Origin: an uncultured virus (IMG/VR IMGVR_UViG_3300031998_000016)
Lineage: Duplodnaviria; Heunggongvirae; Uroviricota; Caudoviricetes
Virus record (IMG/VR): IMGVR_UViG_3300031998_000016
DNA length: 64,000 bases
Strand: one strand, 5' to 3'
Shown: positions 1 to 64,000 of the stretch, piece by piece
Position numbering within the stretch: position 1 is the first letter of the stretch
How the letters are laid out: every line of letters starts with the position of its first letter
The notes under the pieces: generated by a model
What the model was told of the DNA's origin: nothing
The model's input: the letters and a program-made list of their open reading frames with translations, nothing else
Databases searched by the model: none
Position numbers and translations under genes: made by a program

Positions 1-1
1 A

Positions 2-27
2 GGGAGAGAGGGTAGTACCTCCCTCCC
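2..27 (-). terminator. Probable intrinsic terminator hairpin after the fibre gene
   Basis: Minus strand GGGAGGGAGG-TACTAC-CCTCTCTCCC just after TAA TGA TAA. The U-tract would lie off the window edge. Confidence 0.6.
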
Positions 28-34
28 GTTATCA

Positions 35-3000
35 TTACGATGGTAACAAATAACTACCATTTACACAAATGTGTCTATTTGCGGCGAGTGTATCTCCATA
101 ATATCTCAAAGTACCATCACTATTAAGATTTACACCGCAAGCTAATGGTGAAGCATTAGATTCATAAGCAACTATACCTGGAAGTACAATTGTTGAAGCC
201 GGTCTATATTCTGCCGCAACCGTACCAAGTAATGCGTTTGCATTACATCCACCGCTTCCTACTGTAAGAATGATTGATAATGTACCAACACTTCCTTTCT
301 TGAATACGATAGAGTTTCCAGAAAAGTTTGTAAAACCACTTGCACATGGGAACGAAACAGAAACTACTTCTTCAGTTGTTCCTCCGCCTCCGCCAATAGC
401 CTGAATGTTATTGTCGAAGATAGTGCTCTTTGGAGCTGTTGTGAATTCTTCCATGTTATCTAAAGTTACTGTGGCATTAGTAAAGGTTGTAAGTGAAACA
501 CCTTCTCGTATACCAACAAAATGTGTACCATTGTAATAAATGGATGCAATTGGAATTGGAGTACCGTCAGAGGTTTCTCTGTACCAGCCTGTTGTCTACG
601 GAATACTCCTCCAAGAATATGATGTAAAGCCCTGAGCAGAGAATTCAGCGGCAAGCGCATCAAATACTGCCTATGTATCGCCCTGGAATGAAGTGCTTGA
701 ATTTGTATAAAGGTCAAATGAAATATAATAATAACCTTTACGATATAAGTAAATACGATGTAAATACTTCGGACTTCCGCCGCCACCTGTTCCAACTGGA
801 GCACTAAATGCCTGAATTGGAGCTTCAACACCAAGAGCTTCACAGATTAAGCGGTACATAATGTAATGTCCGTCGTTATTTGGGTGAATATGGAACGGAT
901 ATGATACGCCGCCTACAGTAGTAGTTTCAGTCTGGTTGAATAATGAGTCGAAAGCGTCTGTATCGTAGTTGCAATACTTAAGTAATCCTTCATATAAGTC
1001 AAGAAGTTCAAGGTTGTTATCCTTTGCCCACTGAGCAAGAATACAGTGAACTTCGTTCATATTTGTTACGTACTTTCCGGCACCTGCTGGTCCAAGACCA
1101 TCTTCATTAACAAGAGTTTCAGCAGTACAACAAGCCGGGATAAACTTAGCACCAATAGCTCTTGCTCTGTTATACATTGTTGTATAGTCATTATAGAGAG
1201 CCGCCATTTCTGTGCTACCTCTACGGTTATTTGTACCAAACATTGCAATTACAACATTTGAATAATCTGGCATTGCTGTTTCAATGTTGTTTACGGCATC
1301 TGTTGATACCCAACCTGAAACACCAGTGTTAACAACTGATACACCGGCTAAGTATCTCTATGAAAGATAATCTGCAAGTAAAGCCGCCCATGATTTTCCC
1401 TAATCTGCTGAGTAACCATATGTAATACTGTCACCCATAAGAGTAAGGGTAATTGGGTTATTACGTGTGCCTGTTGCAAAAAGTGCTGAAAGGTCATTTG
1501 ATGGAATTGTTACACCAGTTACGCCACTTAAGTGGTCAAGTCTTGCCGCATTTTCACCGGCTGCATCGTTAGCAGTTTCGCCGCTCTTTGTCCAACTAAT
1601 TGTTGTCCAGTCAATTTCGTCATAAGCAACGCCATCGCCCGGATAGAAACGCATAACTGCTGAAGCGGCACCAGATGGAGCAGTAGAAATTACGATGTGA
1701 GTTGAACCTGAGTGTCCTTGCTCTGCACCAACATTTCCGCCGGCAGCATCCTTATACTGAACGCCAACCCATGTGTATGAGCCGCAATCGAATGTGTATA
1801 ATTCGCCTTCGTCTACAGTAGCTTCAAAGTAAACGTCATTGCCTTCACGATGAGCATACTTAGGAAGATAACGATTTACTGTACCACTACCACTTGTTCC
1901 ATCTGCACCATTTGTAACAGTGAATGTTGATGTAGTGCTGTCAGTGTATGTTATTGTGTAAGTGTCTACAAGTCCTTCTGTACCAGTCTTTAAAATGCTT
2001 ACAATACCACGTCCATTTGAACCGTTTGTTACGGCAAAAGTTGAGGTTGTATCATTTGTGTAAGTTATTGTGTATGTGTCCACAAGTCCGACTGTACCAG
2101 TCTTTGTGATAGTTGAAATACCAACACCCGCTGGGCCTGTCGCACCAGTTGCGCCATCAGCGCCATTAATAACATCAAATGTTGTTGATGTACCATTTGT
2201 AAAGTTAATTGTATATGTGTCAGTTAAGCCTGCTGAAACTGGACCAGTAATAGAAGCGATACCATTACCAGTAGCACCTGTTGCGCCGTTTGTTACAGTA
2301 AATGTTGATGTTGTACCATTTGTATAAGTAATGGTATAAGTATCAACTAAGCCAGCTGAACTTGTTTTTGTAACAGTTGAAATACCTCTACCTGGTGCTC
2401 CCGGAAGTCCATCTTCACCATTAGTGATTTGGAAAGTAGTAGGATTTAAATTATCTGTGTAGTTGATTGTGTAAGTGTCAATAAGTCCTTCTGAAACTGG
2501 ACCTGTGATACTTGCAATGCCACGACCTGTAGAACCAACAACTACACCAACATTTTGTGTTGTGCTGTTGCTTAAAGTAAGAACAAGTTCGCCATCATTG
2601 TTAATTGCCGCACTTGAAACAGACACACCATTTGCACCATCTGTACCGTTTGTTACAGTGAAAGTAGATGTTGTGTTATCGTCCATAGTGATTGTATATG
2701 TATCAACTTTTCCGGCTGTTGATGTTTTGGCAATAGTCTTAATACCGTTTCCGGCTGGACCTTGCTGACCAGTTGCACCGTCATTAACTACGAAAGTTGT
2801 TGTTGTGTTATCTGTAAATGTTATTGTATAAGTCTTTGCTAAACCAGTTGTATCTGTAAGTGTAATTGACTTAATACCTCTACCAGCCGCGCCGTCTGCA
2901 CCATTTGTAACTGTAAAAGTTGACTGTGTAGAGTCTGTGAATGTGATAGTGTAAGTATCAACTAAACCACTTGTACCAGTCTTAGCAATACCACTAATAC

Positions 3001-5893
3001 CCTTACCAGCAGCACCTGTTGCACCATTTGTTACGGTAAATGTTTCAGTGTCGCCATCTGAGTAAGTTATTGTGTATGTATCGACAAGTCCTGTTGTATC
3101 TGTCTTAGCAATTGATGTTACACCCCTACCTTCATCACCAATTACATAACCAGCATCAATTGGGCTACCTTCTGAAAGTGTGATGATTAAGTGTCCTGTA
3201 TTATCTACAGCCGCATTAGTAACGGATACACCATCGTCACCATCATTACCGTTCGCGCCATCTGCACCATCTGTGATGTCAAATGTAAGAGCAACTGTAT
3301 CGTCAGTAAGAACAACCTGATATGTACTCTTCTTACCAACTGTACCAGTCTTAGTAACTGACTTGATGCCAACGCCATCAGCACCGTTTGAACCATCATT
3401 ACCATTTGTTACGGTAAATGTCTTTGTCTGGTTATTTGATAAAAGGATTGTATAAGTATCTACTTTGCCGGCAGAACCAGTCTTTGTGATAGATGTAATA
3501 CCAACACCATCTGTACCATTCTGTCCGTTTGTTCCGTCTGCACCGTTTGTTACAGTGAAAGTAGAACTTGCGCCAGATGTATAGGTGATAGTGTAAGTAT
3601 CAACCAGACCGTTTGTACCAGTCTTAGTGATTGACGAAATACCTCTACCTGCTGGGCCTGTTGCACCCTGAGCACCGTTTGTTACAGTGAATGTTGAAGT
3701 GGTGTTATCAGTGTAAGTTATTGTGTATGTATCTTCAAGTCCGGCAGAAACTGGACCAGTAATACTTACAATACCCTTACCATCTGCACCCTTAACAGCA
3801 CCAATAAGAACTGGAGTTGCAGAGTCTGTATATGTTAAATAAAGATTTCCGTTTGAAATAGATGCCGCAGAAATACCTCTACCAGCCGGGCCTTGAATCT
3901 GACCAACGTTTTTAAATCCGTTTACTGAGCCAGCTTCTGTAGTACCTGTGTAAACCCACATATCGCCGCCAATAAGGTAAGCATCGCCTTTTGTCTGACC
4001 TGTTGATGGAAGGTCTGCAGAACTTGATAAGCTGTCGATGATATTGATTGATGTACCATCCTTACCTTGAACTTCACCGGCATCAATTGGACTACCTGAG
4101 CTAAGAGAAATAATAAGGTGTCCCTGTGCGTTTACTGTAGCTGATGTAACTGAAACACCATCAGTACCATTAGTACCGTTTGTTCCATTTACACCATTTG
4201 ATACGTTAAATGTTGATGTTGTACCATCTGTATAAGTGATAGTATATGTATCAACATTTGCGGCAGTTGATGTTTTTGCAACTGTTGTGATACCACGTCC
4301 AGCCGCACCGTTTGCACCGTCAGAACCATCTGTAACATAGAAAGCTGATGTTGTGTTGTCTGTGTAAGTAATTGTGTAAGTATGAACACCGTTTGATTCA
4401 GCAGTTTCTTCAATCTTAACAATACCTTTACCATCCGCACCATCGTTACCATTTGCGCCGTTAGCACCATTGGTTACTTGGAATGTTGTTGTAGTTCCGT
4501 CTGAGAAATTAATAGTATATGTATCAATAAGACCAGCCGAAATAGGGCCTGAGATAGATGTTATACCGCGACCTGGAGTACCCTGAATAGAACCGTTGTC
4601 CTTAAATCCATGAACTCTTCCGCCGCCAGTCTGACCATCATAAATCCAAAGATGACCATTGATAAGGTAAGTATCACCAATTTCATTGTTTTCTTCTGGT
4701 AAATCTGAAGGGTCATCGAAAGAACCTTTGATTTCAATTGACTTACCATCTTCACCTTTTGCTACACCGGCATCAATTGTTGTATTATCATCTAATGTGA
4801 TAATTAAGTGACCACTTGCATTTACAGCAGCACTCTTAACACCATTACCGTCTGCACCAGTTGCACCCGTTTGACCATCTGCACCTTTTACAACGCCGGC
4901 ATCTATTGTAGTGTTATCATCAAGAGTAAGGATTAAGTGACCGCTACCGTTAATTGTTGCGCCTTTAACACCGTTACCATCTGCGCCATTTGTGCCAGGT
5001 TCACCATTGTGAATTGAGAACTCATATGTTGTACCATCTGTATAAGTAATCTGATAAAGGTCTGTGAACTGTTCACTTGAAACTTTAGTAATAGAAGCAA
5101 TACCATTACCAGTTGCACCAGTTGAACCATCTGTGATAACTAAATCATATGTAGTATCATCACTGAATACAACCCTATAAGTCTTTTCAAGACCATCTGT
5201 TTCAATAAGACCAAATGATTTAACGCCCTTATATACGCTAATTGTACCATCTGCTGCAACACTAACATTCTGACCAACCTTTACGCCGCCAAGTGTACTA
5301 GCGGTTGCGGCTGGAAGTGTATAGAATGAAGGAGTCCAGTTAAGTACGATACCGTTATCGCCCCATGAACTTGATGCTGTAATAGCGTTCCAGCTATAAG
5401 GAGCATTTGTAAGTGAACATACCTTCCACCATAACGCTGGCTGATTTACCATTACTTCAACTTCTGCATTGCCGCTAAAAGGTAAAGCCTTTGAGTAAAG
5501 CTGACCAGTTATGATTGTATTCTGTGGTAAGTTCTTAGCAATAAGTTCGTCTGATATTTGCTTTAAAGTTTTTCCCGAAGTATTAATACCAAGAGCAGTA
5601 AATGTTGTGAAATTATACTGTGCAGATAACTTAGTATTAATATCAGCGATAACTCCGTTTAAGAGTTTAATTTCATTGCCACTCTAAACAAGAATTTCAT
5701 TACCATTAAAACCGATTAAGTCGCCAACTTCAACAGTCTGGCCGCCATCTGTTTTAGTGAGTGAGTATGTAACTTCTCCTGTTTGGGCTGTGTATTTTTC
5801 TACAGAATAAGTTGCGGTACTTCCACCGCCACCTCCTCCGCCGCCACCGCTACTAGAGCCAGTGCCGCCGAATGGGTCAAAGAAACTTCCCAT
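35..5893 (-). CDS. 1952-aa repeat-rich tail fibre/adhesin-like protein with SGNH/GDSL hydrolase domain (5 in-frame TAG=Gln)
   Basis: ORFs 5684-5893, 1400-5452, 671-1273 and 35-454 share one frame, separated only by TAG (5684, 1400, 1358, 671, 596). RBS GAGGTG before ATG 5893; ends TAA. About 26 beta-rich repeats with Gly-X-Y linkers. SGNH blocks GDSIT / NTGVSG / FGTNN / HIHPN span two TAGs. Confidence 0.85.
1890..5230 (-). repeat. Protein-level tandem repeat array in the fibre gene
   Basis: About 18 copies of GIxSIxKxxxxGLVDTYTITYTDxTTSTFTVTNG, 6 of GVxSAxVNxxGHLIITLxxxxxIDAGxVxG and 2 of SIxIxxSxxxxxDLP...GDxYLIxG. Confidence 0.9.
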
Positions 5894-5903
5894 TTAAAAC
5901 ACC

Positions 5904-6191
5904 TCACACAATATAATAAATATTACCTGAAAATCTGTTCTTAAATTTTAAAGACCAAATCTTCATACCACGCTGTCCATCATAAGGAGTAATAAATTTG
6001 CCAGTTGATGGAACTTCCATAGGTTCTTTTGAGTCATTAAGGTAGAACTTTGTTCCGCTTGCAGCTTCAAAAGCAATAAACTGAAGAGGTGTGTTGGCAA
6101 TAATACCATCGTTTGTCTTCATTGACGCTTTGATTAAAGGGACACAATTTTCGCCAGCATTTGCTGTACATTTCCACATTCTATAGTCCAT
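5904..6191 (-). CDS. Hypothetical protein, 95 aa
   Basis: RBS AGGAGG, ATG to TGA, coupled to the fibre gene. Confidence 0.75.
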   Translation of the reverse strand: MDYRMWKCTANAGENCVPLIKASMKTNDGIIANTPLQFIAFEAASGTKFYLNDSKEPMEVPSTGKFITPYDGQRGMKIWSLKFKNRFSGNIYYIV

Positions 6192-6203
6192 ATAATCGCC
6201 TCC

Positions 6204-6458
6204 TTAAATAATTTTTCCATATAATGAAAAGATACTCTGTATTCTACTCGTTTCATCAAGATTACTAAAATTTACATTTATAATCTCATTTTTTAAAAAG
6301 TTTTCTGATAAAACACCCACTAAAGTTTTACCATTAACTTTTCTGCCAGAATCCTTGTATATAAATACAGACGATGATAGCTCTCTTAAAGAGTTTACTA
6401 AATTCGCCGCATTTCTATTATTGTTGAGATTATCTGCCAATTCTAGTTTAATTTCCAT
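6204..6458 (-). CDS. HPr (PTS phosphocarrier)-like protein, 84 aa, lacking His15
   Basis: RBS GAGGTG before ATG 6458. LNNNRNAANLV...SSVFIYKDSGRKVNGKTLVGVLS aligns by eye with HPr GLHARPAA...K-VNAKSIMGVLSL. Confidence 0.6.
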   Translation of the reverse strand: MEIKLELADNLNNNRNAANLVNSLRELSSSVFIYKDSGRKVNGKTLVGVLSENFLKNEIINVNFSNLDETSRIQSIFSLYGKII

Positions 6459-6486
6459 ATTCTTCCACCTCACTATTCCTTTTTAT

Positions 6487-6515
6487 ATAATAACACAACT
6501 TACAACAAAAGTCAA
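6487..6515 (-). promoter_or_regulatory. Sigma-A-like leftward promoter
   Basis: TTGACT-17 nt-(TG)TATTAT on the minus strand upstream of the HPr-like gene. Confidence 0.6.
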
Positions 6516-6559
6516 GAGATTTGCCTTGATTAAGTTATTACTTTATTAAAGTGAAAATC

Positions 6560-6588
6560 TTTACTTTTTAAGTAAGTTGTGTTATATT
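6560..6588 (+). promoter_or_regulatory. Rightward promoter with upstream AAAGTGAAA element
   Basis: TTTACT-17-(TG)TATATT. Confidence 0.5.
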
Positions 6589-6630
6589 ATTATTAATATA
6601 TAATATAAATAGTATAAATTAGTTTAACTA

Positions 6631-6659
6631 TTTACATTTCTAAAAATTTATGCTATAAT
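6631..6659 (+). promoter_or_regulatory. Sigma-A-like promoter
   Basis: TTTACA-17-(TG)TATAAT. Confidence 0.75.
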
Positions 6660-6690
6660 AAAGAAAATAAAATAAAAAGGAGGAAGTCAG

Positions 6691-7659
6691 ATGAATTTTA
6701 GATATGATTTATCACTGACAGATAAAGTTAATTTCTTAAGAACAATGAATGATTTAAATTTTGAATATAATCATCTTGGACTTGGAAATTTGGATTATGC
6801 TGATTTGTCAATCTGTAATATCGCCGCAAAATTTGTTTCAACTTATAGAGAAATGATTTCACAAGTTGCAAAGACTAATATAGTATTAGTTTATAATACT
6901 GATGTATTTTCTTTAATAAGTTTAAAGATAATAAAGGTTGCATTAGCATATACTCGTAGCAATTATGATTTTTACCTTTATGGCGATTTTGCTACCAAAG
7001 CAGAAAGAGAATATTTTAAGAAGTATTACCCGGATATTAAGAGATTATCCAGTTTAAAGAAAATAAAGAAACTCAAAGGTAATACCATACTGATTGACAG
7101 TTTTAATCCTATTGTTAATGTAGAATCTCGTATGGATTATTCAAAGGAATTCAATGAGATATTCCAGCCGCTAAGATACCTTAGACCTTCAACTTTACAG
7201 AATATTTATAGTTTTTATTCGCCAGAAGATAAGGATTATAAAAGAATAATTGAAGGTAATTCATTACGTTTTGTAACGGATAATTTTGACGCTTTTGAAA
7301 ATTTCTATGAATTTCCGGATAAAACCACTTTTACAGTAAATCGTCCTAATGAAGATAAACCTTTTGTACATTTTGTTCTCGATGATACTGAAGCTTCATA
7401 CCCACTATTCAGTCTTATTTGGGAATCTGCTCAGGAAGGCAACATTCATATTTATACTTTCTTAGGTGATGAAAGTCAAATAGAAAACCTTAGTAAATTC
7501 CTAAAGAAATATGGATTCGATAGTAACATACCAAATCCACTTAATGTTGTACCACTTGATGATGCAATAGCAATTTTACAGATGACAGAGAGTGGCGGCA
7601 ATAGTGTTTGGTATGATGATGATTTGGATGAAGCGAGAAAGGAGTTGAGCGAAAATTAA
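6691..7659 (+). CDS. Hypothetical protein, 322 aa (possible degenerate NadE/PP-loop-like fold)
   Basis: Strong RBS AGGAGG and a long TAG-free ORF. The fold guess is weak. Confidence 0.75.
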   Translation: MNFRYDLSLTDKVNFLRTMNDLNFEYNHLGLGNLDYADLSICNIAAKFVSTYREMISQVAKTNIVLVYNTDVFSLISLKIIKVALAYTRSNYDFYLYGDFATKAEREYFKKYYPDIKRLSSLKKIKKLKGNTILIDSFNPIVNVESRMDYSKEFNEIFQPLRYLRPSTLQNIYSFYSPEDKDYKRIIEGNSLRFVTDNFDAFENFYEFPDKTTFTVNRPNEDKPFVHFVLDDTEASYPLFSLIWESAQEGNIHIYTFLGDESQIENLSKFLKKYGFDSNIPNPLNVVPLDDAIAILQMTESGGNSVWYDDDLDEARKELSEN

Positions 7660-8161
7660 AATTGTAATTGTTAATGGACATTGCGGCAATGGTAAAACTA
7701 CTTTTGAAACAATGGTTACGAAGATAGCCGAAGCAAGAGATAAGAAAGTAAAGATTCTTTCTACTATTGATTATGTAAAGATGCGTGCAAAGATTTTTGG
7801 TTGGGATGGCGGCAAGACCCCGGAAGATAGACGCTTTCTTTCTGACCTTAAGGATGCCCTTACACGTTGGAAAGATGTTCCTTATCAGGAAATGAAAGAA
7901 AAAATAAAGAGTTGTAGCGAAGACTATGACCTTATATTTATAGACTGCCGCGAACCGGAAGAAATAAAGAGATTCGTTGAAGACTTTAATGCTTTAACAA
8001 TGATTGTTCAAAGAGGGGAATATGTATCAGTTGGCAATCATGCTGATGATAATGTTGAAAATTATCAGTATGATATTGTTATTGATAATAGCAGAGGCCT
8101 TGATGAACTCATGCAAGAAGCAACAATTTTTGTAGAAACTTTTATAATGGAAGAGGAGTAA
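7655..8161 (+). CDS. Deoxynucleoside monophosphate kinase-like P-loop protein (probable ATT start)
   Basis: P-loop IVIVNGHCGNGKTT lies upstream of ATG 7712 in frame, bounded by TGA 7646. RBS AAGGAG lies 10 nt before ATT 7655. IDCREPEE motif present. Confidence 0.8.
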   Translation: MKIVIVNGHCGNGKTTFETMVTKIAEARDKKVKILSTIDYVKMRAKIFGWDGGKTPEDRRFLSDLKDALTRWKDVPYQEMKEKIKSCSEDYDLIFIDCREPEEIKRFVEDFNALTMIVQRGEYVSVGNHADDNVENYQYDIVIDNSRGLDELMQEATIFVETFIMEEE

Positions 8162-8164
8162 TTT

Positions 8165-9265
8165 ATGGAAATTTTAATTGATGGTGTAGACTTTTTCAAT
8201 CTTGACGCAATGAAGTATTACAGTTTCGCTAAGACTTTTAAGGGTAACAAGAAAGCTAAGGCAAAGGAACTTGTATTTAGTGAATATTACTACGGCAGCC
8301 GCAAAATGGATGGTATCTGGGCTATGCTCATTAAAGATGAAGATGGTAACTTCCATTTAAGAAGTAGAACAGAATCTGTAAATGGTGGCTATGCAGACAA
8401 GGCAGAATGGATTCCTCATATTTGTAAGGAGTTCGATAGCCTTCCAAATGGTACAGCTCTTATTGGTGAAATCTATTTTCCGGATAATGAAGGTAGTAGA
8501 AAGGTTACTTCTGTACTTAACTGTTTAAAGAACACTTGTCTTTCTAAACAGGAAAAGGGAGAATGGCTTCACTTCTATTTATTTGATGTTGTTGCTTTCG
8601 CCGGAAAGTCTATGATTGATTCAAGATTTATAGACAGAATTGCAATACTTAATAAGATTGCGCCAAACGAACATATCGAAATCGCCAATTACGTTAAGGG
8701 CGAGGAACTTTGGGAACTCTACCTTGATACTATTGAAAATGGCGGCGAAGGTATTGTAATCACACATATTGATAGTGCGTATTACCCAGGTAAGCGTCCA
8801 GCATGGAAGACTTTAAAGCTAAAGAAAGAACTTGAAGACACCATTGATGCTTTCTGTGACGGCGCGACAAAACCACCAACAAAACTTTACAATGGTAAGG
8901 AACTTGAAACATGGCCTTACTGGATTGATGATAGAACAGAAAAAAGATTAGAGGGTTGTCAGATTGTAGACTATACAAATGGCGCACCTATCATTCCAGT
9001 TACTAAGGGTTATTACAATGGTTGGGTATCAGCAATTTCATTCTCAGTAATGAAAGATGGTCAGCCAAAGCATATTGCATGGATTAGTAATATTCCTGAT
9101 GAAATCAAGGCAAATCCTGAAAAGTTCAAAAATAAAGTTGCCGCACTTACAGCAATGGAAATTGAACATATCGACGATGAATATTCTCTTAGACACGGCA
9201 GAATTGAAAATTGGCGTGATGACAAGAAACCAGAGGATTGTGACTTTAGTCAGATTATAAACTGA
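8165..9265 (+). CDS. lig: ATP-dependent DNA ligase
   Basis: Motifs KMDG (I), GEIY (III), FDV (IIIa), EGIV (IV), KLK (V), RxDK (VI). Confidence 0.9.
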   Translation: MEILIDGVDFFNLDAMKYYSFAKTFKGNKKAKAKELVFSEYYYGSRKMDGIWAMLIKDEDGNFHLRSRTESVNGGYADKAEWIPHICKEFDSLPNGTALIGEIYFPDNEGSRKVTSVLNCLKNTCLSKQEKGEWLHFYLFDVVAFAGKSMIDSRFIDRIAILNKIAPNEHIEIANYVKGEELWELYLDTIENGGEGIVITHIDSAYYPGKRPAWKTLKLKKELEDTIDAFCDGATKPPTKLYNGKELETWPYWIDDRTEKRLEGCQIVDYTNGAPIIPVTKGYYNGWVSAISFSVMKDGQPKHIAWISNIPDEIKANPEKFKNKVAALTAMEIEHIDDEYSLRHGRIENWRDDKKPEDCDFSQIIN

Positions 9266-9296
9266 TTGTAAACTTCTTATATATTTTCTACATTAT

Positions 9297-9323
9297 TAAG
9301 GGAGCATAGACTCCCTTATTTTT
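9297..9323 (+). terminator. Intrinsic terminator after ligase
   Basis: TAAGGGAG-CATAGA-CTCCCTTA-TTTTT. Confidence 0.7.
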
Positions 9324-9342
9324 GTATAAAGAGGTGATAAAA

Positions 9343-10158
9343 TTGTTTAATCCTAGTATAATTGTACCAATACCTCCATGTGTGCCGCCAAAGCATACAC
9401 AGATTAATCCAAGATGTTTAACTTGTAATCACTTTGAAATGTGCGGCTTTAAGGTTGATTATTTCAAAACATTATCTTTATTATAGAATTGTTTAGGTTC
9501 ACCGGCAGAAGCCTATGAACAAGTAGACAGAGTAATACTTATTCCGGGATTTGATGGTCTTCCTATAATTAATGAAGATAATTACTTACCGCAAGAAATT
9601 ACTTTCGATAATTCAGATTGGGATGGAAAACTTTTCTTATCTAAGTTTGATAGTATCAATCGTGTAAATATAGTTTATATGGTTGGTAAGTATTATATCT
9701 TACTTAAGTTTGAGTATAATGCTACTTCTGAATTATATGAACTTAAGTTCTGTAAGGAAGCGTTTTACTTAGTCGATTATGATTTAAGCCAAACTTCTCT
9801 CGAAGAAATTCAGCTTGGTTTAGTTGATTGGAGAGAATGGGCACTTAATGCACCAGCCCCAGAACCACCAAAGAGAGATGTAATTAATACAACTCATTTC
9901 TCAGCATGTCTGGACTGTGATTCATATGAATGGAATAAAGATTCTTATGAAGATGCTATTAAGAAATTCCAAAAGAAATATCCATTGGGTATTCCAATTT
10001 CCGGAGATGGTAGATTACTTTATCATATTGCGACATATCATGTTGTAGATGGAGAAGTTCCAATTCAGCCATACTTCCAGCCGGAAAAAGTAAATAATTA
10101 TATTCCACCTTGTCCGCCTCCCCCACCACCTCCACCGGTGAAGAGAGACGAACTTTAA
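9343..10158 (+). CDS. Hypothetical Pro/Cys-rich protein, 271 aa (1 TAG)
   Basis: RBS GAGGTG before TTG 9343. In frame with ORF 9679 through TAG 9484. N-terminal CxxCxHxxxC, C-terminal poly-Pro. Confidence 0.7.
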
Positions 10159-10171
10159 TGGAGGTGACATT

Positions 10172-10282
10172 ATGAAGAATAAGATAACTAAGGTAATAAT
10201 GAAGGTTATGCCAGTTATGACAGCTTTTGCTTTCTCCTATTCTATTGGCCTCTGGGATTGGATTAGAAGTTTCTTTGGGTGA
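10172..10282 (+). CDS. Small 36-aa hydrophobic/amphipathic peptide
   Basis: RBS GGAGGTG. MKNKITKVIMKVMPVMTAFAFSYSIGLWDWIRSFFG fills the gap between two genes. Confidence 0.65.
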   Translation: MKNKITKVIMKVMPVMTAFAFSYSIGLWDWIRSFFG

Positions 10283-10287
10283 TATAA

Positions 10288-10683
10288 ATGTCCAAAGGAG
10301 AAGACAAGGTTGCAAAGTTACTTTCTGAAAATGGAATTCAATTTAAAAGAGAATTTATATTTTCAGATTGTAAGAGTTTAAGGGGAAAATCACTTCGGTT
10401 TGATTTTGCAGTTTTTAAGAATGGAAAGCTGGTGTGCCTTATAGAAATAGACGGCAGGTAGCACTTCCAGTACACACCATATTTCCATAAATATAAAATT
10501 GCTTTTCAACGCCAACAAGAATGGGATAGGAGAAAAAACGCTTATTGTTTATCAAAGGGTATTCCACTTATAAGAGTGCCTGAATGGGAAATTAAGGATT
10601 TAACAATAGAGCGGCTATTTACAGACCCGTCTTTTAGGGTGACGACAAAAAATCATAATCTGTTTTTGAAGGAGAGAAAGTAA
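10288..10683 (+). CDS. PD-(D/E)XK/Vsr-like (DUF559/DUF2726-like) endonuclease, 131 aa (1 TAG)
   Basis: SKGE...LRFDF...LIEIDGR[TAG]HF...DxxKNxYC...IPLIRVP. TAG 10459 falls at the Q of the IExDGxQH motif. Confidence 0.8.
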
Positions 10684-10684
10684 A

Positions 10685-11527
10685 ATGGGATTTATTTATA
10701 AAATTACTAATTTAATCAATCAAAAAGTTTATATCGGACAAACATCTAGAACAATAGATATTCGGTGGTAGCAGCATCTTGAACTTTCTAAAACGGGAGA
10801 AACACATCTGTATCGAGCCATGAGAAAATATGGTATAGAAAATTTTTCTATAGAACAAGTGGAGGAAACATCTTTACTTAATGAAAGGGAAATTTTTTGG
10901 ATTGATTATTATAAAAGCTTTGAGAAAGGTTATAATATGACTCTTGGCGGAGAAGGTGGCAAAAAGATTCAAATAGATAAAATAATCTCTTTGTGGAATC
11001 AGGGATTAAATTTATCTGATATTTCTTTAAAAACTGGTCATGCAATACGACACATAAGTAATGCATTATAGACAGAAGGTATTACAAAAGAAGAAATTTT
11101 TAATCGAGGCCAAGAGACGGCATGTGCTAAAAGAAGTGTTCCTGTATATAAATTTGATTTAAATGGTAATTTTATTAATAGTTATTGTTCAGCCAAGGAA
11201 GCTGGTAGAGATAATAATTTATCAGCTTCACACATTTTAAATTGCTGCAATGGTAAAGAATTAAGTTGTGGTGGATTTTTATGGAGTTTTTCTCAACAAA
11301 TTGGTAAACAAAATGTTTCCAAGAAAAAATAGGGTGGAAAAATAGATAAACGTCCTGTTGAACAAAGAGATAAAAACAATAATTATATTCAAACCTTTGA
11401 ATCATTAGGTGCCGCGGCGAAAGCCGTAAACGGTTCTTCGGCAAACATTTTTGCTGCTTGTAATGGAAGGCAAAAAACTGCTTATGGTTTTAAATGGAAT
11501 TACGACATGGTGGAGGTGAGAAAATGA
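10685..11527 (+). CDS. GIY-YIG homing endonuclease with two NUMOD1-like repeats, 280 aa (3 TAG)
   Basis: GFIYKITNLINQKVYIGQT, GYNMTLGGEG, and two PV..xD.NG...F.S...A...CC.G....GF.W repeats. TAG at 10769, 11069, 11330. Ends TGA overlapping the next ATG. Confidence 0.85.
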
Positions 11528-12021
11528 ACGAAGTAATACTTGCCGCGATATTTGCCGGTGTTGGCTCTGTAATTACCATTATTGGTAAAGTTGTTGTTGA
11601 TATAATCAAAGCAAAGAAAGAGCCTGATGAAATGGATATGGAACTTAAACAAGAACTTGAAACAGAAAAACATAAAAACGACGAAGCGATAGCAGCTTTT
11701 ACTGATTTTGGTAAAGAAATTTCGCAATCCGTTGAACAGCTTAAATAGGAAGTTTCAAGTTTAAAGGATGATATGGCTAGCCGTATTGAAGATATAGAAA
11801 GAAAAATGGATGATTACCGTAATGAAACTAGGGAAATCAATAAATCAAGTCTTCGGCACGAAATTACTCAAATCTATTTTGCGAACTGTGATAAGAAAGC
11901 TATAGATATGAGAACAAAAGAAGACTTAGCTTCATTATACGATGCATATGCTTCAATAGGCGGAAATTCATTTGCCCATGATTTATACGAAGAAATGTAG
12001 AGATGGGATATTATTAAGTAA
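11524..12021 (+). CDS. Holin-like membrane protein, 165 aa (2 TAG)
   Basis: N-terminal TM helix, coiled coil, and C-terminal YDAYASIGGNSF motif typical of Firmicute-phage holin-annotated proteins. TAG at 11746 and 11998; ends TAA. Confidence 0.6.
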
Positions 12022-12026
12022 AAAGA

Positions 12027-12057
12027 ATGGAGGTAGATAACATCTGCCTCCGTTTTT
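12027..12057 (+). terminator. Intrinsic terminator closing the 9343-12021 island
   Basis: ATGGAGGTAGAT-AAC-ATCTGCCTCCGT-TTTT. Confidence 0.75.
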
Positions 12058-12062
12058 ATCTC

Positions 12063-12091
12063 TTTACTTTTTTTAAATTTTATGCTATAAT
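12063..12091 (+). promoter_or_regulatory. Sigma-A-like promoter
   Basis: TTTACT-17-(TG)TATAAT. Confidence 0.75.
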
Positions 12092-12117
12092 TAATTTATA
12101 AAGAAAGAGGTGAGAAC

Positions 12118-12330
12118 ATGGTAAAAGAAAGTATTGTCAAGAATGGTAAAGAACAGGCTCAACTCGCCGCCATTTTTGAAAGATGGATTGACGAGGGACA
12201 GACAGGGCAAGAACTTGTTGTTGAGTCTGATTATGATTTTTGCGGCGAAAAACTTAACCGATATGTTAACTCCCTTGCTTTAAAATTAAAATGGCGTTAT
12301 AATACAATACATTTTATAGAAAAGGAGTGA
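12118..12330 (+). CDS. Hypothetical protein, 70 aa
   Basis: RBS GAGGTG, first gene after a promoter. Confidence 0.7.
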   Translation: MVKESIVKNGKEQAQLAAIFERWIDEGQTGQELVVESDYDFCGEKLNRYVNSLALKLKWRYNTIHFIEKE

Positions 12331-12334
12331 TGTT

Positions 12335-14551
12335 ATGGAGAAGGTAATTAAACGAAATGGAGAAATCGTTGATTACGAAGGACTAAAAATTGAAAATGCC
12401 GTATATGGTGCTTTCAAGGAAGTCTATCCTAACTCAGAAGAACAAGACAGTGTTCTCATTGAAATGGCCGTAAAGATGATGGTTGAGGTTAAGTTTAGTG
12501 ATGTTGATGCTGTGAGTGTTGAAGAAATACAGGACGCTGTTGAAGAAAGCTTAATGCTGCTTGACAAGGACGTAGCTAAGGCATATATCCAGTATAGATA
12601 TAAAAGAGCTATAGCAAGAGATTCCCTTGATGCTCAGGTACTTGCTCTCTTAAAGGGAGAAAATGAATACCTGAAAACAGAAAATTCCAATAAAGACTGT
12701 GATATAGTAACAACTCAAAGAGATTATATTGCCGGTCTTACAAGTAAGGATATTTCTGCAAGATACCTTTTACCAAAGGATATTATAAAGGCGCATAATG
12801 CTGGACTTATTCATTTCCATGATATGGACTATTTTGTGCAGCCAATTAATAACTGCTGTCTATCAAACATGGATGACATGTTACAGAATGGTACAGTTAT
12901 GAACAAAAAGTTAATTGAACCTTCGAGTAAATTAATGAATAGAACAACAGTTATGACACAGCTCATTACTGCTATTTCAAGTTCTCAGTACGGCGGACAG
13001 ACAGTTAATTTATCAGCACTCTCACCGTATGTAAGAGAAACTCACGAACGCCTAAAGGAAAAGTATCGTAGCATGGGTTGTCTTGATGAAAAGGGTGTGG
13101 AATATTACGCATGGAAAGATATGCAGAAAGAAATCGAAGATGCAGTTCAGACCTTTAATTATCAGATTAATTCAATGTCTACAACAAATGGACAGACACC
13201 TTTTATTAGTGTGTTTATGAATATTGGTGATAAGGAAGGTTATGAACAGGAAACAGCCGCACTTATCAGAGAGTTCTTCAAGCAGAGAATTGAGGGTATG
13301 AAAAATGAACAGGGTGTTGCAGTTACACAGGAATTCCCTAAGTTACTTTACGTGCTCGATGAAAATAATGTTAAGCCGGGAAGTAAGTATTATGATGTGA
13401 CTCAGCTTGCCGCAGAATGTGTGGCAAAACGTATGCAGCCTGACTTCATTTCAGCAAAGAAAATGAGAGAATATAAAGACGGCAATGTATATGGTTGTAT
13501 GGGTTGTCGTAGCTTCCTTTCTGTAGATAGATTTACAGAACAATATGGTAATATTGCAAAGGCAAAGAATTTTGATGGCAAGCCTAAGTTCTGGGGCAGA
13601 TTCAATCAGGGCGTTGTTTCAATTAACCTTCCGGACGTAGCCTTTTCATCAGGCGGTGATATGGATAAATTTTGGCAGCTTATGGATGAAAGAACAGAGC
13701 TTTGTCATAAAGGTTTAAAATGCCGCCACGAAAGACTTGAAGGTACATTATCAGATGTAGCCCCTATCTTATGGCAGCATGGTGCTTTTGCAAGACTTAA
13801 GCCGGGCGAAAAGATTGATGAATTACTTCACCATGGTTATTCAACAATTAGTCTTGGTTATGCCGGACTTTATGAGTGTGTTAAGTACATGACAGGTCAC
13901 TCACATTCTGACCACGGAGTTGGTGAGGAATTTGGACTTAAGGTTATGCAGTACCTTAATGATAAGTGTGAGAAATGGAAGGCCGAAGAAGACATAGACT
14001 ATTCACCATATGGAACCCCTATTGAGTCCACAACCGATAAATTCGCTCGTGGATTAAAGAAGCGTTTTGGTGATGATATTTTTGTTAAGCTCGATGGTAA
14101 AGATAGAAATTACATTACTAATAGTTATCATGTTCCAGTATTTGAACACATCAATCCTTTTGAAAAACTGGAGATTGAAAGTAATTTCCAAGCATTGAGC
14201 ACAGGTGGTGCTGTTTCATATATTGAAGCCGCAAATCTTGAAAATAATATTGATGCTGTATTACAGGTTATTTCATTTATGTATGACCACATCTTATATG
14301 CAGAAATCAATACAAAGTCTGACTATTGTATGAAGTGTGGATATGATAAGGAAATTAAGATTATCACAGATGAAAATGGTAAACTTGATTGGGAATGTCC
14401 ACAGTGCGGAAACCGTGACCACAGATTTATGTCTGTAGCAAGACGTACCTGTGGATACATAGGTGCAAACTTCTGGAACCAGGGTAGAACAGACGAAATC
14501 AATAATAGATTTGTGCATTTAGATTGCCACGAGTTAGGAGAGATTAAATGA
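12335..14551 (+). CDS. nrdD: Anaerobic (class III) ribonucleoside-triphosphate reductase with ATP cone
   Basis: VIKRNG ATP cone, HFHDMDY, NNCCL, MGCRSFL, CxxC...CxxC, glycyl-radical RTCGYIG. Confidence 0.95.
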   Translation: MEKVIKRNGEIVDYEGLKIENAVYGAFKEVYPNSEEQDSVLIEMAVKMMVEVKFSDVDAVSVEEIQDAVEESLMLLDKDVAKAYIQYRYKRAIARDSLDAQVLALLKGENEYLKTENSNKDCDIVTTQRDYIAGLTSKDISARYLLPKDIIKAHNAGLIHFHDMDYFVQPINNCCLSNMDDMLQNGTVMNKKLIEPSSKLMNRTTVMTQLITAISSSQYGGQTVNLSALSPYVRETHERLKEKYRSMGCLDEKGVEYYAWKDMQKEIEDAVQTFNYQINSMSTTNGQTPFISVFMNIGDKEGYEQETAALIREFFKQRIEGMKNEQGVAVTQEFPKLLYVLDENNVKPGSKYYDVTQLAAECVAKRMQPDFISAKKMREYKDGNVYGCMGCRSFLSVDRFTEQYGNIAKAKNFDGKPKFWGRFNQGVVSINLPDVAFSSGGDMDKFWQLMDERTELCHKGLKCRHERLEGTLSDVAPILWQHGAFARLKPGEKIDELLHHGYSTISLGYAGLYECVKYMTGHSHSDHGVGEEFGLKVMQYLNDKCEKWKAEEDIDYSPYGTPIESTTDKFARGLKKRFGDDIFVKLDGKDRNYITNSYHVPVFEHINPFEKLEIESNFQALSTGGAVSYIEAANLENNIDAVLQVISFMYDHILYAEINTKSDYCMKCGYDKEIKIITDENGKLDWECPQCGNRDHRFMSVARRTCGYIGANFWNQGRTDEINNRFVHLDCHELGEIK

Positions 14552-15021
14552 ACTATGCTAAAATAAATAGCATGGATATAGCCAACGGAGATGGAATTCG
14601 AGTTTCCATCTTCTTCTCTGGCTGTGTTCATCACTGTAAGGGTTGTTTTAATAGAGAGTTATGGGACTTTAATTATGGCAAGAAATTTACAGAAAAAACT
14701 TTGGAAGATGTAAAGAAAGCTCTTGCGCCGCAATATATAAAAGGACTTTCAGTTTTAGGCGGCGAACCATTTAACCAAGATGCAGAAGAATTCCTTAACT
14801 TTATAAAAGAAATAAAGGAAACATATCCGGAAAAGAATATTTGGGTATGGACTGGATATAGCTTTAAAGACATTCAGAATGCAGATGTGCTTGAATATAT
14901 TGACTATATTGTTGATGGTAGATTTGTGGAAAGTAAGAAAGACCTTACACTTAGATTTCGCGGCTCATCAAATCAACACATTTGGCATAAGATTGATAAT
15001 GAGTGGAAAAAGGAGGAATAA
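14548..15021 (+). CDS. nrdG: Anaerobic RNR activating radical-SAM protein
   Basis: NGDGIRVSIFFSGCVHHCKGCFN, GGEP, FRGSSNQ; adjacent to nrdD. Confidence 0.95.
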   Translation: MNYAKINSMDIANGDGIRVSIFFSGCVHHCKGCFNRELWDFNYGKKFTEKTLEDVKKALAPQYIKGLSVLGGEPFNQDAEEFLNFIKEIKETYPEKNIWVWTGYSFKDIQNADVLEYIDYIVDGRFVESKKDLTLRFRGSSNQHIWHKIDNEWKKEE

Positions 15022-15022
15022 G

Positions 15023-15190
15023 ATGACTAATACAGAATTATGTAGAGAAATCAAAGAAATGGGTGAAGATTACAGAAACGGTTCTGAACTTTTAAAGATG
15101 ATGGAATATTACGGTGTAACTAATCTTAGTTCTATTTCTGATGCACAGGCAAAAGCATATTTAGAAATGATTAAAAGGGAGAGAAAGTAA
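15023..15190 (+). CDS. Hypothetical protein, 55 aa
   Basis: RBS AGGAGG before ATG 15023; TAATG-coupled to thyX. Confidence 0.65.
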   Translation: MTNTELCREIKEMGEDYRNGSELLKMMEYYGVTNLSSISDAQAKAYLEMIKRERK

Positions 15191-15858
15191 TGACAGTAGA
15201 ATTATTAAGCTCAACAGAAAATCCGGTTTGGACTTGTGCAGTTGCCGCAAGTATGTGTTATGATTCAAAGCCTTCGTATGATACAGTTAAAGGTTGTATT
15301 AAGTCCGGTCATCACAGTATCTTAGAACACGCTTCATTTACTTTTAAAATTACAGGAGTAAGCCGCTCACTTCTTGCACAGCTTACAAGACATAGACTTG
15401 CTTCGTTTAGTGTACAGTCACAGCGTTATTGCTCCTATGCAGAAGCAGATGTTAATTTTGTTATGCCAGGTAATGACAAGTATCTGAATGGAGAAATACT
15501 CGAATCTGCTTATGATTCTCTTTCTGCATACAATCAGATAATTGCACATGGTCATGCTCCGGAAGACGCAAGAGCAGTCCTCCCTAACTGTATGCCTACA
15601 AGTCTCTGTATGACAGTTAATCTTAGAGAACTTGCTACAATTTGTAATCAAAGATTATGTGCTCATGCACAGGCTGAGATTCGTCAGCTTTTTGCGGCAA
15701 TTAAAAAAGTTCTGTTAGATTGCACTAAATTCTCAGACAAAGATAAAGAAATTTTCAGGCTGTTGCTTGTACCAAAGTGTGAAACTCACCCAGTTCCATA
15801 TTGTACAGAAGCTAAGAGTTGTCACAAATATAAATATTTAACGGAGTTGGTAAAGTAA
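15190..15858 (+). CDS. thyX: Flavin-dependent thymidylate synthase
   Basis: GHxSxLEH, RHRLASFSVQSQRY, EDARxVLP, AQxEIR. Confidence 0.95.
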   Translation: MTVELLSSTENPVWTCAVAASMCYDSKPSYDTVKGCIKSGHHSILEHASFTFKITGVSRSLLAQLTRHRLASFSVQSQRYCSYAEADVNFVMPGNDKYLNGEILESAYDSLSAYNQIIAHGHAPEDARAVLPNCMPTSLCMTVNLRELATICNQRLCAHAQAEIRQLFAAIKKVLLDCTKFSDKDKEIFRLLLVPKCETHPVPYCTEAKSCHKYKYLTELVK

Positions 15859-16595
15859 TGGTATATCAGGGTTCAAAGGAAAAACTCGCTAAGGACATCG
15901 TTCCGGTTCTTCAGCGTATAATTAAAGAAAATGATATTAAAACATATATCGAACCATTCTGTGGTTCCGCCGCGATAGTTGATAAGATTGTATGCCCGGA
16001 GCGTATTGCTTCGGACATTAATCCATATTTAATTAGCTTGCTTAAGTATGCACAATCAGACCCAACATTATCTATGTTTCCGCTGGAGTGTCCAAAAGAA
16101 CATTATGTGGAAATGAGAGAATGTTTTAAGAAAGATTGCTTCGATGAATATTCTATGGCTTATGTGGCTGGTATTGGATATTTTGCAAGTTATGGCGGCA
16201 GATTTTTTGATGGTGGTTATGGTAAAGACCCGTCAGGTAAACGTAACATTTATGCTGAACGTGTGAAGAATATGAGAGAACAAGCTTTACATTTAAAAGG
16301 CATTGACTTTTTCTGCCGCGATTATAAGGAATACAGGAGTGAGGATTATGAAAACTGTTTATTCTACATTGATTGGCCGTATGTGGGCACTAAACAATAT
16401 GGTAGATTTCCATTACGTCATGATGATGAACTTTATAATTGGGCTAGAGAACTTGGTAAGCGTAATCATGTTATAATCAGCGAATACACAATGCCAGAAG
16501 ACTTCAAGGAAATTTGGCACAAGGAACGAAAAGTTTGTCAAAGGTCTGACAGAGTTAAGGCTGATTCAGCAATTGAAAAATTATTTACAATCTGA
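15858..16595 (+). CDS. DNA adenine methyltransferase, Dam/D12-like (motif IV DWPY)
   Basis: YQGSK, YIEPFCGS, SDIN, FYIDWPY, ISEY, EKLF. Confidence 0.8.
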   Translation: MVYQGSKEKLAKDIVPVLQRIIKENDIKTYIEPFCGSAAIVDKIVCPERIASDINPYLISLLKYAQSDPTLSMFPLECPKEHYVEMRECFKKDCFDEYSMAYVAGIGYFASYGGRFFDGGYGKDPSGKRNIYAERVKNMREQALHLKGIDFFCRDYKEYRSEDYENCLFYIDWPYVGTKQYGRFPLRHDDELYNWARELGKRNHVIISEYTMPEDFKEIWHKERKVCQRSDRVKADSAIEKLFTI

Positions 16596-16601
16596 TAAAA
16601 T

Positions 16602-16631
16602 TCCCGTGGTCTTCTGTGACTGCGGGATTTT
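16602..16631 (+). terminator. Probable intrinsic terminator
   Basis: TCCCGTGGTC-TTCTGT-GACTGCGGGA-TTTT. Confidence 0.6.
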
Positions 16632-16648
16632 CCAGTTTTTGTAAAGTA

Positions 16649-16677
16649 TTTACTTTTATTTAAAAATGTGATATAAT
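16649..16677 (+). promoter_or_regulatory. Sigma-A-like promoter
   Basis: TTTACT-17-(TG)TATAAT. Confidence 0.75.
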
Positions 16678-16707
16678 TGATTTAGAAATTAAAAAGGAGT
16701 TGATTAA

Positions 16708-18561
16708 ATGGCTAACGTTGTAGATAATTATGGCGTAGATAAGATTGAACATCTTGAAACACGAGAAGCCATGCGTACTCGAATTCAAGCATATCTTGGT
16801 AGTGATGATACAAATGGTATCTATCAGGCATTAAAGGAAATCATCAATAACTCAACAGATGAAGCACTTGCCGGCTACGGTGATAAACTTGAAATTGATG
16901 TAGACGAATCTCAGAACAAAATCAGAGTAAGAGACTATGGCCGAGGAGTTCCATTTGGTATAGTAAATGGACGTAACATTCTTGTTGCGATTTATACTGA
17001 AGCTCATACAGGTGGTAAGTTTAATAAAGGTGCTTATAAGAATAGTTCAGGTCTGAATGGTCTTGGCGGCACAGCAGTATGTATGTCATCTGAATCATTC
17101 TATGTTACGTCTGTAAGAAATGGTACAGCGGCAACAGCAACCTTTAATAAAGGTAATCTTCTTGACTATAAGGAAACTTCAACTAACCTTCCTAATGGTA
17201 CAACGGTTGAATTTATTCCAGATAAAGAGGTTTATAAAAACATGGAAGATGGCTTTACCTTTGATAAGGTTTGTGAAGATATTAAAAACGTAGCTTATCT
17301 TAATAAAGGTATTCGTTTTATAGTTACAAGTAGCGATAAGAAAAAGGAATTCTATTCTGAAAATGGTATTGGCGATTTTATTAAGGAAGTTAGCACAAAA
17401 CCTTTGATGAAGAATCCTATTATCACCTCGGCAACTGATGGAACGGATACGGTAGAAGTAGCTTTCCTTTGGACTGGCGGAGCAAACAAAGAATATACTT
17501 ATGTAAATGGTCTTTTCTGTCCAATGGGCGGTCAGCCAATTACAGGTATTCGCCGCAAACTCACAACAAAGATTAAGTCATTAACTGGAAAGAGTTTTGA
17601 TGTTGATATTATAAGACGAGGTTTTGTAGTTGTTGCTAACTGTAAAGTGCTTGAACCTTCATTCGAAGGACAGACAAAGAGCAAGGTAAACAATACAAAC
17701 TTATCCACTCTTGCTGGAAAAGCACTTGATGAAGGCTTAGAGAATTTTTCAAAAACATCTGAATTTGAAGCCATTATTGCTCTTATAGAGAAGATTTCAA
17801 ATGCGGAAAAGATTGCTGATAAGGCAAGAGAAGCTGCTATGAATTCTGAAAAAGAAATTGATTCAATGAGAAAGAAAAAGGGTCTTGTTTTAGATAAGGT
17901 AAATGATGCAAAGAAACTTGGCCTTGATTCTACACTTTTTGTTTGTGAGGGCGATTCTGCCGCTGGTTCAGCAGAAAAGGGTAGAGATAAAGACCTTCAT
18001 GGCATATTTATCGCAAGAGGTAAGTTTATCAATCCATTAACTTGTTCACTGGATAAATACTTATCAAATGCAGAAATTCAGCAAATACAAGTTGCTGTTG
18101 GTATTGACCACGGTAAGAAGTTAGACCACAAAAAATTACGCTATGGTCGTATTTGTGTATTCGTTGACCCGGATGTTGACGGTGCTCACATATTCTTACT
18201 TTTACTTCTTAACATTTGGCGGCTTTGCCCACAGTTTGTTAAGGAAGGTAGAATTGGTTGGTATCATGCTCCACTCTTTATTGTTGAAAATGGTAAAAAG
18301 AAAACTTATTTTTACACAGACGAAGATTACAATGAACGAGGTAGACAGTTACCGGGCGTTGTAAAGAGAGTAAAAGGTCTTGGTCTTTTATCAAAACAGG
18401 AATTAAGAGATGCTGTCTTTAATTGCCCTGAAGCACAGGAAATGTTTGAATACACTCCAGAAGCCATGGAAGCTCTTGAAGCATTAATGGGCGCAGATGT
18501 TACTCCTAAGAAAGACTTCGTATTTTCAACAATTGACTTTAGCGACTATGGTGAAATGTAA
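16708..18561 (+). CDS. gyrB: Type IIA topoisomerase subunit B (GyrB/ParE-like)
   Basis: EIINNSTDE, DYGRGVP, HTGGKF, GLNGLG, EGDSA, RGK, DPDVDG, KGLG. Confidence 0.9.
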   Translation: MANVVDNYGVDKIEHLETREAMRTRIQAYLGSDDTNGIYQALKEIINNSTDEALAGYGDKLEIDVDESQNKIRVRDYGRGVPFGIVNGRNILVAIYTEAHTGGKFNKGAYKNSSGLNGLGGTAVCMSSESFYVTSVRNGTAATATFNKGNLLDYKETSTNLPNGTTVEFIPDKEVYKNMEDGFTFDKVCEDIKNVAYLNKGIRFIVTSSDKKKEFYSENGIGDFIKEVSTKPLMKNPIITSATDGTDTVEVAFLWTGGANKEYTYVNGLFCPMGGQPITGIRRKLTTKIKSLTGKSFDVDIIRRGFVVVANCKVLEPSFEGQTKSKVNNTNLSTLAGKALDEGLENFSKTSEFEAIIALIEKISNAEKIADKAREAAMNSEKEIDSMRKKKGLVLDKVNDAKKLGLDSTLFVCEGDSAAGSAEKGRDKDLHGIFIARGKFINPLTCSLDKYLSNAEIQQIQVAVGIDHGKKLDHKKLRYGRICVFVDPDVDGAHIFLLLLLNIWRLCPQFVKEGRIGWYHAPLFIVENGKKKTYFYTDEDYNERGRQLPGVVKRVKGLGLLSKQELRDAVFNCPEAQEMFEYTPEAMEALEALMGADVTPKKDFVFSTIDFSDYGEM

Positions 18562-18564
18562 TTC

Positions 18565-18593
18565 TTTACTTTTCTATCAAAACGTGGTATAAT
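18565..18593 (+). promoter_or_regulatory. Sigma-A-like promoter
   Basis: TTTACT-17-(TG)TATAAT. Confidence 0.7.
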
Positions 18594-18618
18594 AGTTATA
18601 TTAAAGGAGTGAAGATAA

Positions 18619-20979
18619 ATGTCTTTAAAAAATACAATTGAAAAAAGTTTCGCAACATATGCGGCAATGACAATTCAGCATAGAGCCATTATAGATGCAA
18701 GAGATGCGCTTAAACCAGGCCAGAGAATGGCTTTTTATGCTCAGAGTGTTGATAAACTTGTGTGGCCAAAACCGCATAAGAAAACTCATAAGTCAGTAGT
18801 AAGTGCCATGGACCATTTTTATGTTCATGGTGATGCTTCTATGATTGACCTACTTTGCAGACTTGCAAGACCAATGTCTATGAGATATTGTCTTGAAGAT
18901 GGTGTTGGCAACATGGGTACTTATACTCAGCTTACTAACTTTGCCGCGCCGAGATATACAGAAATGCGTTTAGGACAACTCGGTGTTAAAATGGTAGAGG
19001 GAACACATAAGGAAACTATTGAAAGATGGTTTGATAATTATGATAATACAGAGCAGTTCCCATCTGTTCTTCCTTCTCTTGGATATTACAATATTGTAAA
19101 TGGTTCAATTGGTATTGCAACAAGTTTGTCTACATCTATTCCTCAGTTTAATCTGCGCGAAGTTAATGAAGCAATGATTAAGTTACTTTGGAATCCGGAT
19201 ATTGACTTTGATGAAATTTATTGTGCACCAGACTTTACAACAGGCGGTACAATTTTAAATGCCGATGAAGTTAAGGAATCATTAAGAAATGGTAAGGGTA
19301 AATCTATTATCATTCGTGGTACACTTGAATATGATAGTGATGATAATTCTATTCGAGTAAAGGAAGTTCCGTATAATGTTGCTACAGGTAGTGTTAAAAA
19401 GGAAATTGCCGGAATGTTTGAATCAGAAAAGAAACCATTCCCGGCTAAGGGTATTGCAAGATTTACCGATTCGTCAGAAGAAATGGTTGATATGACAATA
19501 TGGCTTGAAAAGGGAGTTAACCCAGAAAGCGTTGTTAGAAATCTATATAAATATACTCGTCTTCAGACTTTCTTCCCAATTAACATGATTATGCTTGATA
19601 AGGGAACAAGACCTAAACTCTTTACATGGAGAGAAGCCCTTAATGCTCATCTTGACCATGAAAAAGAAGTAAGGACAAAGATTCATGAACTTGAACTTAG
19701 AAAGATTGACGAAAGATTACCAATCGTAGAAGCTATCACAATTGCATTGGCAAATGTAGATGAGGTAATTGAAATCATTCGTGGCGCAGAAGATGGTACA
19801 AATTCTAAGACTAAGTTAATGGAAAGATTTGGCTATACAGATGCTCAGGCAAATGCGGTTCTTGCTATAACTCTTAAAAAATTAACAAAACTTGAAATTC
19901 AGAGTTTTAATGACGAAAAGGAAAAACTGCTTGCGGAAAAGGAATATCATGTTGCAGTTTTAAATGATAAGGATTTACTTTATAAGGAAATTGAAAAAGA
20001 TTTAAGAGAAATAGCTGAAAAATTTGGTGACGAACGCCGCACTAAACTTATGAACTTAGATTACAAGAATAGTGATGAAGATGCAGAACCAGTTGAACGT
20101 AAGGAACTTCTTATCACATATACAAATCTTGGCAATATCTATGCACAGGAAACTACAACTCTTATTGCTCAGAAGCGTGGCGGTAAGGGTACAAACTTTA
20201 AGTTAAAGGCTGATGAATATGTTACTCAATCAATCAGTACAGACAATATGGGCTGGTTATATGCTTTCACAAATAAGGGTAAGATGTACAGCGTTATGAC
20301 AGATAGCATTACTCTTGGCAGAAATAATGCATCAGTATTATTTGGCTTAGAAGCCGGCGAAAAGGTTTCATATATCAATACTTTCTCAAAGAAGTCAGGT
20401 GGAAACTATTTCTACTTTATAACAAAAGATGGTATGATTAAGAAAACAGCGGTATCCGAATACAAGAGCCAGAAGAAAGGCATTATCGCTATCAAACTTA
20501 AAGACGGCGATGAAGTAGTTACTGTTTTTGCCGCGAACGGTGGTAACATTGGTGTACTTTCAAGCTCCGGTAAGTTTATTGTTTTTGACGGTTCAGACAT
20601 TTCTGATACAGGTAGAAATACTGCCGGTGTAAGAGCAATCAAGCTTAAAGATGGAGAATCTGTAATTGCTGCCGCAAAGGTAATGGGTGATAATCTTGTA
20701 ACTGTTTCTGAGTACGGTATGATTAAGAGAACATCCATGTCTGAATTTACAACTCAGAGTCGTGGCGGTACGGGTGTTTTAATCTCCGGTGTATCAACCA
20801 ATGATAGAATAGTGGACTTCTTGACTTTTAAAGAAGATTGTGATATAATGATTATATCATCAAAGAAAAACATAAAAATTCCTTCAGTTCAGATTTCTAC
20901 ACAGAGCAGAACTGGTAAAGGAAGCAAGGGTATTACTCTTGATGATAAAGAAAAAGTTAAATCAGTTGTAAAAGCGTAA
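18619..20979 (+). CDS. gyrA: Type IIA topoisomerase subunit A with beta-pinwheel CTD (GyrA-like)
   Basis: RDALKPGQR, HGDAS, AAPRYTE catalytic Tyr, PDF-TGG, GDERRT, GyrA-box-like QKRGGKG, repeated GxxAIKL blades. Confidence 0.9.
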   Translation: MSLKNTIEKSFATYAAMTIQHRAIIDARDALKPGQRMAFYAQSVDKLVWPKPHKKTHKSVVSAMDHFYVHGDASMIDLLCRLARPMSMRYCLEDGVGNMGTYTQLTNFAAPRYTEMRLGQLGVKMVEGTHKETIERWFDNYDNTEQFPSVLPSLGYYNIVNGSIGIATSLSTSIPQFNLREVNEAMIKLLWNPDIDFDEIYCAPDFTTGGTILNADEVKESLRNGKGKSIIIRGTLEYDSDDNSIRVKEVPYNVATGSVKKEIAGMFESEKKPFPAKGIARFTDSSEEMVDMTIWLEKGVNPESVVRNLYKYTRLQTFFPINMIMLDKGTRPKLFTWREALNAHLDHEKEVRTKIHELELRKIDERLPIVEAITIALANVDEVIEIIRGAEDGTNSKTKLMERFGYTDAQANAVLAITLKKLTKLEIQSFNDEKEKLLAEKEYHVAVLNDKDLLYKEIEKDLREIAEKFGDERRTKLMNLDYKNSDEDAEPVERKELLITYTNLGNIYAQETTTLIAQKRGGKGTNFKLKADEYVTQSISTDNMGWLYAFTNKGKMYSVMTDSITLGRNNASVLFGLEAGEKVSYINTFSKKSGGNYFYFITKDGMIKKTAVSEYKSQKKGIIAIKLKDGDEVVTVFAANGGNIGVLSSSGKFIVFDGSDISDTGRNTAGVRAIKLKDGESVIAAAKVMGDNLVTVSEYGMIKRTSMSEFTTQSRGGTGVLISGVSTNDRIVDFLTFKEDCDIMIISSKKNIKIPSVQISTQSRTGKGSKGITLDDKEKVKSVVKA
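20821..20849 (+). promoter_or_regulatory. Promoter-like sequence inside the 3' end of gyrA
   Basis: TTGACT-17-(TG)TATAAT. Confidence 0.5.
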
Positions 20980-20982
20980 TGC

Positions 20983-21011
20983 TTTACAATTGATGAAAAC
21001 TATGATATAAT
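20983..21011 (+). promoter_or_regulatory. Sigma-A-like promoter
   Basis: TTTACA-17-(TG)TATAAT. Confidence 0.7.
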
Positions 21012-21039
21012 ATAGATAATGAATAAAGGAGTTGAAAAT

Positions 21040-21423
21040 ATGACTTTTAACGAAAAGGTTAATGCTATTAAAAAGTGGAAAGAACCAATAGTTACAGCAC
21101 TTAATATGGTTCTTGATTCATATTACGAACTCATTGTCAATTATACAAAAGGTGCAGACCATTCTTCGGTAGAACTTAATAAGAATCTACCGGAGGACCT
21201 TGCTCCTCTTATTAACGATATTAAGACAGATATTGATAAGTATAATGACATCAGACGTAAACTTCTCGCTGATGATTTTTCTGTAACTCCTCTTGAAGTT
21301 GGTTACATTAATAATGCTCTCACTTTTGCGATGATAAGGTTTGATAAGATTATCGACTATACAACAAATGCGAGAGAGATTACAAAAACAATTTCTGTGG
21401 TTCTTACCTCAGATGAAAATTAA
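21040..21423 (+). CDS. Hypothetical protein, 127 aa
   Basis: RBS AAGGAG before ATG 21040; appears helical. Confidence 0.7.
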   Translation: MTFNEKVNAIKKWKEPIVTALNMVLDSYYELIVNYTKGADHSSVELNKNLPEDLAPLINDIKTDIDKYNDIRRKLLADDFSVTPLEVGYINNALTFAMIRFDKIIDYTTNAREITKTISVVLTSDEN

Positions 21424-21556
21424 AAAGTGAAAAGCTTTACAAATCTTAAAGATTATGTTATAATAAATACATAATAAAAAAGACGAAAACTTTTTAGAAA
21501 AATTAAAAAGTGAAAGGCTTTACAAAAACAGAAAAATGTGTTATAATTAATACATA
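21416..21556 (+). promoter_or_regulatory. Tandemly duplicated promoter pair
   Basis: Two copies of AAAATTAAAAAGTGAAARGCTTTACA-17-TATAAT-WAATACATA (-35 at 21436 and 21519; -10 at 21459 and 21542). Confidence 0.85.
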
Positions 21557-21714
21557 GTAAAGATGATGTGAAAAGTTTAATTTTCCTTTCTCATGGTTTG
21601 TTCATTCCCTCCTGTAATATGATATACAACATCATCTTTGCGGCTTAGGTAGTTGGTATTTAATAAGGTTCGATTCCTTATCCTAGGCTTATAAATAGCA
21701 CGCCATGCTATTTA
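21553..21714 (+). ncRNA. Candidate structured RNA: long stem with anti-SD loop, tRNA-like mini-domain, 3' hairpin
   Basis: Stem 21557-21569/21629-21641. Acceptor-like stem 21643-21649/21682-21688 with T-arm ATAAGG-TTCGATT-CCTTAT. Hairpin TAAATAGCA-CGCCA-TGCTATTTA at 21692-21714. Directly downstream of a promoter. Confidence 0.6.
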
Positions 21715-21761
21715 GAAAAAAACAAAATAATTTTTTATATTTAACAAGGAGTGATTTAATT

Positions 21762-22022
21762 ATGGCAAAGACAAAGGGTAACTCAGAAAACACAATCAAG
21801 ATTGTAAATTACATGAAGGGAATCGGCGTGGGTGCAAAGCAGTCAGGCAAGGAAATCGCAGAAGCTCTCGGTTTCGAAAAGGTAGCTACTGTAACAGGCA
21901 CAATGCTTTCTCTTTATAAGAAGGGTGTAGTTGATAAGGAAAAGACAGAGAATGGTACTCTCTACTTCCTTACAGCAGACGGCGCTAACTACGACCCAAC
22001 AGTAGTTCCAACAGAAGCCTAA
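21762..22022 (+). CDS. Small winged-helix DNA-binding protein, 86 aa
   Basis: RBS AAGGAG before ATG 21762. SGKEIAEALG...VTGTMLSLYKKGVV...YFLTADG is a wHTH pattern. Confidence 0.7.
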   Translation: MAKTKGNSENTIKIVNYMKGIGVGAKQSGKEIAEALGFEKVATVTGTMLSLYKKGVVDKEKTENGTLYFLTADGANYDPTVVPTEA

Positions 22023-22042
22023 TCTACGGGCTTAACTCAACT

Positions 22043-22085
22043 GAAGTGACTGAGGGGATGTTCCCCTCGTTGCTTCTTTAATTTT
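22043..22085 (+). terminator. Hairpin, possible terminator
   Basis: GAAGTGAC-T-GAGGGGA...TCCCCTC-GTTGCTTC followed by a T-rich tract. Confidence 0.5.
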
Positions 22086-22121
22086 ATTAATATGTTTATT
22101 TAAGTTTGGAGGAATTAATTT

Positions 22122-23066
22122 ATGTTAAGTATTACAAAGCAGAGTGATAATTCAGTAAATATCGTTGGTGTTTTAAAAGAAAGAAACGTTGAGGAAAAGG
22201 TAAGTCAGTCAGGTAAGGCATATGTTCGCGGCACAGCAATAATCAGCACTGTTACACAGGTTGACGGCAAGGCAGTTGAAAGTGACCACAAGATTGAAAA
22301 GATGGTATTCAAGCTTAAGAAAGATGGTTCTGAAAATAAGCTTTATGACGCAGTTAAGGACTGGGAAAAGCTTGTTTCTGTTGCTTCAGCAACTGACCAG
22401 GTTCCAGCTTCAAGAGTTTGCCTCCAGAGTTCAAGCCTTGAGGAAAATATGTTCCTTCCAAATGGTAAGGATACTGTTAAGGACGTAAAGTCTACTACAA
22501 AGATTAACGTAGGCTGGTTAAAGCCATCTAATGACGAAAATGATAAGTCTGAATATACATTAACTGGTGTCGTTGTTAAAGACCCAATAGAACAGGAAAA
22601 GAACGGCGAACTTACAGGCAATCTTGTACTTAAGGTTGGCGTATTTGGTTATTGCAATGAAAAGGAAAACCCAGATGGTAACATTAGTATTCTTGACCTT
22701 CTTGTTACAACTCCATTAGGTATTAATTGGGTAAGAAGTAACGTTAAGGAAGGCGATACAATTCTTGTTCAGGGTGATATTATCAACTCATTCAAGAAAG
22801 TTGTCACAGTAGATACAGAAGGTTTCGGTGAAATTTCCAAGGAGAGCACAGTTTCTATCAAGGAATATCGCGTAAGAGCGGCTAAGGTTCTTGACGAGGA
22901 AAATTCATATGACTACTCTGACGTTAAAAGAGCAATGGCTGCAAGAATGGCTAAAAAGGAAGATGTAGTTGCTAAGGCTAAGGAAAGAGCCGCAAATTCA
23001 GCAGCTTCAGCTTCAGCAAAGAGCGGTCTTAACGACTTTGGTATGGACGACGCAGTTCCGTTTTAA
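22122..23066 (+). CDS. Single-stranded DNA-binding protein-like (two OB folds)
   Basis: NxVxIVGVL and LTGVV OB-like starts, acidic C-terminus DDAVPF, next to the AAA NTPase. Confidence 0.7.
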   Translation: MLSITKQSDNSVNIVGVLKERNVEEKVSQSGKAYVRGTAIISTVTQVDGKAVESDHKIEKMVFKLKKDGSENKLYDAVKDWEKLVSVASATDQVPASRVCLQSSSLEENMFLPNGKDTVKDVKSTTKINVGWLKPSNDENDKSEYTLTGVVVKDPIEQEKNGELTGNLVLKVGVFGYCNEKENPDGNISILDLLVTTPLGINWVRSNVKEGDTILVQGDIINSFKKVVTVDTEGFGEISKESTVSIKEYRVRAAKVLDEENSYDYSDVKRAMAARMAKKEDVVAKAKERAANSAASASAKSGLNDFGMDDAVPF

Positions 23067-23072
23067 TTAATT

Positions 23073-23100
23073 AAGGGAGATTAATTTCTCCCTTTTATTT
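23073..23100 (+). terminator. Intrinsic terminator
   Basis: AAGGGAGA-TTAATT-TCTCCCTT-TTATTT. Confidence 0.65.
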
Positions 23101-23140
23101 ATATTAACATATGACATGATTTTATAAAGGAGAGATTAAA

Positions 23141-24094
23141 ATGGGTATTGATTTAAAAGCACTTAAACCACATCGTATATCAAAGAATTTAAGAGGAAAG
23201 AGTTTACTTCTCTATGGACCTCCAGGTTCAGGTAAGACAACTTTTGGTACAAACTATAGTAAGTCACTGTTACTTGCGTTTGAAAGAGGTTACAATGCTC
23301 TTGATAACATCATGGTACAGGACATTAAGACTTGGCAGGAATATAAATAGGTTGTTTCACAGCTCTGTCGAGATGATGAACTCAAAGAGTTATATGAAAC
23401 ACTTGTTATAGACACTTGCGGCGAAGCTTGGGCACTTTGCGAAAAGTATATCTGCTCAAAGCGTGACATTGAAGACCTCGGTGATGAAGGATATGGTAAA
23501 GCATACAAGGCCGCAGAAAAGGAATTTGCTTCCGTCTTCAGAGAATTAACATATAATGGTTATGGTCTTGTTCTTATTGCTCACGAAAAGATAGCTACAG
23601 ACAAGGATAATCAGGATATTAAGTACATCGCTCCAGACCTTAGCTCAAAGGCTTTTGCAGTTATTAATAAGCTTGTTGATAACATTGCTTACATTAAGAC
23701 TATTAATAATGGCTCGGAAGAAAAGAGAGTAATGATACTTAGAGATAATTCCGGCAAGGTTGTTGTTAAGTCAAGACATAAGCACATTGCCCCTTATGTT
23801 GAACTTGGTTACGATAACTACGTAAATGCTCTTTACGAAGCTATTGATAAGGAAGCTAAGGAACACGGCAATGAAGCTACTGAAGAACTTAACCCAACAG
23901 CAAAGCTTGATTATGATACACTCATGATTGAAGCAAGAGATGTATGGGGACAGGTTATTCAGCAAGAAAAGGGTCCAGAAGCTATGGCAATCCTTGAAGA
24001 AGAATTTGGTAAACCTACTAAGTTCTCAGAAGTTGACCCAGCAGAAGTTGAAAAACTCAACGCAGCAATTGTTAGAATAAAAGAAATCGTTTAA
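23141..24094 (+). CDS. Phage AAA/RecA-family NTPase (AAA_24/Sak4-like), 317 aa (1 TAG)
   Basis: Walker A GPPGSGKT, TAG 23348, Walker B LVIDT, GYGK, IAH. Continuous frame to TAA 24094. Confidence 0.8.
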
Positions 24095-24100
24095 TTCAGA

Positions 24101-24140
24101 AGGGAGGAGTAAGATAATCGAAACTTACTTCTCCCCTTTT
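24101..24140 (+). terminator. Intrinsic terminator
   Basis: GGGAGGAGTAAG...CTTACTTCTCCC-CTTTT. Confidence 0.6.
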
Positions 24141-24163
24141 GCATTAATAAAGGAGTGAATATT

Positions 24164-25378
24164 TTGAAAAAAGTTTTAGATACCAACGTATTACTTGATT
24201 ATCCTCAGATAGTAACTAAAGATACTGAAGAATGGGTAATACCTCTTGTAGTTTTAAAAGAAATTGACGGACTTAAAATGAACATGAATCCGGAAACATC
24301 AAGAAAAGCTCGAAAGGCTGCAGTTTTCGCGGCAAAGAATATGGACAATATCACATGGGATTTTACAGTAGAAGGCAGTTCTGTTGATAATATTCTTCTT
24401 GATATTGTTGCATAGAATAAAGATTATATACTTGTTACAAATGATGTTTCTTTAAAAGTAATTGCCAAAGCAAATGGTATTCCTGTTGAAGGATATAGTT
24501 GGAAAGATGATTATACTGGAGTTCTTTATGTAGAGCCTGAGACTATGAGTGTTGATGAATATAATGAAATTCTGAGCAAACTTATTAATACTGGTGACTA
24601 TGATAAAGAGAACTACAAGTTTAGTCCGGGCGAATATCTTATCGTGCCGCCATATTGTACAGATGATAAGAGCAAAAGTACAATCTTTAAATACAGCACT
24701 GAGGGATTCTTTGAACAGGTTTCACTCAGACAGACAATCAAGAATCATTGGATTGACACAATCAGGCCGCGAAATGATGAACAGATTTGCTTGTTTGACC
24801 TTTTGAATAGTAGCGTTCCAGTTGTATACGCTGGTGGCGGCTATGGTACAGGTAAGAGCTTCCTTACTCACAATTATGCAATTGGAGAACTTGAAGCACA
24901 GCGCATCAAGAAAATCGTTTACGTTCCAAACAATGCTTATGCACAAGACTCAATGGAACTTGGCTTCCTTCCGGGCGATAGTTTTGAAAAATTAATTCCA
25001 AGTATTGGTCCACTCATTGACCAAGTAGGTATTGACCAAATTAATCGTTGGATAGCTAACGAAGAACTCGAAATTGTTCCTCTTGCATTTATGAGAGGTC
25101 GTAGCTTTAATGATGCTATTATCTTAGTTTCAGAAGCCGAAAACCTTACTGAAAGCCACATTAAACTTCTTATCTCACGTTGCGGCGAAAACACACGTAT
25201 CTTCTTTGATGGAGATATTGACCAGGCCGACAGTGCAATCTTTAAGGATAGAAATGGTCTTAAGTTATTACTTAACCTCCACAAAACTGAAATGGCTGAC
25301 CTTTTCGGAACAGTCTTCCTTACAAAGATAGAAAGAAGTAAAACAGCAGAACTTGCAAATACTCTCGATGAACTTTAA
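24164..25378 (+). CDS. phoH: PIN domain-PhoH-like ATPase, 404 aa (1 TAG)
   Basis: VLDTNVLL, ExDGLK, VDNIL, TAG 24413, LVTND (PIN domain); GGYGTGKS, LGFLPG, RGRSF, EAEN, DGDxxQ (PhoH). Confidence 0.85.
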
Positions 25379-25383
25379 TATTT

Positions 25384-25417
25384 TCGCGGCGGGATTATAT
25401 ATCTTGCCGCGATTTTT
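25384..25417 (+). terminator. Intrinsic terminator
   Basis: TCGCGGCGGGAT-TATAT-ATCTTGCCGCGA-TTTTT. Confidence 0.7.
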
Positions 25418-25422
25418 ATCTC

Positions 25423-25451
25423 TTTACTTTTTTAGAAATTTGTGTTATAAT
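25423..25451 (+). promoter_or_regulatory. Sigma-A-like promoter
   Basis: TTTACT-17-(TG)TATAAT. Confidence 0.75.
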
Positions 25452-25486
25452 ATAACTATAAAGTTAAAAGAAGAGGGTGAGGACAA

Positions 25487-26191
25487 ATGATAGATGTTCT
25501 TACTGCGGAGCAAATATTTGTCCTGTATGAGAGATTACACAACAAAGCAGAAGTTGCTCGCAGATTAGGAGTCAGTCCAACAACTGTAGCAAAATACATT
25601 GAACAGGAGGGATTAATTATTAGCAAGGAAAGAACTAAGATAACTCCGGAAATCGTTCAAAAGATTAACGATTTATATTCCCAGTATAGAAATCAGGCAA
25701 AAGTAGCAAGGGAATTAGGAATATCAAACACAACTGTAAAAAAGTATTTATCGCCTGAAAATTTAGCAATAAGTAATCAGATATATGATGATAGGGATGC
25801 CCTTTGGTATTACATCATTAGACTATTTGGTGTGTATGATGCTGAAAACGATATACCAGTTGATGGACATAATATTCAGCTTATGAATTTATATGTCAAG
25901 AAAGGTATTAACTATCGTGCTCAACTTTTAATCCTTAAATGGTTTTATGAGATTAAGAGGAATAAGGTACAGGATAGATACAAGACTATTGGTATTATTC
26001 CTCATGTTTATAGCGATGCTCTAGCATATTACAAACAGCAAGCTCACAAGGCACAGGAAATTAATGAGGGAATTAAAAAGCAGCTTGAACAGGATAGAAT
26101 TGAAATTCCATACAATCCTAATAACTATTTAAGTAAACGCAAAAAGAAGAAAGAAATAGATTTAGATTCGGTTGGTGAAATGAATGATTAA
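25487..26191 (+). CDS. Double-HTH DNA-binding protein, possibly replication initiator/helicase loader
   Basis: Two HTH repeats NKAEVARRLGVSPTTVAKY and NQAKVARELGISNTTVKKY; overlaps the helicase start. Confidence 0.7.
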   Translation: MIDVLTAEQIFVLYERLHNKAEVARRLGVSPTTVAKYIEQEGLIISKERTKITPEIVQKINDLYSQYRNQAKVARELGISNTTVKKYLSPENLAISNQIYDDRDALWYYIIRLFGVYDAENDIPVDGHNIQLMNLYVKKGINYRAQLLILKWFYEIKRNKVQDRYKTIGIIPHVYSDALAYYKQQAHKAQEINEGIKKQLEQDRIEIPYNPNNYLSKRKKKKEIDLDSVGEMND

Positions 26192-27914
26192 GGTAGATAG
26201 ACACACAGTAATACAAATACTCGGTGGGTTAATGGCTCGCCCGGATTATTTAGCTGATACAGATAAGTATTGTCTTGAACCGGCCAATTTTCCAAATCTG
26301 TTAGACAGATATATTTTTGCTTGCATTAATAATCTATATAACTGCGGCGATGGTGCAAATAAGATTCGTTCAATAGACATTATAGAAGCTCTCAAAGTAA
26401 ATGCTTCGGCCTACGCTATTTTTGAAAAAGAAAATGGTGAAACATTCTTACAGGACTGTGAAGCAAACGGAGAGCCGGAAAACTTCGATTACTACTACAA
26501 GAAACTTAAAAAGATTAATCTGATTATTGACCTTAATAAAATGGGTTATAATACAGAGCAGTTTTATAGTGAGAATTTACTTGATGTAAATGCAAATGAG
26601 AATTTTGACAAATTAACAACAGATGACATTCTTAACAAAATTAAACTTGAAACCGCTAATCTTGAAAATAAGTATGCCTTCAATAACAAAATATCAGAAG
26701 GTAAGCCAACTGACGGAATACTTGATTTGGTTCTCTCTTTACGAGCAGCCCCGGAAATTGGTTGTAGATTACAGGGTGATATTTATAATACTGTTCTTCG
26801 CGGCGGAAGAAAAGGTAAAATGTATCTTAGGTCTGCTGGTAGCGGTGTTGGTAAAACTCGTCGTATGGTTGGTGATGCTTGTTATATAGCTTATCCAATT
26901 CGTTTTGATAACAACACAAATCAGTGGGTATCCACAGGAAGTTGTGAAAAGGTTTTATATATTATGACAGAACAAGATACAGAAGAAATCAACACAATGA
27001 TTTTGTCTTATCTTAGCGGCATTAATGAAGAAAAGCTTGTTTATGGTAACTACACAGATGAAGAACTTGAACGCTATAAGATAGCTATTGACATCATGAA
27101 TAGATATGATGATAACTTCTTCTACGTAAGAATACCAGACCCATGTGCTTCTATCGTAAAGAATGTATGTAGAAGATATAACATTCAGTATGGTGTTGAA
27201 AATATCTTCTATGATTACATATTCTCTTCACCAGCAATGTTAAATGAATATCGTGATTTAAAACTACCAGAATTTGTATGTTTAAGACTGTTTGCTACAG
27301 CTATCAAAAACTTAGCTGTAGAACTTAATGCTTTCATTATGACTTCAACTCAGATAAGTAATGATGATGATAAGACTGGTGGCTTTAGAGATTATCACTG
27401 TATTCAGGGTGCAAAGCAGATTGTAAACCTTGCTGACGCAGCTGGAATAGTTTCAAGACCAACCAAAGAAGAACTTACTCAGCTTGGTTCTATTCTTGAA
27501 ACAGTTGGTGTTGTTCCAAACTGTGTACATGATATATTTAAGAACAGACGAGGACGTTGGACTCAGGTAAGAATTTGGTCTTATGTGGATTTAGGTACTT
27601 TAAGAACAAGGGACTTATTTATCACAACCGCCAATATGAAACCAATTGAAGAGTTTAAGATAATGGATTACAAGATGGAAGAAGATTTCTCAGATGTTTG
27701 TGAGTTCTATAATGGCGGCGAATGTAAAGTTCCAATTATTACTCAGGCTGAAGAAATACCTAACGAGCCGGTAACTCCAAAGCGACTTGATATGGTTGAC
27801 TTTACAGAAGTTTCATTAAGTGATATAAAACCGGAAGAACTTGTTAATGCCTTCCATGAACGTGAAAAAATTGATATAGACTTAGAAAATGTTAGCTTAG
27901 GAGATTTAATATGA
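26184..27914 (+). CDS. Replicative DnaB-like helicase
   Basis: SAGSGVGKT Walker A, IMTE, IFYDYI, TSTQ, KNRRG; precedes primase. Confidence 0.85.
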   Translation: MIKVDRHTVIQILGGLMARPDYLADTDKYCLEPANFPNLLDRYIFACINNLYNCGDGANKIRSIDIIEALKVNASAYAIFEKENGETFLQDCEANGEPENFDYYYKKLKKINLIIDLNKMGYNTEQFYSENLLDVNANENFDKLTTDDILNKIKLETANLENKYAFNNKISEGKPTDGILDLVLSLRAAPEIGCRLQGDIYNTVLRGGRKGKMYLRSAGSGVGKTRRMVGDACYIAYPIRFDNNTNQWVSTGSCEKVLYIMTEQDTEEINTMILSYLSGINEEKLVYGNYTDEELERYKIAIDIMNRYDDNFFYVRIPDPCASIVKNVCRRYNIQYGVENIFYDYIFSSPAMLNEYRDLKLPEFVCLRLFATAIKNLAVELNAFIMTSTQISNDDDKTGGFRDYHCIQGAKQIVNLADAAGIVSRPTKEELTQLGSILETVGVVPNCVHDIFKNRRGRWTQVRIWSYVDLGTLRTRDLFITTANMKPIEEFKIMDYKMEEDFSDVCEFYNGGECKVPIITQAEEIPNEPVTPKRLDMVDFTEVSLSDIKPEELVNAFHEREKIDIDLENVSLGDLI

Positions 27915-28966
27915 CATTAAAAGAAATTGCAGATTCTCTTTCAACTGATAGAGTAATTGAATTAATGGCTTCTCTCGGCGCGACCGAGTGTAAGAAAACT
28001 CATGATGCTGTTATGTTCAATACAATCTGCCATAACTGTGATGAACATGACGGTTCAATGAAGTTATATTACTATCCAAAAACTCATACTTTTCATTGCT
28101 ATACAAAGTGTGGCGAAACATTTAACATTTATGAAATGTTTAAGAAAAGATATGAGTTACTGGATACTCCTTATGATTTTTATAAGGATATTGTAAAGAA
28201 GATAGATAATGGTCAGGGACAAATTCAAACAATAGGTTCATTCTATGAAGTATATGAATCTATCTACGAAAAAGATGACCACAATGTTAATGTTACTATT
28301 CCACAATTGCCGGAATCTGTATTAAATATCTATACTTATTATCCAACACCAGAATGGCTAAGTGATGGTATTTCAGCAGAATCAATGAAGCTTTATAACA
28401 TAAAATATTCTATTTCCGAAAATAAAATTATTATTCCTCATTATAATTGTGATGGTAATTTAATTGGTATTCGTGGCAGAGCCTTAAATGATGAAGATTT
28501 AGTTTTTGGTAAATATATGCCAGTTATGATAGAAGGTAGATTATATAATCATCCTCTTGCTTTTAATCTCTATGGGCTTAATGTGGTTAAAGATAATATT
28601 AAGAAAATGAAAATAGCTATTATTGCAGAAGGCGAAAAAAGTGCATTACAGGCCAATACCTTTTTGGGTAAAGATAGGAATGTAGTTGTGGCTTGCTGTG
28701 GTAGTAGTATTCATAAATATCAAATAGAACTTTTGCGGCGAGTTGGTGCAGAAAGAATTATTATAGCTTTTGATAAAGAGGGCGAAAATTTTAAAGAGCA
28801 AAACCTTTATATCAAAAAGCTTAGTTCTATTTGTAATAGATATAAAAATATTGTTAACATGGGATATATGTATGATTCCCAAAAATTACTTAGCTTAAAA
28901 CAGTCACCATTTGATAAGGGTCTTGATATATTCAACGCCCTAATGAAAACAGTGACTTGGGTTTAA
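27911..28966 (+). CDS. DNA primase
   Basis: Zn-binding ICHN...FHCYTKC, IGIRGR, TOPRIM AEGEKS and AFDKE. Confidence 0.85.
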   Translation: MTLKEIADSLSTDRVIELMASLGATECKKTHDAVMFNTICHNCDEHDGSMKLYYYPKTHTFHCYTKCGETFNIYEMFKKRYELLDTPYDFYKDIVKKIDNGQGQIQTIGSFYEVYESIYEKDDHNVNVTIPQLPESVLNIYTYYPTPEWLSDGISAESMKLYNIKYSISENKIIIPHYNCDGNLIGIRGRALNDEDLVFGKYMPVMIEGRLYNHPLAFNLYGLNVVKDNIKKMKIAIIAEGEKSALQANTFLGKDRNVVVACCGSSIHKYQIELLRRVGAERIIIAFDKEGENFKEQNLYIKKLSSICNRYKNIVNMGYMYDSQKLLSLKQSPFDKGLDIFNALMKTVTWV

Positions 28967-28995
28967 AATTTATAAAGAGAGAGATGATAAACTAA

Positions 28996-30822
28996 ATGAA
29001 GTATTTAAGAAAAACGTCTTATGACATTCGACAGGATTATGGTCGCAACTTGCTAAGGGATAGAGGTATTCTAAATGAATAGAATGTAAGCACCTTCTTT
29101 GCGCCGCGATTAGACCATGTATGTAATTGGAATTTACTGGATAATATTATTGCGGCAGCTCATATGATTATTAAGCATGCAAAGTTAAATCACAAAGCTT
29201 TGCTTGTAGTTGACTGTGACGTAGATGGTTACACAAGTAGTTCACTTATGTATCGCTATTTAACAGAACAGTGGCCGACCCTCGAAATCGAGTTTTGGAT
29301 TCATACTGAAAAGCAGCATGGATTTGATGATGACCTTATGGAATACCTTACTCAGAGTGGACAGATTTTTGATTTAATCATTATGCCCGATGCTGGTACA
29401 AATGATGTAAAACAACAGACTATTCTTGCCGCAATGGGATATGATATTGTTATTGCAGACCATCATGAATGGGAAGGTAAGTCTTGCGAATATGACAATG
29501 TAATTGTTGTTAATAATCAAATGTCAGAAAACTATTCAAATAAAGAAGCTAGTGGTGTCGGTGTAGTTTGGCAACTTATTAGATGCATTAATTCAATACA
29601 TGGTCCGGGGTCAGACTTACTAGAATATTTAGATACAGTTGCTCTTGGCGAAGTTTCAGATATGATGCAAGGAACTACACCAGAGAACCGATTTATATTT
29701 GAATATGGTTTATCCCATGTTCAGAATGAGTTTTTCCAAACTTTCATAAGAAAGCAGTGTTTCTCCTTATTTGGTATTTCAGCAGATAAGTGGTCCGATA
29801 GTTATTACACAAACGGTAAGCTTACTCAGGTGGGCGTAGCTTTTTACATTACGCCATATATCAACGCTCTTATTAGAGTTGGTACACAAGAAGCAAAGAC
29901 ACTTATGTTCCAGGCTATGTGTGGTATTCCTTCGAGCAAGGTTCATAAAGACAACAGAACAGATGCTGAGCAGTGTTTCTACGATTGTTCTGCCGCAAAA
30001 AGATTACAGGATAAATTAAAGAATGAGGCCGTAGAACAGCTTAGTATTCAGATTACTAATAACTGTTTAGAGGACAATAAAATTCTCATACTTAATGGTG
30101 ATGACCTTGATGTACCAAATACATTAACTGGTTTATGTGCTATGGGTATTGCGGCGAAATATAAGAAGCCAACATTACTCGGAAGAACCAATGATGGATA
30201 TATTAAAGGCTCTTTCCGTGGTAGAGAAGATAGTGAACTTAAGGACTTAAAAAAGTTCTTGTCGGAAAGCAAACTTACTGACTATGCATTAGGCCATGCC
30301 AACGCAGGAGGTTGGTCATTAAAAACAAAATTCATAGATGAACTAACAAATTATGCCAATACAGAACTTGCTAACGTAGATTTTGGCGAAGGATTCTATG
30401 ATGTTGATTTTGTGTTTGAAGCAGAAGAAGATTCTGATATGTCTGATTGTATTTATGACTTAGAAAACTATAAGAATATTTGGGGTCAGGGCTGTAAGCA
30501 ACCAATACTTGCAATCAACAATCTTACTATTGATGGTAGTAATATATCAATAATTGGTAAGAACGCAGATACCCTTAAATTCACTTGCGGCAAAATCACA
30601 TATATAAAGTTTAAGGCGAAAGACCTATGTGAAAAGCTTTCGGGCAGAAGTGGTAAGATTGCACTTAATATAGTTGGTAAAACTAATGTTAATGAGTTTA
30701 TGGGAAGAACTACACCATAGATTATGATTGACGACCTTGAAGAAGTTAATCCGCTTTCCCAGGAACAGCAAGAACTACGTGAAGATTTTAAAACGTCATA
30801 CGAAGATTTATATAGTTTTTAA
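28996..30822 (+). CDS. RecJ-like DHH ssDNA exonuclease, 608 aa (2 TAG)
   Basis: DCDVDG, KQHG, PDAG, DHH, GSFR, GHANAGG. TAG at 29080 and 30718, the latter in P[Q]IMIDD. Ends TAA 30822. Confidence 0.85.
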
Positions 30823-30826
30823 ACTA

Positions 30827-30855
30827 TTTACTTTTTAAAAATAATGTGCTATAAT
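30827..30855 (+). promoter_or_regulatory. Sigma-A-like promoter
   Basis: TTTACT-17-(TG)TATAAT. Confidence 0.75.
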
Positions 30856-30891
30856 ATATATAGAAAATAAAAATTAAGGAGTGATTATTTA

Positions 30892-31098
30892 ATGGAAGAA
30901 ATGTTAATCAAGCAAACTGACGAAATTATGGTATCAACAGAGGAAGAAGCGGCGGCTCTTATTCAGAGTTTTAAGGATAAGGCTGGTTCTGAGGGTTATG
31001 AAATTGCCAACTATTCTTCAACTCATAAGGAGAAGAAGTCAAAGGGCGAAGTTATTGACGAATACTACATCGTTAAGATTACTAAGAAATGGTGCTAA
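30892..31098 (+). CDS. Hypothetical phage protein, 68 aa
   Basis: RBS AAGGAG; KEKKSKGEVIDEYY. Confidence 0.75.
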   Translation: MEEMLIKQTDEIMVSTEEEAAALIQSFKDKAGSEGYEIANYSSTHKEKKSKGEVIDEYYIVKITKKWC

Positions 31099-31116
31099 TA
31101 CCAGAAAGGGAAAGTT

Positions 31117-32079
31117 ATGACATACTTAGAATTTTTAGAAACTATTGTTGATGCGGTGAAGGACCTTGCTCCTTCTGCCGCAATCACCCATTACAAAAAG
31201 GGTTATATTCCAACGGAAGATGAAATGGATATGATAAGGGAACTTAATCACAAGTACGCAAACAAGGAAAATTCAAGTGAACTTCTCATTGAAGCTCTTG
31301 TTGTTGAAATGTATGAGAAAAGCTATATAACCCTTAATCTTGATAGCATTTACGAAAAGAATTTAACGGTAGATGAAATCAAGGAATTAGTCAAAGATAG
31401 GGTAGATGTATTTACAAAAGTTTATGGTAATGCTAATGATGTGCTTGATAAGATTGAGGATTTTGACTACATAAAGGATAAGCTGGTAATACGCCTACTC
31501 CCTTATGAAGAAAACAAAGCAAAGTTAGAAGATGTAGTTTATGAAAAGTTTTATGACATTGCTATTGTTCTTTACATCGAAATCTCTCATGAAGATGGTG
31601 TGCTTAATACAGCCAAGGTAAAGAAAGATTTTGCTGAAAAGTGGCATAAGAGAGCATCTGAATTATTCTCTATTGCTGCTCAGAATGTTATGCGTGACCA
31701 GCGCCCTGTAATTGGCGACTTAACAGCGGTTATAAGTGATAATCTTGAAAATGTGTTTTTAGCAACACCCGAAGATTTAGCTTCACATATGGGAGCAACA
31801 CTTCTTACCACATCACAGAGAACTAATGGTGCAGTTGCAGTCTTTATTCCGGGAGTAGCAGATAAGTTAGCCGAACTTTTTAATGATAGCTTCTATGTAG
31901 TTTTTACTTCTATTCACGAAGCTATGATTCACAAGAATGGCGAATCAATAAATGGTATGTACGGAGCCCTTGATAGTACCAACAAAACTTTTGGAATGGA
32001 AGATTATTTATCATCAACTATTTATCTCTACGATAAAGATAAGAAAGACTTTTTCCCAGTTGCTAGACTGGAGGATTAA
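31117..32079 (+). CDS. DUF5688-like protein
   Basis: DIAIVLY, LLTT...NGA...PG, FYVVFTSIHEAMI, YLSSTIYLYD resemble the DUF5688 pattern (recalled, not searched). Confidence 0.55.
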   Translation: MTYLEFLETIVDAVKDLAPSAAITHYKKGYIPTEDEMDMIRELNHKYANKENSSELLIEALVVEMYEKSYITLNLDSIYEKNLTVDEIKELVKDRVDVFTKVYGNANDVLDKIEDFDYIKDKLVIRLLPYEENKAKLEDVVYEKFYDIAIVLYIEISHEDGVLNTAKVKKDFAEKWHKRASELFSIAAQNVMRDQRPVIGDLTAVISDNLENVFLATPEDLASHMGATLLTTSQRTNGAVAVFIPGVADKLAELFNDSFYVVFTSIHEAMIHKNGESINGMYGALDSTNKTFGMEDYLSSTIYLYDKDKKDFFPVARLED

Positions 32080-32080
32080 C

Positions 32081-32599
32081 ATGAAAGAATATATAAATGT
32101 ATCTAAGGCATTTGAATCACCTATTTGGTGCTATGCTATGATATGGGCCTTCATGGACAGAAGGGGAGAAGATTTCTTCGACCAGACTAGCGGCTATTTT
32201 TATGATAAATATTACGAGGATTTCATTCGGTTTATGTGGGGTCAGGGCGAAATTGATGAGTTTGTCGCTGACAAGCTCTTATCAAAATCAGATAATCCTG
32301 ACTTTGTTGAAATAGAATGGATATTGGTAAAAGACTTAGACCGTTCGCGCCGCGAAAGCATAGACGAAAAGGTTTGTTTTAAAGTTTATCAGCTTTTTGC
32401 AAAGTTCATGAGTTTGGATGAAAACAGAGCCTATATAATGAAGCATATAATGGATGATGAAGATATATGGGACGCACGTGATGAATATGAATATGCAAGA
32501 CAAGTAATCTCCTTTATGAACAATGTTTTAGAATATGAGGAATATGAAGAAATATCCCTTATGGATATTATATATGGAACAAAACGAGGTGAGATATAA
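32081..32599 (+). CDS. Hypothetical protein, 172 aa
   Basis: RBS GGAGG before ATG 32081. Confidence 0.7.
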   Translation: MKEYINVSKAFESPIWCYAMIWAFMDRRGEDFFDQTSGYFYDKYYEDFIRFMWGQGEIDEFVADKLLSKSDNPDFVEIEWILVKDLDRSRRESIDEKVCFKVYQLFAKFMSLDENRAYIMKHIMDDEDIWDARDEYEYARQVISFMNNVLEYEEYEEISLMDIIYGTKRGEI

Positions 32600-32718
32600 T
32601 GAAAATTCATACAGATGAAAAAGAAAATTACGTTAAGCGTATTGACAAAATGAAGGAAGACATAGCCCGCCGTAATAAAGAAATTCAGAAGCAGAATAAA
32701 GAGAAAAAGAAGGGTTAA
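32599..32718 (+). CDS. Small basic coiled-coil protein, 39 aa
   Basis: RBS GAGGTG, TAATG overlap; MKIHTDEKENYVKRIDKMKEDIARRNKEIQKQNKEKKKG. Confidence 0.55.
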   Translation: MKIHTDEKENYVKRIDKMKEDIARRNKEIQKQNKEKKKG

Positions 32719-32725
32719 GTAGATT

Positions 32726-32773
32726 AAGGTCAGGATTAAAAGTCTTGACCTTTTTTATATTTTATGATATAAT
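32726..32773 (+). promoter_or_regulatory. Terminator hairpin overlapping the -35 of the next promoter
   Basis: AAGGTCAGGA...TCTTGACCTT-TTTT; TTGACC(32745)-17-(TG)TATAAT(32768). Confidence 0.65.
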
Positions 32774-32802
32774 TATATTATAATAAGAAAGGGGAAATAA
32801 AA

Positions 32803-32988
32803 ATGGATACTAAGGACACAGAAAAGTTAACTTGTTATAGCTGCACAAATTTCTTTTATGATTGTTTTTGCGGCTATAAAGCTTGTCGCTGTAAAATATA
32901 TGGAAATATAGATTTAGGACAGTGTGAGAGACACCCAGATTATACAGCACAAACTTGTCCAGACTATAAAAAGACGGAGGGAAAATAA
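32803..32988 (+). CDS. Small Cys-rich protein, 61 aa
   Basis: CYSC...CFC...CRC...C...C; TAATG-coupled to the polymerase. Confidence 0.65.
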   Translation: MDTKDTEKLTCYSCTNFFYDCFCGYKACRCKIYGNIDLGQCERHPDYTAQTCPDYKKTEGK

Positions 32989-35900
32989 TGGAATTCTATG
33001 GTTCAATTCACAATCATACAGACATTGGGTCAAATCAGAGATTAAGAGATAGTACAAATACAATTGAATCTCTTTGCTGGTATGCCGCAGAAGATTTAAA
33101 ACATAACTTTGTAGCAATCACAGACCATGAATCAATTTCTCAGTCTATCAATGCACAGAAAATAGAAAAGAAAATAAGAGAAAAATATCCGGAATTTAAA
33201 GTAATTCGTGGTAATGAGATTTATCTTTGCCGCGATGATTTAAACAAAAATACTTATGAACGTGGCGTAGATAAGTTCCCACACTTTATCTTACTTGCAA
33301 AGGATGCTGAAGGACATAAGCAGCTTAGAGAATTATCATCAAGAGCTTGGGTTAAGAATAGTTTCTCAACTGGTAAAATGTTAAGAGTACCAACTTTCTA
33401 TTCAGATTTAAAAGAAGTTATTGGTCAGAATCCAGGCCATGTAATTTTTAGTACAGCTTGTCTTGGTTCAGCGCTTGCACAGAAAGCACTTTTATTTTCT
33501 CAGCTTTTAGATGAAAGAATCTATGAACAGATGAAACAGTGGGTAAGGGTTGTATCTAATATTTGCGGCAGAGAAAACTTCTTCTTAGAAGTTCAGCCTT
33601 CATTTAACAAGGAACAGATTGCTGTAAATCTTGTTTATAAGAAATTAGCAGAGGAACTTCAGTTCCCAGTGGTTATTTCACTTGATGCTCACTATCTTAA
33701 AAAGGAAGATGCCCCAATTCACGAAGCTTTCTTAAACGCACAGGAAGGTGAAAGAGAAGTTAAGTCATTCTATGCATCAACTTACATGATGTCTAGAGAA
33801 GAAATTCATGAATATATGGATGAATCAATCGGCACAGAAACAGTAAGTAAGTGGATGAATAACACAAAGCTTATCTACGATATGTGTGAAGATTATGACC
33901 TTACAAGACCACTTCATATTCCATATCTTCCTCTTACAATAGATAAGATAACAGATGCAGATTATGAAGAATTTTCCGGCAAGATTAAGGAGTTATCTTA
34001 CTTCTATCATTCTCCACATCAGCCAGATAGAGATATGGCAGCCGCACTTGTTAAAAAGATTCAGTCAAACAGGGCAGAGTTTGATAACGAAAGATGTTTC
34101 AAGGAAATGGATAAAAACCTTGAAGCTATCAGAGTATCAAGTGAAAAGCAGAACACACAGTGGTCAGCTTACCTTTTAAATATGAGAGATTATATCAGAG
34201 TAATTTGGGAAAAGGGTAACTCACTTGTTGGTTGTTCAAGAGGTTCGGGCGGTGGCTTCTTACTTCTTTATATGCTTGACATTATTCAGGTTAATCCACT
34301 TAGAGAAAAAGCCCCACTTAGATATTGGAGATTCCTTCACTCAGAAAGAGCTTCGGTACTTGATATTGATACGGATATTGAAGGTGGTAAGCGTCCACAG
34401 GTTTACAAGGCCTTCCAGGATACATATGGTGAAGATAGAGTTTCAAAGGTTCTTACAATCAGAACCGAAAAAGCTAAGTCTGCTATATTAACCGCTTGCC
34501 GCGGACTTGGAGTATCACCGGAAGAAGCAAGTTACTTAGCATCGTTCATTAAGGCGGACCGTGGTCAGCAGAGAACACTTGAACAGACATACTATGGTGA
34601 TGAAGAAAACGACATTCCACCAGACAAGAAGTTCCAAGAACTTATGGATGGTAAGTATGCAGAAGTTTGGAAAGTAGCTAAGTACATAGCCGGACTTTGT
34701 TGTGGTGTTGGCTCACATGCTGGTGGTGTAATCTTCTACGACGAACCAATCATAAACTCAACAGCTCTTATGAGAACTTCAAATGGCGACGTTATTACAC
34801 AGTATGACCTCCATACACTTGAAGAAGTTTCTCTTATCAAAATCGACCTTCTCTCAATTGAAGCACTTGACCGTATGAGAGCTTGTCTTGATTTACTTGG
34901 CGAGTATGGTTACATCAATCCAATGCTTCCACTTAAACAGCGTTATGAAGATACAATTGGTGTTTACAAGATTGAAAGAGATGACCCAGAGATGTGGAAA
35001 CTCATTCACGAACACAAAATTGAATCTTTATTCCAGATGGAACAGCAGTCAGGTATTAAGGGTATCGCGGCAGTTAAGCCAACAACTCTTGAAGAACTTG
35101 CAACTCTTAACTCAGTTATCAGACTTATGGCTCCTGAAAAGGGCGCTGAACAGCCAGTTGATAAGTTTGCGAGATTTAAGAGAAACATCAATGAATGGTA
35201 TAAAGAAATGGATAAATGGGGAGTATCAAAGGATAAGCAGAAACTTCTCGAACCTTATCTGTTGGAATCAAGCGGTATGTGTGAATCACAGGAACGTTTT
35301 ATGAGTTTGGTTCAATTACCGGAATGTGGTGGATTTGGTCTTGCGTGGGCCGATAAACTTAGAAAGTCTGTTGCCAAGAAAAATCCAGCCGCTTTCTTAG
35401 AACTTGAAAAAGAGTTCTATCAGAGAATGGAAGAACAGAATCTTGATAAGAATTTCTGTAGATATGTATGGCAGGTTTGCGTTGGTGCTTCAAGAGGATA
35501 TGGATTTAACCTTTCTCACACGCTTGGTTACTCAATTATCGCTTTACAGGAAATGAACTTATACTCTAAGTTCCCAAGTATTTTCTGGGACACAGCAAAC
35601 CTCATTGTTGATTCTGGTTCAATGAACCTTGAAGACCAGTTTAATGATACAGAAGATGAGGGCGATGAAGAGTCTGAAACAAAGAATACATCAGCTGACT
35701 ATGGTAAAATAGCTACGGCGATTGGTAAGATGATGGCAAGAAACGTTAAGTTCTCTTTACCAAACATAAATGAATCAAAGTTTACATTCTCACCGAACGT
35801 TGAAGAAAATACTATTTATTGTGGTTTCCGTGGTATCACAAGAATCAGTAATGCTCTTATTGAAGAAATCATTAAGAATCGTCCATATGCAAGTTTTGAT

Positions 35901-36908
35901 GATTTTAGAAGTAAGGTTAAGACAAATGTTTTACAGATGACAAATCTTATTAAGTCCGGTGCTTTTGACTGTTTCGGTCGCCGTGAAGATATAATGGAAG
36001 AGTTCATCAAATCAATCTCAGACCAGAAGAAAAGAATCACCCTTCAGAATATGAATATGTTATGTGAAAAAGACCTTATTCCTGAAGAACTTGCTTTTGA
36101 AAAGAGAGTGTTTAACTTCAATAAATACATCAGTAAGAACTTTAAGAAAGACGGCGAAATCACACTTAACAAGGTTTGCTTAGACTTCTATCTCGAAAAC
36201 TTTGATGATGCTAAACTTTACGACTACGAAATCAATGGTGATGCGTCAACTGCAAAAATTAAAGAGAAAGATTGGAAGAAAATCTATGATGTTAATATGG
36301 ATGCCGTGAGAGCGTGGATGAAAGAAAATCACGATGAAATCCTTAATACACTTAATAATACTTTATATATGGAAACATATAACAAGTATGCCGCCGGTAG
36401 TCTTAGTAAGTGGGAAATGGATAGTCTTGGTTTCTATTATCACGACCACGAACTTAAGGGTCTTAGAAATGATGTTTACTCTGTTTTAAATTATAGCTCA
36501 ATTAAAGATTCGGATGTTGCAAGAACTATAACAACAGATGATGGTACTGAAATTGACATCTACAAGATAAGCAGAATTGCCGGAACAGTAGTTGATAAGA
36601 ATAAAGATAAGGGGCAGGTAATCTTACTTACACCTGATGGAGTAGTTACAGTAAAGGTTTGGAAGAATCAGTTCGCTGAAATGGACAAACAGATAAGCCG
36701 CACAAATGCAGATGGAAAGAAAACTGTAATTGAAAAATCATGGTTCCAGAGAGGAACAAAACTTATCATTACTGGTATGAAACGTGATGATACATTCATT
36801 CCAAAGAAGTATAAGTCAACAACATTCCCACTCTTCACAAAGATTGAAGAAATGGACGACAAGGGAATGATAACTAAATATACTACAGAAAGGGTTGTGA
36901 TAGATTGA
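32988..36908 (+). CDS. dnaE: Family C DNA polymerase (DNA Pol III alpha-like), 1306 aa, no TAG
   Basis: PHP HNHT, TDH, STACLG, DAHY; palm RGSG, DIDTD, HAGG, KIDLL; GFNxSH. Confidence 0.95.
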   Translation: MEFYGSIHNHTDIGSNQRLRDSTNTIESLCWYAAEDLKHNFVAITDHESISQSINAQKIEKKIREKYPEFKVIRGNEIYLCRDDLNKNTYERGVDKFPHFILLAKDAEGHKQLRELSSRAWVKNSFSTGKMLRVPTFYSDLKEVIGQNPGHVIFSTACLGSALAQKALLFSQLLDERIYEQMKQWVRVVSNICGRENFFLEVQPSFNKEQIAVNLVYKKLAEELQFPVVISLDAHYLKKEDAPIHEAFLNAQEGEREVKSFYASTYMMSREEIHEYMDESIGTETVSKWMNNTKLIYDMCEDYDLTRPLHIPYLPLTIDKITDADYEEFSGKIKELSYFYHSPHQPDRDMAAALVKKIQSNRAEFDNERCFKEMDKNLEAIRVSSEKQNTQWSAYLLNMRDYIRVIWEKGNSLVGCSRGSGGGFLLLYMLDIIQVNPLREKAPLRYWRFLHSERASVLDIDTDIEGGKRPQVYKAFQDTYGEDRVSKVLTIRTEKAKSAILTACRGLGVSPEEASYLASFIKADRGQQRTLEQTYYGDEENDIPPDKKFQELMDGKYAEVWKVAKYIAGLCCGVGSHAGGVIFYDEPIINSTALMRTSNGDVITQYDLHTLEEVSLIKIDLLSIEALDRMRACLDLLGEYGYINPMLPLKQRYEDTIGVYKIERDDPEMWKLIHEHKIESLFQMEQQSGIKGIAAVKPTTLEELATLNSVIRLMAPEKGAEQPVDKFARFKRNINEWYKEMDKWGVSKDKQKLLEPYLLESSGMCESQERFMSLVQLPECGGFGLAWADKLRKSVAKKNPAAFLELEKEFYQRMEEQNLDKNFCRYVWQVCVGASRGYGFNLSHTLGYSIIALQEMNLYSKFPSIFWDTANLIVDSGSMNLEDQFNDTEDEGDEESETKNTSADYGKIATAIGKMMARNVKFSLPNINESKFTFSPNVEENTIYCGFRGITRISNALIEEIIKNRPYASFDDFRSKVKTNVLQMTNLIKSGAFDCFGRREDIMEEFIKSISDQKKRITLQNMNMLCEKDLIPEELAFEKRVFNFNKYISKNFKKDGEITLNKVCLDFYLENFDDAKLYDYEINGDASTAKIKEKDWKKIYDVNMDAVRAWMKENHDEILNTLNNTLYMETYNKYAAGSLSKWEMDSLGFYYHDHELKGLRNDVYSVLNYSSIKDSDVARTITTDDGTEIDIYKISRIAGTVVDKNKDKGQVILLTPDGVVTVKVWKNQFAEMDKQISRTNADGKKTVIEKSWFQRGTKLIITGMKRDDTFIPKKYKSTTFPLFTKIEEMDDKGMITKYTTERVVID

Positions 36909-37804
36909 TTGGTTTATACGACATTGACCTTTATCATGGGCAGAACTTTTCATTAAGTCTGCCCTTTATGAAGGTTTATAATTATTTAGTTAAACGTGGC
37001 CGCTATCCGGTCATTATGAAAAAGAATGATAAGGGTTCATTATACACCCAAATCTTTTATTTTAAGGAAAGTCCTACACTACAAATTCCAAAGTCACTAT
37101 TAATCAATTCAGATATTGGTGAGTTTATTGGCTACGGTTTTTGCGGCGAAAGTGGACTAAAAAATCCAGACATTATAAATACCGAGCCTAGTTTTACTCC
37201 ATATGAGTTAAATTCAAAATACATCAAAAATAAAAACCTTTTCAAAGATATTAAAAAGAATAGTTTGGTAAGCTGGCGAGATAAAGACTTTGCTTGTAAG
37301 CAAGGTGACAAATACTTCATAAATGACTATAACTTCTTACTTGAAGAAGATTGGCGCGATGCCTTTAGTTATTTTGATAAAACCTTTGATTTTGTACATC
37401 CCCTCTTGCCGCAAAAGGAAGACCTAGAATTTTTGGCAAACCATGGAAACTATGGTCGTTGCACTCAGGTATCCCTTCCATTAGTTACTGAAAAAGAACA
37501 GTTAGACCTATGCGGCAGAATAAAGGGTGCTCAATATACGATTGTTGGTCTAACAGAAGAAGAATTGTTCATACAATATTTACTTCTCAAAAATACCGAC
37601 AACCACGTTCCACTTAATGCTTACTTTAATGATTCATTAATACTCAAATGGTGTCAGTCACCAACACCCCAAAGTTTTGTTGATTTTTGCGGCGACAAAT
37701 GGAAACAGTCCGACTGGTTAAAATTTAAATACTATCGTCTGTTATACCAAAATCCTACCACAATATCCTATTCTGAATTAAAACAGGAACTCTTTACTTT
37801 TTAG
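36905..37804 (+). CDS. Hypothetical protein, 299 aa
   Basis: TTG start overlapping the dnaE stop; long TAG-free ORF. Confidence 0.7.
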   Translation: MIGLYDIDLYHGQNFSLSLPFMKVYNYLVKRGRYPVIMKKNDKGSLYTQIFYFKESPTLQIPKSLLINSDIGEFIGYGFCGESGLKNPDIINTEPSFTPYELNSKYIKNKNLFKDIKKNSLVSWRDKDFACKQGDKYFINDYNFLLEEDWRDAFSYFDKTFDFVHPLLPQKEDLEFLANHGNYGRCTQVSLPLVTEKEQLDLCGRIKGAQYTIVGLTEEELFIQYLLLKNTDNHVPLNAYFNDSLILKWCQSPTPQSFVDFCGDKWKQSDWLKFKYYRLLYQNPTTISYSELKQELFTF

Positions 37805-37821
37805 TAAAATTATGGTATAAT
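37793..37821 (+). promoter_or_regulatory. Sigma-A-like promoter
   Basis: TTTACT-17-(TG)TATAAT. Confidence 0.7.
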
Positions 37822-37844
37822 ATATACATAAGGTGGTGAAGGAA

Positions 37845-38009
37845 ATGTCAAAGAGTATTGAAGTGTTAAAATTCGAGTTACACGAATTAGAAAAGGATTT
37901 ACAAAGCATAGACGTATCTACCTTTGTTCTAAATCCACGGATTCCAAAGCTCGTTAAAGATATAAAAGAATTACGAAAAGAGATTAAGGAGGCAGAAAGT
38001 AATGAATGA
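37845..38009 (+). CDS. Small coiled-coil protein, 54 aa
   Basis: RBS AGGTGGTG; MSKSIEVLKFELHELEKDLQSIDVSTFVLNPRI...; overlaps the clpP start. Confidence 0.6.
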   Translation: MSKSIEVLKFELHELEKDLQSIDVSTFVLNPRIPKLVKDIKELRKEIKEAESNE

Positions 38010-38730
38010 AGATATGAATGTAGATATTCTAAATGAAGACGGCTCATTAAAATCAAAGGAAGACTTTCTCAAAGAAATGGAAGCATTGTACGATGCAATT
38101 GAAGAAGAAGTTGAGGAACCATTACTTACAGAAGAAGATTGCGTTGGTTCAAATGAAGTCATTGACATTCTCTCATTTAAAGAAAGAATTATTTGGCTTA
38201 CAGGAGAAATCGTTGGCGCAACAGACAGAACCTATGGCACATCAAGAGAAATCATTGAAAAGATTCTCGCATGGAACATACAGGATAGGAGCGTAAATGC
38301 CGAGGATAGAAAACCAATTCATATCCTTATTAATTCTGAGGGCGGCGATATGATGGAAGCACTTGCCATTATAGATGCTATTCAGAGTTCAAAGACTCCT
38401 GTTTACACTCATGTAATTGGTGAAGCTTATAGCGCAGCTTTCCTTATTACTCTTTGCGGCAAGAAAAGATTTGGTACAAGAAATTCAACTTATCTTTTCC
38501 ACGAAGGTATGGCTGGTTTCGTTGGTGATGCCCACAAGCTCAACCAGGCTGTTCAGTTCTATAAGAACACACTTCTTAAGAAAACAAGAAAGATTATCCT
38601 TGATAACTCAAAGATTTCAGAAGAAGCTTATGAGGAACACATTAAAGATGACTGGTTCTTTGATTCAAACGAAGCAGTTAAACTTGGAGTAATAGATGAC
38701 GTTAATGGAGGTATTTTTGAATGGATTTAA
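38002..38730 (+). CDS. clpP: ClpP-like protease
   Basis: RIIWLTGEI, INSEGG, GEAYSAA (Ser), FHEG (His), DWFF...EAVKLGVID. Confidence 0.85.
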   Translation: MNEDMNVDILNEDGSLKSKEDFLKEMEALYDAIEEEVEEPLLTEEDCVGSNEVIDILSFKERIIWLTGEIVGATDRTYGTSREIIEKILAWNIQDRSVNAEDRKPIHILINSEGGDMMEALAIIDAIQSSKTPVYTHVIGEAYSAAFLITLCGKKRFGTRNSTYLFHEGMAGFVGDAHKLNQAVQFYKNTLLKKTRKIILDNSKISEEAYEEHIKDDWFFDSNEAVKLGVIDDVNGGIFEWI

Positions 38731-39515
38731 AGAATGAATTTAAAGGCACTATAGCAGATGATATGCTTGAATTATTTGATAGACCCGATGATGAATTTGC
38801 TATGCTTGCGCCTTTCATAAAGGCAAAGCTTAAACAGGGATTTGAATCAAAGGAGTATCAGGACCAGTTACTTACACTTGTTGAGATGTATGATTCCGAT
38901 TCTGTTGAACAGGAAAGTCTTGTAATTGACGAGTTAATCGAAAATATTAAGATTGAGCCTGACCTTTCGGCGGAAAAGAAAGATGTTTTAGTTTATCTTT
39001 TCGAGTTACAGAAAGAAGCTTTTGTTAGGGTTAAGGAATATGGCAGAACAAGAATAACAGTTAAGTTTACTAAACTTAGTGAAAACGCAATTACTCCAAC
39101 TTATGCTCATCCAAGAGATGACGCTGGTTGTGACCTTTATGCCGCAGAAACTGTTGAGATTAAGCCGGGCGAAACAAAGATTGTAAAGACTGATATAGCT
39201 GCGGCTGTTCCTATAGGATATGAACTTCAGATTAGACCAAGAAGCGGTATGTCAGCTAAAACTTCTATAAGAATTGCCAATGCTCCGGGCACAGTTGATG
39301 CTGGTTATCGTGGCAATATCGGAGTTATTTGTGAAAATCAGCTCACAGATGTTTGGGGTGGTACAAACGAAACTTACACAATTCACAAGGGCGATAAGAT
39401 TGCACAGGCAGTTCTCAATGAAGTCCCTCTGATTAATTGGGAAGAAGTACCAACCGTTGAAGACCTTGGTTCATCAGAACGCGGGGAAGGCGGCTTCGGT
39501 TCAACAGGACAGTGA
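38721..39515 (+). CDS. dut: dUTPase with ~110-aa acidic N-terminal extension
   Basis: AGCDLYA, RPRSG, GTVDAGYRG, KIAQAV, RGEGGFGSTG. Confidence 0.9.
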   Translation: MDLKNEFKGTIADDMLELFDRPDDEFAMLAPFIKAKLKQGFESKEYQDQLLTLVEMYDSDSVEQESLVIDELIENIKIEPDLSAEKKDVLVYLFELQKEAFVRVKEYGRTRITVKFTKLSENAITPTYAHPRDDAGCDLYAAETVEIKPGETKIVKTDIAAAVPIGYELQIRPRSGMSAKTSIRIANAPGTVDAGYRGNIGVICENQLTDVWGGTNETYTIHKGDKIAQAVLNEVPLINWEEVPTVEDLGSSERGEGGFGSTGQ

Positions 39516-39520
39516 TGTAA

Positions 39521-40264
39521 GTGGGAAAGAGATTAAGTTACGAAGCGGTAAAGAAAGAAGTCGAAGATGAGGGCTGGACTCTCGTCTCCGACACTTATGT
39601 TAATCTGGCCACCCAAATGGATTTTAAATGCCCGAATGGTCATGATAACTACTACACAATGAGCCACTGGCGACATCACAAAGAATGTCCAACCTGTAAG
39701 GCTAATAAATATTTTAAAATGACAGACCACGCTCCAAAAAGTACAGGCTTTAGAGTTCTTGCTTTTGACTAGGCAACTGGTGTTAGTGGCTGGTCAGTTT
39801 ATGATGATGAAAACTTGGTTAAGTTTGGTGCTTGGGATTCAAAAGGCGAAAGTAGTGTTGACAAGATTGCCAAAACCAAATGTTGGGTAGCCAGCATGAT
39901 ATAGTCTTGGCGGCCAGACTTGATAGTATTTGAAGATATTTAGTTCTAGCCTTTTAAAGGCAAAGATGCCGGCGCAGATGTCTAGTCTAACTTATTAGTT
40001 TATAAGAAACTTGCTCACCTACAGGGTGTTCTTATGAATTATTGTTATGAGAATGGTTTTACTTATAAAATTGTTCCGGTTGCTACATGGAGAGCACACA
40101 GCGGTGTTAAGGGTAAATATAGAACAGACAGAAAACAAAGTGCTTAGTTGATAGTTAAGTCACTTTATGATATTAATGTTACAACAGACGAAGCTGATGC
40201 TATTTTAATAGGTCGTTTCGCCGCACATGATAATAAGCAAACTGAATTAGTAAGCTTCTATTAA
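39521..40264 (+). CDS. Zn-ribbon plus RuvC-like Holliday junction resolvase, 247 aa (6 TAG)
   Basis: CPNGH...CPTC, then VLAFD[TAG]ATGVSGWS, FEDI[TAG]F[TAG], LAHLQG, TWR, DEADAILIG. TAG at 39770, 39902, 39941, 39947, 39983, 40145; ends TAA. Confidence 0.85.
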
Positions 40265-40309
40265 AAAGAAAGCCCCGTTCTCTTATTGAGAACGGGGTTA
40301 TTTTATTTT
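40263..40309. terminator. Bidirectional terminator at the convergence of the two arms
   Basis: A-tract-AGCCCCGTTCTC-TTATT-GAGAACGGGGTT-T-rich tract. Confidence 0.85.
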
Positions 40310-40680
40310 ATGAAAGGTTCAAGTAATTCAAGGTCTTCGAGGGTAAAACCAAGACCATCGAATTCATCTAAGCTAAAATAGATGTCTGGGAACTGAACAG
40401 GGTGGGTATTAAGTTCATTTACTTTCGCCGCACATTCCTGAATCAATTCTGTTTTAATCTTAAAGCCGCCATCTGCATTGATAACATATTTGCCATCAGA
40501 ATCCTTTTCTCCATACTCCTGGAGGAGTAGACCTTGCTACTCCCCTAAGAGTTCAAATTCTTCTTTAGCTACTTTTGATATTTTAAGGAACTTGTATTGA
40601 GTGTTTATATCAAAAGTTTTTGTTTTTATTTTGTCGATAAGATTAATTAGTCCTTTTAAATCTCCTGCTGAGTATGTCAT
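40303..40680 (-). CDS. Tail-module small protein (DUF1617-like), 125 aa (1 TAG)
   Basis: RBS AGGAGG; LLQEYGEKDSDG...ELN...LEPFI. TAG at 40537. Absent from the ORF track. Confidence 0.7.
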
Positions 40681-40694
40681 AATCCTTTTCCTCC

Positions 40695-43600
40695 TTAATG
40701 TGCTCGTGTATCTGCAATTCTCATATTAGCAGCTATCCAATTAAGGAAATTTTGTAATGTTACGTAGCCACCATTAGCGTATCCATTTCCTTGTATGTAA
40801 ATCTGTTGAGTGTTAGGGAATTGACCCGACTATCCAGTTATTCCGCTGCTATTATCATTTCTTATTCTATCACTCTGTAACCAGTGCCAGTGGTCTGCAC
40901 TAGCTAATCCAGACGTAGCTTCATTTGCTATTTTATTCATAAGTGGAGTAAGAGCATCCTAATTCGCCGCGATTTGTTTACCGATATATTCTGTAAGACT
41001 ATCTCCTGTGCTACCTATAATATTTCCAAAATCCATAGTAAGTCTTCCAGTATTATCTATATAAATGCCGGCATTTGCAATTTCAATTTTATCAGCTAGT
41101 CCCGATGTGTCATATTGATTCCTTATTGTACCACCGATATAAAGTGAACCATTTTTAAGAATAGACAAGATATTATTAAGTTCTCCGCCGCCACTACTTG
41201 AACAGCAAGTAAACAATCTGCTTGATTTATTATCTTCATCCTATGAATTGCCGCTAAGGTCTATCTTGTTATTTAAGTATAAACCTACCGAACCATCACT
41301 TGATGGAGCTTCATCATTACCCAAATAAGTCTTGAAATAAGTACCGCTCTAATCATAGATTGTTAAGTTTGTACCTTCTCCATACATGATACCATTAAGG
41401 TCTGCCTTAGAGTTTACATCAGCCACAACTGGTTCTCTTGATGTCTATGCTGCTTCATTGTTGTAGGTTCTAGGTTCTGTAGATACTGTTGTTGCTACCA
41501 CGAAAGTACCTTGTGCAACACCAAGATTATCTTCCTTGTAAATTGGTTTTGATGTTAGGTCTTGCTGATATTCGAATGAGTAATATCTTATAGTCTTAAG
41601 AAGTGAGCTGCCGTCTTCTTCATAGTTGAATGTTGCAATTTGTTTAGTAACTTTAGAATAGCCATTTGTCTGGGTTTTAACATAAGCTTCCCCATCACTT
41701 GTTTTTGAAGCATAAGTATAAATGATTAAACCGCTATCATCTGAGTTCTTGATAGTAACACTTACTAACTGGTTACTATTATTTAAGATATAAGCTAAGT
41801 AATCATTATCGCTGTATAAACCACTTCTAACTACTGTGTAGGTATTGCCAGCGCCAGCGGTTATATCACTTTCAATTAAACCAGTAACAAGTTTTGTACT
41901 ATCATAACCGAAGTATTCCTGATTACTAAATGTAACTTCATTGCTGTATTTATAACCAGTTATAACATTTATGTTACTATCATTAGTAATGAACATTTCA
42001 CCAACAAGGTTAATTGCCGCAGTTTCACGAGAAGCTTCTGCGCCAGTCTTTGTTGATGTTGCTGTTCTGAAGATTACCTGTCCGGCGCTATTGTATAAGT
42101 AGAAACCTACTTCATCACCTATCTGAGTTTCTGTAGCAATAGTCTTGTCTGAACCAATCTGGCCAGTGTAGTTATAACCGGCTCTAAGTTTGATATGACC
42201 ATTATTAACAATACTTAAACCAAACTTATTAAATATCGCGGCATCATTAGCATTACGTGAGTCTGTGTTAATAGAAGCTGGGTCACGATAAGCAGAGATA
42301 CCATTTTTATCCCATAAGAAATAAACATATGAGCTATCTGCAATTCTTATCTTGCCGGCATCTAACGTACCAACTCTGATGTAGTCTGCATTGATACCAC
42401 TTGGTCCAACACCTACGCTCCAATGCTGACCACCGTCATTTGAGAAGAATAAGCCTTGACCATTTAATTTATATTTGTTAGCGTGGTTATTAATATCACT
42501 ACCATGAGTACCTGTGCTATCTACCTAAATGTTATCTTCATCAGTATTAATAAGCATTAACTCATTAGTATCAAGTGCGCCCTGTAAGCTATCATTTTTG
42601 ATATTCTGTAATGATGTAAAGTTTGATGAACGCTTGTAAATATTTTCATTATATGTTAAGTTCTGAACTGTTGCTGAGATTTGCTGGAATAAGTCTTGGA
42701 AAGATGTTGTGTAGTTTTGAACTGTAATTGTGTTCTTTGCTGGGTCATCTATGTTTTCAGATGTTACTGAGATAAGAACCTTTAATCTGTTTGGTAAACC
42801 GGTGTGTTTGTTTATGCCTAAGATTTCTTCGTCTTCTACGAAAGTAACATCTGCAACCTCAAAGTTATACATATCATATTCTTCACCAAGCGGAGCTAAG
42901 TCAATAACGCTAATACCATACTGAACTTTTGGTATTGCACCTTCTGCCGCAACATCAAGTGCGCCGAAGTAATAAGCATTATCGGTTAAGTAGTTATCAT
43001 CAGACCATGTACCTTCCTTAAGATATGGCTCATATTTTTTATAAAAGGCTGCTGAGATTTGGTTGATAAGCTTAAGATAACTTGCCCTCTCTCTTTTCCA
43101 TTGCTGGATTTGGAGATATTCTTGGTTGTACTGGCCGAGGATGCCGCAAGTATAAGAATGTTTGTCAATCCAATAATCTTTACTGCCATCAAAGTCAGTA
43201 ATATGACTAAAGAAATCAACAGCACTATCTTCTGCCGCAGGTACACCATCGAAACAATCTTCTGACCATATATCTGGGTTTGTGTCGCACTTACCATCTG
43301 TGTAGAATGTTGAGTAGATTAATTTGGTTAAAATACTCTACTGTTCTGCCAGTCTTGTAAGATATGACTTGTATGCTTGCTGTTCTTCATAGTCAATGCC
43401 GCTTGCGCCATATTGTGTTCTGTATCTGTCAAGCTGTTTCTTAATCTTAAGGATTTGTTCCTGTGATGTAATGATAGCCTGATAGTTAACAGTTAGGTTA
43501 GCTTCGAGTTCTGTATATGAAGCATCTTGGAGATTAATGATTTTATTAGATAAATCATCGTATTGCTTATTGTAATAACCTAACTGATATAAATATCCAG

Positions 43601-46600
43601 CCGGGATTTCATCATCAGATGGCTCAATACCATAAAGGTCTTGTTCAACCTCGTACTTATCAAGCATACCCTTTTGAACATAATATGAAAGGTCAATTAT
43701 GAAGCTATCTCTTGATGGGTTATCTTCTGCAGTTTTAATAGAACATAAACCAGTCTTTGAGATTTCACTATCTACGTCCATTACATACAATTTTGAAACG
43801 ATTTGGTCACTTGTGATATTTCTTGTAATTTCTTTAAGGTTTTTGCCATAACGGAAACCAATTTGATTTACATTACCTTTTTCTGTAATGTAGAATACCT
43901 TTTTGATATAGTCGCCATTAGTATCTTTCTTAAGTGAACCATTTGGATTGTGCTCTGCGTAGAACTGAGGGTAAACCGTAAATACTTTACTGATTTCCTG
44001 AATGATGTTAAAACGATTTGACTTTTCAACACTTAATGTTCTTACTCGTCTATCGTGTTTTTCAGTCTTAAATCTGTGAGGACAATAACCGAATTTCTGA
44101 TAGAAACAAGTTGTTCCCTTGCCGCAATCGCACTGGTCAATTTCTGCATCCTTAATGTAGTAAGGACATTTATTAAGGTCAATGTAATTTGTTTCAATCA
44201 CATAATCTTCATCTGTATATTTCGCGGCATCGAGAGGTAATGTATTTTGTTTAATTTCATTCACATCAGATGACAAGAACGATTCTGCACCCATTGTGTC
44301 GCACATTACATAACCCTGTTTACTTTCATCAAATACTTTTAATCTCTGAATAAAGTATTGCTGATATTCATATGTAGAACCAAGCATAATCTGGTCTTCA
44401 AAGATGATTAACTTTTTCATGTCTTCTTCTGTGAAGAACTCTGTATAATGGTAACGTCCATCCTCTGATGTTAAATCTGTCTTACCTTTTGGTGGCCAGA
44501 ATAAATCTCTACCACTATATCTATAAGTAGCTTCATTAGATGGGAAACAGTCTACACCTTTTGTATAAGCTTCGAATAAGTATAACTTCATAAGTGTAAT
44601 TGTTTTAGGAGAATCAATTACAAAGTATGGATTCTCAATATCCTTATCAACCTTAAATAGAATAAATCTTAAAGGTGGTAAGTTTTCTTTGTCAATAATT
44701 ACACTATCATCAGCTTCTTGTGGCGCAGCATCTTGAATTGGATAGGCAAAAGGTTTAGTCGGGCCAAGGTCAAATGTAAGTGTTGTAGAATCAACTAAAC
44801 TGTACTTACCATCTGAGATTAAACTACCTTTACCAATTTTGATTTGAAAGTCTTTAGTTGCCCAAGCCTGAACGCCTAAGCAGTAAATTTTATCCTTTTC
44901 AATTTTCTTTTCCTGGCCAACAATACCGAAGTTTACAACTTCCTGTCCATCTGCTTCTGAGATAACACCCTCTTTGTGTACTATTGTTATACCATCGCCA
45001 GCATCGTTTCTCTTTAGGTTAAACTGGTTCTAAGTTGGATTCTTCTGATAGAATGTAGTTTCAGTATCATACTAAATTTTACCATCGACCATTTCAGCAT
45101 AAGCTATAACGTCTGTTCTTTCGGTAAATACAAATAAGCCTGAATTTTTAAGTGCCTTGTAAATAAAGTCATTCTTATCACATAAATACTTATAAATTTG
45201 TGGCTGAGAGGTATCAGGTGCTAAGTCACCATTGATAATCTTTTCCGGATAACCCTTATAGTAAATACTCATACCAATTGCATAAATATCTAAAGGCTTA
45301 TCATGTTCTTTCTGAGATTCCTGAATAAAGCCTATTAAGTCATCATGGATACGTCTCTTAAGGTCGCACCAACCAACAGCATTATCACCGTTCCAAGGAT
45401 ATTTAACACCTTCGTACATAAAGGTAATAATACCAAGTTCTGCATCTGAATTACGAACTCTTGGGTCAAAGCTACCTGTATAACCTACAGACCATTTGTA
45501 ACCAATCTGAGCCTGTGCTGGATTATAAACAAGAACTGAGCTATCAATGTTTTCATTATCTTCACTGTACTTTAATCCCTTATGGGTTATTGTAGGTGTA
45601 ATGAACATTGGGTCTTCTTGTAAATAAGACATTGCAGACCAGCCGTCTATTGAGTCCATGTCTGTACCATTCTGCACAAGGTTTCTTGCAAGCTGTGGTA
45701 CGATTTGCCTTGTTGCTATCTTAGAACATACACGGTAAAGTTTATCTTCGGAAGTCTTTGGCTCTGCCGCGAAATCCCAATCTTCACTATTGTATTCGTT
45801 TGTAAATTCATCAGCTCTACAATTGTAAACTGTTGTGTACTGGTCAATATCTTCTGAAATGTTAATAGCTGTTCTATCTGTGATAGAGAACTTCTTACCT
45901 TTTACATAAGTGTGGTCATTAACATCACTAAGATAACCTTCATACCAAACACATCTGTTACCTCTTGATTCAAAGTCTGAGTCAAGAATTTGGTTTGCTG
46001 TATCATTCTTAAGATACTTAAATGTGTGGCTGATATATGGATTTGCTATATCTGCTGAACCTAATATTTCGCCGCGAACTAAACGAGTATCTTCAAAAAT
46101 GTACCATAATTTACTCCATGAGATTGCTCTGTTCCATTCGGCAAGGGTCATGTAGTAGGTATATTCTTTATTTAGGATTACCCCATCTTCGTCAAGTTCG
46201 AGTATAGCATCTGATGGGATAGCGTAAAATTGAATGATTGTGCGCGGGTCTATGCTCTAAGGAGCAAGTAAAAGTTTTCCATCATATTTAATTGCTGTTT
46301 CTGTGGCCGCCCTGTCGTACTTAACAGTGTCGGAAAAATCTGGTTCAGAATCTTGGCCATAACAGAAGCTTAAACATGAGTAAGGTACATATATGTATCC
46401 GTCATGAGCTACGTTTGAAACATATTCTTTGCTAAGAAGATTGATTACGCCGTCGTCTGTGTATTCGTCCCAGAATGTAGTGTTGGCTAAATCATCACTG
46501 AGTTCTACGACTCTTGTTTCGTCAGTATAAACATTAGTAATTACGCCTGTACCTTTTTCAGCCTTAATTCTCTCAATCTGAGAATCTTCAAGTTTGAAAG

Positions 46601-47189
46601 ATAATTTATGGGCTGTGATTGTGCCGCCAAAACAGCTAACTGGAATTTTAAATAAACGTTCTTCTTTAAATTCTGTGAAGTCGCCCCAGTTGTTTTCCGG
46701 TGCATAATGCCAAATACTATCCTTTAAAGTTCCTCTTGTAAAGTCACCTATTTCTTCAACGTTGTTATATAATTCAGTATCATAAGTAATGCCATAACCA
46801 TTTCTTGCAAGTTCATCTATAGTAGCATCTTGACAATTAAAGGTTTTAACAATACCGTGTAATACTTTCTTTTCATCAACGCCCTTGATAGTAAATTCAT
46901 GCCATTTACCTTTGTAATTAAGTTTTAATTTAACCTCTGAAGAAAGCATATCTATGAACTCATTATGAACATAATCTCCAACAAAAGGGTCAAAGTATTT
47001 ATCAACCATTTGAAAGCTGAGGGATTTGCTTCCCTTCAGCTCTCTTGTGATTGTTATACCTGTTGCTTTGCCCGGATAGTCCATATCGTGAGCACCAATA
47101 ATTATTCCTTTCTCTTCGGCTTTAGAACCACTACCATTTAACTTTTCAACCCATACTGAAAGTTCATATGGTCTTTTCTAAATTGCCAT
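40695..47189 (-). CDS. Large minor tail/baseplate-hub-like protein, 2164 aa (about 11 TAG)
   Basis: ATG 47189 with RBS GAGGTG; codon 4 is TAG. Six supplied ORFs join in frame via TAG. Motifs YELSVW, SLSFQM, KSNRFNIIQ, GLFFSNDGG..W..G..GINADYI..GTL. Ends TAA. Confidence 0.8.
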
Positions 47190-47203
47190 TTAATCACCTC
47201 GCA

Positions 47204-50200
47204 TTAGTAGAATAAAGGTGTGTATTTAATCTATATTTTATTTAACATATCTGCCATTGCCCAATAAAGTGGTGGAAATTGCGCCCATAAATAGTTACAA
47301 GCGTACCACCACCAGTCACTAATATCAGCATTAATGCATCTTACCGGTAAGCCAGTTGCATCGTAGTCATCTAGTGACGGAGGTTCGTGAGTATCTGGGT
47401 CAAACCAGATACCTTTTTGTGATGTCCATTTAAAGAATGGAGCATAAGAGTTCCATAAACCATTAATGATTTTAAGGAATTCGTATTCTGCATCATTTCT
47501 AAGTTTATGGTAGAATGATAAAGCAAAATAATTGTCTTCCTCTTCAAAATAGGCAAATTCGTCAGCATACCACGAATTGAATTTAAATAACTCATCCGGA
47601 CAGTCTTCAACGATATGGTCATATGGAACTATAGAGTTTTCAATGGTTTCTTCTGGTATAATTTTGAAGAACTCAACCTTAGCCTTTTCGTAGATATAGT
47701 CAAAAAGTTGCTGAACTTCTCTCTTGTTACCATTTGCATCTGCGCCATATCCCCAGTCAAAAGGTCTAGCATCTTCCCAACGTTTGCCGCCCCATAAGGA
47801 TTCGTCAACTACTGGTTCAATACTAATTAGTGACCAGCCAGGTGGAAGTTTAAACCATTTACCCTTTGTAACAGCTTCATTCATGATTACTTTGTTTGGT
47901 TTATAAACAAATTCCATACCATATGGATTAGCTGTTGTGTAAAGCATATGTTCATTAGAGTTTACGTAGTAGTAATCATCTAATAAGTCATTTAAATAAC
48001 CATTGATACCTATTGTAGAATCAAGTTTATTAACAAGATTTGATTTACCTGCTTTTAGAAGTTTGTCTCTGACTTCTTTGCTGTATTGAACCTTTTTACC
48101 AATGAATACATTATCAGCATCCTCGCCTATAGCCTGAAGACATTCTTTTATTATAGCAACGCCTGAAAGTTGAGACTGGTCAATTTCAAGGTAGTCACTT
48201 GCTATCCAGCCTGGCATACGATAGCCATTAAGGATTTCATCTTCATAGTCATAATCACGGAAATCTGTACCGATAAATTCTGACGGATGGTTAATGTATG
48301 AGTTAATGAATTGGTCAATCATATCAGTCTAACTCATTTCGTTAAAGATAGGTTCAAACTTTTTAAGAAGCTGTTTTAATGTATCCCAATATAATTCATA
48401 TTGTTCTTCTTCGTCTATACAAGCTTCATAAAGTTCGTCATATCTTGCCGCGAAAGCTATACCTTCTTCAAAATCAAGTGCGGCATAAGTTTCTCTGTAT
48501 CTTGTTTTGTCGGCTGTAACAGTTAATGTATTTGTGTTCTTATCAAAGCTAAAGTCTAAGAACATAGTTAAGAAATTGAGTAATGGATTATTAATCTCAT
48601 TAACAATTATCTTATCATATTTACCTTCACTGTTTGGCTCGCCTAAAGTGAACATACCCTCTGGCATCATATCGAGCCAACGCATTGTACCTACCCATTC
48701 GCCATTAGGGAGCTTATCTCCTCTCCACTAGATTGTTTGCCAATAGAAGAGTTTAATGAAATGTCCGAGCTTTTCGCGCGGAATAGGTTCAACATAGTAA
48801 CAATGCTTAGGATGGAAGTCACCTAAATCATTAAGAGTGTCTATGCTTATGTAGTTATCCCAAACGTCTTCAAGGTGAAGATTGAAAGCCATTTCTGAGC
48901 TTTCCTCTGCTGATGATGGATAGTCACTGTCTGAATGGATAGACTCTGATGAATAATTGTATCTGCTCACATCAAAACATTTATCGGCCGGGATAATACC
49001 TTTTTCAATTAAATCGGTAATATCATATTTTCCGTAATAGTTATACTTGCCGCCATCTTCTACAGAACAATAAATTTTGCCCGCTATGTCGGAAGACTCA
49101 GCATCATAAATTCGATTACTAATTTCAGATTTAGATAAGTGTCTACGTTTAAAATAACGATTACCATATTTATAAGGTTCATTATCCTCTTCCTTATATG
49201 TGGTTAAACCGCACCAATCAACTGCATTACCAATAGATAAACGTTCAACATTGAAACGTCTTATTCTAAATTTTGTGCCGCCACGACATGACCAAAAACT
49301 ACGTTTATTTTCATCAAAACGAAGTTCCCAATCAACCGGCACGTCACCTGGATTATACACTAAAATACGTGAACCAATCATTGGTCTATTGTTTACAAAA
49401 CCAAGTTCCATATTAATATAATCTGTTTTAGAATATTGCGGCATATACATAAGTTCCTAATCAAAGTCAAGAGTAGGAGTTGTTAATAATTTTGCGGCAC
49501 TCTACCACTATGGAACGTTATTCCAGTAATTACGTACATCTACTATAGTCTTTTCGCCCTATGGAGTATCAAAGAATAATTCACCAAGCTGAACCTGTTC
49601 AATAGTAGGGAAACCAGTTTTCCATGGAATTCCATCGTTTGGACTATAATCGAGATATTTTTTCCCGATACTGTCAATATTATTAATATGTAGGTCATCA
49701 CGGAAATTAGTAAGGTCATCCTATGTGCCACCCTATGTGCCGCCCTCCCGATAACTTGGAGCAACATTATAATGGTACTTTTCATAGCTCTTACGTTCGG
49801 TATCAACAGGTGAGTAATTAAAAGTATCATTTTTAACAAAAGTATCGTCCTTTAAACTCTAATTAATTATACACTCAGGAGTATGTGTAATATAATAGTC
49901 GGCCGCCCTTACAATATATTTGTCCTTACCAAGTGCATAAGGGAAGTAACAAATAAAGCTAAGTTTACCATCGCCCTTATAAACACGTTCGCCTGTTTCA
50001 TCATCTATAAAGCATATTGATTTAAATTCTGGCTTTCCTTTCAGTTTTGCCTTCCAAGTCTTATAAGGCTCTTCATCAAATACTAAATCTTGGAGTTTAT
50101 CAGTAGAGAAAAGCTAACGTATCTTTCTATAGATTTTTTCAGAAACGTTATCAAAAGCTACGTTACAAGTAAATTCTCTGTTCTTATAAACTGAGCCAAA

Positions 50201-50359
50201 ATAATATTGACCATCACCGCCAGGAACGTCTACTACAGAATCGTTCGCAGATGGGAGTGTTCTATTTTCGTATTTACTTGAAGAACTTACCACTTCTAAA
50301 TTTAAATCAGAAGTGTGGATATTACCAAAACGAAAGCCGCGAAAGTCTTTTGTTTTCAT
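47204..50359 (-). CDS. Distal tail (Dit)-like protein with large insertions, 1051 aa (about 11 TAG)
   Basis: FRFGNIHTSDL, DVPGGDGQYY, LVFDEEPYK, CYFPYA, YNPGDVP, FKLPPG, C-terminal IKYTPLFY. Directly downstream of the tape measure gene. Confidence 0.75.
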
Positions 50360-50431
50360 GTATTTCACCTCACTTAAAGGATTTTGATTCCTGTCTAATA
50401 TTATGTAGTCATTACCATGTTTTTATCCAAT

Positions 50432-50466
50432 AAAAGAAAAGAGCCTGACCACAAGGGTCAGACTCT
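50432..50466 (-). terminator. Intrinsic terminator after the tape measure gene
   Basis: Minus strand AGAGTCTGACC-CTTGT-GGTCAGGCTCT-TTTCTTTT. Confidence 0.75.
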
Positions 50467-50471
50467 ATAAA

Positions 50472-53400
50472 TTAATTCTGTTGTAAGATAGTAGGCGAAC
50501 CAATTGGTTTTGCTATTTCTACGATTTCTTGTTTAACACGTTCTATCATACTATCAACATCAACATCTGAGGATAATTTGTCGATATTAAGATTAATCTC
50601 TACCGCTACGTCTCCGCCGCGATTGTTGGTGATAGATTGTGAGAAGTTCTTGCCATCAAGCCAAGGAATATCAGCAAGGATTTTTGCGGCTTCACCGATT
50701 CTTGCTGTGTCTTCGGCTGAAAGGAAGGCTTCTGGTTTTGAGTAGGAACCATCTACCCAGGCCGGACCTGTGTAGTTTACAAGACCGCCGTCTGCATACT
50801 TTGATGCAAAAAGTGTTCCAGTTTTTGATGAAGCTTTTACAGCTAAACTTGCATAATTTAATATATCACTACCATGAACACCTAAACTATGAGCAAGCTG
50901 TGAGTATTCTGCCGGGAATTCTTCGTATAATTCTTTCATCATTTTCTCAGTAAAATATGTTCCTTTAGTATTTGTCTTCTCGAAGAGAGCCTGAGCAACC
51001 TGTGTTAATTGCCCCTTTGCCGTTCCCATATTTAATCCAGTAGTTAATAACTGTAAGAGTTCTTTTTTATCTTTTGAACCTAAGTTTGCTGTATTTAAAG
51101 GACCTATAGGTATATCACTAGAAACATTAAACTAATCACTTTCTGCATGACCAGGGGTAGTAGAACTTCCGCCCTATCCATCGCCGGCTCCAAGTTTACC
51201 AGCTAATTCATCAGCTTTTTCCGCACATTCAGCTAATTTTTCGTAAGCGTCTTGTAGTGCTTTATTAGCAGCATCAATAGCTTCTGCCGCTTTTTGCATA
51301 TCTTGTGTAAAGGCATCAGTTGTTTCATTAAACTGTCTAATAACTTCCTGTGTGAAAGCCTCTCCAGTCTAATTAACAATATTTGAAACTTCCTGTCCAG
51401 TTACTGTTGTCATTTCAACAATATAATCACCAGTTTCAGTTACTGCATCCATTGCTTGTAATGCCATGTATTCGGTAGCTTCTTCATAAGTATTAGCATA
51501 TTCTGCTAATTTTTCCTATTGCATAGCTAATGTCATGTCAGCATATTCCTTAGAAATAGAACTAATATACTGAGCATATTCTTCTGCATTATCAAAACTA
51601 TTTATCATAGATTCTGCTTTTGCGTTCCAATATGCTGTATTATCAACAATAGCTTCTTTAAGTTCCATTTCTTCATTACGAAGCTCTTCTTGTGATTCAT
51701 AAAGTTTTTCAAGATTGTCAACCACATTGTCAATAGCATCATTGAGCATTTCTTCTCTAGACTTTTCTACGTCTTTTTCAAGACTAGCAACTTCTTTAGC
51801 ATTTGCTCCTGATGTATCACGGCGCATAAGTGAAAGTTTCTTTTCTTGCTGTGCAAGTTCTTCCCATTTGTTTTCTTGTTCTCTTAATTTCTTTTGCTTA
51901 TCAATAGCATCTTTAAGAGCATCAAGGTAATCGTCATCTTGCTTCTTTAAATCATCATACTTAGATTTTTGGTCATTAACCTCATCTTCATACTGCTTCT
52001 TTAAAGCTTCTGCTAATTGCTTTTCAAGTGCGGTATATTTCTTTAAAGCATCTTCGCGTTCTTTCTGAATGTCCTTTTCTGCCTTTCTTACATTATCCTC
52101 AGATTTAAGTAATTCATCAGCATACTTGTTATATTCAGAAACTTGCTGTTCAATAAGGTCTTTAAACTTATCGCCAAAACGGGCTTCATTAAGAAGTCTT
52201 TGGTCAAGCATATATTTACCGGTTCTTGCATCTTTACGAGCGTAGTTACCAAAGTTAATATTAGTTGTTTCACCAGTTTGAGCATTAGTATAAGCATATG
52301 TGCCGTTTTCAATCATGTTACCATAATTGTTTAAGCCGGCCTTAATAGCTTCTTGCTTTGCCTTTTCTTCTGCGATAAGCTACTTTGTTGCCGCGCCATA
52401 CCTATTCATTGCATCAATAGCAGAGTCGATAGTGTTAGCATCTTCTACTATATCTTTCGCGCGAGAAAGTTCATCATTAAATGAACTTAATGCTTCGTTA
52501 TAGTTATAAAGATTATCAAGACTTGATTTACGATTCTCTGAACCATTTAATAAATCATTATATTCTTTAATCTTTTCATTAAGGTCTTTCTATTTTTCAG
52601 CAACATCTTCTTGCGCTTTAGCTAAGTCTTTTAAGGCTTTTTCATAGTTCTTAGCATTTTTCTCGGCATCAGTTTCGTCTTCCATAGTTGTGGCAAGGGC
52701 TTCATCTAAGTAAAGATAAGCACCCTCTGCATAGCCTTTCATGGCTTCAATAGTTGATTTTAAAGCTTCTATACCGGCTTCTTTCTGCTTAATATCTTCT
52801 TTTTCTGCTTCTGTAGTCGCCTAAGTAGCTTTCATTATTAAGAGCTAATTTTCAGCTACAGATAAATCAGTTTCCATCTTAGCAATTTCTACAGCAATTT
52901 GGTCTTTATAAGCCTATGTTAAATCATTAACATCTTTGATTGAACGAGTGTTATAATCTAAGAAATCATTAGGGTCAAGACCAATTTCACGGAGATTCTT
53001 ACTTATGCTTGTAAAATTATTAGGAGTTAAGAAACCTTTTTTATGGAATTCTGTAAGTGCATTTGTGATACCAGAGAATGATTCAGAAATGCTATTAATA
53101 GCATTTTCTGCATCTTCTTGCATTTGGTCAACACCGGCTTCACTAGCTACGCCCATACCATTCATAATACCATAACTTATGCCGCGTTCCATTTCAGTTT
53201 GCCAAATATCAGCAGCCTATTCCGCAGCATTTTCAATAGAAGGGTTTGCTTCCTTTAAGGCATCTGCCATACCTTCTATTGTTTTTTGCTTGGTCTTCGC
53301 ATAATTTGAAGAACTTAATTGTGTTAAATCTATTGAAGTTAGTATGTCCTGAATCTTAGAACTATAGCCAGTATTTTGTATTTGACGGAAGTAACTTGTT

Positions 53401-56400
53401 GCTTTTTCAGAACCAATTGTTTCGCTTACTCTTTGGTATCTGTTATAAACACCCTATAACTCTTCGTAAGATGCATCAAGAGGAACTAATAAACCACTTT
53501 CTAATATTTTATTTTCAAGCTCTTTGGTTTTGTTTTGAACGATTTCAAGTGTTGCGCTCTTTACTGAGTCAGGTAACTTTTCACTTTCTTTTTCAAGTTG
53601 CTCTTTAGTATAGGTTACCCATTCTTCGTCAAACTTTTTAAAACTTTCTATTTCACTTTCTGCAAGGGATTCATAAGTATCTAAATAAGCGTCAATAGCA
53701 TCAGAATTTTTTAACCACTGTTCAATTTCAACATCCTTTTCTTCCCAGTTATCTTTGGTTAATTCAAGAGTTTTAACCATTTCTGGGTAAAGATTTTTTA
53801 TAGTATCAAAATCCCAGCCTTCTACTGAATATTCTTTTTCTGTAATTTCAGTAGCCTGCTAAATGGCCTAAGCCATAAGCATGGAATCATTCATTAATGG
53901 TGCTAATTTTGAAACTTGTGTTGCATCATACTGTGAGTTAAATTTTTCAATTTCCGTTTGTAAACCAGTATTATAAATCTTTAACGCATTTTCATATTGT
54001 GTTTTAAGTTCGCCGCTAAAATAATCAGCACTGGATAAAGCCTATGCAAGTGTTACGTCTCCACCGGCTTCTTCCATTATAGCCTTCATTAGGTTTAAAT
54101 AGTAATCTGGTAATTCTGAGTTTTTAACCACATCTTTTAAACGAGTAGTGTTATTAATACCAGCTTCTTTAGCAACCGTAGACATTTTGTTGAAATCGGT
54201 ATCATCTGGATTTGCTATTAACTTTCCTTTTGCATCAAGTTCTGACATGGCTGTTATATATGCAGATTTCTTAGCATTTTTTGCCTAAATATCTGCTTTT
54301 TCAATTATGTCATCCCACAAATCATTTTGAATTCTTAATTCACCAGTTATTTCATTATAGTATTCTACTATTTCAGGGAATTTAGTTCTTATTGTTTCTA
54401 TTAATTTATTATATTCTTCTTGTTCTTCTTCTGTCTTAATAACTACGCCATTAAGCTCCTAATATCTTTTCTTTACTTCTTCAACATTATCGGCTTCTTC
54501 TTGTGCATTTTTAGCTTCATCTGATTTTGTCTAAGCAAGTTCTTCTAATTCCTCTGCCGCTTCTCTAGTTCTTTCGAGCTTCTTTTCTACAGAATTAAAT
54601 TGTTGATTCTTTACCAGGTGTGCAATTCCCCATCCAGCAAAAGCTAATGCTGCGGAAATTGCTCCAACTAATACAGATAAACCTGCTGAACCTACTGCCG
54701 CACCTTCTGCAAGCGCTGCTCCCATTTCCTCGCCTGTAACAAATAGCTAAGGAATTAACGGAATTAAAGAAGTGAGTAACATGATGCCGGCATTTCTAAA
54801 GGCTGTTTCAGCATCCGTTATTCCACTTACAACACTAGTAAATGCCATACCTAAAGTTGATAGTGGCATAGCTAAACTTGACACAAGTTGCTTGCCTGTT
54901 ATTTTAAGTCCCTAAGCTCCAACATGAAGAGTTTGTTCTATTCTACCAACTTCATTATTTAATTTTTTTACTCTATCTTCAGCAGCTGTAGCTACAATAA
55001 CATTTTTCCTAAGAGCTTCCGCAAACTCTTCGTCTGATAAGGTAGCTAAACCTAATTTATCTTTTAACTAGTTAACCCATGAAGTAAAGCCCTAAGTGGT
55101 CTAACCAGCCGCGACCATTGTATTGTAATAGTCTATTAAAGAATGAAGAGCATTATCTGAATAAACATTAAGTTCTTTAAAACCCTCTGCATACTACCTA
55201 ATAAACAAATCTCCATTTGCCGGAGCATTTGTACCAATAGTCATTGTCTACAAAGCATCAGAAATTGTTAATCTTATTTTTTGTTTAACATTTTCTAGGT
55301 CTCTTGTAATGGCTCCCATCGGGAGTTTTATAGGAATAGTTAATGGTTTCTGTTCAAGTAACTTTGATGCCGCGCCAATACCATCTGTAAGCTATTTTGT
55401 AAATAACTTAACGAAACCAACGGTACTTACAATACCAGTACCCAGTGTTGCAAGTGTTTCTTTAAGATTTAAAGAAGACAGTCTTTCTAGAATATGTGTT
55501 AAATGGTCAAGTAGGCCTTTCCAAAGCTCATTATCAATAATTGAAACTTTAAATTCTTCCCATAAAGTTTTTATCTTATTTATTCTATATTCAACTGTGT
55601 CTGAATATTTACTGAACTGCTGATTGGCTTTGCCGGCTGAATTTGCGGCGGTATCCATAAGTTCTACAGTTCTGTCATAACCTTCCATAAGAGCAAGGAA
55701 ACGAGACTGCTGTCTTGAGCCGGCCGCAATTGTAGCAATATAACGCTGAGTATTACGGTCTAATGATGACCATTTACCAGATAATTCAAGTAATACTTCA
55801 TCAAGATTTCTAAACTGTAAATTTTCATCCTTAAGCTAAATGCCTACAGATTTTAACGCTTTATCAATCTTGTTAAGGTCTATACTCTCTACGTCACCTT
55901 CTACATCAGAAACATTATTCTTTAATTCACCAAATCTCGCGATAATAGTTTTTAAAGATGTACCGATGTTTTCTGCACCTTCCTGAGTGGTTTCAAGCAT
56001 ATGAGTAAGGAATACGGCTGTATTTTCAAAACTCATACCAGCAGAGTTTGCGATAGCTGCAGTTCTTTCCATAGCTGCCGCAATTTCATCAACGGTTGCA
56101 GCTGCGTGAGCGGCAAGTTCTGAATAAACGTCAGTAATGTGTGAACCTTCATTCATTTCCATATTGAAACCATGAAGTGTAGATGTCATTTCTTTTGTGG
56201 CTGTACTAAAGTCACTACCTGCTAATGTAGCAAGTTTCATAGTATCTGTTGTTAACTATAAAGCTTCATTAGTATCAAGACCTTGCTGATAGAAAAGAGC
56301 TGATGCCTGGATAACGTCTGTAGTAGACTGACCTAATCTTTCGGCCATGTTAGCATACTATTCATAAGAACTCCACATCTGCTTAACAGATTTATCAGTA

Positions 56401-57680
56401 ACCATGGCGATAGAACCGAAGGCTTTATCTATGTTCTAAATGTCAGTAAATGTTTTCTTAACTTCTTGTCTTATTCTTAACCAAATAGTTTGGAAACTAA
56501 AGATATAAAGTAATTTTTGTCTTAGTCCCTCAATGGCAACACTAGCCTTATTGGCGCCGGTAGCCATAGTCTATTGGGTTTCGGCCATGGCATTAAATTT
56601 TGCACGACCCTCATCAACCTCATTATCTAAGTTGTCTAATATTATATCCTGTTGTGCTAATACTTTATTAATACGTTCTTCTTTACCTAAAGTACCTGGC
56701 AATATACGGTCTAATTGTGCATAAGATGCAGCTATGTTTTTTAATTGACCCTCAACCTATCTCATATATGCTGCACTAACTTTCCATGTACCAGATTCTT
56801 TATCTTCTGTACCAATTAATCGAGCATTCGCTTTAGCTTCTTTTCTTTCACCAACGAGAGCCTTACCTTCTGCAGTAAGGTCTTTAATTTTTTTCATTTC
56901 CTCAATAGCTGCCGCTAAATTATCATAGAACTATTTCGCACCAGTATTTGCTACGTTTAACGCGTTACCAAGACCATTTTCTGCAATATATTTATTAAGA
57001 CTTTTCCATGCGCCTTCAACAGTCTTTGCTGTGAAAATAATCTCTTTTGCTCTTTGTAAAATAGCTGCTCTATTACCAGCATCTCTACCGCCGCCTGATA
57101 AGATATTCATAGATTTTCCGGCGGCATCAACGCCCTAATCTGTTATCATATTTAAAGCATTATTTTTAACAGTTTCTTTTTGGTTCTTTATAGCTTCTTC
57201 TCTAGCTTTAATATTATTTAATATATTAACCCTAGTCTGTAATTCTGCATTAATTTCTTTGTTTATAGCAGATTGTTTATCTGAAGCTACAAGAATGTTT
57301 TTCATTACTTTATCAATATTCTAAAAACCAGCACTACTAAAAACGCTATTTAAACCAGCTAACGCCACCTTAGTTTTTCCACTTAAATCCTTAACATCAA
57401 CTCTTAAGTTTTTAAACTGTCTATCAAGGTCTTTAAAATTTAATATAAGGGCATTAACATCCTATTGATATTTATCAATGTCTTTACCAGTGGTAAAACC
57501 TTTTGTACCTTGCTGTTTTAATTTAGCATACTGTTTTTCTAATCTTTCTAAACTTTTATTTATAGGAGATAACGCATCGGAACTATAACCAGCAGCCTCC
57601 ATCTCTTTTAATGCCTTTTTATAGCTAGAGACAAGACTGGTAGTATCGAGGTCTACACTATAAACTGTTTTATTTCCCAT
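50472..57680 (-). CDS. Tail tape measure protein, 2402 aa (at least 30 TAG)
   Basis: Nine supplied ORFs lie in one frame. TP901-like core (IAMVT...LFYQQG...MKLATLAG...ENIGTSLKTIIARF), hydrophobic mid-segment, coiled coils, C-terminal YADGGLVNYTGPAWVDG...PEAFL. 34 in-frame TAGs counted by hand; not every gap was checked for TAA/TGA. Confidence 0.85.
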
Positions 57681-57696
57681 TTAATCACTCTCCTTT

Positions 57697-59697
57697 TTAT
57701 AAAGCTTTTTGAATTAATATTTCAAGCTTATCTTTAATATTTATTTGTAAACCACTAAAGAAAAGTTTGAGACTATCTCTCCATATTTCAGGCACTTCGC
57801 CCGGAACAACTTTGCCTTGTTCATTAAGATAAGGCGCTAATTTATCTGCTATTTCTTCTACACTTTTTGGATTACCAAACATATCTAAGAATGCATCATC
57901 CCAAGTGCCTAATAAATAATCTTCATCTGTATTTCTATGCATCTATCTTCTCCTGTATGGAGTATATCCGAAAGCAAATTCTCCATTCATACTTCCCAAA
58001 TCTGTTTTATTTTTTAGTGATTGATAGAAAGACTAAAAAATAGCAGAAGAAGGAATAAAATTAAAGTTGACAACATAAAAATTGTTTCTAAGTTCTTTGT
58101 ATTCGTCTAACTGGTCTGCCTATCCATAACGTAAAAAATTAGGTTTGGCACGCTGTAGTTCCAACTAAATACTTGGCATTAAACCCTCGCCGAAGGCAAA
58201 GGTCTTGTCCACATAGTTATATTGACGATATAACCATAATCTATTTAATGTTTCGACAAGTCTATCATATATTGAATCAGTAAAGTATCTTGAAGCAGTC
58301 TTTTGGTTATAAATATTAAAACAAAAATCATACATTAGAATACCCTAACCAAAAGTAGAACCAGACTTAATCTGAAAACCTAAACCATTTAATTTACCTT
58401 TTTCTTCCTGATACATTGCAATATCAATAGCGTTTTGACCGCTACCTGTACTTTTTTGTCCAAGCACTTCGACGATGTATTCCATATTATATTCCGTATT
58501 CATGGAGTTTAAAAACAATGCCATTAATATTTCTCCCATAGTACCAGATGTTGCGGATAAAGTAGTTGTTTTAAACAACTCTTTGAGTAAATGCGGGTCA
58601 TTTTCCATTAGCTATTTTAACCTACCCTAATGTTGCATAATCATAGATTCATTAATTATTACCCCATCATCTTTTGGTTTATTTGTTATAATTGCATCTG
58701 CTACTACCCTTAAAAAAATTTCTGCTACCTTATTGTAGTCTATTTTTTTAGAGTTGGCGGTAATTCCTGCCGCACGAAGCTAAACAACAAATTCAGACCC
58801 TTTAAATTTAGAGCCTAACTATTCACCGTCTTTTAACTATAATGCACTATATTTTGGATTCTATAGCACGCTACTAATCCCCAAATGTAAATTTTTTAAC
58901 ATAGTTTCTTGGTCTAAATTTAGCTGTACAAAATCTAAATCTTCATTCGGAAGATTTAGTGTAACTTTAAAGGCTTCTGCTACATATTCACTACCAACCT
59001 TTACCATTTTTATCTTATGTTTAACTTTCTCTAAGCCCCCATCCCTCACTACGCTAAAAATTTTTACATTATTTTTTTTCTCTCTTTGTACTTTTCCATC
59101 GGGGCCTTTTACTTTTTTATATATGGTATATGAACCATTGAGCATACCACGCATTATTACATCAGATAAATCGGCTAGCATACTTTCTTTTAATGCACCG
59201 CCTTTTCCGTCATCTAAGCCCTCCATACCTTTTCTAAAACGCCTGTAAATTTCTTCACCCATCTTTTTCATTACTATTTCTAAGCTACGCAAATTTACAT
59301 TGCCATTACGGTCTAAAAATTCACCTTGCCATTTATTAGTTTGAAGCTCCGGAGTGGAAGCTATAACAGTTTTTCTCAAATCCTTCAGACCCTATTCACC
59401 GGTTAACTAGCCAATAACATCTGAATTATTAAAACGTTTTATAATAGAATTTCTAACCTAGAAATAATATAAATATTGTAACCACTCATAATTTGTACCA
59501 AAAACAGCTCTTTTTAAAGCTAATTGATAAGTTTTAAAACCATCTTCTGTTAAAAGCAAACTATATAAATGTTCAGGTGTATCTATTGGATATTCAGCTT
59601 TACTATATAGTTGCTATTCTTTGCGGAAAGACTGCTCTGATAACTCTTTAAAACAGCTTTCTAAATCTACAGCTAAATCTGCCTAAGTTAATTTCAT
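57697..59697 (-). CDS. Hypothetical protein, 666 aa (at least 16 TAG), possible PD-(D/E)XK-like motif
   Basis: ATG 59697 overlaps the upstream TGA (ATGA), RBS AGGTG. Three supplied ORFs in frame. GE...IDI...GFQIK. Confidence 0.65.
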
Positions 59698-60593
59698 ATA
59701 TAATCACCTGATATTTCATTATTTAAAAAAGTAACATTAAATATTCTTTCATCGAATCTATCTTCAGCCGGGAAACCAACAAAGTTAAAATCACTTACAA
59801 CAGAGGTGTTATATGATGTTCCAAGCTTCATTGCTAAGTTTGAACGTATTTTAATCCGAGGAATTTCAAGTATAGCTGTAGTTGGCTAGCCAGTAATATA
59901 ATCCTTAACAGTCATCTTACCAGTTAATCGTAAGAAGTCCTTAAATAATCTATTACCAACTTCTAACTCAATAATCTTATCTGTATAATCAAAGGTATAG
60001 TCAACAACCACCTTTTTATGTTCCGCCATAAAGATTATTGTATTGCCGCAAATTTCAAAGTTTTTAATGCGTTTACCAGTCTCCCCATCATAGCAGAATA
60101 TGTATTTATCTGATTGCGGTGCAAGTGGTTTAAGTGGTATCCAAGGTTTACGACCCATTGGCATAGGTTCATTTTCCGGATTACCCTGTAAGCCTACTGG
60201 TCCATCAACGGCATTTGGTAAAAACTTTAAAAGACAAAAATAATTGTCTCCGTCTTCAACGACAGGGACTTCTTCCTTATACCCCACACTCTTTACAGTA
60301 GGTCTACCTATTTTAGAATCGCTTAATACACTCCAAGACGTTGCTGAGAGTATTCCGTTTGATATTGCGAAGTTTGCTTGTGTATCAGTTACCCAGTCCA
60401 TTAACATATGATTATGATAACCGCCGCGGGCTTCTCTGATGTCTTTTTGTTCAGAAACCTGAGCTATATCAGCTCTTTCAAAATTGAGAATAGCTTCATT
60501 GATGTCATAGTGTTGACTACCAATAGTAATTTCCTCGTTTAATCTAAGACTGACATCATACAGTTCCTTAATTCCAACAAGATTATCTTCCAT
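59694..60593 (-). CDS. Tail-tube-like structural paralogue, 299 aa (1 TAG)
   Basis: GIKELYDVSL, ARGGYHN..LMDW, TG[Q]PTTAILEIPRIKI; same motif skeleton as the upstream genes. Confidence 0.65.
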
Positions 60594-60638
60594 AATATCA
60601 CCTCCTTTTTAATATTGTAGCTGAAACTGTTCACAAAT

Positions 60639-60669
60639 AAAAAAAGAAGTGGGCGATTAAGCCCACTTC
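60639..60669 (-). terminator. Intrinsic terminator
   Basis: Minus strand GAAGTGGGC-TTAATC-GCCCACTTC-TTTTTTT. Confidence 0.8.
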
Positions 60670-60673
60670 GTTA

Positions 60674-62788
60674 TTAATACATTTCTTCATTTGCGGCAAC
60701 TACCTCTTCTTTGGTTTTAAGAATTGGTGTCCGAGCATATCGTTTGCTCTGAGGAATAATTCTTTCGCCGCCATTTCTTTCATCTTTTTCTGTGTTGTAG
60801 AATATTAATTCAACAGCATCTTTATTTTCATCTATCGGGTCAAGAATACCAACATCAAACGAGAATGTTGCTGGCTCACCCTTTCCGCTTAGGTTTAATG
60901 TAGTTGATGAAGAAATTGTTGCTCTATTTATTACAATTTGACAAGGCTGGTCTTTACCGGTTGCCTGGTCTTTAACCATTGTGTCACCAACAATAAGATA
61001 TTCGCCTTTGAAAGTATCGTAGTTAATTGGGATGTTAATGCCTAAGAATGAGATGTCGTTATCATCAGTATCTACCACTCTTTCCTTTTTCCAGTAGCAC
61101 GTACCATATTTAAGTGTGATATAATCGCGTTTAGTAATAAGGAATAGAGCAATTGCGGCATCTTCATCTATCTTCGTGATTATAATATCATTTGGAGTTA
61201 ATGAAGAAACCCATTCTGAAGCTTCTTGTCCATAAAGGCGTAATAAATAATCTTGAATAGCATCTAAGAACTTATTCTTTTTCGCGGCAAGAAAATCTTG
61301 CATAGTATCATATCTATTCATAAGGGTTATACCTTTTTGCTCAGTTATATCTTCTGTTAAGAAAGTGGATTGTGCAAAAGGCATCATAGTTTTGGCATCA
61401 TAATAAACTATGTAATTATCCTTTTCATCTTTATACATTTTCTTTATGTTTGAGAACTATTCTACCAAATCTATTTTAAGACCATGAGGGTCGGTAACTG
61501 TACATTTTGTATAGCGGTCAATTTGTTTAACTTCCTTTAAGGAGTTCTACTGATAACCGTAATCTTTTATTTCATTGATTTCATCAGAGATAAGGTTTAT
61601 AATTTGTTGTGGCATTGCTAGACATTGCTTTTTCTAAGTCTAGAACCAACAATATGGATTAGAATAGTCCTATTTATTAAGTCCATATGTGGTGTACTAA
61701 CTAAATATTGTATCTAATTCTGATTTAGAGAGTAAGAACCATAAAATATTATCTAAAAATTCTTTATTGCCTATTACTAATTCAGTAGAGTGACTTTCCA
61801 TAAAGCTGCCTGGAAATATCTAATAGAATATTTCGGCACTAGTATTTTCAGATGATAATGCTCTAGCTCCCTTAAAACCAGGCTCTGGCTCAGAACCACT
61901 GCCTATCACAATTCCAGCCATCTTAGCAACAATACCCTTATAACTATGAAGAAGTACAGTACAAAAACTACAATATAATTCTTTAGTTTCCTTATCTTCT
62001 TCTGAATAATACCTTATTCTGCAACCACAATTATAATCAAGAGTATCATTTAAGTGTGATTCAGTAATAAATTGGTATATTTTATAAGTATTATCAGTAT
62101 TTAAATAAATAGCCACACCCTAAGCATCTTTACTTATATCTACATAAGGTGCCAAATTCTAAGAGAATGGAGTCTTTTGAGTACGGTGTAAATAACCTTG
62201 TTTTAATAACCATCTGTTTTCTGCTACAAGACCATTATCTTGGTCATCCTAATCATATAGGTATTTAGCGGTATGGTCATGGTATTCATCAACACCTCTT
62301 TTAATTACACCGCCATTATAAATTTCTTGTGGTATCATATCCCCAGTTCTTGGATTAAAACCAGCTTTCTACGCGCATCTAAAAACTATCTCCCACTCTT
62401 CATCAGTTAATTCCGGTGATGGGTAAGCTTTTGTAGAATATGAATTACGGCCATATTTATTTGCCACACTTAACTTAGCAATAGCAGATGTCCAAGGTGA
62501 CATTTTCTGTGCTAACTGTCCTGCCGCAAGCATACTTAGAGAAGCCTGTGTAAATAAAGCATCTTCTGCCTTTAACTTAATATCTTTTGTATAAGACCAC
62601 GAAATGGTCTTTCTATTACCTATACCACCATAGTGTTCAGATGTACCTACATTCTTTGAAAAATTAGTTAACTTCAAAGAATCAAGATATAGGACTGGGA
62701 GATAAAACTCCTCAGTCCCAATCCTGTTTATTGAGTATAAAGTAACGTCAGCTACATCTCTTATTCCTTTTTCAGCAAAAATATTCAT
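60674..62788 (-). CDS. Tail-tube-like structural paralogue with large insertion, 704 aa (multiple TAG)
   Basis: GIRDVADVTLY, PVLYLDSLK, GGIGN..ISW, EDALF; C-terminal YLIVGDT...TGKD...GEPATF. Three supplied ORFs in frame; ends TAA TAA. Confidence 0.7.
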
Positions 62789-64000
62789 TCGCTCTCACTT
62801 CCTTTGATAGTAGCTGAGTATTCTTCTGGTGTTAAAATACGCGGCTCTAAAGTCTAAGATGGTAATTTTGTTTCGTCGATAGAATATACATTTAATGTAC
62901 CTTCTATAACTGCATTTACATTTTCCGGCGCAAGTTCGTAGTCTTCTGTAGTCTTTACTTCACCTTGCTCTTCACCAAGTAAGATAGGAGCAATATCTCT
63001 ATCCTAAGCGTAAACCGCAAGCGTTAAATCTGGTTCGACAGTACCACTATATTCTTCCGGATATAATACTGGATGAGGACTAGTTTCCTCAACAACAGTT
63101 TCAATATTCTTGCCGCAAGGACAAGCATTATTAACTACATCATAAGCAGTTAATATAATCATTTGACCATTCTTTGGTCTTAATGCATTTAATTTCATTG
63201 AGAATACAGTTGGGTCGCCACTTGCATTTAAGTTTAATTTATTAGTTACAGACAATTTGCATAATGGAATTTCAATTTGGTACTTAATATCTTCTCCATA
63301 TCTATCGCGCATAAAAGTCTGGCCAACAAACTTAAAGTAGCCGGGATAATGTTTAGAATCTATAATAAGTCTTTTGCCTAATGATTTGTGTTCTTTAGCC
63401 TTGAAACGTTCCCATTTATAATAACGTTCCCCACCTTTGATTATAGCTAAGTTACCTGTAACCCTTTGACCATTGCGGCGATAAAATTCAAAAGCATTTG
63501 GTATGTATGGTTGCATTGTCTTAGGGTTCAAATAAACCTTTAAAGGTGTCTGGGAATATTTGTCAAGGTATCTATACTGTCCGTGAAGCATATTTACATC
63601 AGTGTCTATACAGAAGTCCTGTTTAGCTACGAATTCCTCACATTCTTCTATATAGAAGGCATCGTCGTATCCTGTTTCTAGTTTGTATATAGTTTCTTGC
63701 GGCGAAGTAATATTAGTATTGTACACTACATTTACATTAGCAAAATAACGGTAAGGTAAGTAATCGCCATTGTTAATGGCATAATTTTCATCAGTTGTTC
63801 GTTGGCTATAAAGTTTATTGCGTTCGCAACCACTTCTATAACCATCTATATATAAATTCTATGTCAAGAACAAAACGTCCGAATCTGTTACATCTTTACC
63901 CCATTCCTTTAATGTAGCAATAGCCACTGGTTCATATTCCTTTTTAGCGTTGGTAATGTGTTCTCTTATCCATTCAAAAACTTCTCTACCATACTGATAA
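62785..64000 (-). CDS. Tail-tube-like structural paralogue, 5'-truncated by the window (at least 3 TAG)
   Basis: YFKFVGQT...QIEIP..KL...L.ASGDPTVFSM. Reads through TAG 63004 to TGA 62785, which overlaps the next ATG. Confidence 0.7.

Follow-up and report, generated by a model that had tools for sequence, protein, structure and literature searches.

Evidence for TAG-to-glutamine recoding, biased to late genes, in a large tailed phage of the cattle gut

Gene content of the window

The DNA analysed here, the window, is a stretch of 64,000 nucleotides from an uncultured tailed phage (IMG/VR record IMGVR_UViG_3300031998_000016) whose source habitat is cattle-gut metagenomes. It represents about one third of a genome of about 180 kb, and complete relatives of the phage measure 157-181 kb. 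One of these, G003, comes from another sample, is collinear with the window and about 85% identical to it. The nearest record, G001, is 35.6 kb long, and a record of 77.5 kb, G002, extends the window rightward. The initial annotation of the sequence called the phage "Firmicute-type", which is reasonable: the nearest cultured relatives of its DNA polymerase are Bacillus SPbeta-like phages (38% identity), and nrdD matches Enterocloster phages with 70% nucleotide identity.

When TAG is read as sense, 44 ORFs of at least 50 amino acids span the window; the principal ones are given in Table 1. They end with TAA (31) or TGA (13), as the construction of the ORF list itself dictates, and no gene requires TAG as terminator. 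The gene overlaps described initially were found, both of the four-base ATGA type (14548/14551, 27911/27914, 59694/59697 and 62785/62788) and of the TAATG type (at 15858). In-frame TAG codons number 112-114, the higher figure including two from small minus-strand ORFs of doubtful status (32389-32610 and 32762-32950). The first of these ORFs is overlapped by a plus-strand ORF, and its TAG aligns to TGA in G003. Terminase is absent from the window.

Table 1. Main features of the window, with in-frame TAG codons and family matches
Feature	Position	Strand	In-frame TAG	Family matches and remarks
Tail fibre, 1952 aa	35..5893	-	5	PF13472, PF19079, phrog_6049; collagen-flanked repeats and GDSL lipase domain
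HNH/DUF2726-type endonuclease, 131 aa	10288..10683	+		TAG on Gln of IE[YF]DGxQH motif
GIY-YIG/NUMOD homing endonuclease, 280 aa	10685..11527	+	3	
NrdD, NrdG, thymidylate synthase, DNA methyltransferase, two topoisomerase II subunits, small ORFs	12118..23066	+	none	
Sak4-like AAA_24 annealing protein, 317 aa	23141..24094	+	1	Family profile over residues 6-314 crosses TAG
PIN-PhoH protein, 407 aa	24155..25378	+	1	TAG within PIN domain; family profile over residues 5-404 crosses TAG
Unknown ORF, DnaB-like helicase, primase	25487..28966	+	none	
RecJ-like exonuclease, 608 aa	28996..30822	+	2 (residues 29, 575)	phrog_2484, E 5e-132, residues 1-583, crosses TAGs
DNA polymerase (DnaE/YorL-like), 1306 aa	32988..36908	+	none	
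300-aa ORF	36905..37807	+	1	TAG is last sense codon, followed by TAA (TAG-TAA tandem)
RuvC-like Holliday junction resolvase, 247 aa	39521..40264	+	6	60% of own Gln-type codons
Late structural block, 8 ORFs	40303..63927	-	89	125-aa ORF, 2164-aa tail/baseplate protein, Dit-like protein, tape measure, 666-aa protein, three phrog_2729 virion proteins
Tail-block protein, 2164 aa	40695..47189	-	11	No family match
Distal-tail-protein (Dit)-like protein, 1054 aa	47204..50368	-	11	PF05709, phrog_33
Tail tape-measure protein, 2402 aa	50472..57680	-	35	phrog_4211, E 1e-54, residues 10-1249; PF10145, 445-649; both cross TAGs
666-aa protein	57697..59697	-	16	No family match; 42% of own Gln-type codons
Virion structural protein, 704 aa	60674..62788	-	11	phrog_2729

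TAG as a sense codon and its amino acid

Coding density was determined as greedy ORF cover. In the window it rises from 77.3% under table 11 to 95.7% with TAG as sense (table 15), a comparison suggested in the initial annotation; with TGA or TAA as sense it amounts to 79.5% and 87.1%, respectively. The density of G003 increases from 80.7% to 90.7% when TAG is sense. With TAG as sense, the genes for tail proteins, tape measure, RecJ, PhoH, Sak4 and resolvase, otherwise in fragments, are restored to full length; their frames are broken by TAG only, never by TAA or TGA, and family profiles of the tape measure, RecJ, PhoH and Sak4 run across the TAG codons (Table 1). Since table 11 loses about a fifth of the window and shatters every tail gene, gene calling in this phage requires code 15.

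The amino acid was called from column tallies of homologs at TAG sites. All five codons cited initially (10459, 30718, 39770, 39941 and 39947) are in-frame TAGs, their peptide contexts (IEIDGR-TAG-HF, TTP-TAG-IMIDD, LAFD-TAG-AT and FEDI-TAG-F-TAG) are present in the translations, and each of them falls, as had been proposed, on a family-conserved glutamine. Resolvase residues 84, 141 and 143 are Q in 120/120, 119/120 and 117/120 homologs (Q makes up 5% of the background), and residue 209, a fourth such column beyond the three cited earlier, is Q in 120/120. Q occupies RecJ residue 575 in 118 of 119 homologs, many of which are near-identical to each other and hence not independent. At HNH residue 58, Q is present in 113 of 150 representatives of 50%-identity clusters. 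Two of the six resolvase TAGs and RecJ residue 29 are uninformative on the residue, because their columns are variable. Gene callers that translate TAG as Q cannot have created these columns, because the DNA of 66 viral loci itself reads CAA (37), TAG (17), CAG (9) or AAT (3) at resolvase residue 84, and CAA (31), TAG (20), CAG (8) or other codons (7) at residue 209.

Comparison with G003 leads in the same direction. Ninety-nine of the 114 TAG sites align to it and face TAG (28), CAA (17), CAG (11), GAA (6), gaps (6) and others (31). The genome-wide substitution-profile log-likelihood against G003 is -162 for Q, -249 for E and -268 for K. In the reverse direction, in-frame stops of G003 face Q of the window 27 times (4.8% of Q sites), and the value for any other residue is at most 0.4%. 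Three independent lines, namely the columns of distant homologs, the exchange of CAA, CAG and TAG in the DNA of relatives, and the substitution-profile likelihood against G003, thus support glutamine as the meaning of TAG (code 15), as the initial annotation had put forward.

Decoding of TAG as another residue, or ambiguously (for example as Glu, Lys, Trp, Tyr or pyrrolysine), could draw on the E, K, A and other residues that TAG faces at variable sites in relatives, and on the label "Pyl" given by ARAGORN to the tRNA with anticodon CUA described below. We regard it as most improbable: Q beats the next residue by 87 natural-log units, invariant Gln columns are struck in three unrelated protein families, the commonest partner codon, CAA, is two changes away from TAG, the acceptor features of this tRNA are common to tRNA-Gln, and its "Pyl" label derives from the anticodon alone.

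Late-gene bias and proposed decoding

TAG is strongly biased to late genes. It accounts for 94 of 388 Gln-type codons (24%) in structural genes versus 7 of 264 (2.7%) in replication genes (odds ratio 11.7, p = 6.5e-16), early or late assignment being based on gene function only. Out-of-frame TAG is alike in both classes (structural 2.0%, replication 1.6%). All 21 aligned plus-strand ORFs of the window that are free of TAG are free of it in G003, too.

The decoding machinery was correctly said to be missing from the window, which contains no tRNA. There is likewise no tRNA in G001, and no tRNA-CUA among the 23 tRNAs of G002. A tRNA with anticodon CTA is present in four relatives: G003, G005 and the metagenome relatives L127 and L128. 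That of G003 lies, by collinearity, about 23 kb past the left end of the window, and relatives retain tRNA-CUA in the part matching G003 about 97.7-140 kb. All four share the U1-A72 pair and A73, a combination that, in the tRNA sets examined, is otherwise confined to the tRNA-Gln(UUG/CUG) of the phages. Whole-tRNA identity is uninformative, the best matches (65-69%) being to tRNAs for Ile, Gln, Glu and Leu; only the acceptor end discriminates. Among relatives with 90% identity in the flanking DNA, one conserved locus is occupied by two unrelated tRNA-CUA alleles, a finding that points to an exchangeable suppressor cassette. A search of viral contigs found no match to an exact 48-base pattern taken from the start of the window, and the pattern of the G003 tRNA-CUA matched only G003 and one 2.9-kb contig. 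Release-factor (RF-1) and GlnRS/GluRS (class-Ic synthetase) domains were found neither in G002 nor in the four complete relatives (G002-G006 searched); therefore, nothing beyond a tRNA explains overriding of RF1. An Rfam scan (E <= 0.01) around three tRNA-CUA loci returned only tRNAs and chance matches to plastid families. No HDV-like ribozyme was detected near these loci with Rfam 15, which may not include the "theta" ribozymes of PMC10879173. No RNA runs containing the window stretch are listed.

We propose, with high confidence, that this phage belongs to a Firmicute-infecting type, reads UAG as Gln and keeps its late genes locked until a phage-encoded suppressor tRNA decodes UAG. Genes of nucleotide metabolism and replication could be translated by a standard-code host right after infection, because they hold no TAG. 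The tail, tape-measure, baseplate and fibre proteins, the resolvase, other nucleases and homing endonucleases would become full-length only when UAG is translated. Most likely, decoding falls to an amber suppressor encoded by the phage, a tRNA-Gln derivative with anticodon CUA, which the host's own Gln-charging pathway would load and which would outcompete release factor 1. Termination should still be functional via TAA and TGA, since all genes end with one of them. The code switch would act as a timer, or lock, because the TAG-rich late genes need UAG decoding to give full-length protein. We infer that this phage itself carries tRNA-CUA, that enzymes of the host charge it with Gln and that the TAG bias serves timing.

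The amber suppressor supE (glnV) of E. coli is a tRNA-Gln with anticodon CUA, which inserts Gln at UAG and keeps its normal Gln charging. The same principle is presumed here. However, supE is a weak chromosomal suppressor, and UAG is still a stop in that cell, whereas the 35 TAGs of the tape-measure gene call for efficient decoding here.

Alternatively, the host itself might read UAG as Gln and the phage might mirror the host code, with no switch in the course of infection. That no tRNA-CUA was found in the window or G002, and no release factor or synthetase in G002, would fit, but such a host is very unlikely, as the relatives encode their own tRNA-CUA, and the almost complete avoidance of TAG in replication and nucleotide-metabolism genes, seen again in G003, is not expected were TAG an ordinary Gln codon of the host.

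TAG codons are evenly distributed along genes, with no excess in the last decile, and the use of TAG as a residual stop in early genes is not supported. The TAG-TAA end of ORF 36905-37807 is the sole suggestive case, where TAG could act as a stop early in infection. Contigs from runs of two other studies are, among the matches listed, letter-identical across at least 11 TAG codons of the window. That TAGs are true stops in fragmented pseudogenes or split genes, or else sequencing or assembly errors, the latter named in the initial annotation as what could undo its reading, would suit the many short ORFs that table 11 gives across the late region, but this chance is negligible when only TAG interrupts the frames, profiles continue across it, 28 TAG sites are kept in G003 at 85% nucleotide identity, the letters recur in contigs of other studies and TAGs do not pile up at gene ends.

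Known recoded phages and TAG in nuclease genes

As stated in the initial annotation, TAG-to-Gln reassignment is a known trait of gut phages; recoding of late genes, with cattle-gut phages included, is already in print. Gut phages recoded at TAG (code 15) are described by Borges et al. (bioRxiv 10.1101/2021.08.26.457843), among them the large clades Jade, Sapphire and Agate, which infect Firmicutes. By their published description, these clades are similar to the window phage in that TAG is best aligned with Gln, recoding affects structural genes, replication genes largely keep the standard code and cattle gut is among the habitats; their genomes are about 150-200 kb long. Their lysis genes are also recoded, whereas no lysis gene was identified within the window. 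The same preprint reports suppressor tRNAs in only about 40% of recoded genomes, and recoded and standard-code genomes intermixed among close relatives. Two TAG-recoded Agate phages described there have RF2, whereas no RF2 was found in the relatives examined here.

Metaproteomics has confirmed code 15 in crAss-like phages (Peters et al., Nat Commun 2022, PMC9523058). As here, TAG is taken for Gln by phages whose host uses the standard code, but their hosts are Bacteroidetes, and their lineage and gene set are different. Lak genomes average about 560 kb and their host is Prevotella, according to Borges et al. (bioRxiv 10.1101/2021.08.26.457843). The size of the complete relatives and a polymerase nearest to SPbeta-like phages place the window phage in neither the Lak nor the crAss-like group. 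For the Phassvirus phAss-1 group, Babkin et al. (2023, PMC10607447) describe a gut-virome genome of >100 kb in which many characteristic phage ORFs contain TAG and suppressor tRNAs are encoded; a gut phage genome of >100 kb and TAG in many phage ORFs are shared with the window phage. When 25 kb of the window were compared by megablast with cultured and deposited phages, a collection that may not include the phAss-1 group, nrdD was the sole match.

The window phage is a further large Firmicute-type case from cattle gut, well documented and accompanied by a complete collinear relative. It opens no new question; the window phage and G003 could help test a mid-infection code switch by one suppressor tRNA, without release factor or synthetase.

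TAG is present in all six plus-strand nuclease and recombination genes (HNH, GIY-YIG, Sak4, PIN-PhoH, RecJ and RuvC-like resolvase) and in none of the 12 annotated plus-strand genes of replication, nucleotide metabolism and protease function, a grouping drawn up after the data were seen. A tentative extension, which we hold to be possible though rather doubtful, is that the TAG lock covers DNA-cutting enzymes gene by gene, besides virion genes, with the suppressor as an exchangeable cassette. The GIY-YIG endonuclease is absent from the syntenic place in G003. Most nuclease and recombination genes remain TAG carriers in G003 even where the sites differ; PhoH, with no TAG in G003, is an exception. 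The HNH site of the window is CAA in G003, and the Sak4 site is CAG there, the Sak4 gene of G003 having one TAG at a different site.

Coding capacity with TAG as a sense codon

Under table 11, the window (G+C ~36%) yields 55 ORFs with a length of 100 aa or more, and its minus strand between 40.3 and 64 kb falls into short pieces. When TAG is read as sense, these pieces join into ORFs of 2402, 2164, 1952, 1054, 704 and 666 aa. Coding density, measured as greedy cover by non-overlapping ORFs, rises from 77.3% (70 ORFs, median length 140 aa) to 95.7% (43 ORFs, median length 300 aa); the corresponding covers with TGA and TAA as sense are 79.5% and 87.1%. The initial annotation had proposed that TAG encodes glutamine and had noted TAA or TGA at the gene ends it checked. 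Taking TAG as sense, the 44 listed ORFs of at least 50 aa terminate, as the list is built, in TAA (31) or TGA (13). They contain 114 in-frame TAGs, two of them within small ORFs that are doubtful, one of which overlaps a plus strand ORF and aligns to TGA in the relative G003. Family profiles extend uninterrupted over TAG sites in the fused ORFs (see table), and, judged by their sequence, these ORFs are real genes.

With the 704-aa structural protein as query, 13 loci were found in viral contigs. Among related records, G002 is a 77.5-kb fragment with 100% identity to window positions 57284-64000 that extends the genome ~70.8 kb rightwards. G003 is a complete genome of 180,579 bp that has direct terminal repeats; its segment 97330-34813, reversed, is collinear with window 395-64000, at a nucleotide identity of ~84-89%. 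G005 is complete as well (179.8 kb). Coding density of G003 increases from 80.7% to 90.7% with TAG as sense, a gain as in the window. Assembly artefact as the source of the TAGs is ruled out, because 28 TAG sites are common to the window and G003, which comes from another sample, and because runs labelled bovine gut from two further studies yielded contigs that match the window letter for letter over the listed pieces with TAG codons (X5 and X6 in the table). Runs X1 and X2, possibly the source of the window's DNA, were left out of this count.

Features of the window and its relatives
Feature	Position	Details
Tail fibre	window 35-5893	1952 aa; collagen-flanked repeats (PF19079); GDSL lipase/acylhydrolase domain (PF13472), residues 1486-1676
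GIY-YIG/NUMOD homing endonuclease	window 10685-11527	3 in-frame TAGs; profile across TAGs
Best match of the GIY-YIG/NUMOD gene	G003 153222-153845	38% identical
RecJ-like exonuclease	window 28996-30822	phrog_2484, residues 1-583, E 5e-132
RecJ ORF under table 11	window 29164-30720	518 aa; called protein P0122
ORF ending in TTT TAG TAA	window 36905-37807	TAG-free elsewhere
Tape measure		phrog_4211, residues 10-1249, E 1e-54; PF10145
PIN-PhoH		phrog_2765, residues 5-404
Sak4/AAA_24		profile match, residues 6-314
HNH/DUF2726 nuclease		profile across TAG
RuvC-like resolvase		profile across TAGs
Dit-like protein		profile across TAGs
Three virion proteins		phrog_2729 profile matches
TAG codons covered by contigs, X5	window 56360, 56933, 59394, 59409, 59460, 59616	among pieces listed
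TAG codons covered by contigs, X6	window 54749, 55103, 55196, 55250, 58167	among pieces listed
tRNA-CUA, G003	120615-120689 (locus L054 615-689)	anticodon CTA
tRNA-CUA, metagenome locus L127	2849-2923	identical to that of G003
tRNA-CUA, metagenome locus L128	2883-2955	allele akin to that of G005
tRNA-CUA, G005 locus L024	2190-2263	
Partial tRNA-model match, G004	134993-135049	model positions 8-63; uncalled by ARAGORN

Residue encoded by TAG

Of the 114 TAG sites, 99 align to G003, where they face TAG (28), CAA (17), CAG (11), GAA (6), gaps (6), AAA (4), GAT (3) and others (24). CAA is the commonest partner besides TAG itself though it is two changes away, which indicates synonymous exchange and not mutational nearness. 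In a likelihood model built, amino acid by amino acid, on substitution profiles from window to G003, the residues facing TAG are best explained by Gln (log-likelihood -162), followed by Glu (-249) and Lys (-268). In reverse, in-frame stops of G003 lie opposite window Gln 27 times (4.8% of Gln sites) and at no more than 0.4% of sites for every other residue.

Conserved columns give the same residue. The resolvase motifs LAFD-TAG-AT and FEDI-TAG-F-TAG, cited initially as examples, place TAGs at residues 84, 141 and 143; together with residue 209 these columns carry Q in 120, 119, 117 (residues 84, 141, 143) and 120 (residue 209) of 120 homologs, against 5% Q as background. At residue 128, 60/120 homologs have Q, and residue 155 falls in a variable column (G in 60/120). 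As database proteins were possibly called with code 15, DNA of 66 viral loci was checked. Free of scan-pattern bias, residue 84 is encoded by CAA 37, TAG 17, CAG 9 and AAT 3 times, and residue 209 by CAA 31, TAG 20, CAG 8, GCT 4 and ATA 3 times. Residues 141 (CAA 48, TAG 9, CAG 7, gaps 2) and 143 (CAA 41, CAG 12, TAG 9, gaps 4) are tilted to CAA/CAG because one of the two scan patterns had Q there. The resolvase gene has at least one in-frame stop in 37 of these loci and none in 29, so that recoded and standard-code relatives are interleaved.

The RecJ example (TTP-TAG-IMIDD, residue 575) aligns to Q in 118 of 119 homologs, with a gap in one, in a set where many matches are near-identical to one another; the sequence around the other RecJ TAG, at residue 29, is variable (N in 91 homologs). 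In the HNH nuclease (IEIDGR-TAG-HF), residue 58 belongs to an IE[YF]DGxQH[FY] motif and corresponds to Q in 113 of 150 sequences that each represent a 50%-identity cluster; its G003 codon is CAA. The initial observation was correct in each detail checked. We conclude with high confidence that the window's phage uses code 15, TAG being read as Gln.

Distribution of TAG among genes

TAG makes up 94 of 388 Gln-type codons in structural genes (24%) versus 7 of 264 in the replication block (2.7%; 5 of 262 minus two doubtful ORFs), with Fisher odds ratio of 11.7 and p = 6.5e-16; in the resolvase it makes up 6 of 10. Out-of-frame TAG is alike in the structural and replication blocks (2.0% vs 1.6%), and base composition therefore does not explain the bias. 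TAG positions are evenly spread along genes, without accumulation near ends. Plus strand genes free of TAG encode DNA ligase, NrdD, NrdG, thymidylate synthase, methyltransferase, two topoisomerase II subunits, DnaB helicase, primase, a 1306-aa DNA polymerase, ClpP-like protease and dUTPase. All 21 aligned TAG-less plus strand ORFs are TAG-free in G003 too, where the replication block has 0.3-1.2 TAG per 1000 codons and the structural block 5.5-10.2, a distribution as in the window. Sak4 (at differing sites), RecJ, resolvase, HNH and two unknown ORFs contain TAG in both genomes.

Codon use was compared between early (6691-9265, 12118-39515) and late genes (35-5893, 40303-63927). The modules differ for Gln and Lys only (CAG share 77% vs 46%, AAG share 56% vs 36%), with GAG, TTG, ACG and GGG shares alike. 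The codons of early genes may suit the tRNA pool of the host, and those of late genes that pool plus phage tRNAs (23 in G002).

The syntenic site of G003 lacks the GIY-YIG/NUMOD homing endonuclease gene, a mobile gene already written in the code of the phage. The tail fibre, with its long surface repeats and C-terminal lipase domain, may attack a polymer on the host surface as a depolymerase or esterase.

Suppressor tRNA and proposed mode of decoding

No tRNA was found in the window and none of the 23 tRNAs of G002 has a CUA anticodon. G003 encodes 26 tRNAs, and its tRNA-CUA, placed by collinearity, lies ~23 kb outside the window on the left. Since G002 starts at ~140 kb in G003 coordinates, the part of the phage matching G003 ~97.7-140 kb is outside both pieces, and absence of tRNA-CUA from them is uninformative. 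G005 also carries tRNA-CUA, and searching metagenomes for the 118-aa ORF that adjoins the G003 tRNA revealed two more relatives (L127 and L128), with tRNA-CUA directly upstream of this zinc-finger-like ORF. All four tRNAs have the U1-A72 pair and discriminator A73, otherwise present only in tRNA-Gln(UUG/CUG) among the tRNA sets of G002, G003 and G005 (in one tRNA-Gln only once ARAGORN's ends are corrected by one base). In bacteria, U1-A72 is the mark by which tRNA-Gln enters its charging pathway; supE, the classical suppressor, is a tRNA-Gln(CUA). Neither an RF-1-domain protein nor a synthetase of GlnRS/GluRS type is encoded in the related records G002-G006, and an Rfam scan (E <= 0.01) around three tRNA-CUA loci gave no ribozyme.

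The DNA flanking the L128 tRNA is 90.6% identical to G003, yet the tRNA allele there is not that of G003 and is more like the one in G005, a distant relative. One syntenic spot with phage flanks 90-94% identical holds two clearly different tRNA-CUA sequences, and the suppressor looks to have been exchanged by cassette replacement. In the complete relative G004, the resolvase gene contains TAG (L094). The loci checked in G004 showed no tRNA-CUA among ARAGORN's calls, and one partial tRNA-model match is present.

The most likely working mode is a suppressor-driven early/late switch. Early in infection, a standard-code host would translate the TAG-free replication and nucleotide genes. A tRNA-Gln-derived amber suppressor of the phage would build up, charged by host enzymes, and compete with RF1; full-length products would then arise from TAG-bearing genes (tail, tape measure with 35 TAGs, baseplate, fibre, resolvase, other nucleases, homing endonucleases), while TAA and TGA would stay as stops. 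We infer that the window's own phage has such a tRNA-CUA, charged in this way and serving in timing.

Borges et al. (bioRxiv 10.1101/2021.08.26.457843) describe recoded gut phages with TAG best aligned to Gln, recoding in structural and lysis genes, variable replication genes, standard-code Firmicutes and Bacteroidetes as hosts, large clades named Jade, Sapphire and Agate, close relatives differing in genetic code, and a survey that took in cattle samples. The window's phage follows this pattern; no lysis gene was identified in the window. Proteomic data back code 15 in crAss-like phages (PMC9523058), and phAss-1 is described as another TAG-recoded group (PMC10607447). Recoding in the window is of an already described kind, unsurprising to specialists; the window matters for correct annotation and as a clean example with a complete relative.

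The shortened RecJ ORF of table 11 still includes the DHH domain and the greater part of OB; the two TAGs trim ends only, and the shortened RecJ might thus be made before the code switch. In the ORF ending in TTT TAG TAA, TAG could be the stop before the switch and TAA the stop after it.

Follow-up and report, generated by a model that had tools for sequence, protein, structure and literature searches.

A predicted stem-closed hairpin flush against an armless tRNA-like element in the putative leader of a rumen phage gene

The DNA analysed here, a stretch of 64,000 nucleotides referred to as the window, belongs to an uncultured phage of large size, described as a rumen phage. A close relative (G002) has a complete genome of 180,579 bp with terminal repeats, and is 96% identical over the element described below. 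Plus-strand genes between about 6.7 and 40 kb are read normally, and minus-strand genes past 40.7 kb extend to long frames only when TAG is translated as an amino acid, which fits the amber recoding assumed in a preliminary description of this DNA. The promoters of the window are of the TTGACA/TATAAT type. Shine-Dalgarno (SD)-like motifs were found before 15 of 22 plus-strand (early) and 5 of 8 minus-strand (late) gene starts, and we infer from these motifs that the host uses SD-dependent initiation. The RNA runs that share words with the window are bovine and sheep gut metatranscriptomes. On the 5' side of the locus lie GyrB-like and GyrA-like genes and a 134-aa ORF. On the 3' side, a gene for an 86-aa protein (21762..22022, plus strand) weakly matches a MarR-like winged-helix family (phrog_1687, E 7.7e-5), is covered by RNA-library contigs and is preceded by the SD sequence AAGGAG (21746..21751, plus strand). 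A terminator-like hairpin with a T run (22051..22079, plus strand) marks the end of the unit.

Two promoters in tandem, both of the form TTTACA-17-TATAAT with a TG extension, open the region between these genes. Behind the upstream copy, P1 (21436..21464, plus strand), stands a short hairpin (AAAAAG..CTTTTT) that is a degenerate version of "hairpin + AGAAAAA". The downstream copy, P2 (21519..21547, plus strand), matches 11 of 12 consensus positions, and its core is kept in the related contigs L002 and L199. The sequence GTGAAARGCTTTACA occurs in two exact copies in the whole window, at 21427 and 21510. From the usual spacing, transcription from P2 is predicted to start near 21553-21556. A near-consensus promoter is indeed present directly 5' of the hairpin, whose stem begins 3-4 nt past the predicted start.

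The closing stem pairs GTAAAGATGATGT (21557..21569, plus strand) with ACATCATCTTTGC (21629..21641, plus strand) around a loop of 59 nt (21570..21628, plus strand), at exactly the coordinates first proposed. Its 13 pairs comprise 12 Watson-Crick pairs and one U-G pair (21558/21640), with four G-C pairs among the 13. The loop is pyrimidine-rich and differs from its surroundings, as had been claimed: 63% of its residues are pyrimidines, versus 45% +/- 7% in 59-nt segments of the plus-strand gene block, 0.9% of which reach as high a value. Both CU-rich motifs previously assigned to the loop are present, TTTTCCTTTCTCAT at 21581-21594 and TTCATTCCCTCCT at 21601-21613. In the plus strand of positions 6000-40300 (34 kb), CCTCCT and TCCTTTCT occur only twice each, one occurrence of each falling within the loop. 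The minimum free energy (MFE) of the hairpin is -18.6 kcal/mol, a value reached by 2 of 200 shuffles (z = -2.6), and the hairpin together with the tRNA-like part that follows it reaches z = -3.0, with none of 200 shuffles as good. Inside the loop, RNAalifold predicts hairpin A (21570-21585), a single-stranded linker CUUUCUCAUGGUU (21586-21598) and hairpin B (21599-21628), the 13-nt apical loop of which, UCCCUCCUGUAAU (21606-21618), holds UCCCUCC.

How far the stem supports a function depends on its context. A scripted count of 13-bp stems with at most one G-U pair and a loop of at most 100 nt gave 3 on the plus strand of the window, against 1.2 +/- 1.05 in 60 dinucleotide shuffles. Such a stem is not rare window-wide, and its support therefore comes from its place and its conservation rather than from the stem itself. 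The repeat search returned a list without this stem, GATGATG presumably being taken as a 3-base run. As to place, the stem lies flush between the predicted transcription start and the acceptor helix of the tRNA-like element. The terminator scan reported no intrinsic terminator at the stem, which is followed by GGCUUAGG, and no terminator-like site was found between 21553 and 22051.

The tRNA-like element (21642..21689, plus strand) adjoins the 3' end of the stem and has neither a D stem nor an anticodon arm. It consists of an acceptor helix of 8 bp (21642-49/21682-89), TAGTTGGTA, which resembles a D loop, and a T arm of 6 bp around the loop TTCGATT (21663-21681), with 13 nt between acceptor helix and T arm; CCA is not encoded. 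The exact T-arm sequence GGTTCRANYCC occurs once in the window, inside this element, which thereby displays the fold by which t-elements are defined, a non-decoding acceptor helix stacked on a GGTTCRANYCC T arm. ARAGORN called no canonical cloverleaf tRNA gene in the window, and no Rfam family matched the window at gathering score. Over 21400-21800, the Rfam matches were at chance level (best E 0.12), one of them, to a snoRNA, being due to the GAUGAUG of the stem.

Similar elements were sought in IMG/VR with a pattern made of the D-loop word followed by the T-loop word, TAGTNGGTA-N3-14-GGTTCGANTCC, which returned 106 viral loci, 75 of them distinct. At 32 of the 75, the acceptor helix is flush and at least 6 bp long, and there is no room for an anticodon arm; 8 others lie within ARAGORN-called genes and 35 are something else. 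Helices of at least 7 bp were reached at 26 of the 75 loci, versus 2.5% of 1500 controls in which the 5' flank was shuffled. Among 23 distinct armless elements there are 18 different acceptor sequences, indicating that the helix has been kept through changes on both sides; the support for the helix is the shuffled-flank control, the MAFFT alignment of the 23 elements having misaligned the acceptor helices. In bacterial and archaeal genomes, among the matches listed (120 loci), 100 of 121 distinct sequences lie inside ordinary tRNA-Leu or tRNA-Ser genes and 5 of 121 are armless, a proportion that differs from the viral one (Fisher, 3e-11). The three viral examples that were read (L100, L111 and L158) are located in short gaps between same-strand genes. 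These comparisons indicate that the tRNA-like part belongs to a real, phage-enriched class of intergenic elements without an anticodon arm. A long flush 5' stem is found in only two of 33 armless elements (13 bp), both from this lineage. The other 31 provide an empirical background of 4-8 bp, and since none of them has a flush stem above 8 bp, the association of a hairpin with a tRNA-like element is not a recurrent design.

Comparison with more distant phages shows how the locus is built. In L017, L018, L019 and L022, whose GyrA proteins are 50-52% identical to that of the window, the gene order is kept and the promoter is followed by 5-15 nt, the palindrome AAATAGCA-N5/6-TGCTATTT, an A/T-rich spacer, an SD and the homologue of the 86-aa gene. 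The window, the identical contig L001, L002 and L199 are longer by about 133 nt, all of it lying precisely between start and palindrome. On this alignment, hairpin and tRNA-like element are one lineage-specific insertion of about 133 nt, represented by three haplotypes, beside which the promoter has been duplicated in tandem. The palindrome of the window, AAATAGCA-CGCCA-TGCTATTT (21693..21713, plus strand), is kept in the distant relatives directly after the promoter and is probably an operator, an mRNA 5' hairpin, or both. With model R1, built from two sequences and run on 76 sources and five related records, no second copy of the element was detected, neither in the window and 75 further loci nor in the five records, four of which are complete genomes. 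At 73 GyrA loci the element was absent outside two close contigs, and blastn against the phage collection returned no match. Searches of viral and metagenome collections with the 86-aa protein yielded only haplotypes 98-100% identical, or relatives at most 38% identical that are devoid of the element. A search for the same stem pattern elsewhere returned 7 foreign loci, all unrelated in sequence, and thus no relative of the hairpin. The leader of L006, about 130 nt between tandem promoters, matched no Rfam family and folded no better than expected by chance (z = 0.16).

The haplotypes allowed us to compare the rates at which the parts of the insertion change. As a neutral yardstick between the window and L002, fourfold-degenerate sites of gyrA differ at 56 of 309 positions (18%), and the three neighbouring spacers at 28 of 115 (24%). 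Over the same pair, the stem displays 0 differences in 26 positions (P = 0.0055 at the fourfold rate; Fisher against the spacers, 0.002), the linker and palindrome 0 in 24, the interval from SD to start 0 in 18, and the tRNA-like part 2 in 48, both in the unpaired D-loop region. Neither arm of the stem has changed among the three haplotypes. These figures indicate that the stem is under purifying selection. In the loop, variation among the three haplotypes affects 11 of 59 columns, approximately the rate of the local spacers, so that the comparison of stem and loop conservation suggested at the outset does separate the two. Counted as events, the differences of the loop from L002 amount to four (one insertion, one deletion and two substitutions), which is slower than neutral (P = 0.012). 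They are concentrated at 21590-21597 and 21612-21616, and leave an invariant block, UUGUUCAUUCCCUCC, at 21598-21612. The UCCC/CCUCC tract of the predicted apical loop is kept in all three haplotypes. Compensatory changes were seen in none of the 48 predicted pairs among these three near-identical haplotypes, and the case for the structure therefore comes from conservation and not from covariation. The preliminary interpretation is borne out in part, namely by a hairpin at the predicted transcript start behind a strong promoter, by selection on its stem, by the UCCC/CCUCC kept in the predicted apical loop and by a tRNA-like neighbour of a type that might direct cutting.

Our tentative interpretation is that the hairpin is the cargo of a non-coding cassette, made of a stem-closed RNA and an armless tRNA-like element, located in the leader of a strongly expressed small gene, where it would have been placed between the transcription start and the older 5' hairpin or operator. 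P2, and P1 by read-through, would transcribe hairpin, tRNA-like element, palindrome and gene as a single RNA. Host tRNA-end enzymes would recognise the tRNA-like element, RNase Z cutting after the discriminator at about 21689 and RNase P possibly cutting at 21641-21643. The mRNA left by the RNase Z cut would have nearly the same 5' end as in the insert-free relatives and would begin 3 nt ahead of the palindrome hairpin. The freed RNA would be about 85-140 nt long, with its ends locked in the 13-bp stem and the tRNA-like part attached or not; the product is perhaps a rod-shaped composite RNA of about 137 nt. It would expose the UCCC/CCUCC apical loop and the CU-rich linker, which could cover SD sites as do small RNAs with C-rich loops in low-GC Gram-positive bacteria.

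The two cuts do not appear equally plausible. Contact by the protein subunit of RNase P needs a single-stranded leader. In bacteria this protein contacts the 5' leader of the pre-tRNA, according to the available text of PMC4919922. Here 0-1 unpaired nt separate the flush stem from the acceptor helix, a setting ill suited to RNase P, which makes release at the 3' end of the stem doubtful. A cut by RNase Z on the 3' side of the tRNA-like element is more plausible than a cut between the hairpin and the tRNA-like part, and the release of a small RNA by way of the tRNA-like domain, as proposed initially, is plausible by analogy.

Small RNAs are usually lost from metatranscriptome-type libraries. 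In four rumen metatranscriptomes available as contigs only (24 runs listed), the 86-aa gene is covered and 21516-21700 is uncovered. One RNA contig over the 86-aa gene, from a relative 90-95% alike, has a depth of 107. RNA-library contigs from two studies, again from relatives 90-95% alike, stop at 21701 and at about 21710, within the palindrome and 12-21 nt beyond the border of the tRNA-like element. As contigs cannot show RNA ends, these stops are no more than a faint indication that an RNA 5' end lies here, and they fit either a promoter start in an insert-free relative or processing in an insert-bearing one.

A more specific reading, in which host tRNA-end enzymes excise the passenger RNA from an early mRNA leader, the tRNA-like module being a portable signal for the cut, and its UCCC/CCUCC loop shuts off SD-dependent host mRNAs such as that of release factor 1, in keeping with the amber recoding of the phage, appears unlikely to us. 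The proposal that the loop blocks ribosome-binding sites was not borne out in the window: over 64 start regions the mean duplex energy with the loop was -15.0, compared with -14.3 +/- 0.75 for shuffled loops, and 16 of 100 shuffles were as good, so that phage start regions pair no better with the loop than with shuffled versions of it. For the best predicted target, nrdD at 12335, 2% of shuffles do as well, and this start region, 99% identical in G002, leaves no room for co-variation. Exact complements of the loop extend to 12 nt at most in the window, a length also reached by shuffled loops, and hence no long complementary site was found there. Moreover, early and late phage genes both use SD sequences, so that an RNA directed against SD sequences in general would also act on the phage itself, and selectivity would have to come from flanking pairs. 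We conclude that an anti-SD function of the loop is unsupported, and that a release-factor target is speculation.

The main rival to the cassette is that hairpin, tRNA-like fold and palindrome stay attached to the mRNA as a cis-acting 5' leader, which shields the transcript or tunes its translation, the CU-rich tracts being incidental or pairing with the AAGGAG of the gene itself. Leaders of the 86-aa gene in other lineages also open with a hairpin: the palindrome of L017 and L018 lies at about +5 to +12, and in the leader of L014, read by eye, a stem of 9 bp encloses about 41 nt. In the available text of PMC2790875, 5' hairpins are credited with RNA stability in B. subtilis and S. aureus. The flush stem unfavourable for RNase P, and stems that are kept while the loop drifts, would likewise suit an uncut leader. 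However, the MFE fold of 21553-21765 contains no pairing between the loop and the SD of the 86-aa gene, a tRNA-like fold with a perfect T loop would be odd in a plain stabiliser, and the armless class sits between genes rather than at 5' ends. In addition, the palindrome already provides the relatives with a 5' hairpin. On balance we find this explanation rather doubtful. If the hairpin were only a leader structure, it would amount to ordinary 5'-end protection, and the class of tRNA-like elements would be the interesting part.

Quite unlikely, in our view, is a DNA-level feature with no RNA function, either a recent insertion scar or a small mobile or invertible segment, in which the 13-bp inverted repeat would owe its presence to recombination or to a target site, and the loop would be a reversed purine-rich ribosome-binding site and start. 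Such an origin agrees with the restriction of the element to one lineage, with the tandem duplication of the promoter alongside it, and with the resemblance of the reverse complement of the loop to a ribosome-binding site and ATG region; stems of this size also arise by chance about once per 64-kb strand. By contrast, the stems are conserved far above the neutral level in haplotypes that differ at 18% of fourfold sites, all four contigs carry a single orientation, and no further copy turned up in the window or the four complete genomes of relatives, nor any relative of the hairpin elsewhere. The U-G pair of the stem and the two G-U pairs of the acceptor helix, moreover, pair only as plus-strand RNA.

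We consider it highly improbable that the loop is coding, although a plus-strand ORF of 26 codons (GTG at 21568 to TAG at 21646-48) could specify a small hydrophobic leader peptide, the U-rich codons of which would account for the pyrimidine richness. Because the TAG stop lies inside the acceptor helix, late read-through could, on this account, remodel the leader. The ORF is open in all three haplotypes, its product is rich in hydrophobic residues, and a +1/-1 pair of indels within 7 nt preserves both the frame and the length of the loop. Yet no SD precedes the GTG, as opposed to 15 of 22 plus-strand gene starts, and this start codon is itself inside the 13-bp stem. All haplotype differences change the amino acid and none is synonymous, and the absence of third-position changes in the stem codons points to a constraint at the nucleotide level. 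A rough estimate from base composition puts the chance of so long an open frame, in a U-rich stretch, at about 0.1-0.3 per frame. Finally, a minus-strand product, whether a minus-strand RNA or the mini-ORF MRKEN that the preliminary description had itself raised against its proposal, is hardly credible: an AGGAGG lies 11 nt before the ATG and folding is no weaker on the minus strand (z = -3.1) than on the plus strand, but the MRKEN frame is not conserved, shifting from 5 to about 32 aa in L002 as read from the alignment, only weak promoter-like sites (9/12) are available, and the G-U pairs become A-C mismatches.

Returning to the cassette that we tentatively favour, its closest counterparts are the t-elements of plant mitochondria. 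According to Forner et al. 2007 (PMC1920247), t-elements in mRNA leaders direct cuts by RNase Z and RNase P, and the 5' end of cox1 is made in this way, RNase Z cutting at the leader t-element and the leader piece receiving non-templated C/A additions. As that text describes them, these elements resemble the phage element in being tRNA-like folds that cannot decode, lie in a leader and have a perfect GGTTCRANYCC in the T arm, and, as would be the case here, the cut at the 3' border makes the mature mRNA 5' end and frees a leader RNA (PMC1920247). Unlike them, the phage element belongs to a bacterial virus and not to an organelle, is smaller, having no D stem or anticodon arm, and is preceded by a 13-bp stem-closed RNA.

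In the tRNA-miRNA (TMER) units of MHV68, a tRNA-like module likewise cuts out a second RNA. In the available text of PMC4919922, RNase P is reported to process phage regulatory RNAs as well as MALAT1/mascRNA, in which the tRNA-like module is, as proposed for the phage element, a built-in cutting signal that yields a second RNA. These systems are eukaryotic and nuclear, and in them the tRNA-like part follows a long RNA or precedes pre-miRNA hairpins, whereas in the phage cassette the cargo would be 5' and the mRNA 3' of the tRNA-like part. Were the unlikely reading of a host-directed passenger RNA true, the element would be the counterpart in a bacterial virus of MALAT1/mascRNA or TMER, the freed RNA possibly bearing a tRNA-like handle and a CCA end, and a function would be provided for a large, phage-enriched class of armless tRNA-like elements.

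The loops of the C4 and CI RNAs mask a ribosome-binding region. Both C4 antisense RNA (P1/P7) and CI RNA (P4) are phage regulatory RNAs that RNase P matures out of longer transcripts, and PMC4919922 lists them as RNase P substrates. The Rfam search of 21400-21800 returned no match to the C4/CI family at E up to 10, and C4 acts on targets in its own operon, where the phage hairpin has no such complementary sites. As for the loop, UCCC motifs in unpaired loops of small RNAs of the RsaE/RNAIII type bind SD sites and block initiation, according to the part of Geissmann et al. 2009 (PMC2790875) that was available. With RsaE/RoxS and RNAIII as portrayed there, the phage hairpin has in common a C-rich loop tract, here predicted to be unpaired, and a protective 5' hairpin; it differs from RsaE and RNAIII in having no sequence or Rfam relation to them, no terminator of its own and no target found in the window. 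We would class the element as a combination of t-element-type processing with a C-rich-loop RNA, both of known kinds.

If the cassette works as outlined, the phage would gain a small-RNA gene with neither promoter nor terminator of its own, leaving the mRNA undisturbed and borrowing the tRNA-processing enzymes of the host. The purpose of many armless tRNA look-alikes in phage genomes would then be explained, and a search rule for phage small RNAs would follow, namely to look 5' of armless elements. Stable small RNAs associated with tRNAs and processed along with them occur in phage T4 (species 1 and 2) and in T5. Those RNAs sit in tRNA clusters, as opposed to the phage hairpin, which is located in an mRNA leader. 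The genome of the relative also carries a tRNA cluster, far from the hairpin locus.

The tRNA-like element at 21642-21689 of the window belongs to a class, also found at viral loci (L093-L198), that is composed of an acceptor helix, a D loop and a T arm without an anticodon arm. With one D-loop/T-loop pattern, 32 of the 75 distinct matches at these viral loci were of this armless kind; with the same pattern, 5 armless elements were obtained among the 121 distinct matches at the first 120 loci listed for genomes (L206-L325). On the matches listed for genomes, tRNA-like elements lacking the anticodon arm are a phage-enriched class. The acceptor sequences of these elements are diverse (18 different ones in 23 distinct armless elements), and one family, with a GGTGCAA acceptor, is repeated across a single large gut collection, where many contigs carry it.

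A 3-kb slice of the tRNA cluster of the close relative G002 contains eight tRNA genes, none of which is a suppressor. Immediately 3' of its tRNA-Trp gene lies a second T-arm-like sequence, GTAGG-TTCAAGT-CCTAC (L009, 878-925), for which ARAGORN made no tRNA call, and which is possibly a further incomplete tRNA-like element.

The loop closed by the 13-bp stem of the window is spanned by a 26-codon ORF (21568-21648, plus strand), open in all three haplotypes and ending at a TAG located inside the tRNA-like acceptor helix. If the phage reads TAG late in infection, read-through would add 5 codons to this ORF. Late-type minus-strand genes (40695-63999 and 35-5893) are intact only when TAG is read as a residue, as exemplified by 50472-57680 on the same strand, which carries 35 in-frame TAG codons; the plus-strand gene block mostly does not need this reading.

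The 86-aa MarR-like gene is preceded by a palindrome, AAATAGCA-N5/6-TGCTATTT, in the window (21693-21713) and in two relatives without the insert (L017, about 5312-5334; L018, about 5354-5374), where it directly follows the promoter. Its arms are identical and its centre is free across phages with only about 50% GyrA identity, and it resembles an operator bound by a dimeric winged-helix protein, as in autoregulation, more than an RNA hairpin maintained by covariation. By eye, the corresponding leader of this gene in the relative L014 (58% GyrA identity; about 5020-5085) is devoid of the palindrome and carries a 9-bp stem, ATAAAACAC/GTGTTTTAT, which closes a loop of ~41 nt and differs from the stem of the window.

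Upstream of the insert (21421-21552), the promoter and its upstream GTGAAARGCTTTACA word are present as a tandem duplicate (P1, 21436-21464; P2, 21519-21547), and the hairpin plus AGAAAAA found after the insert recurs in degenerate form 3' of P1, suggesting that a duplication took place locally in connection with the insertion. Upstream of P2, a 12-nt stretch, AGAAAAATTAAA (21496-21507), is 92% complementary to the loop start (21576-21587). In P1 transcripts, this stretch could compete with a predicted inner hairpin of the loop (21570-21585), or the complementarity may be due to chance in A/T-rich sequence.

Five unrelated viral contigs (L327, L328, L329, L333 and L334; 301-382) share an identical 62-nt A/T-rich segment, flanked on both sides by the same 10-bp inverted repeat, in G+C-richer surroundings. 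This repeat matches the stem of the window by chance, the sole reason why the segment surfaced. Elsewhere in the window, an imperfect inverted repeat (6485-6590; 51 nt, 75% complementary), which includes a perfect 14-bp stem as well as a P1/P2-related promoter-like word, sits where the minus-strand gene block switches to the plus-strand block, and may constitute a divergent promoter region.
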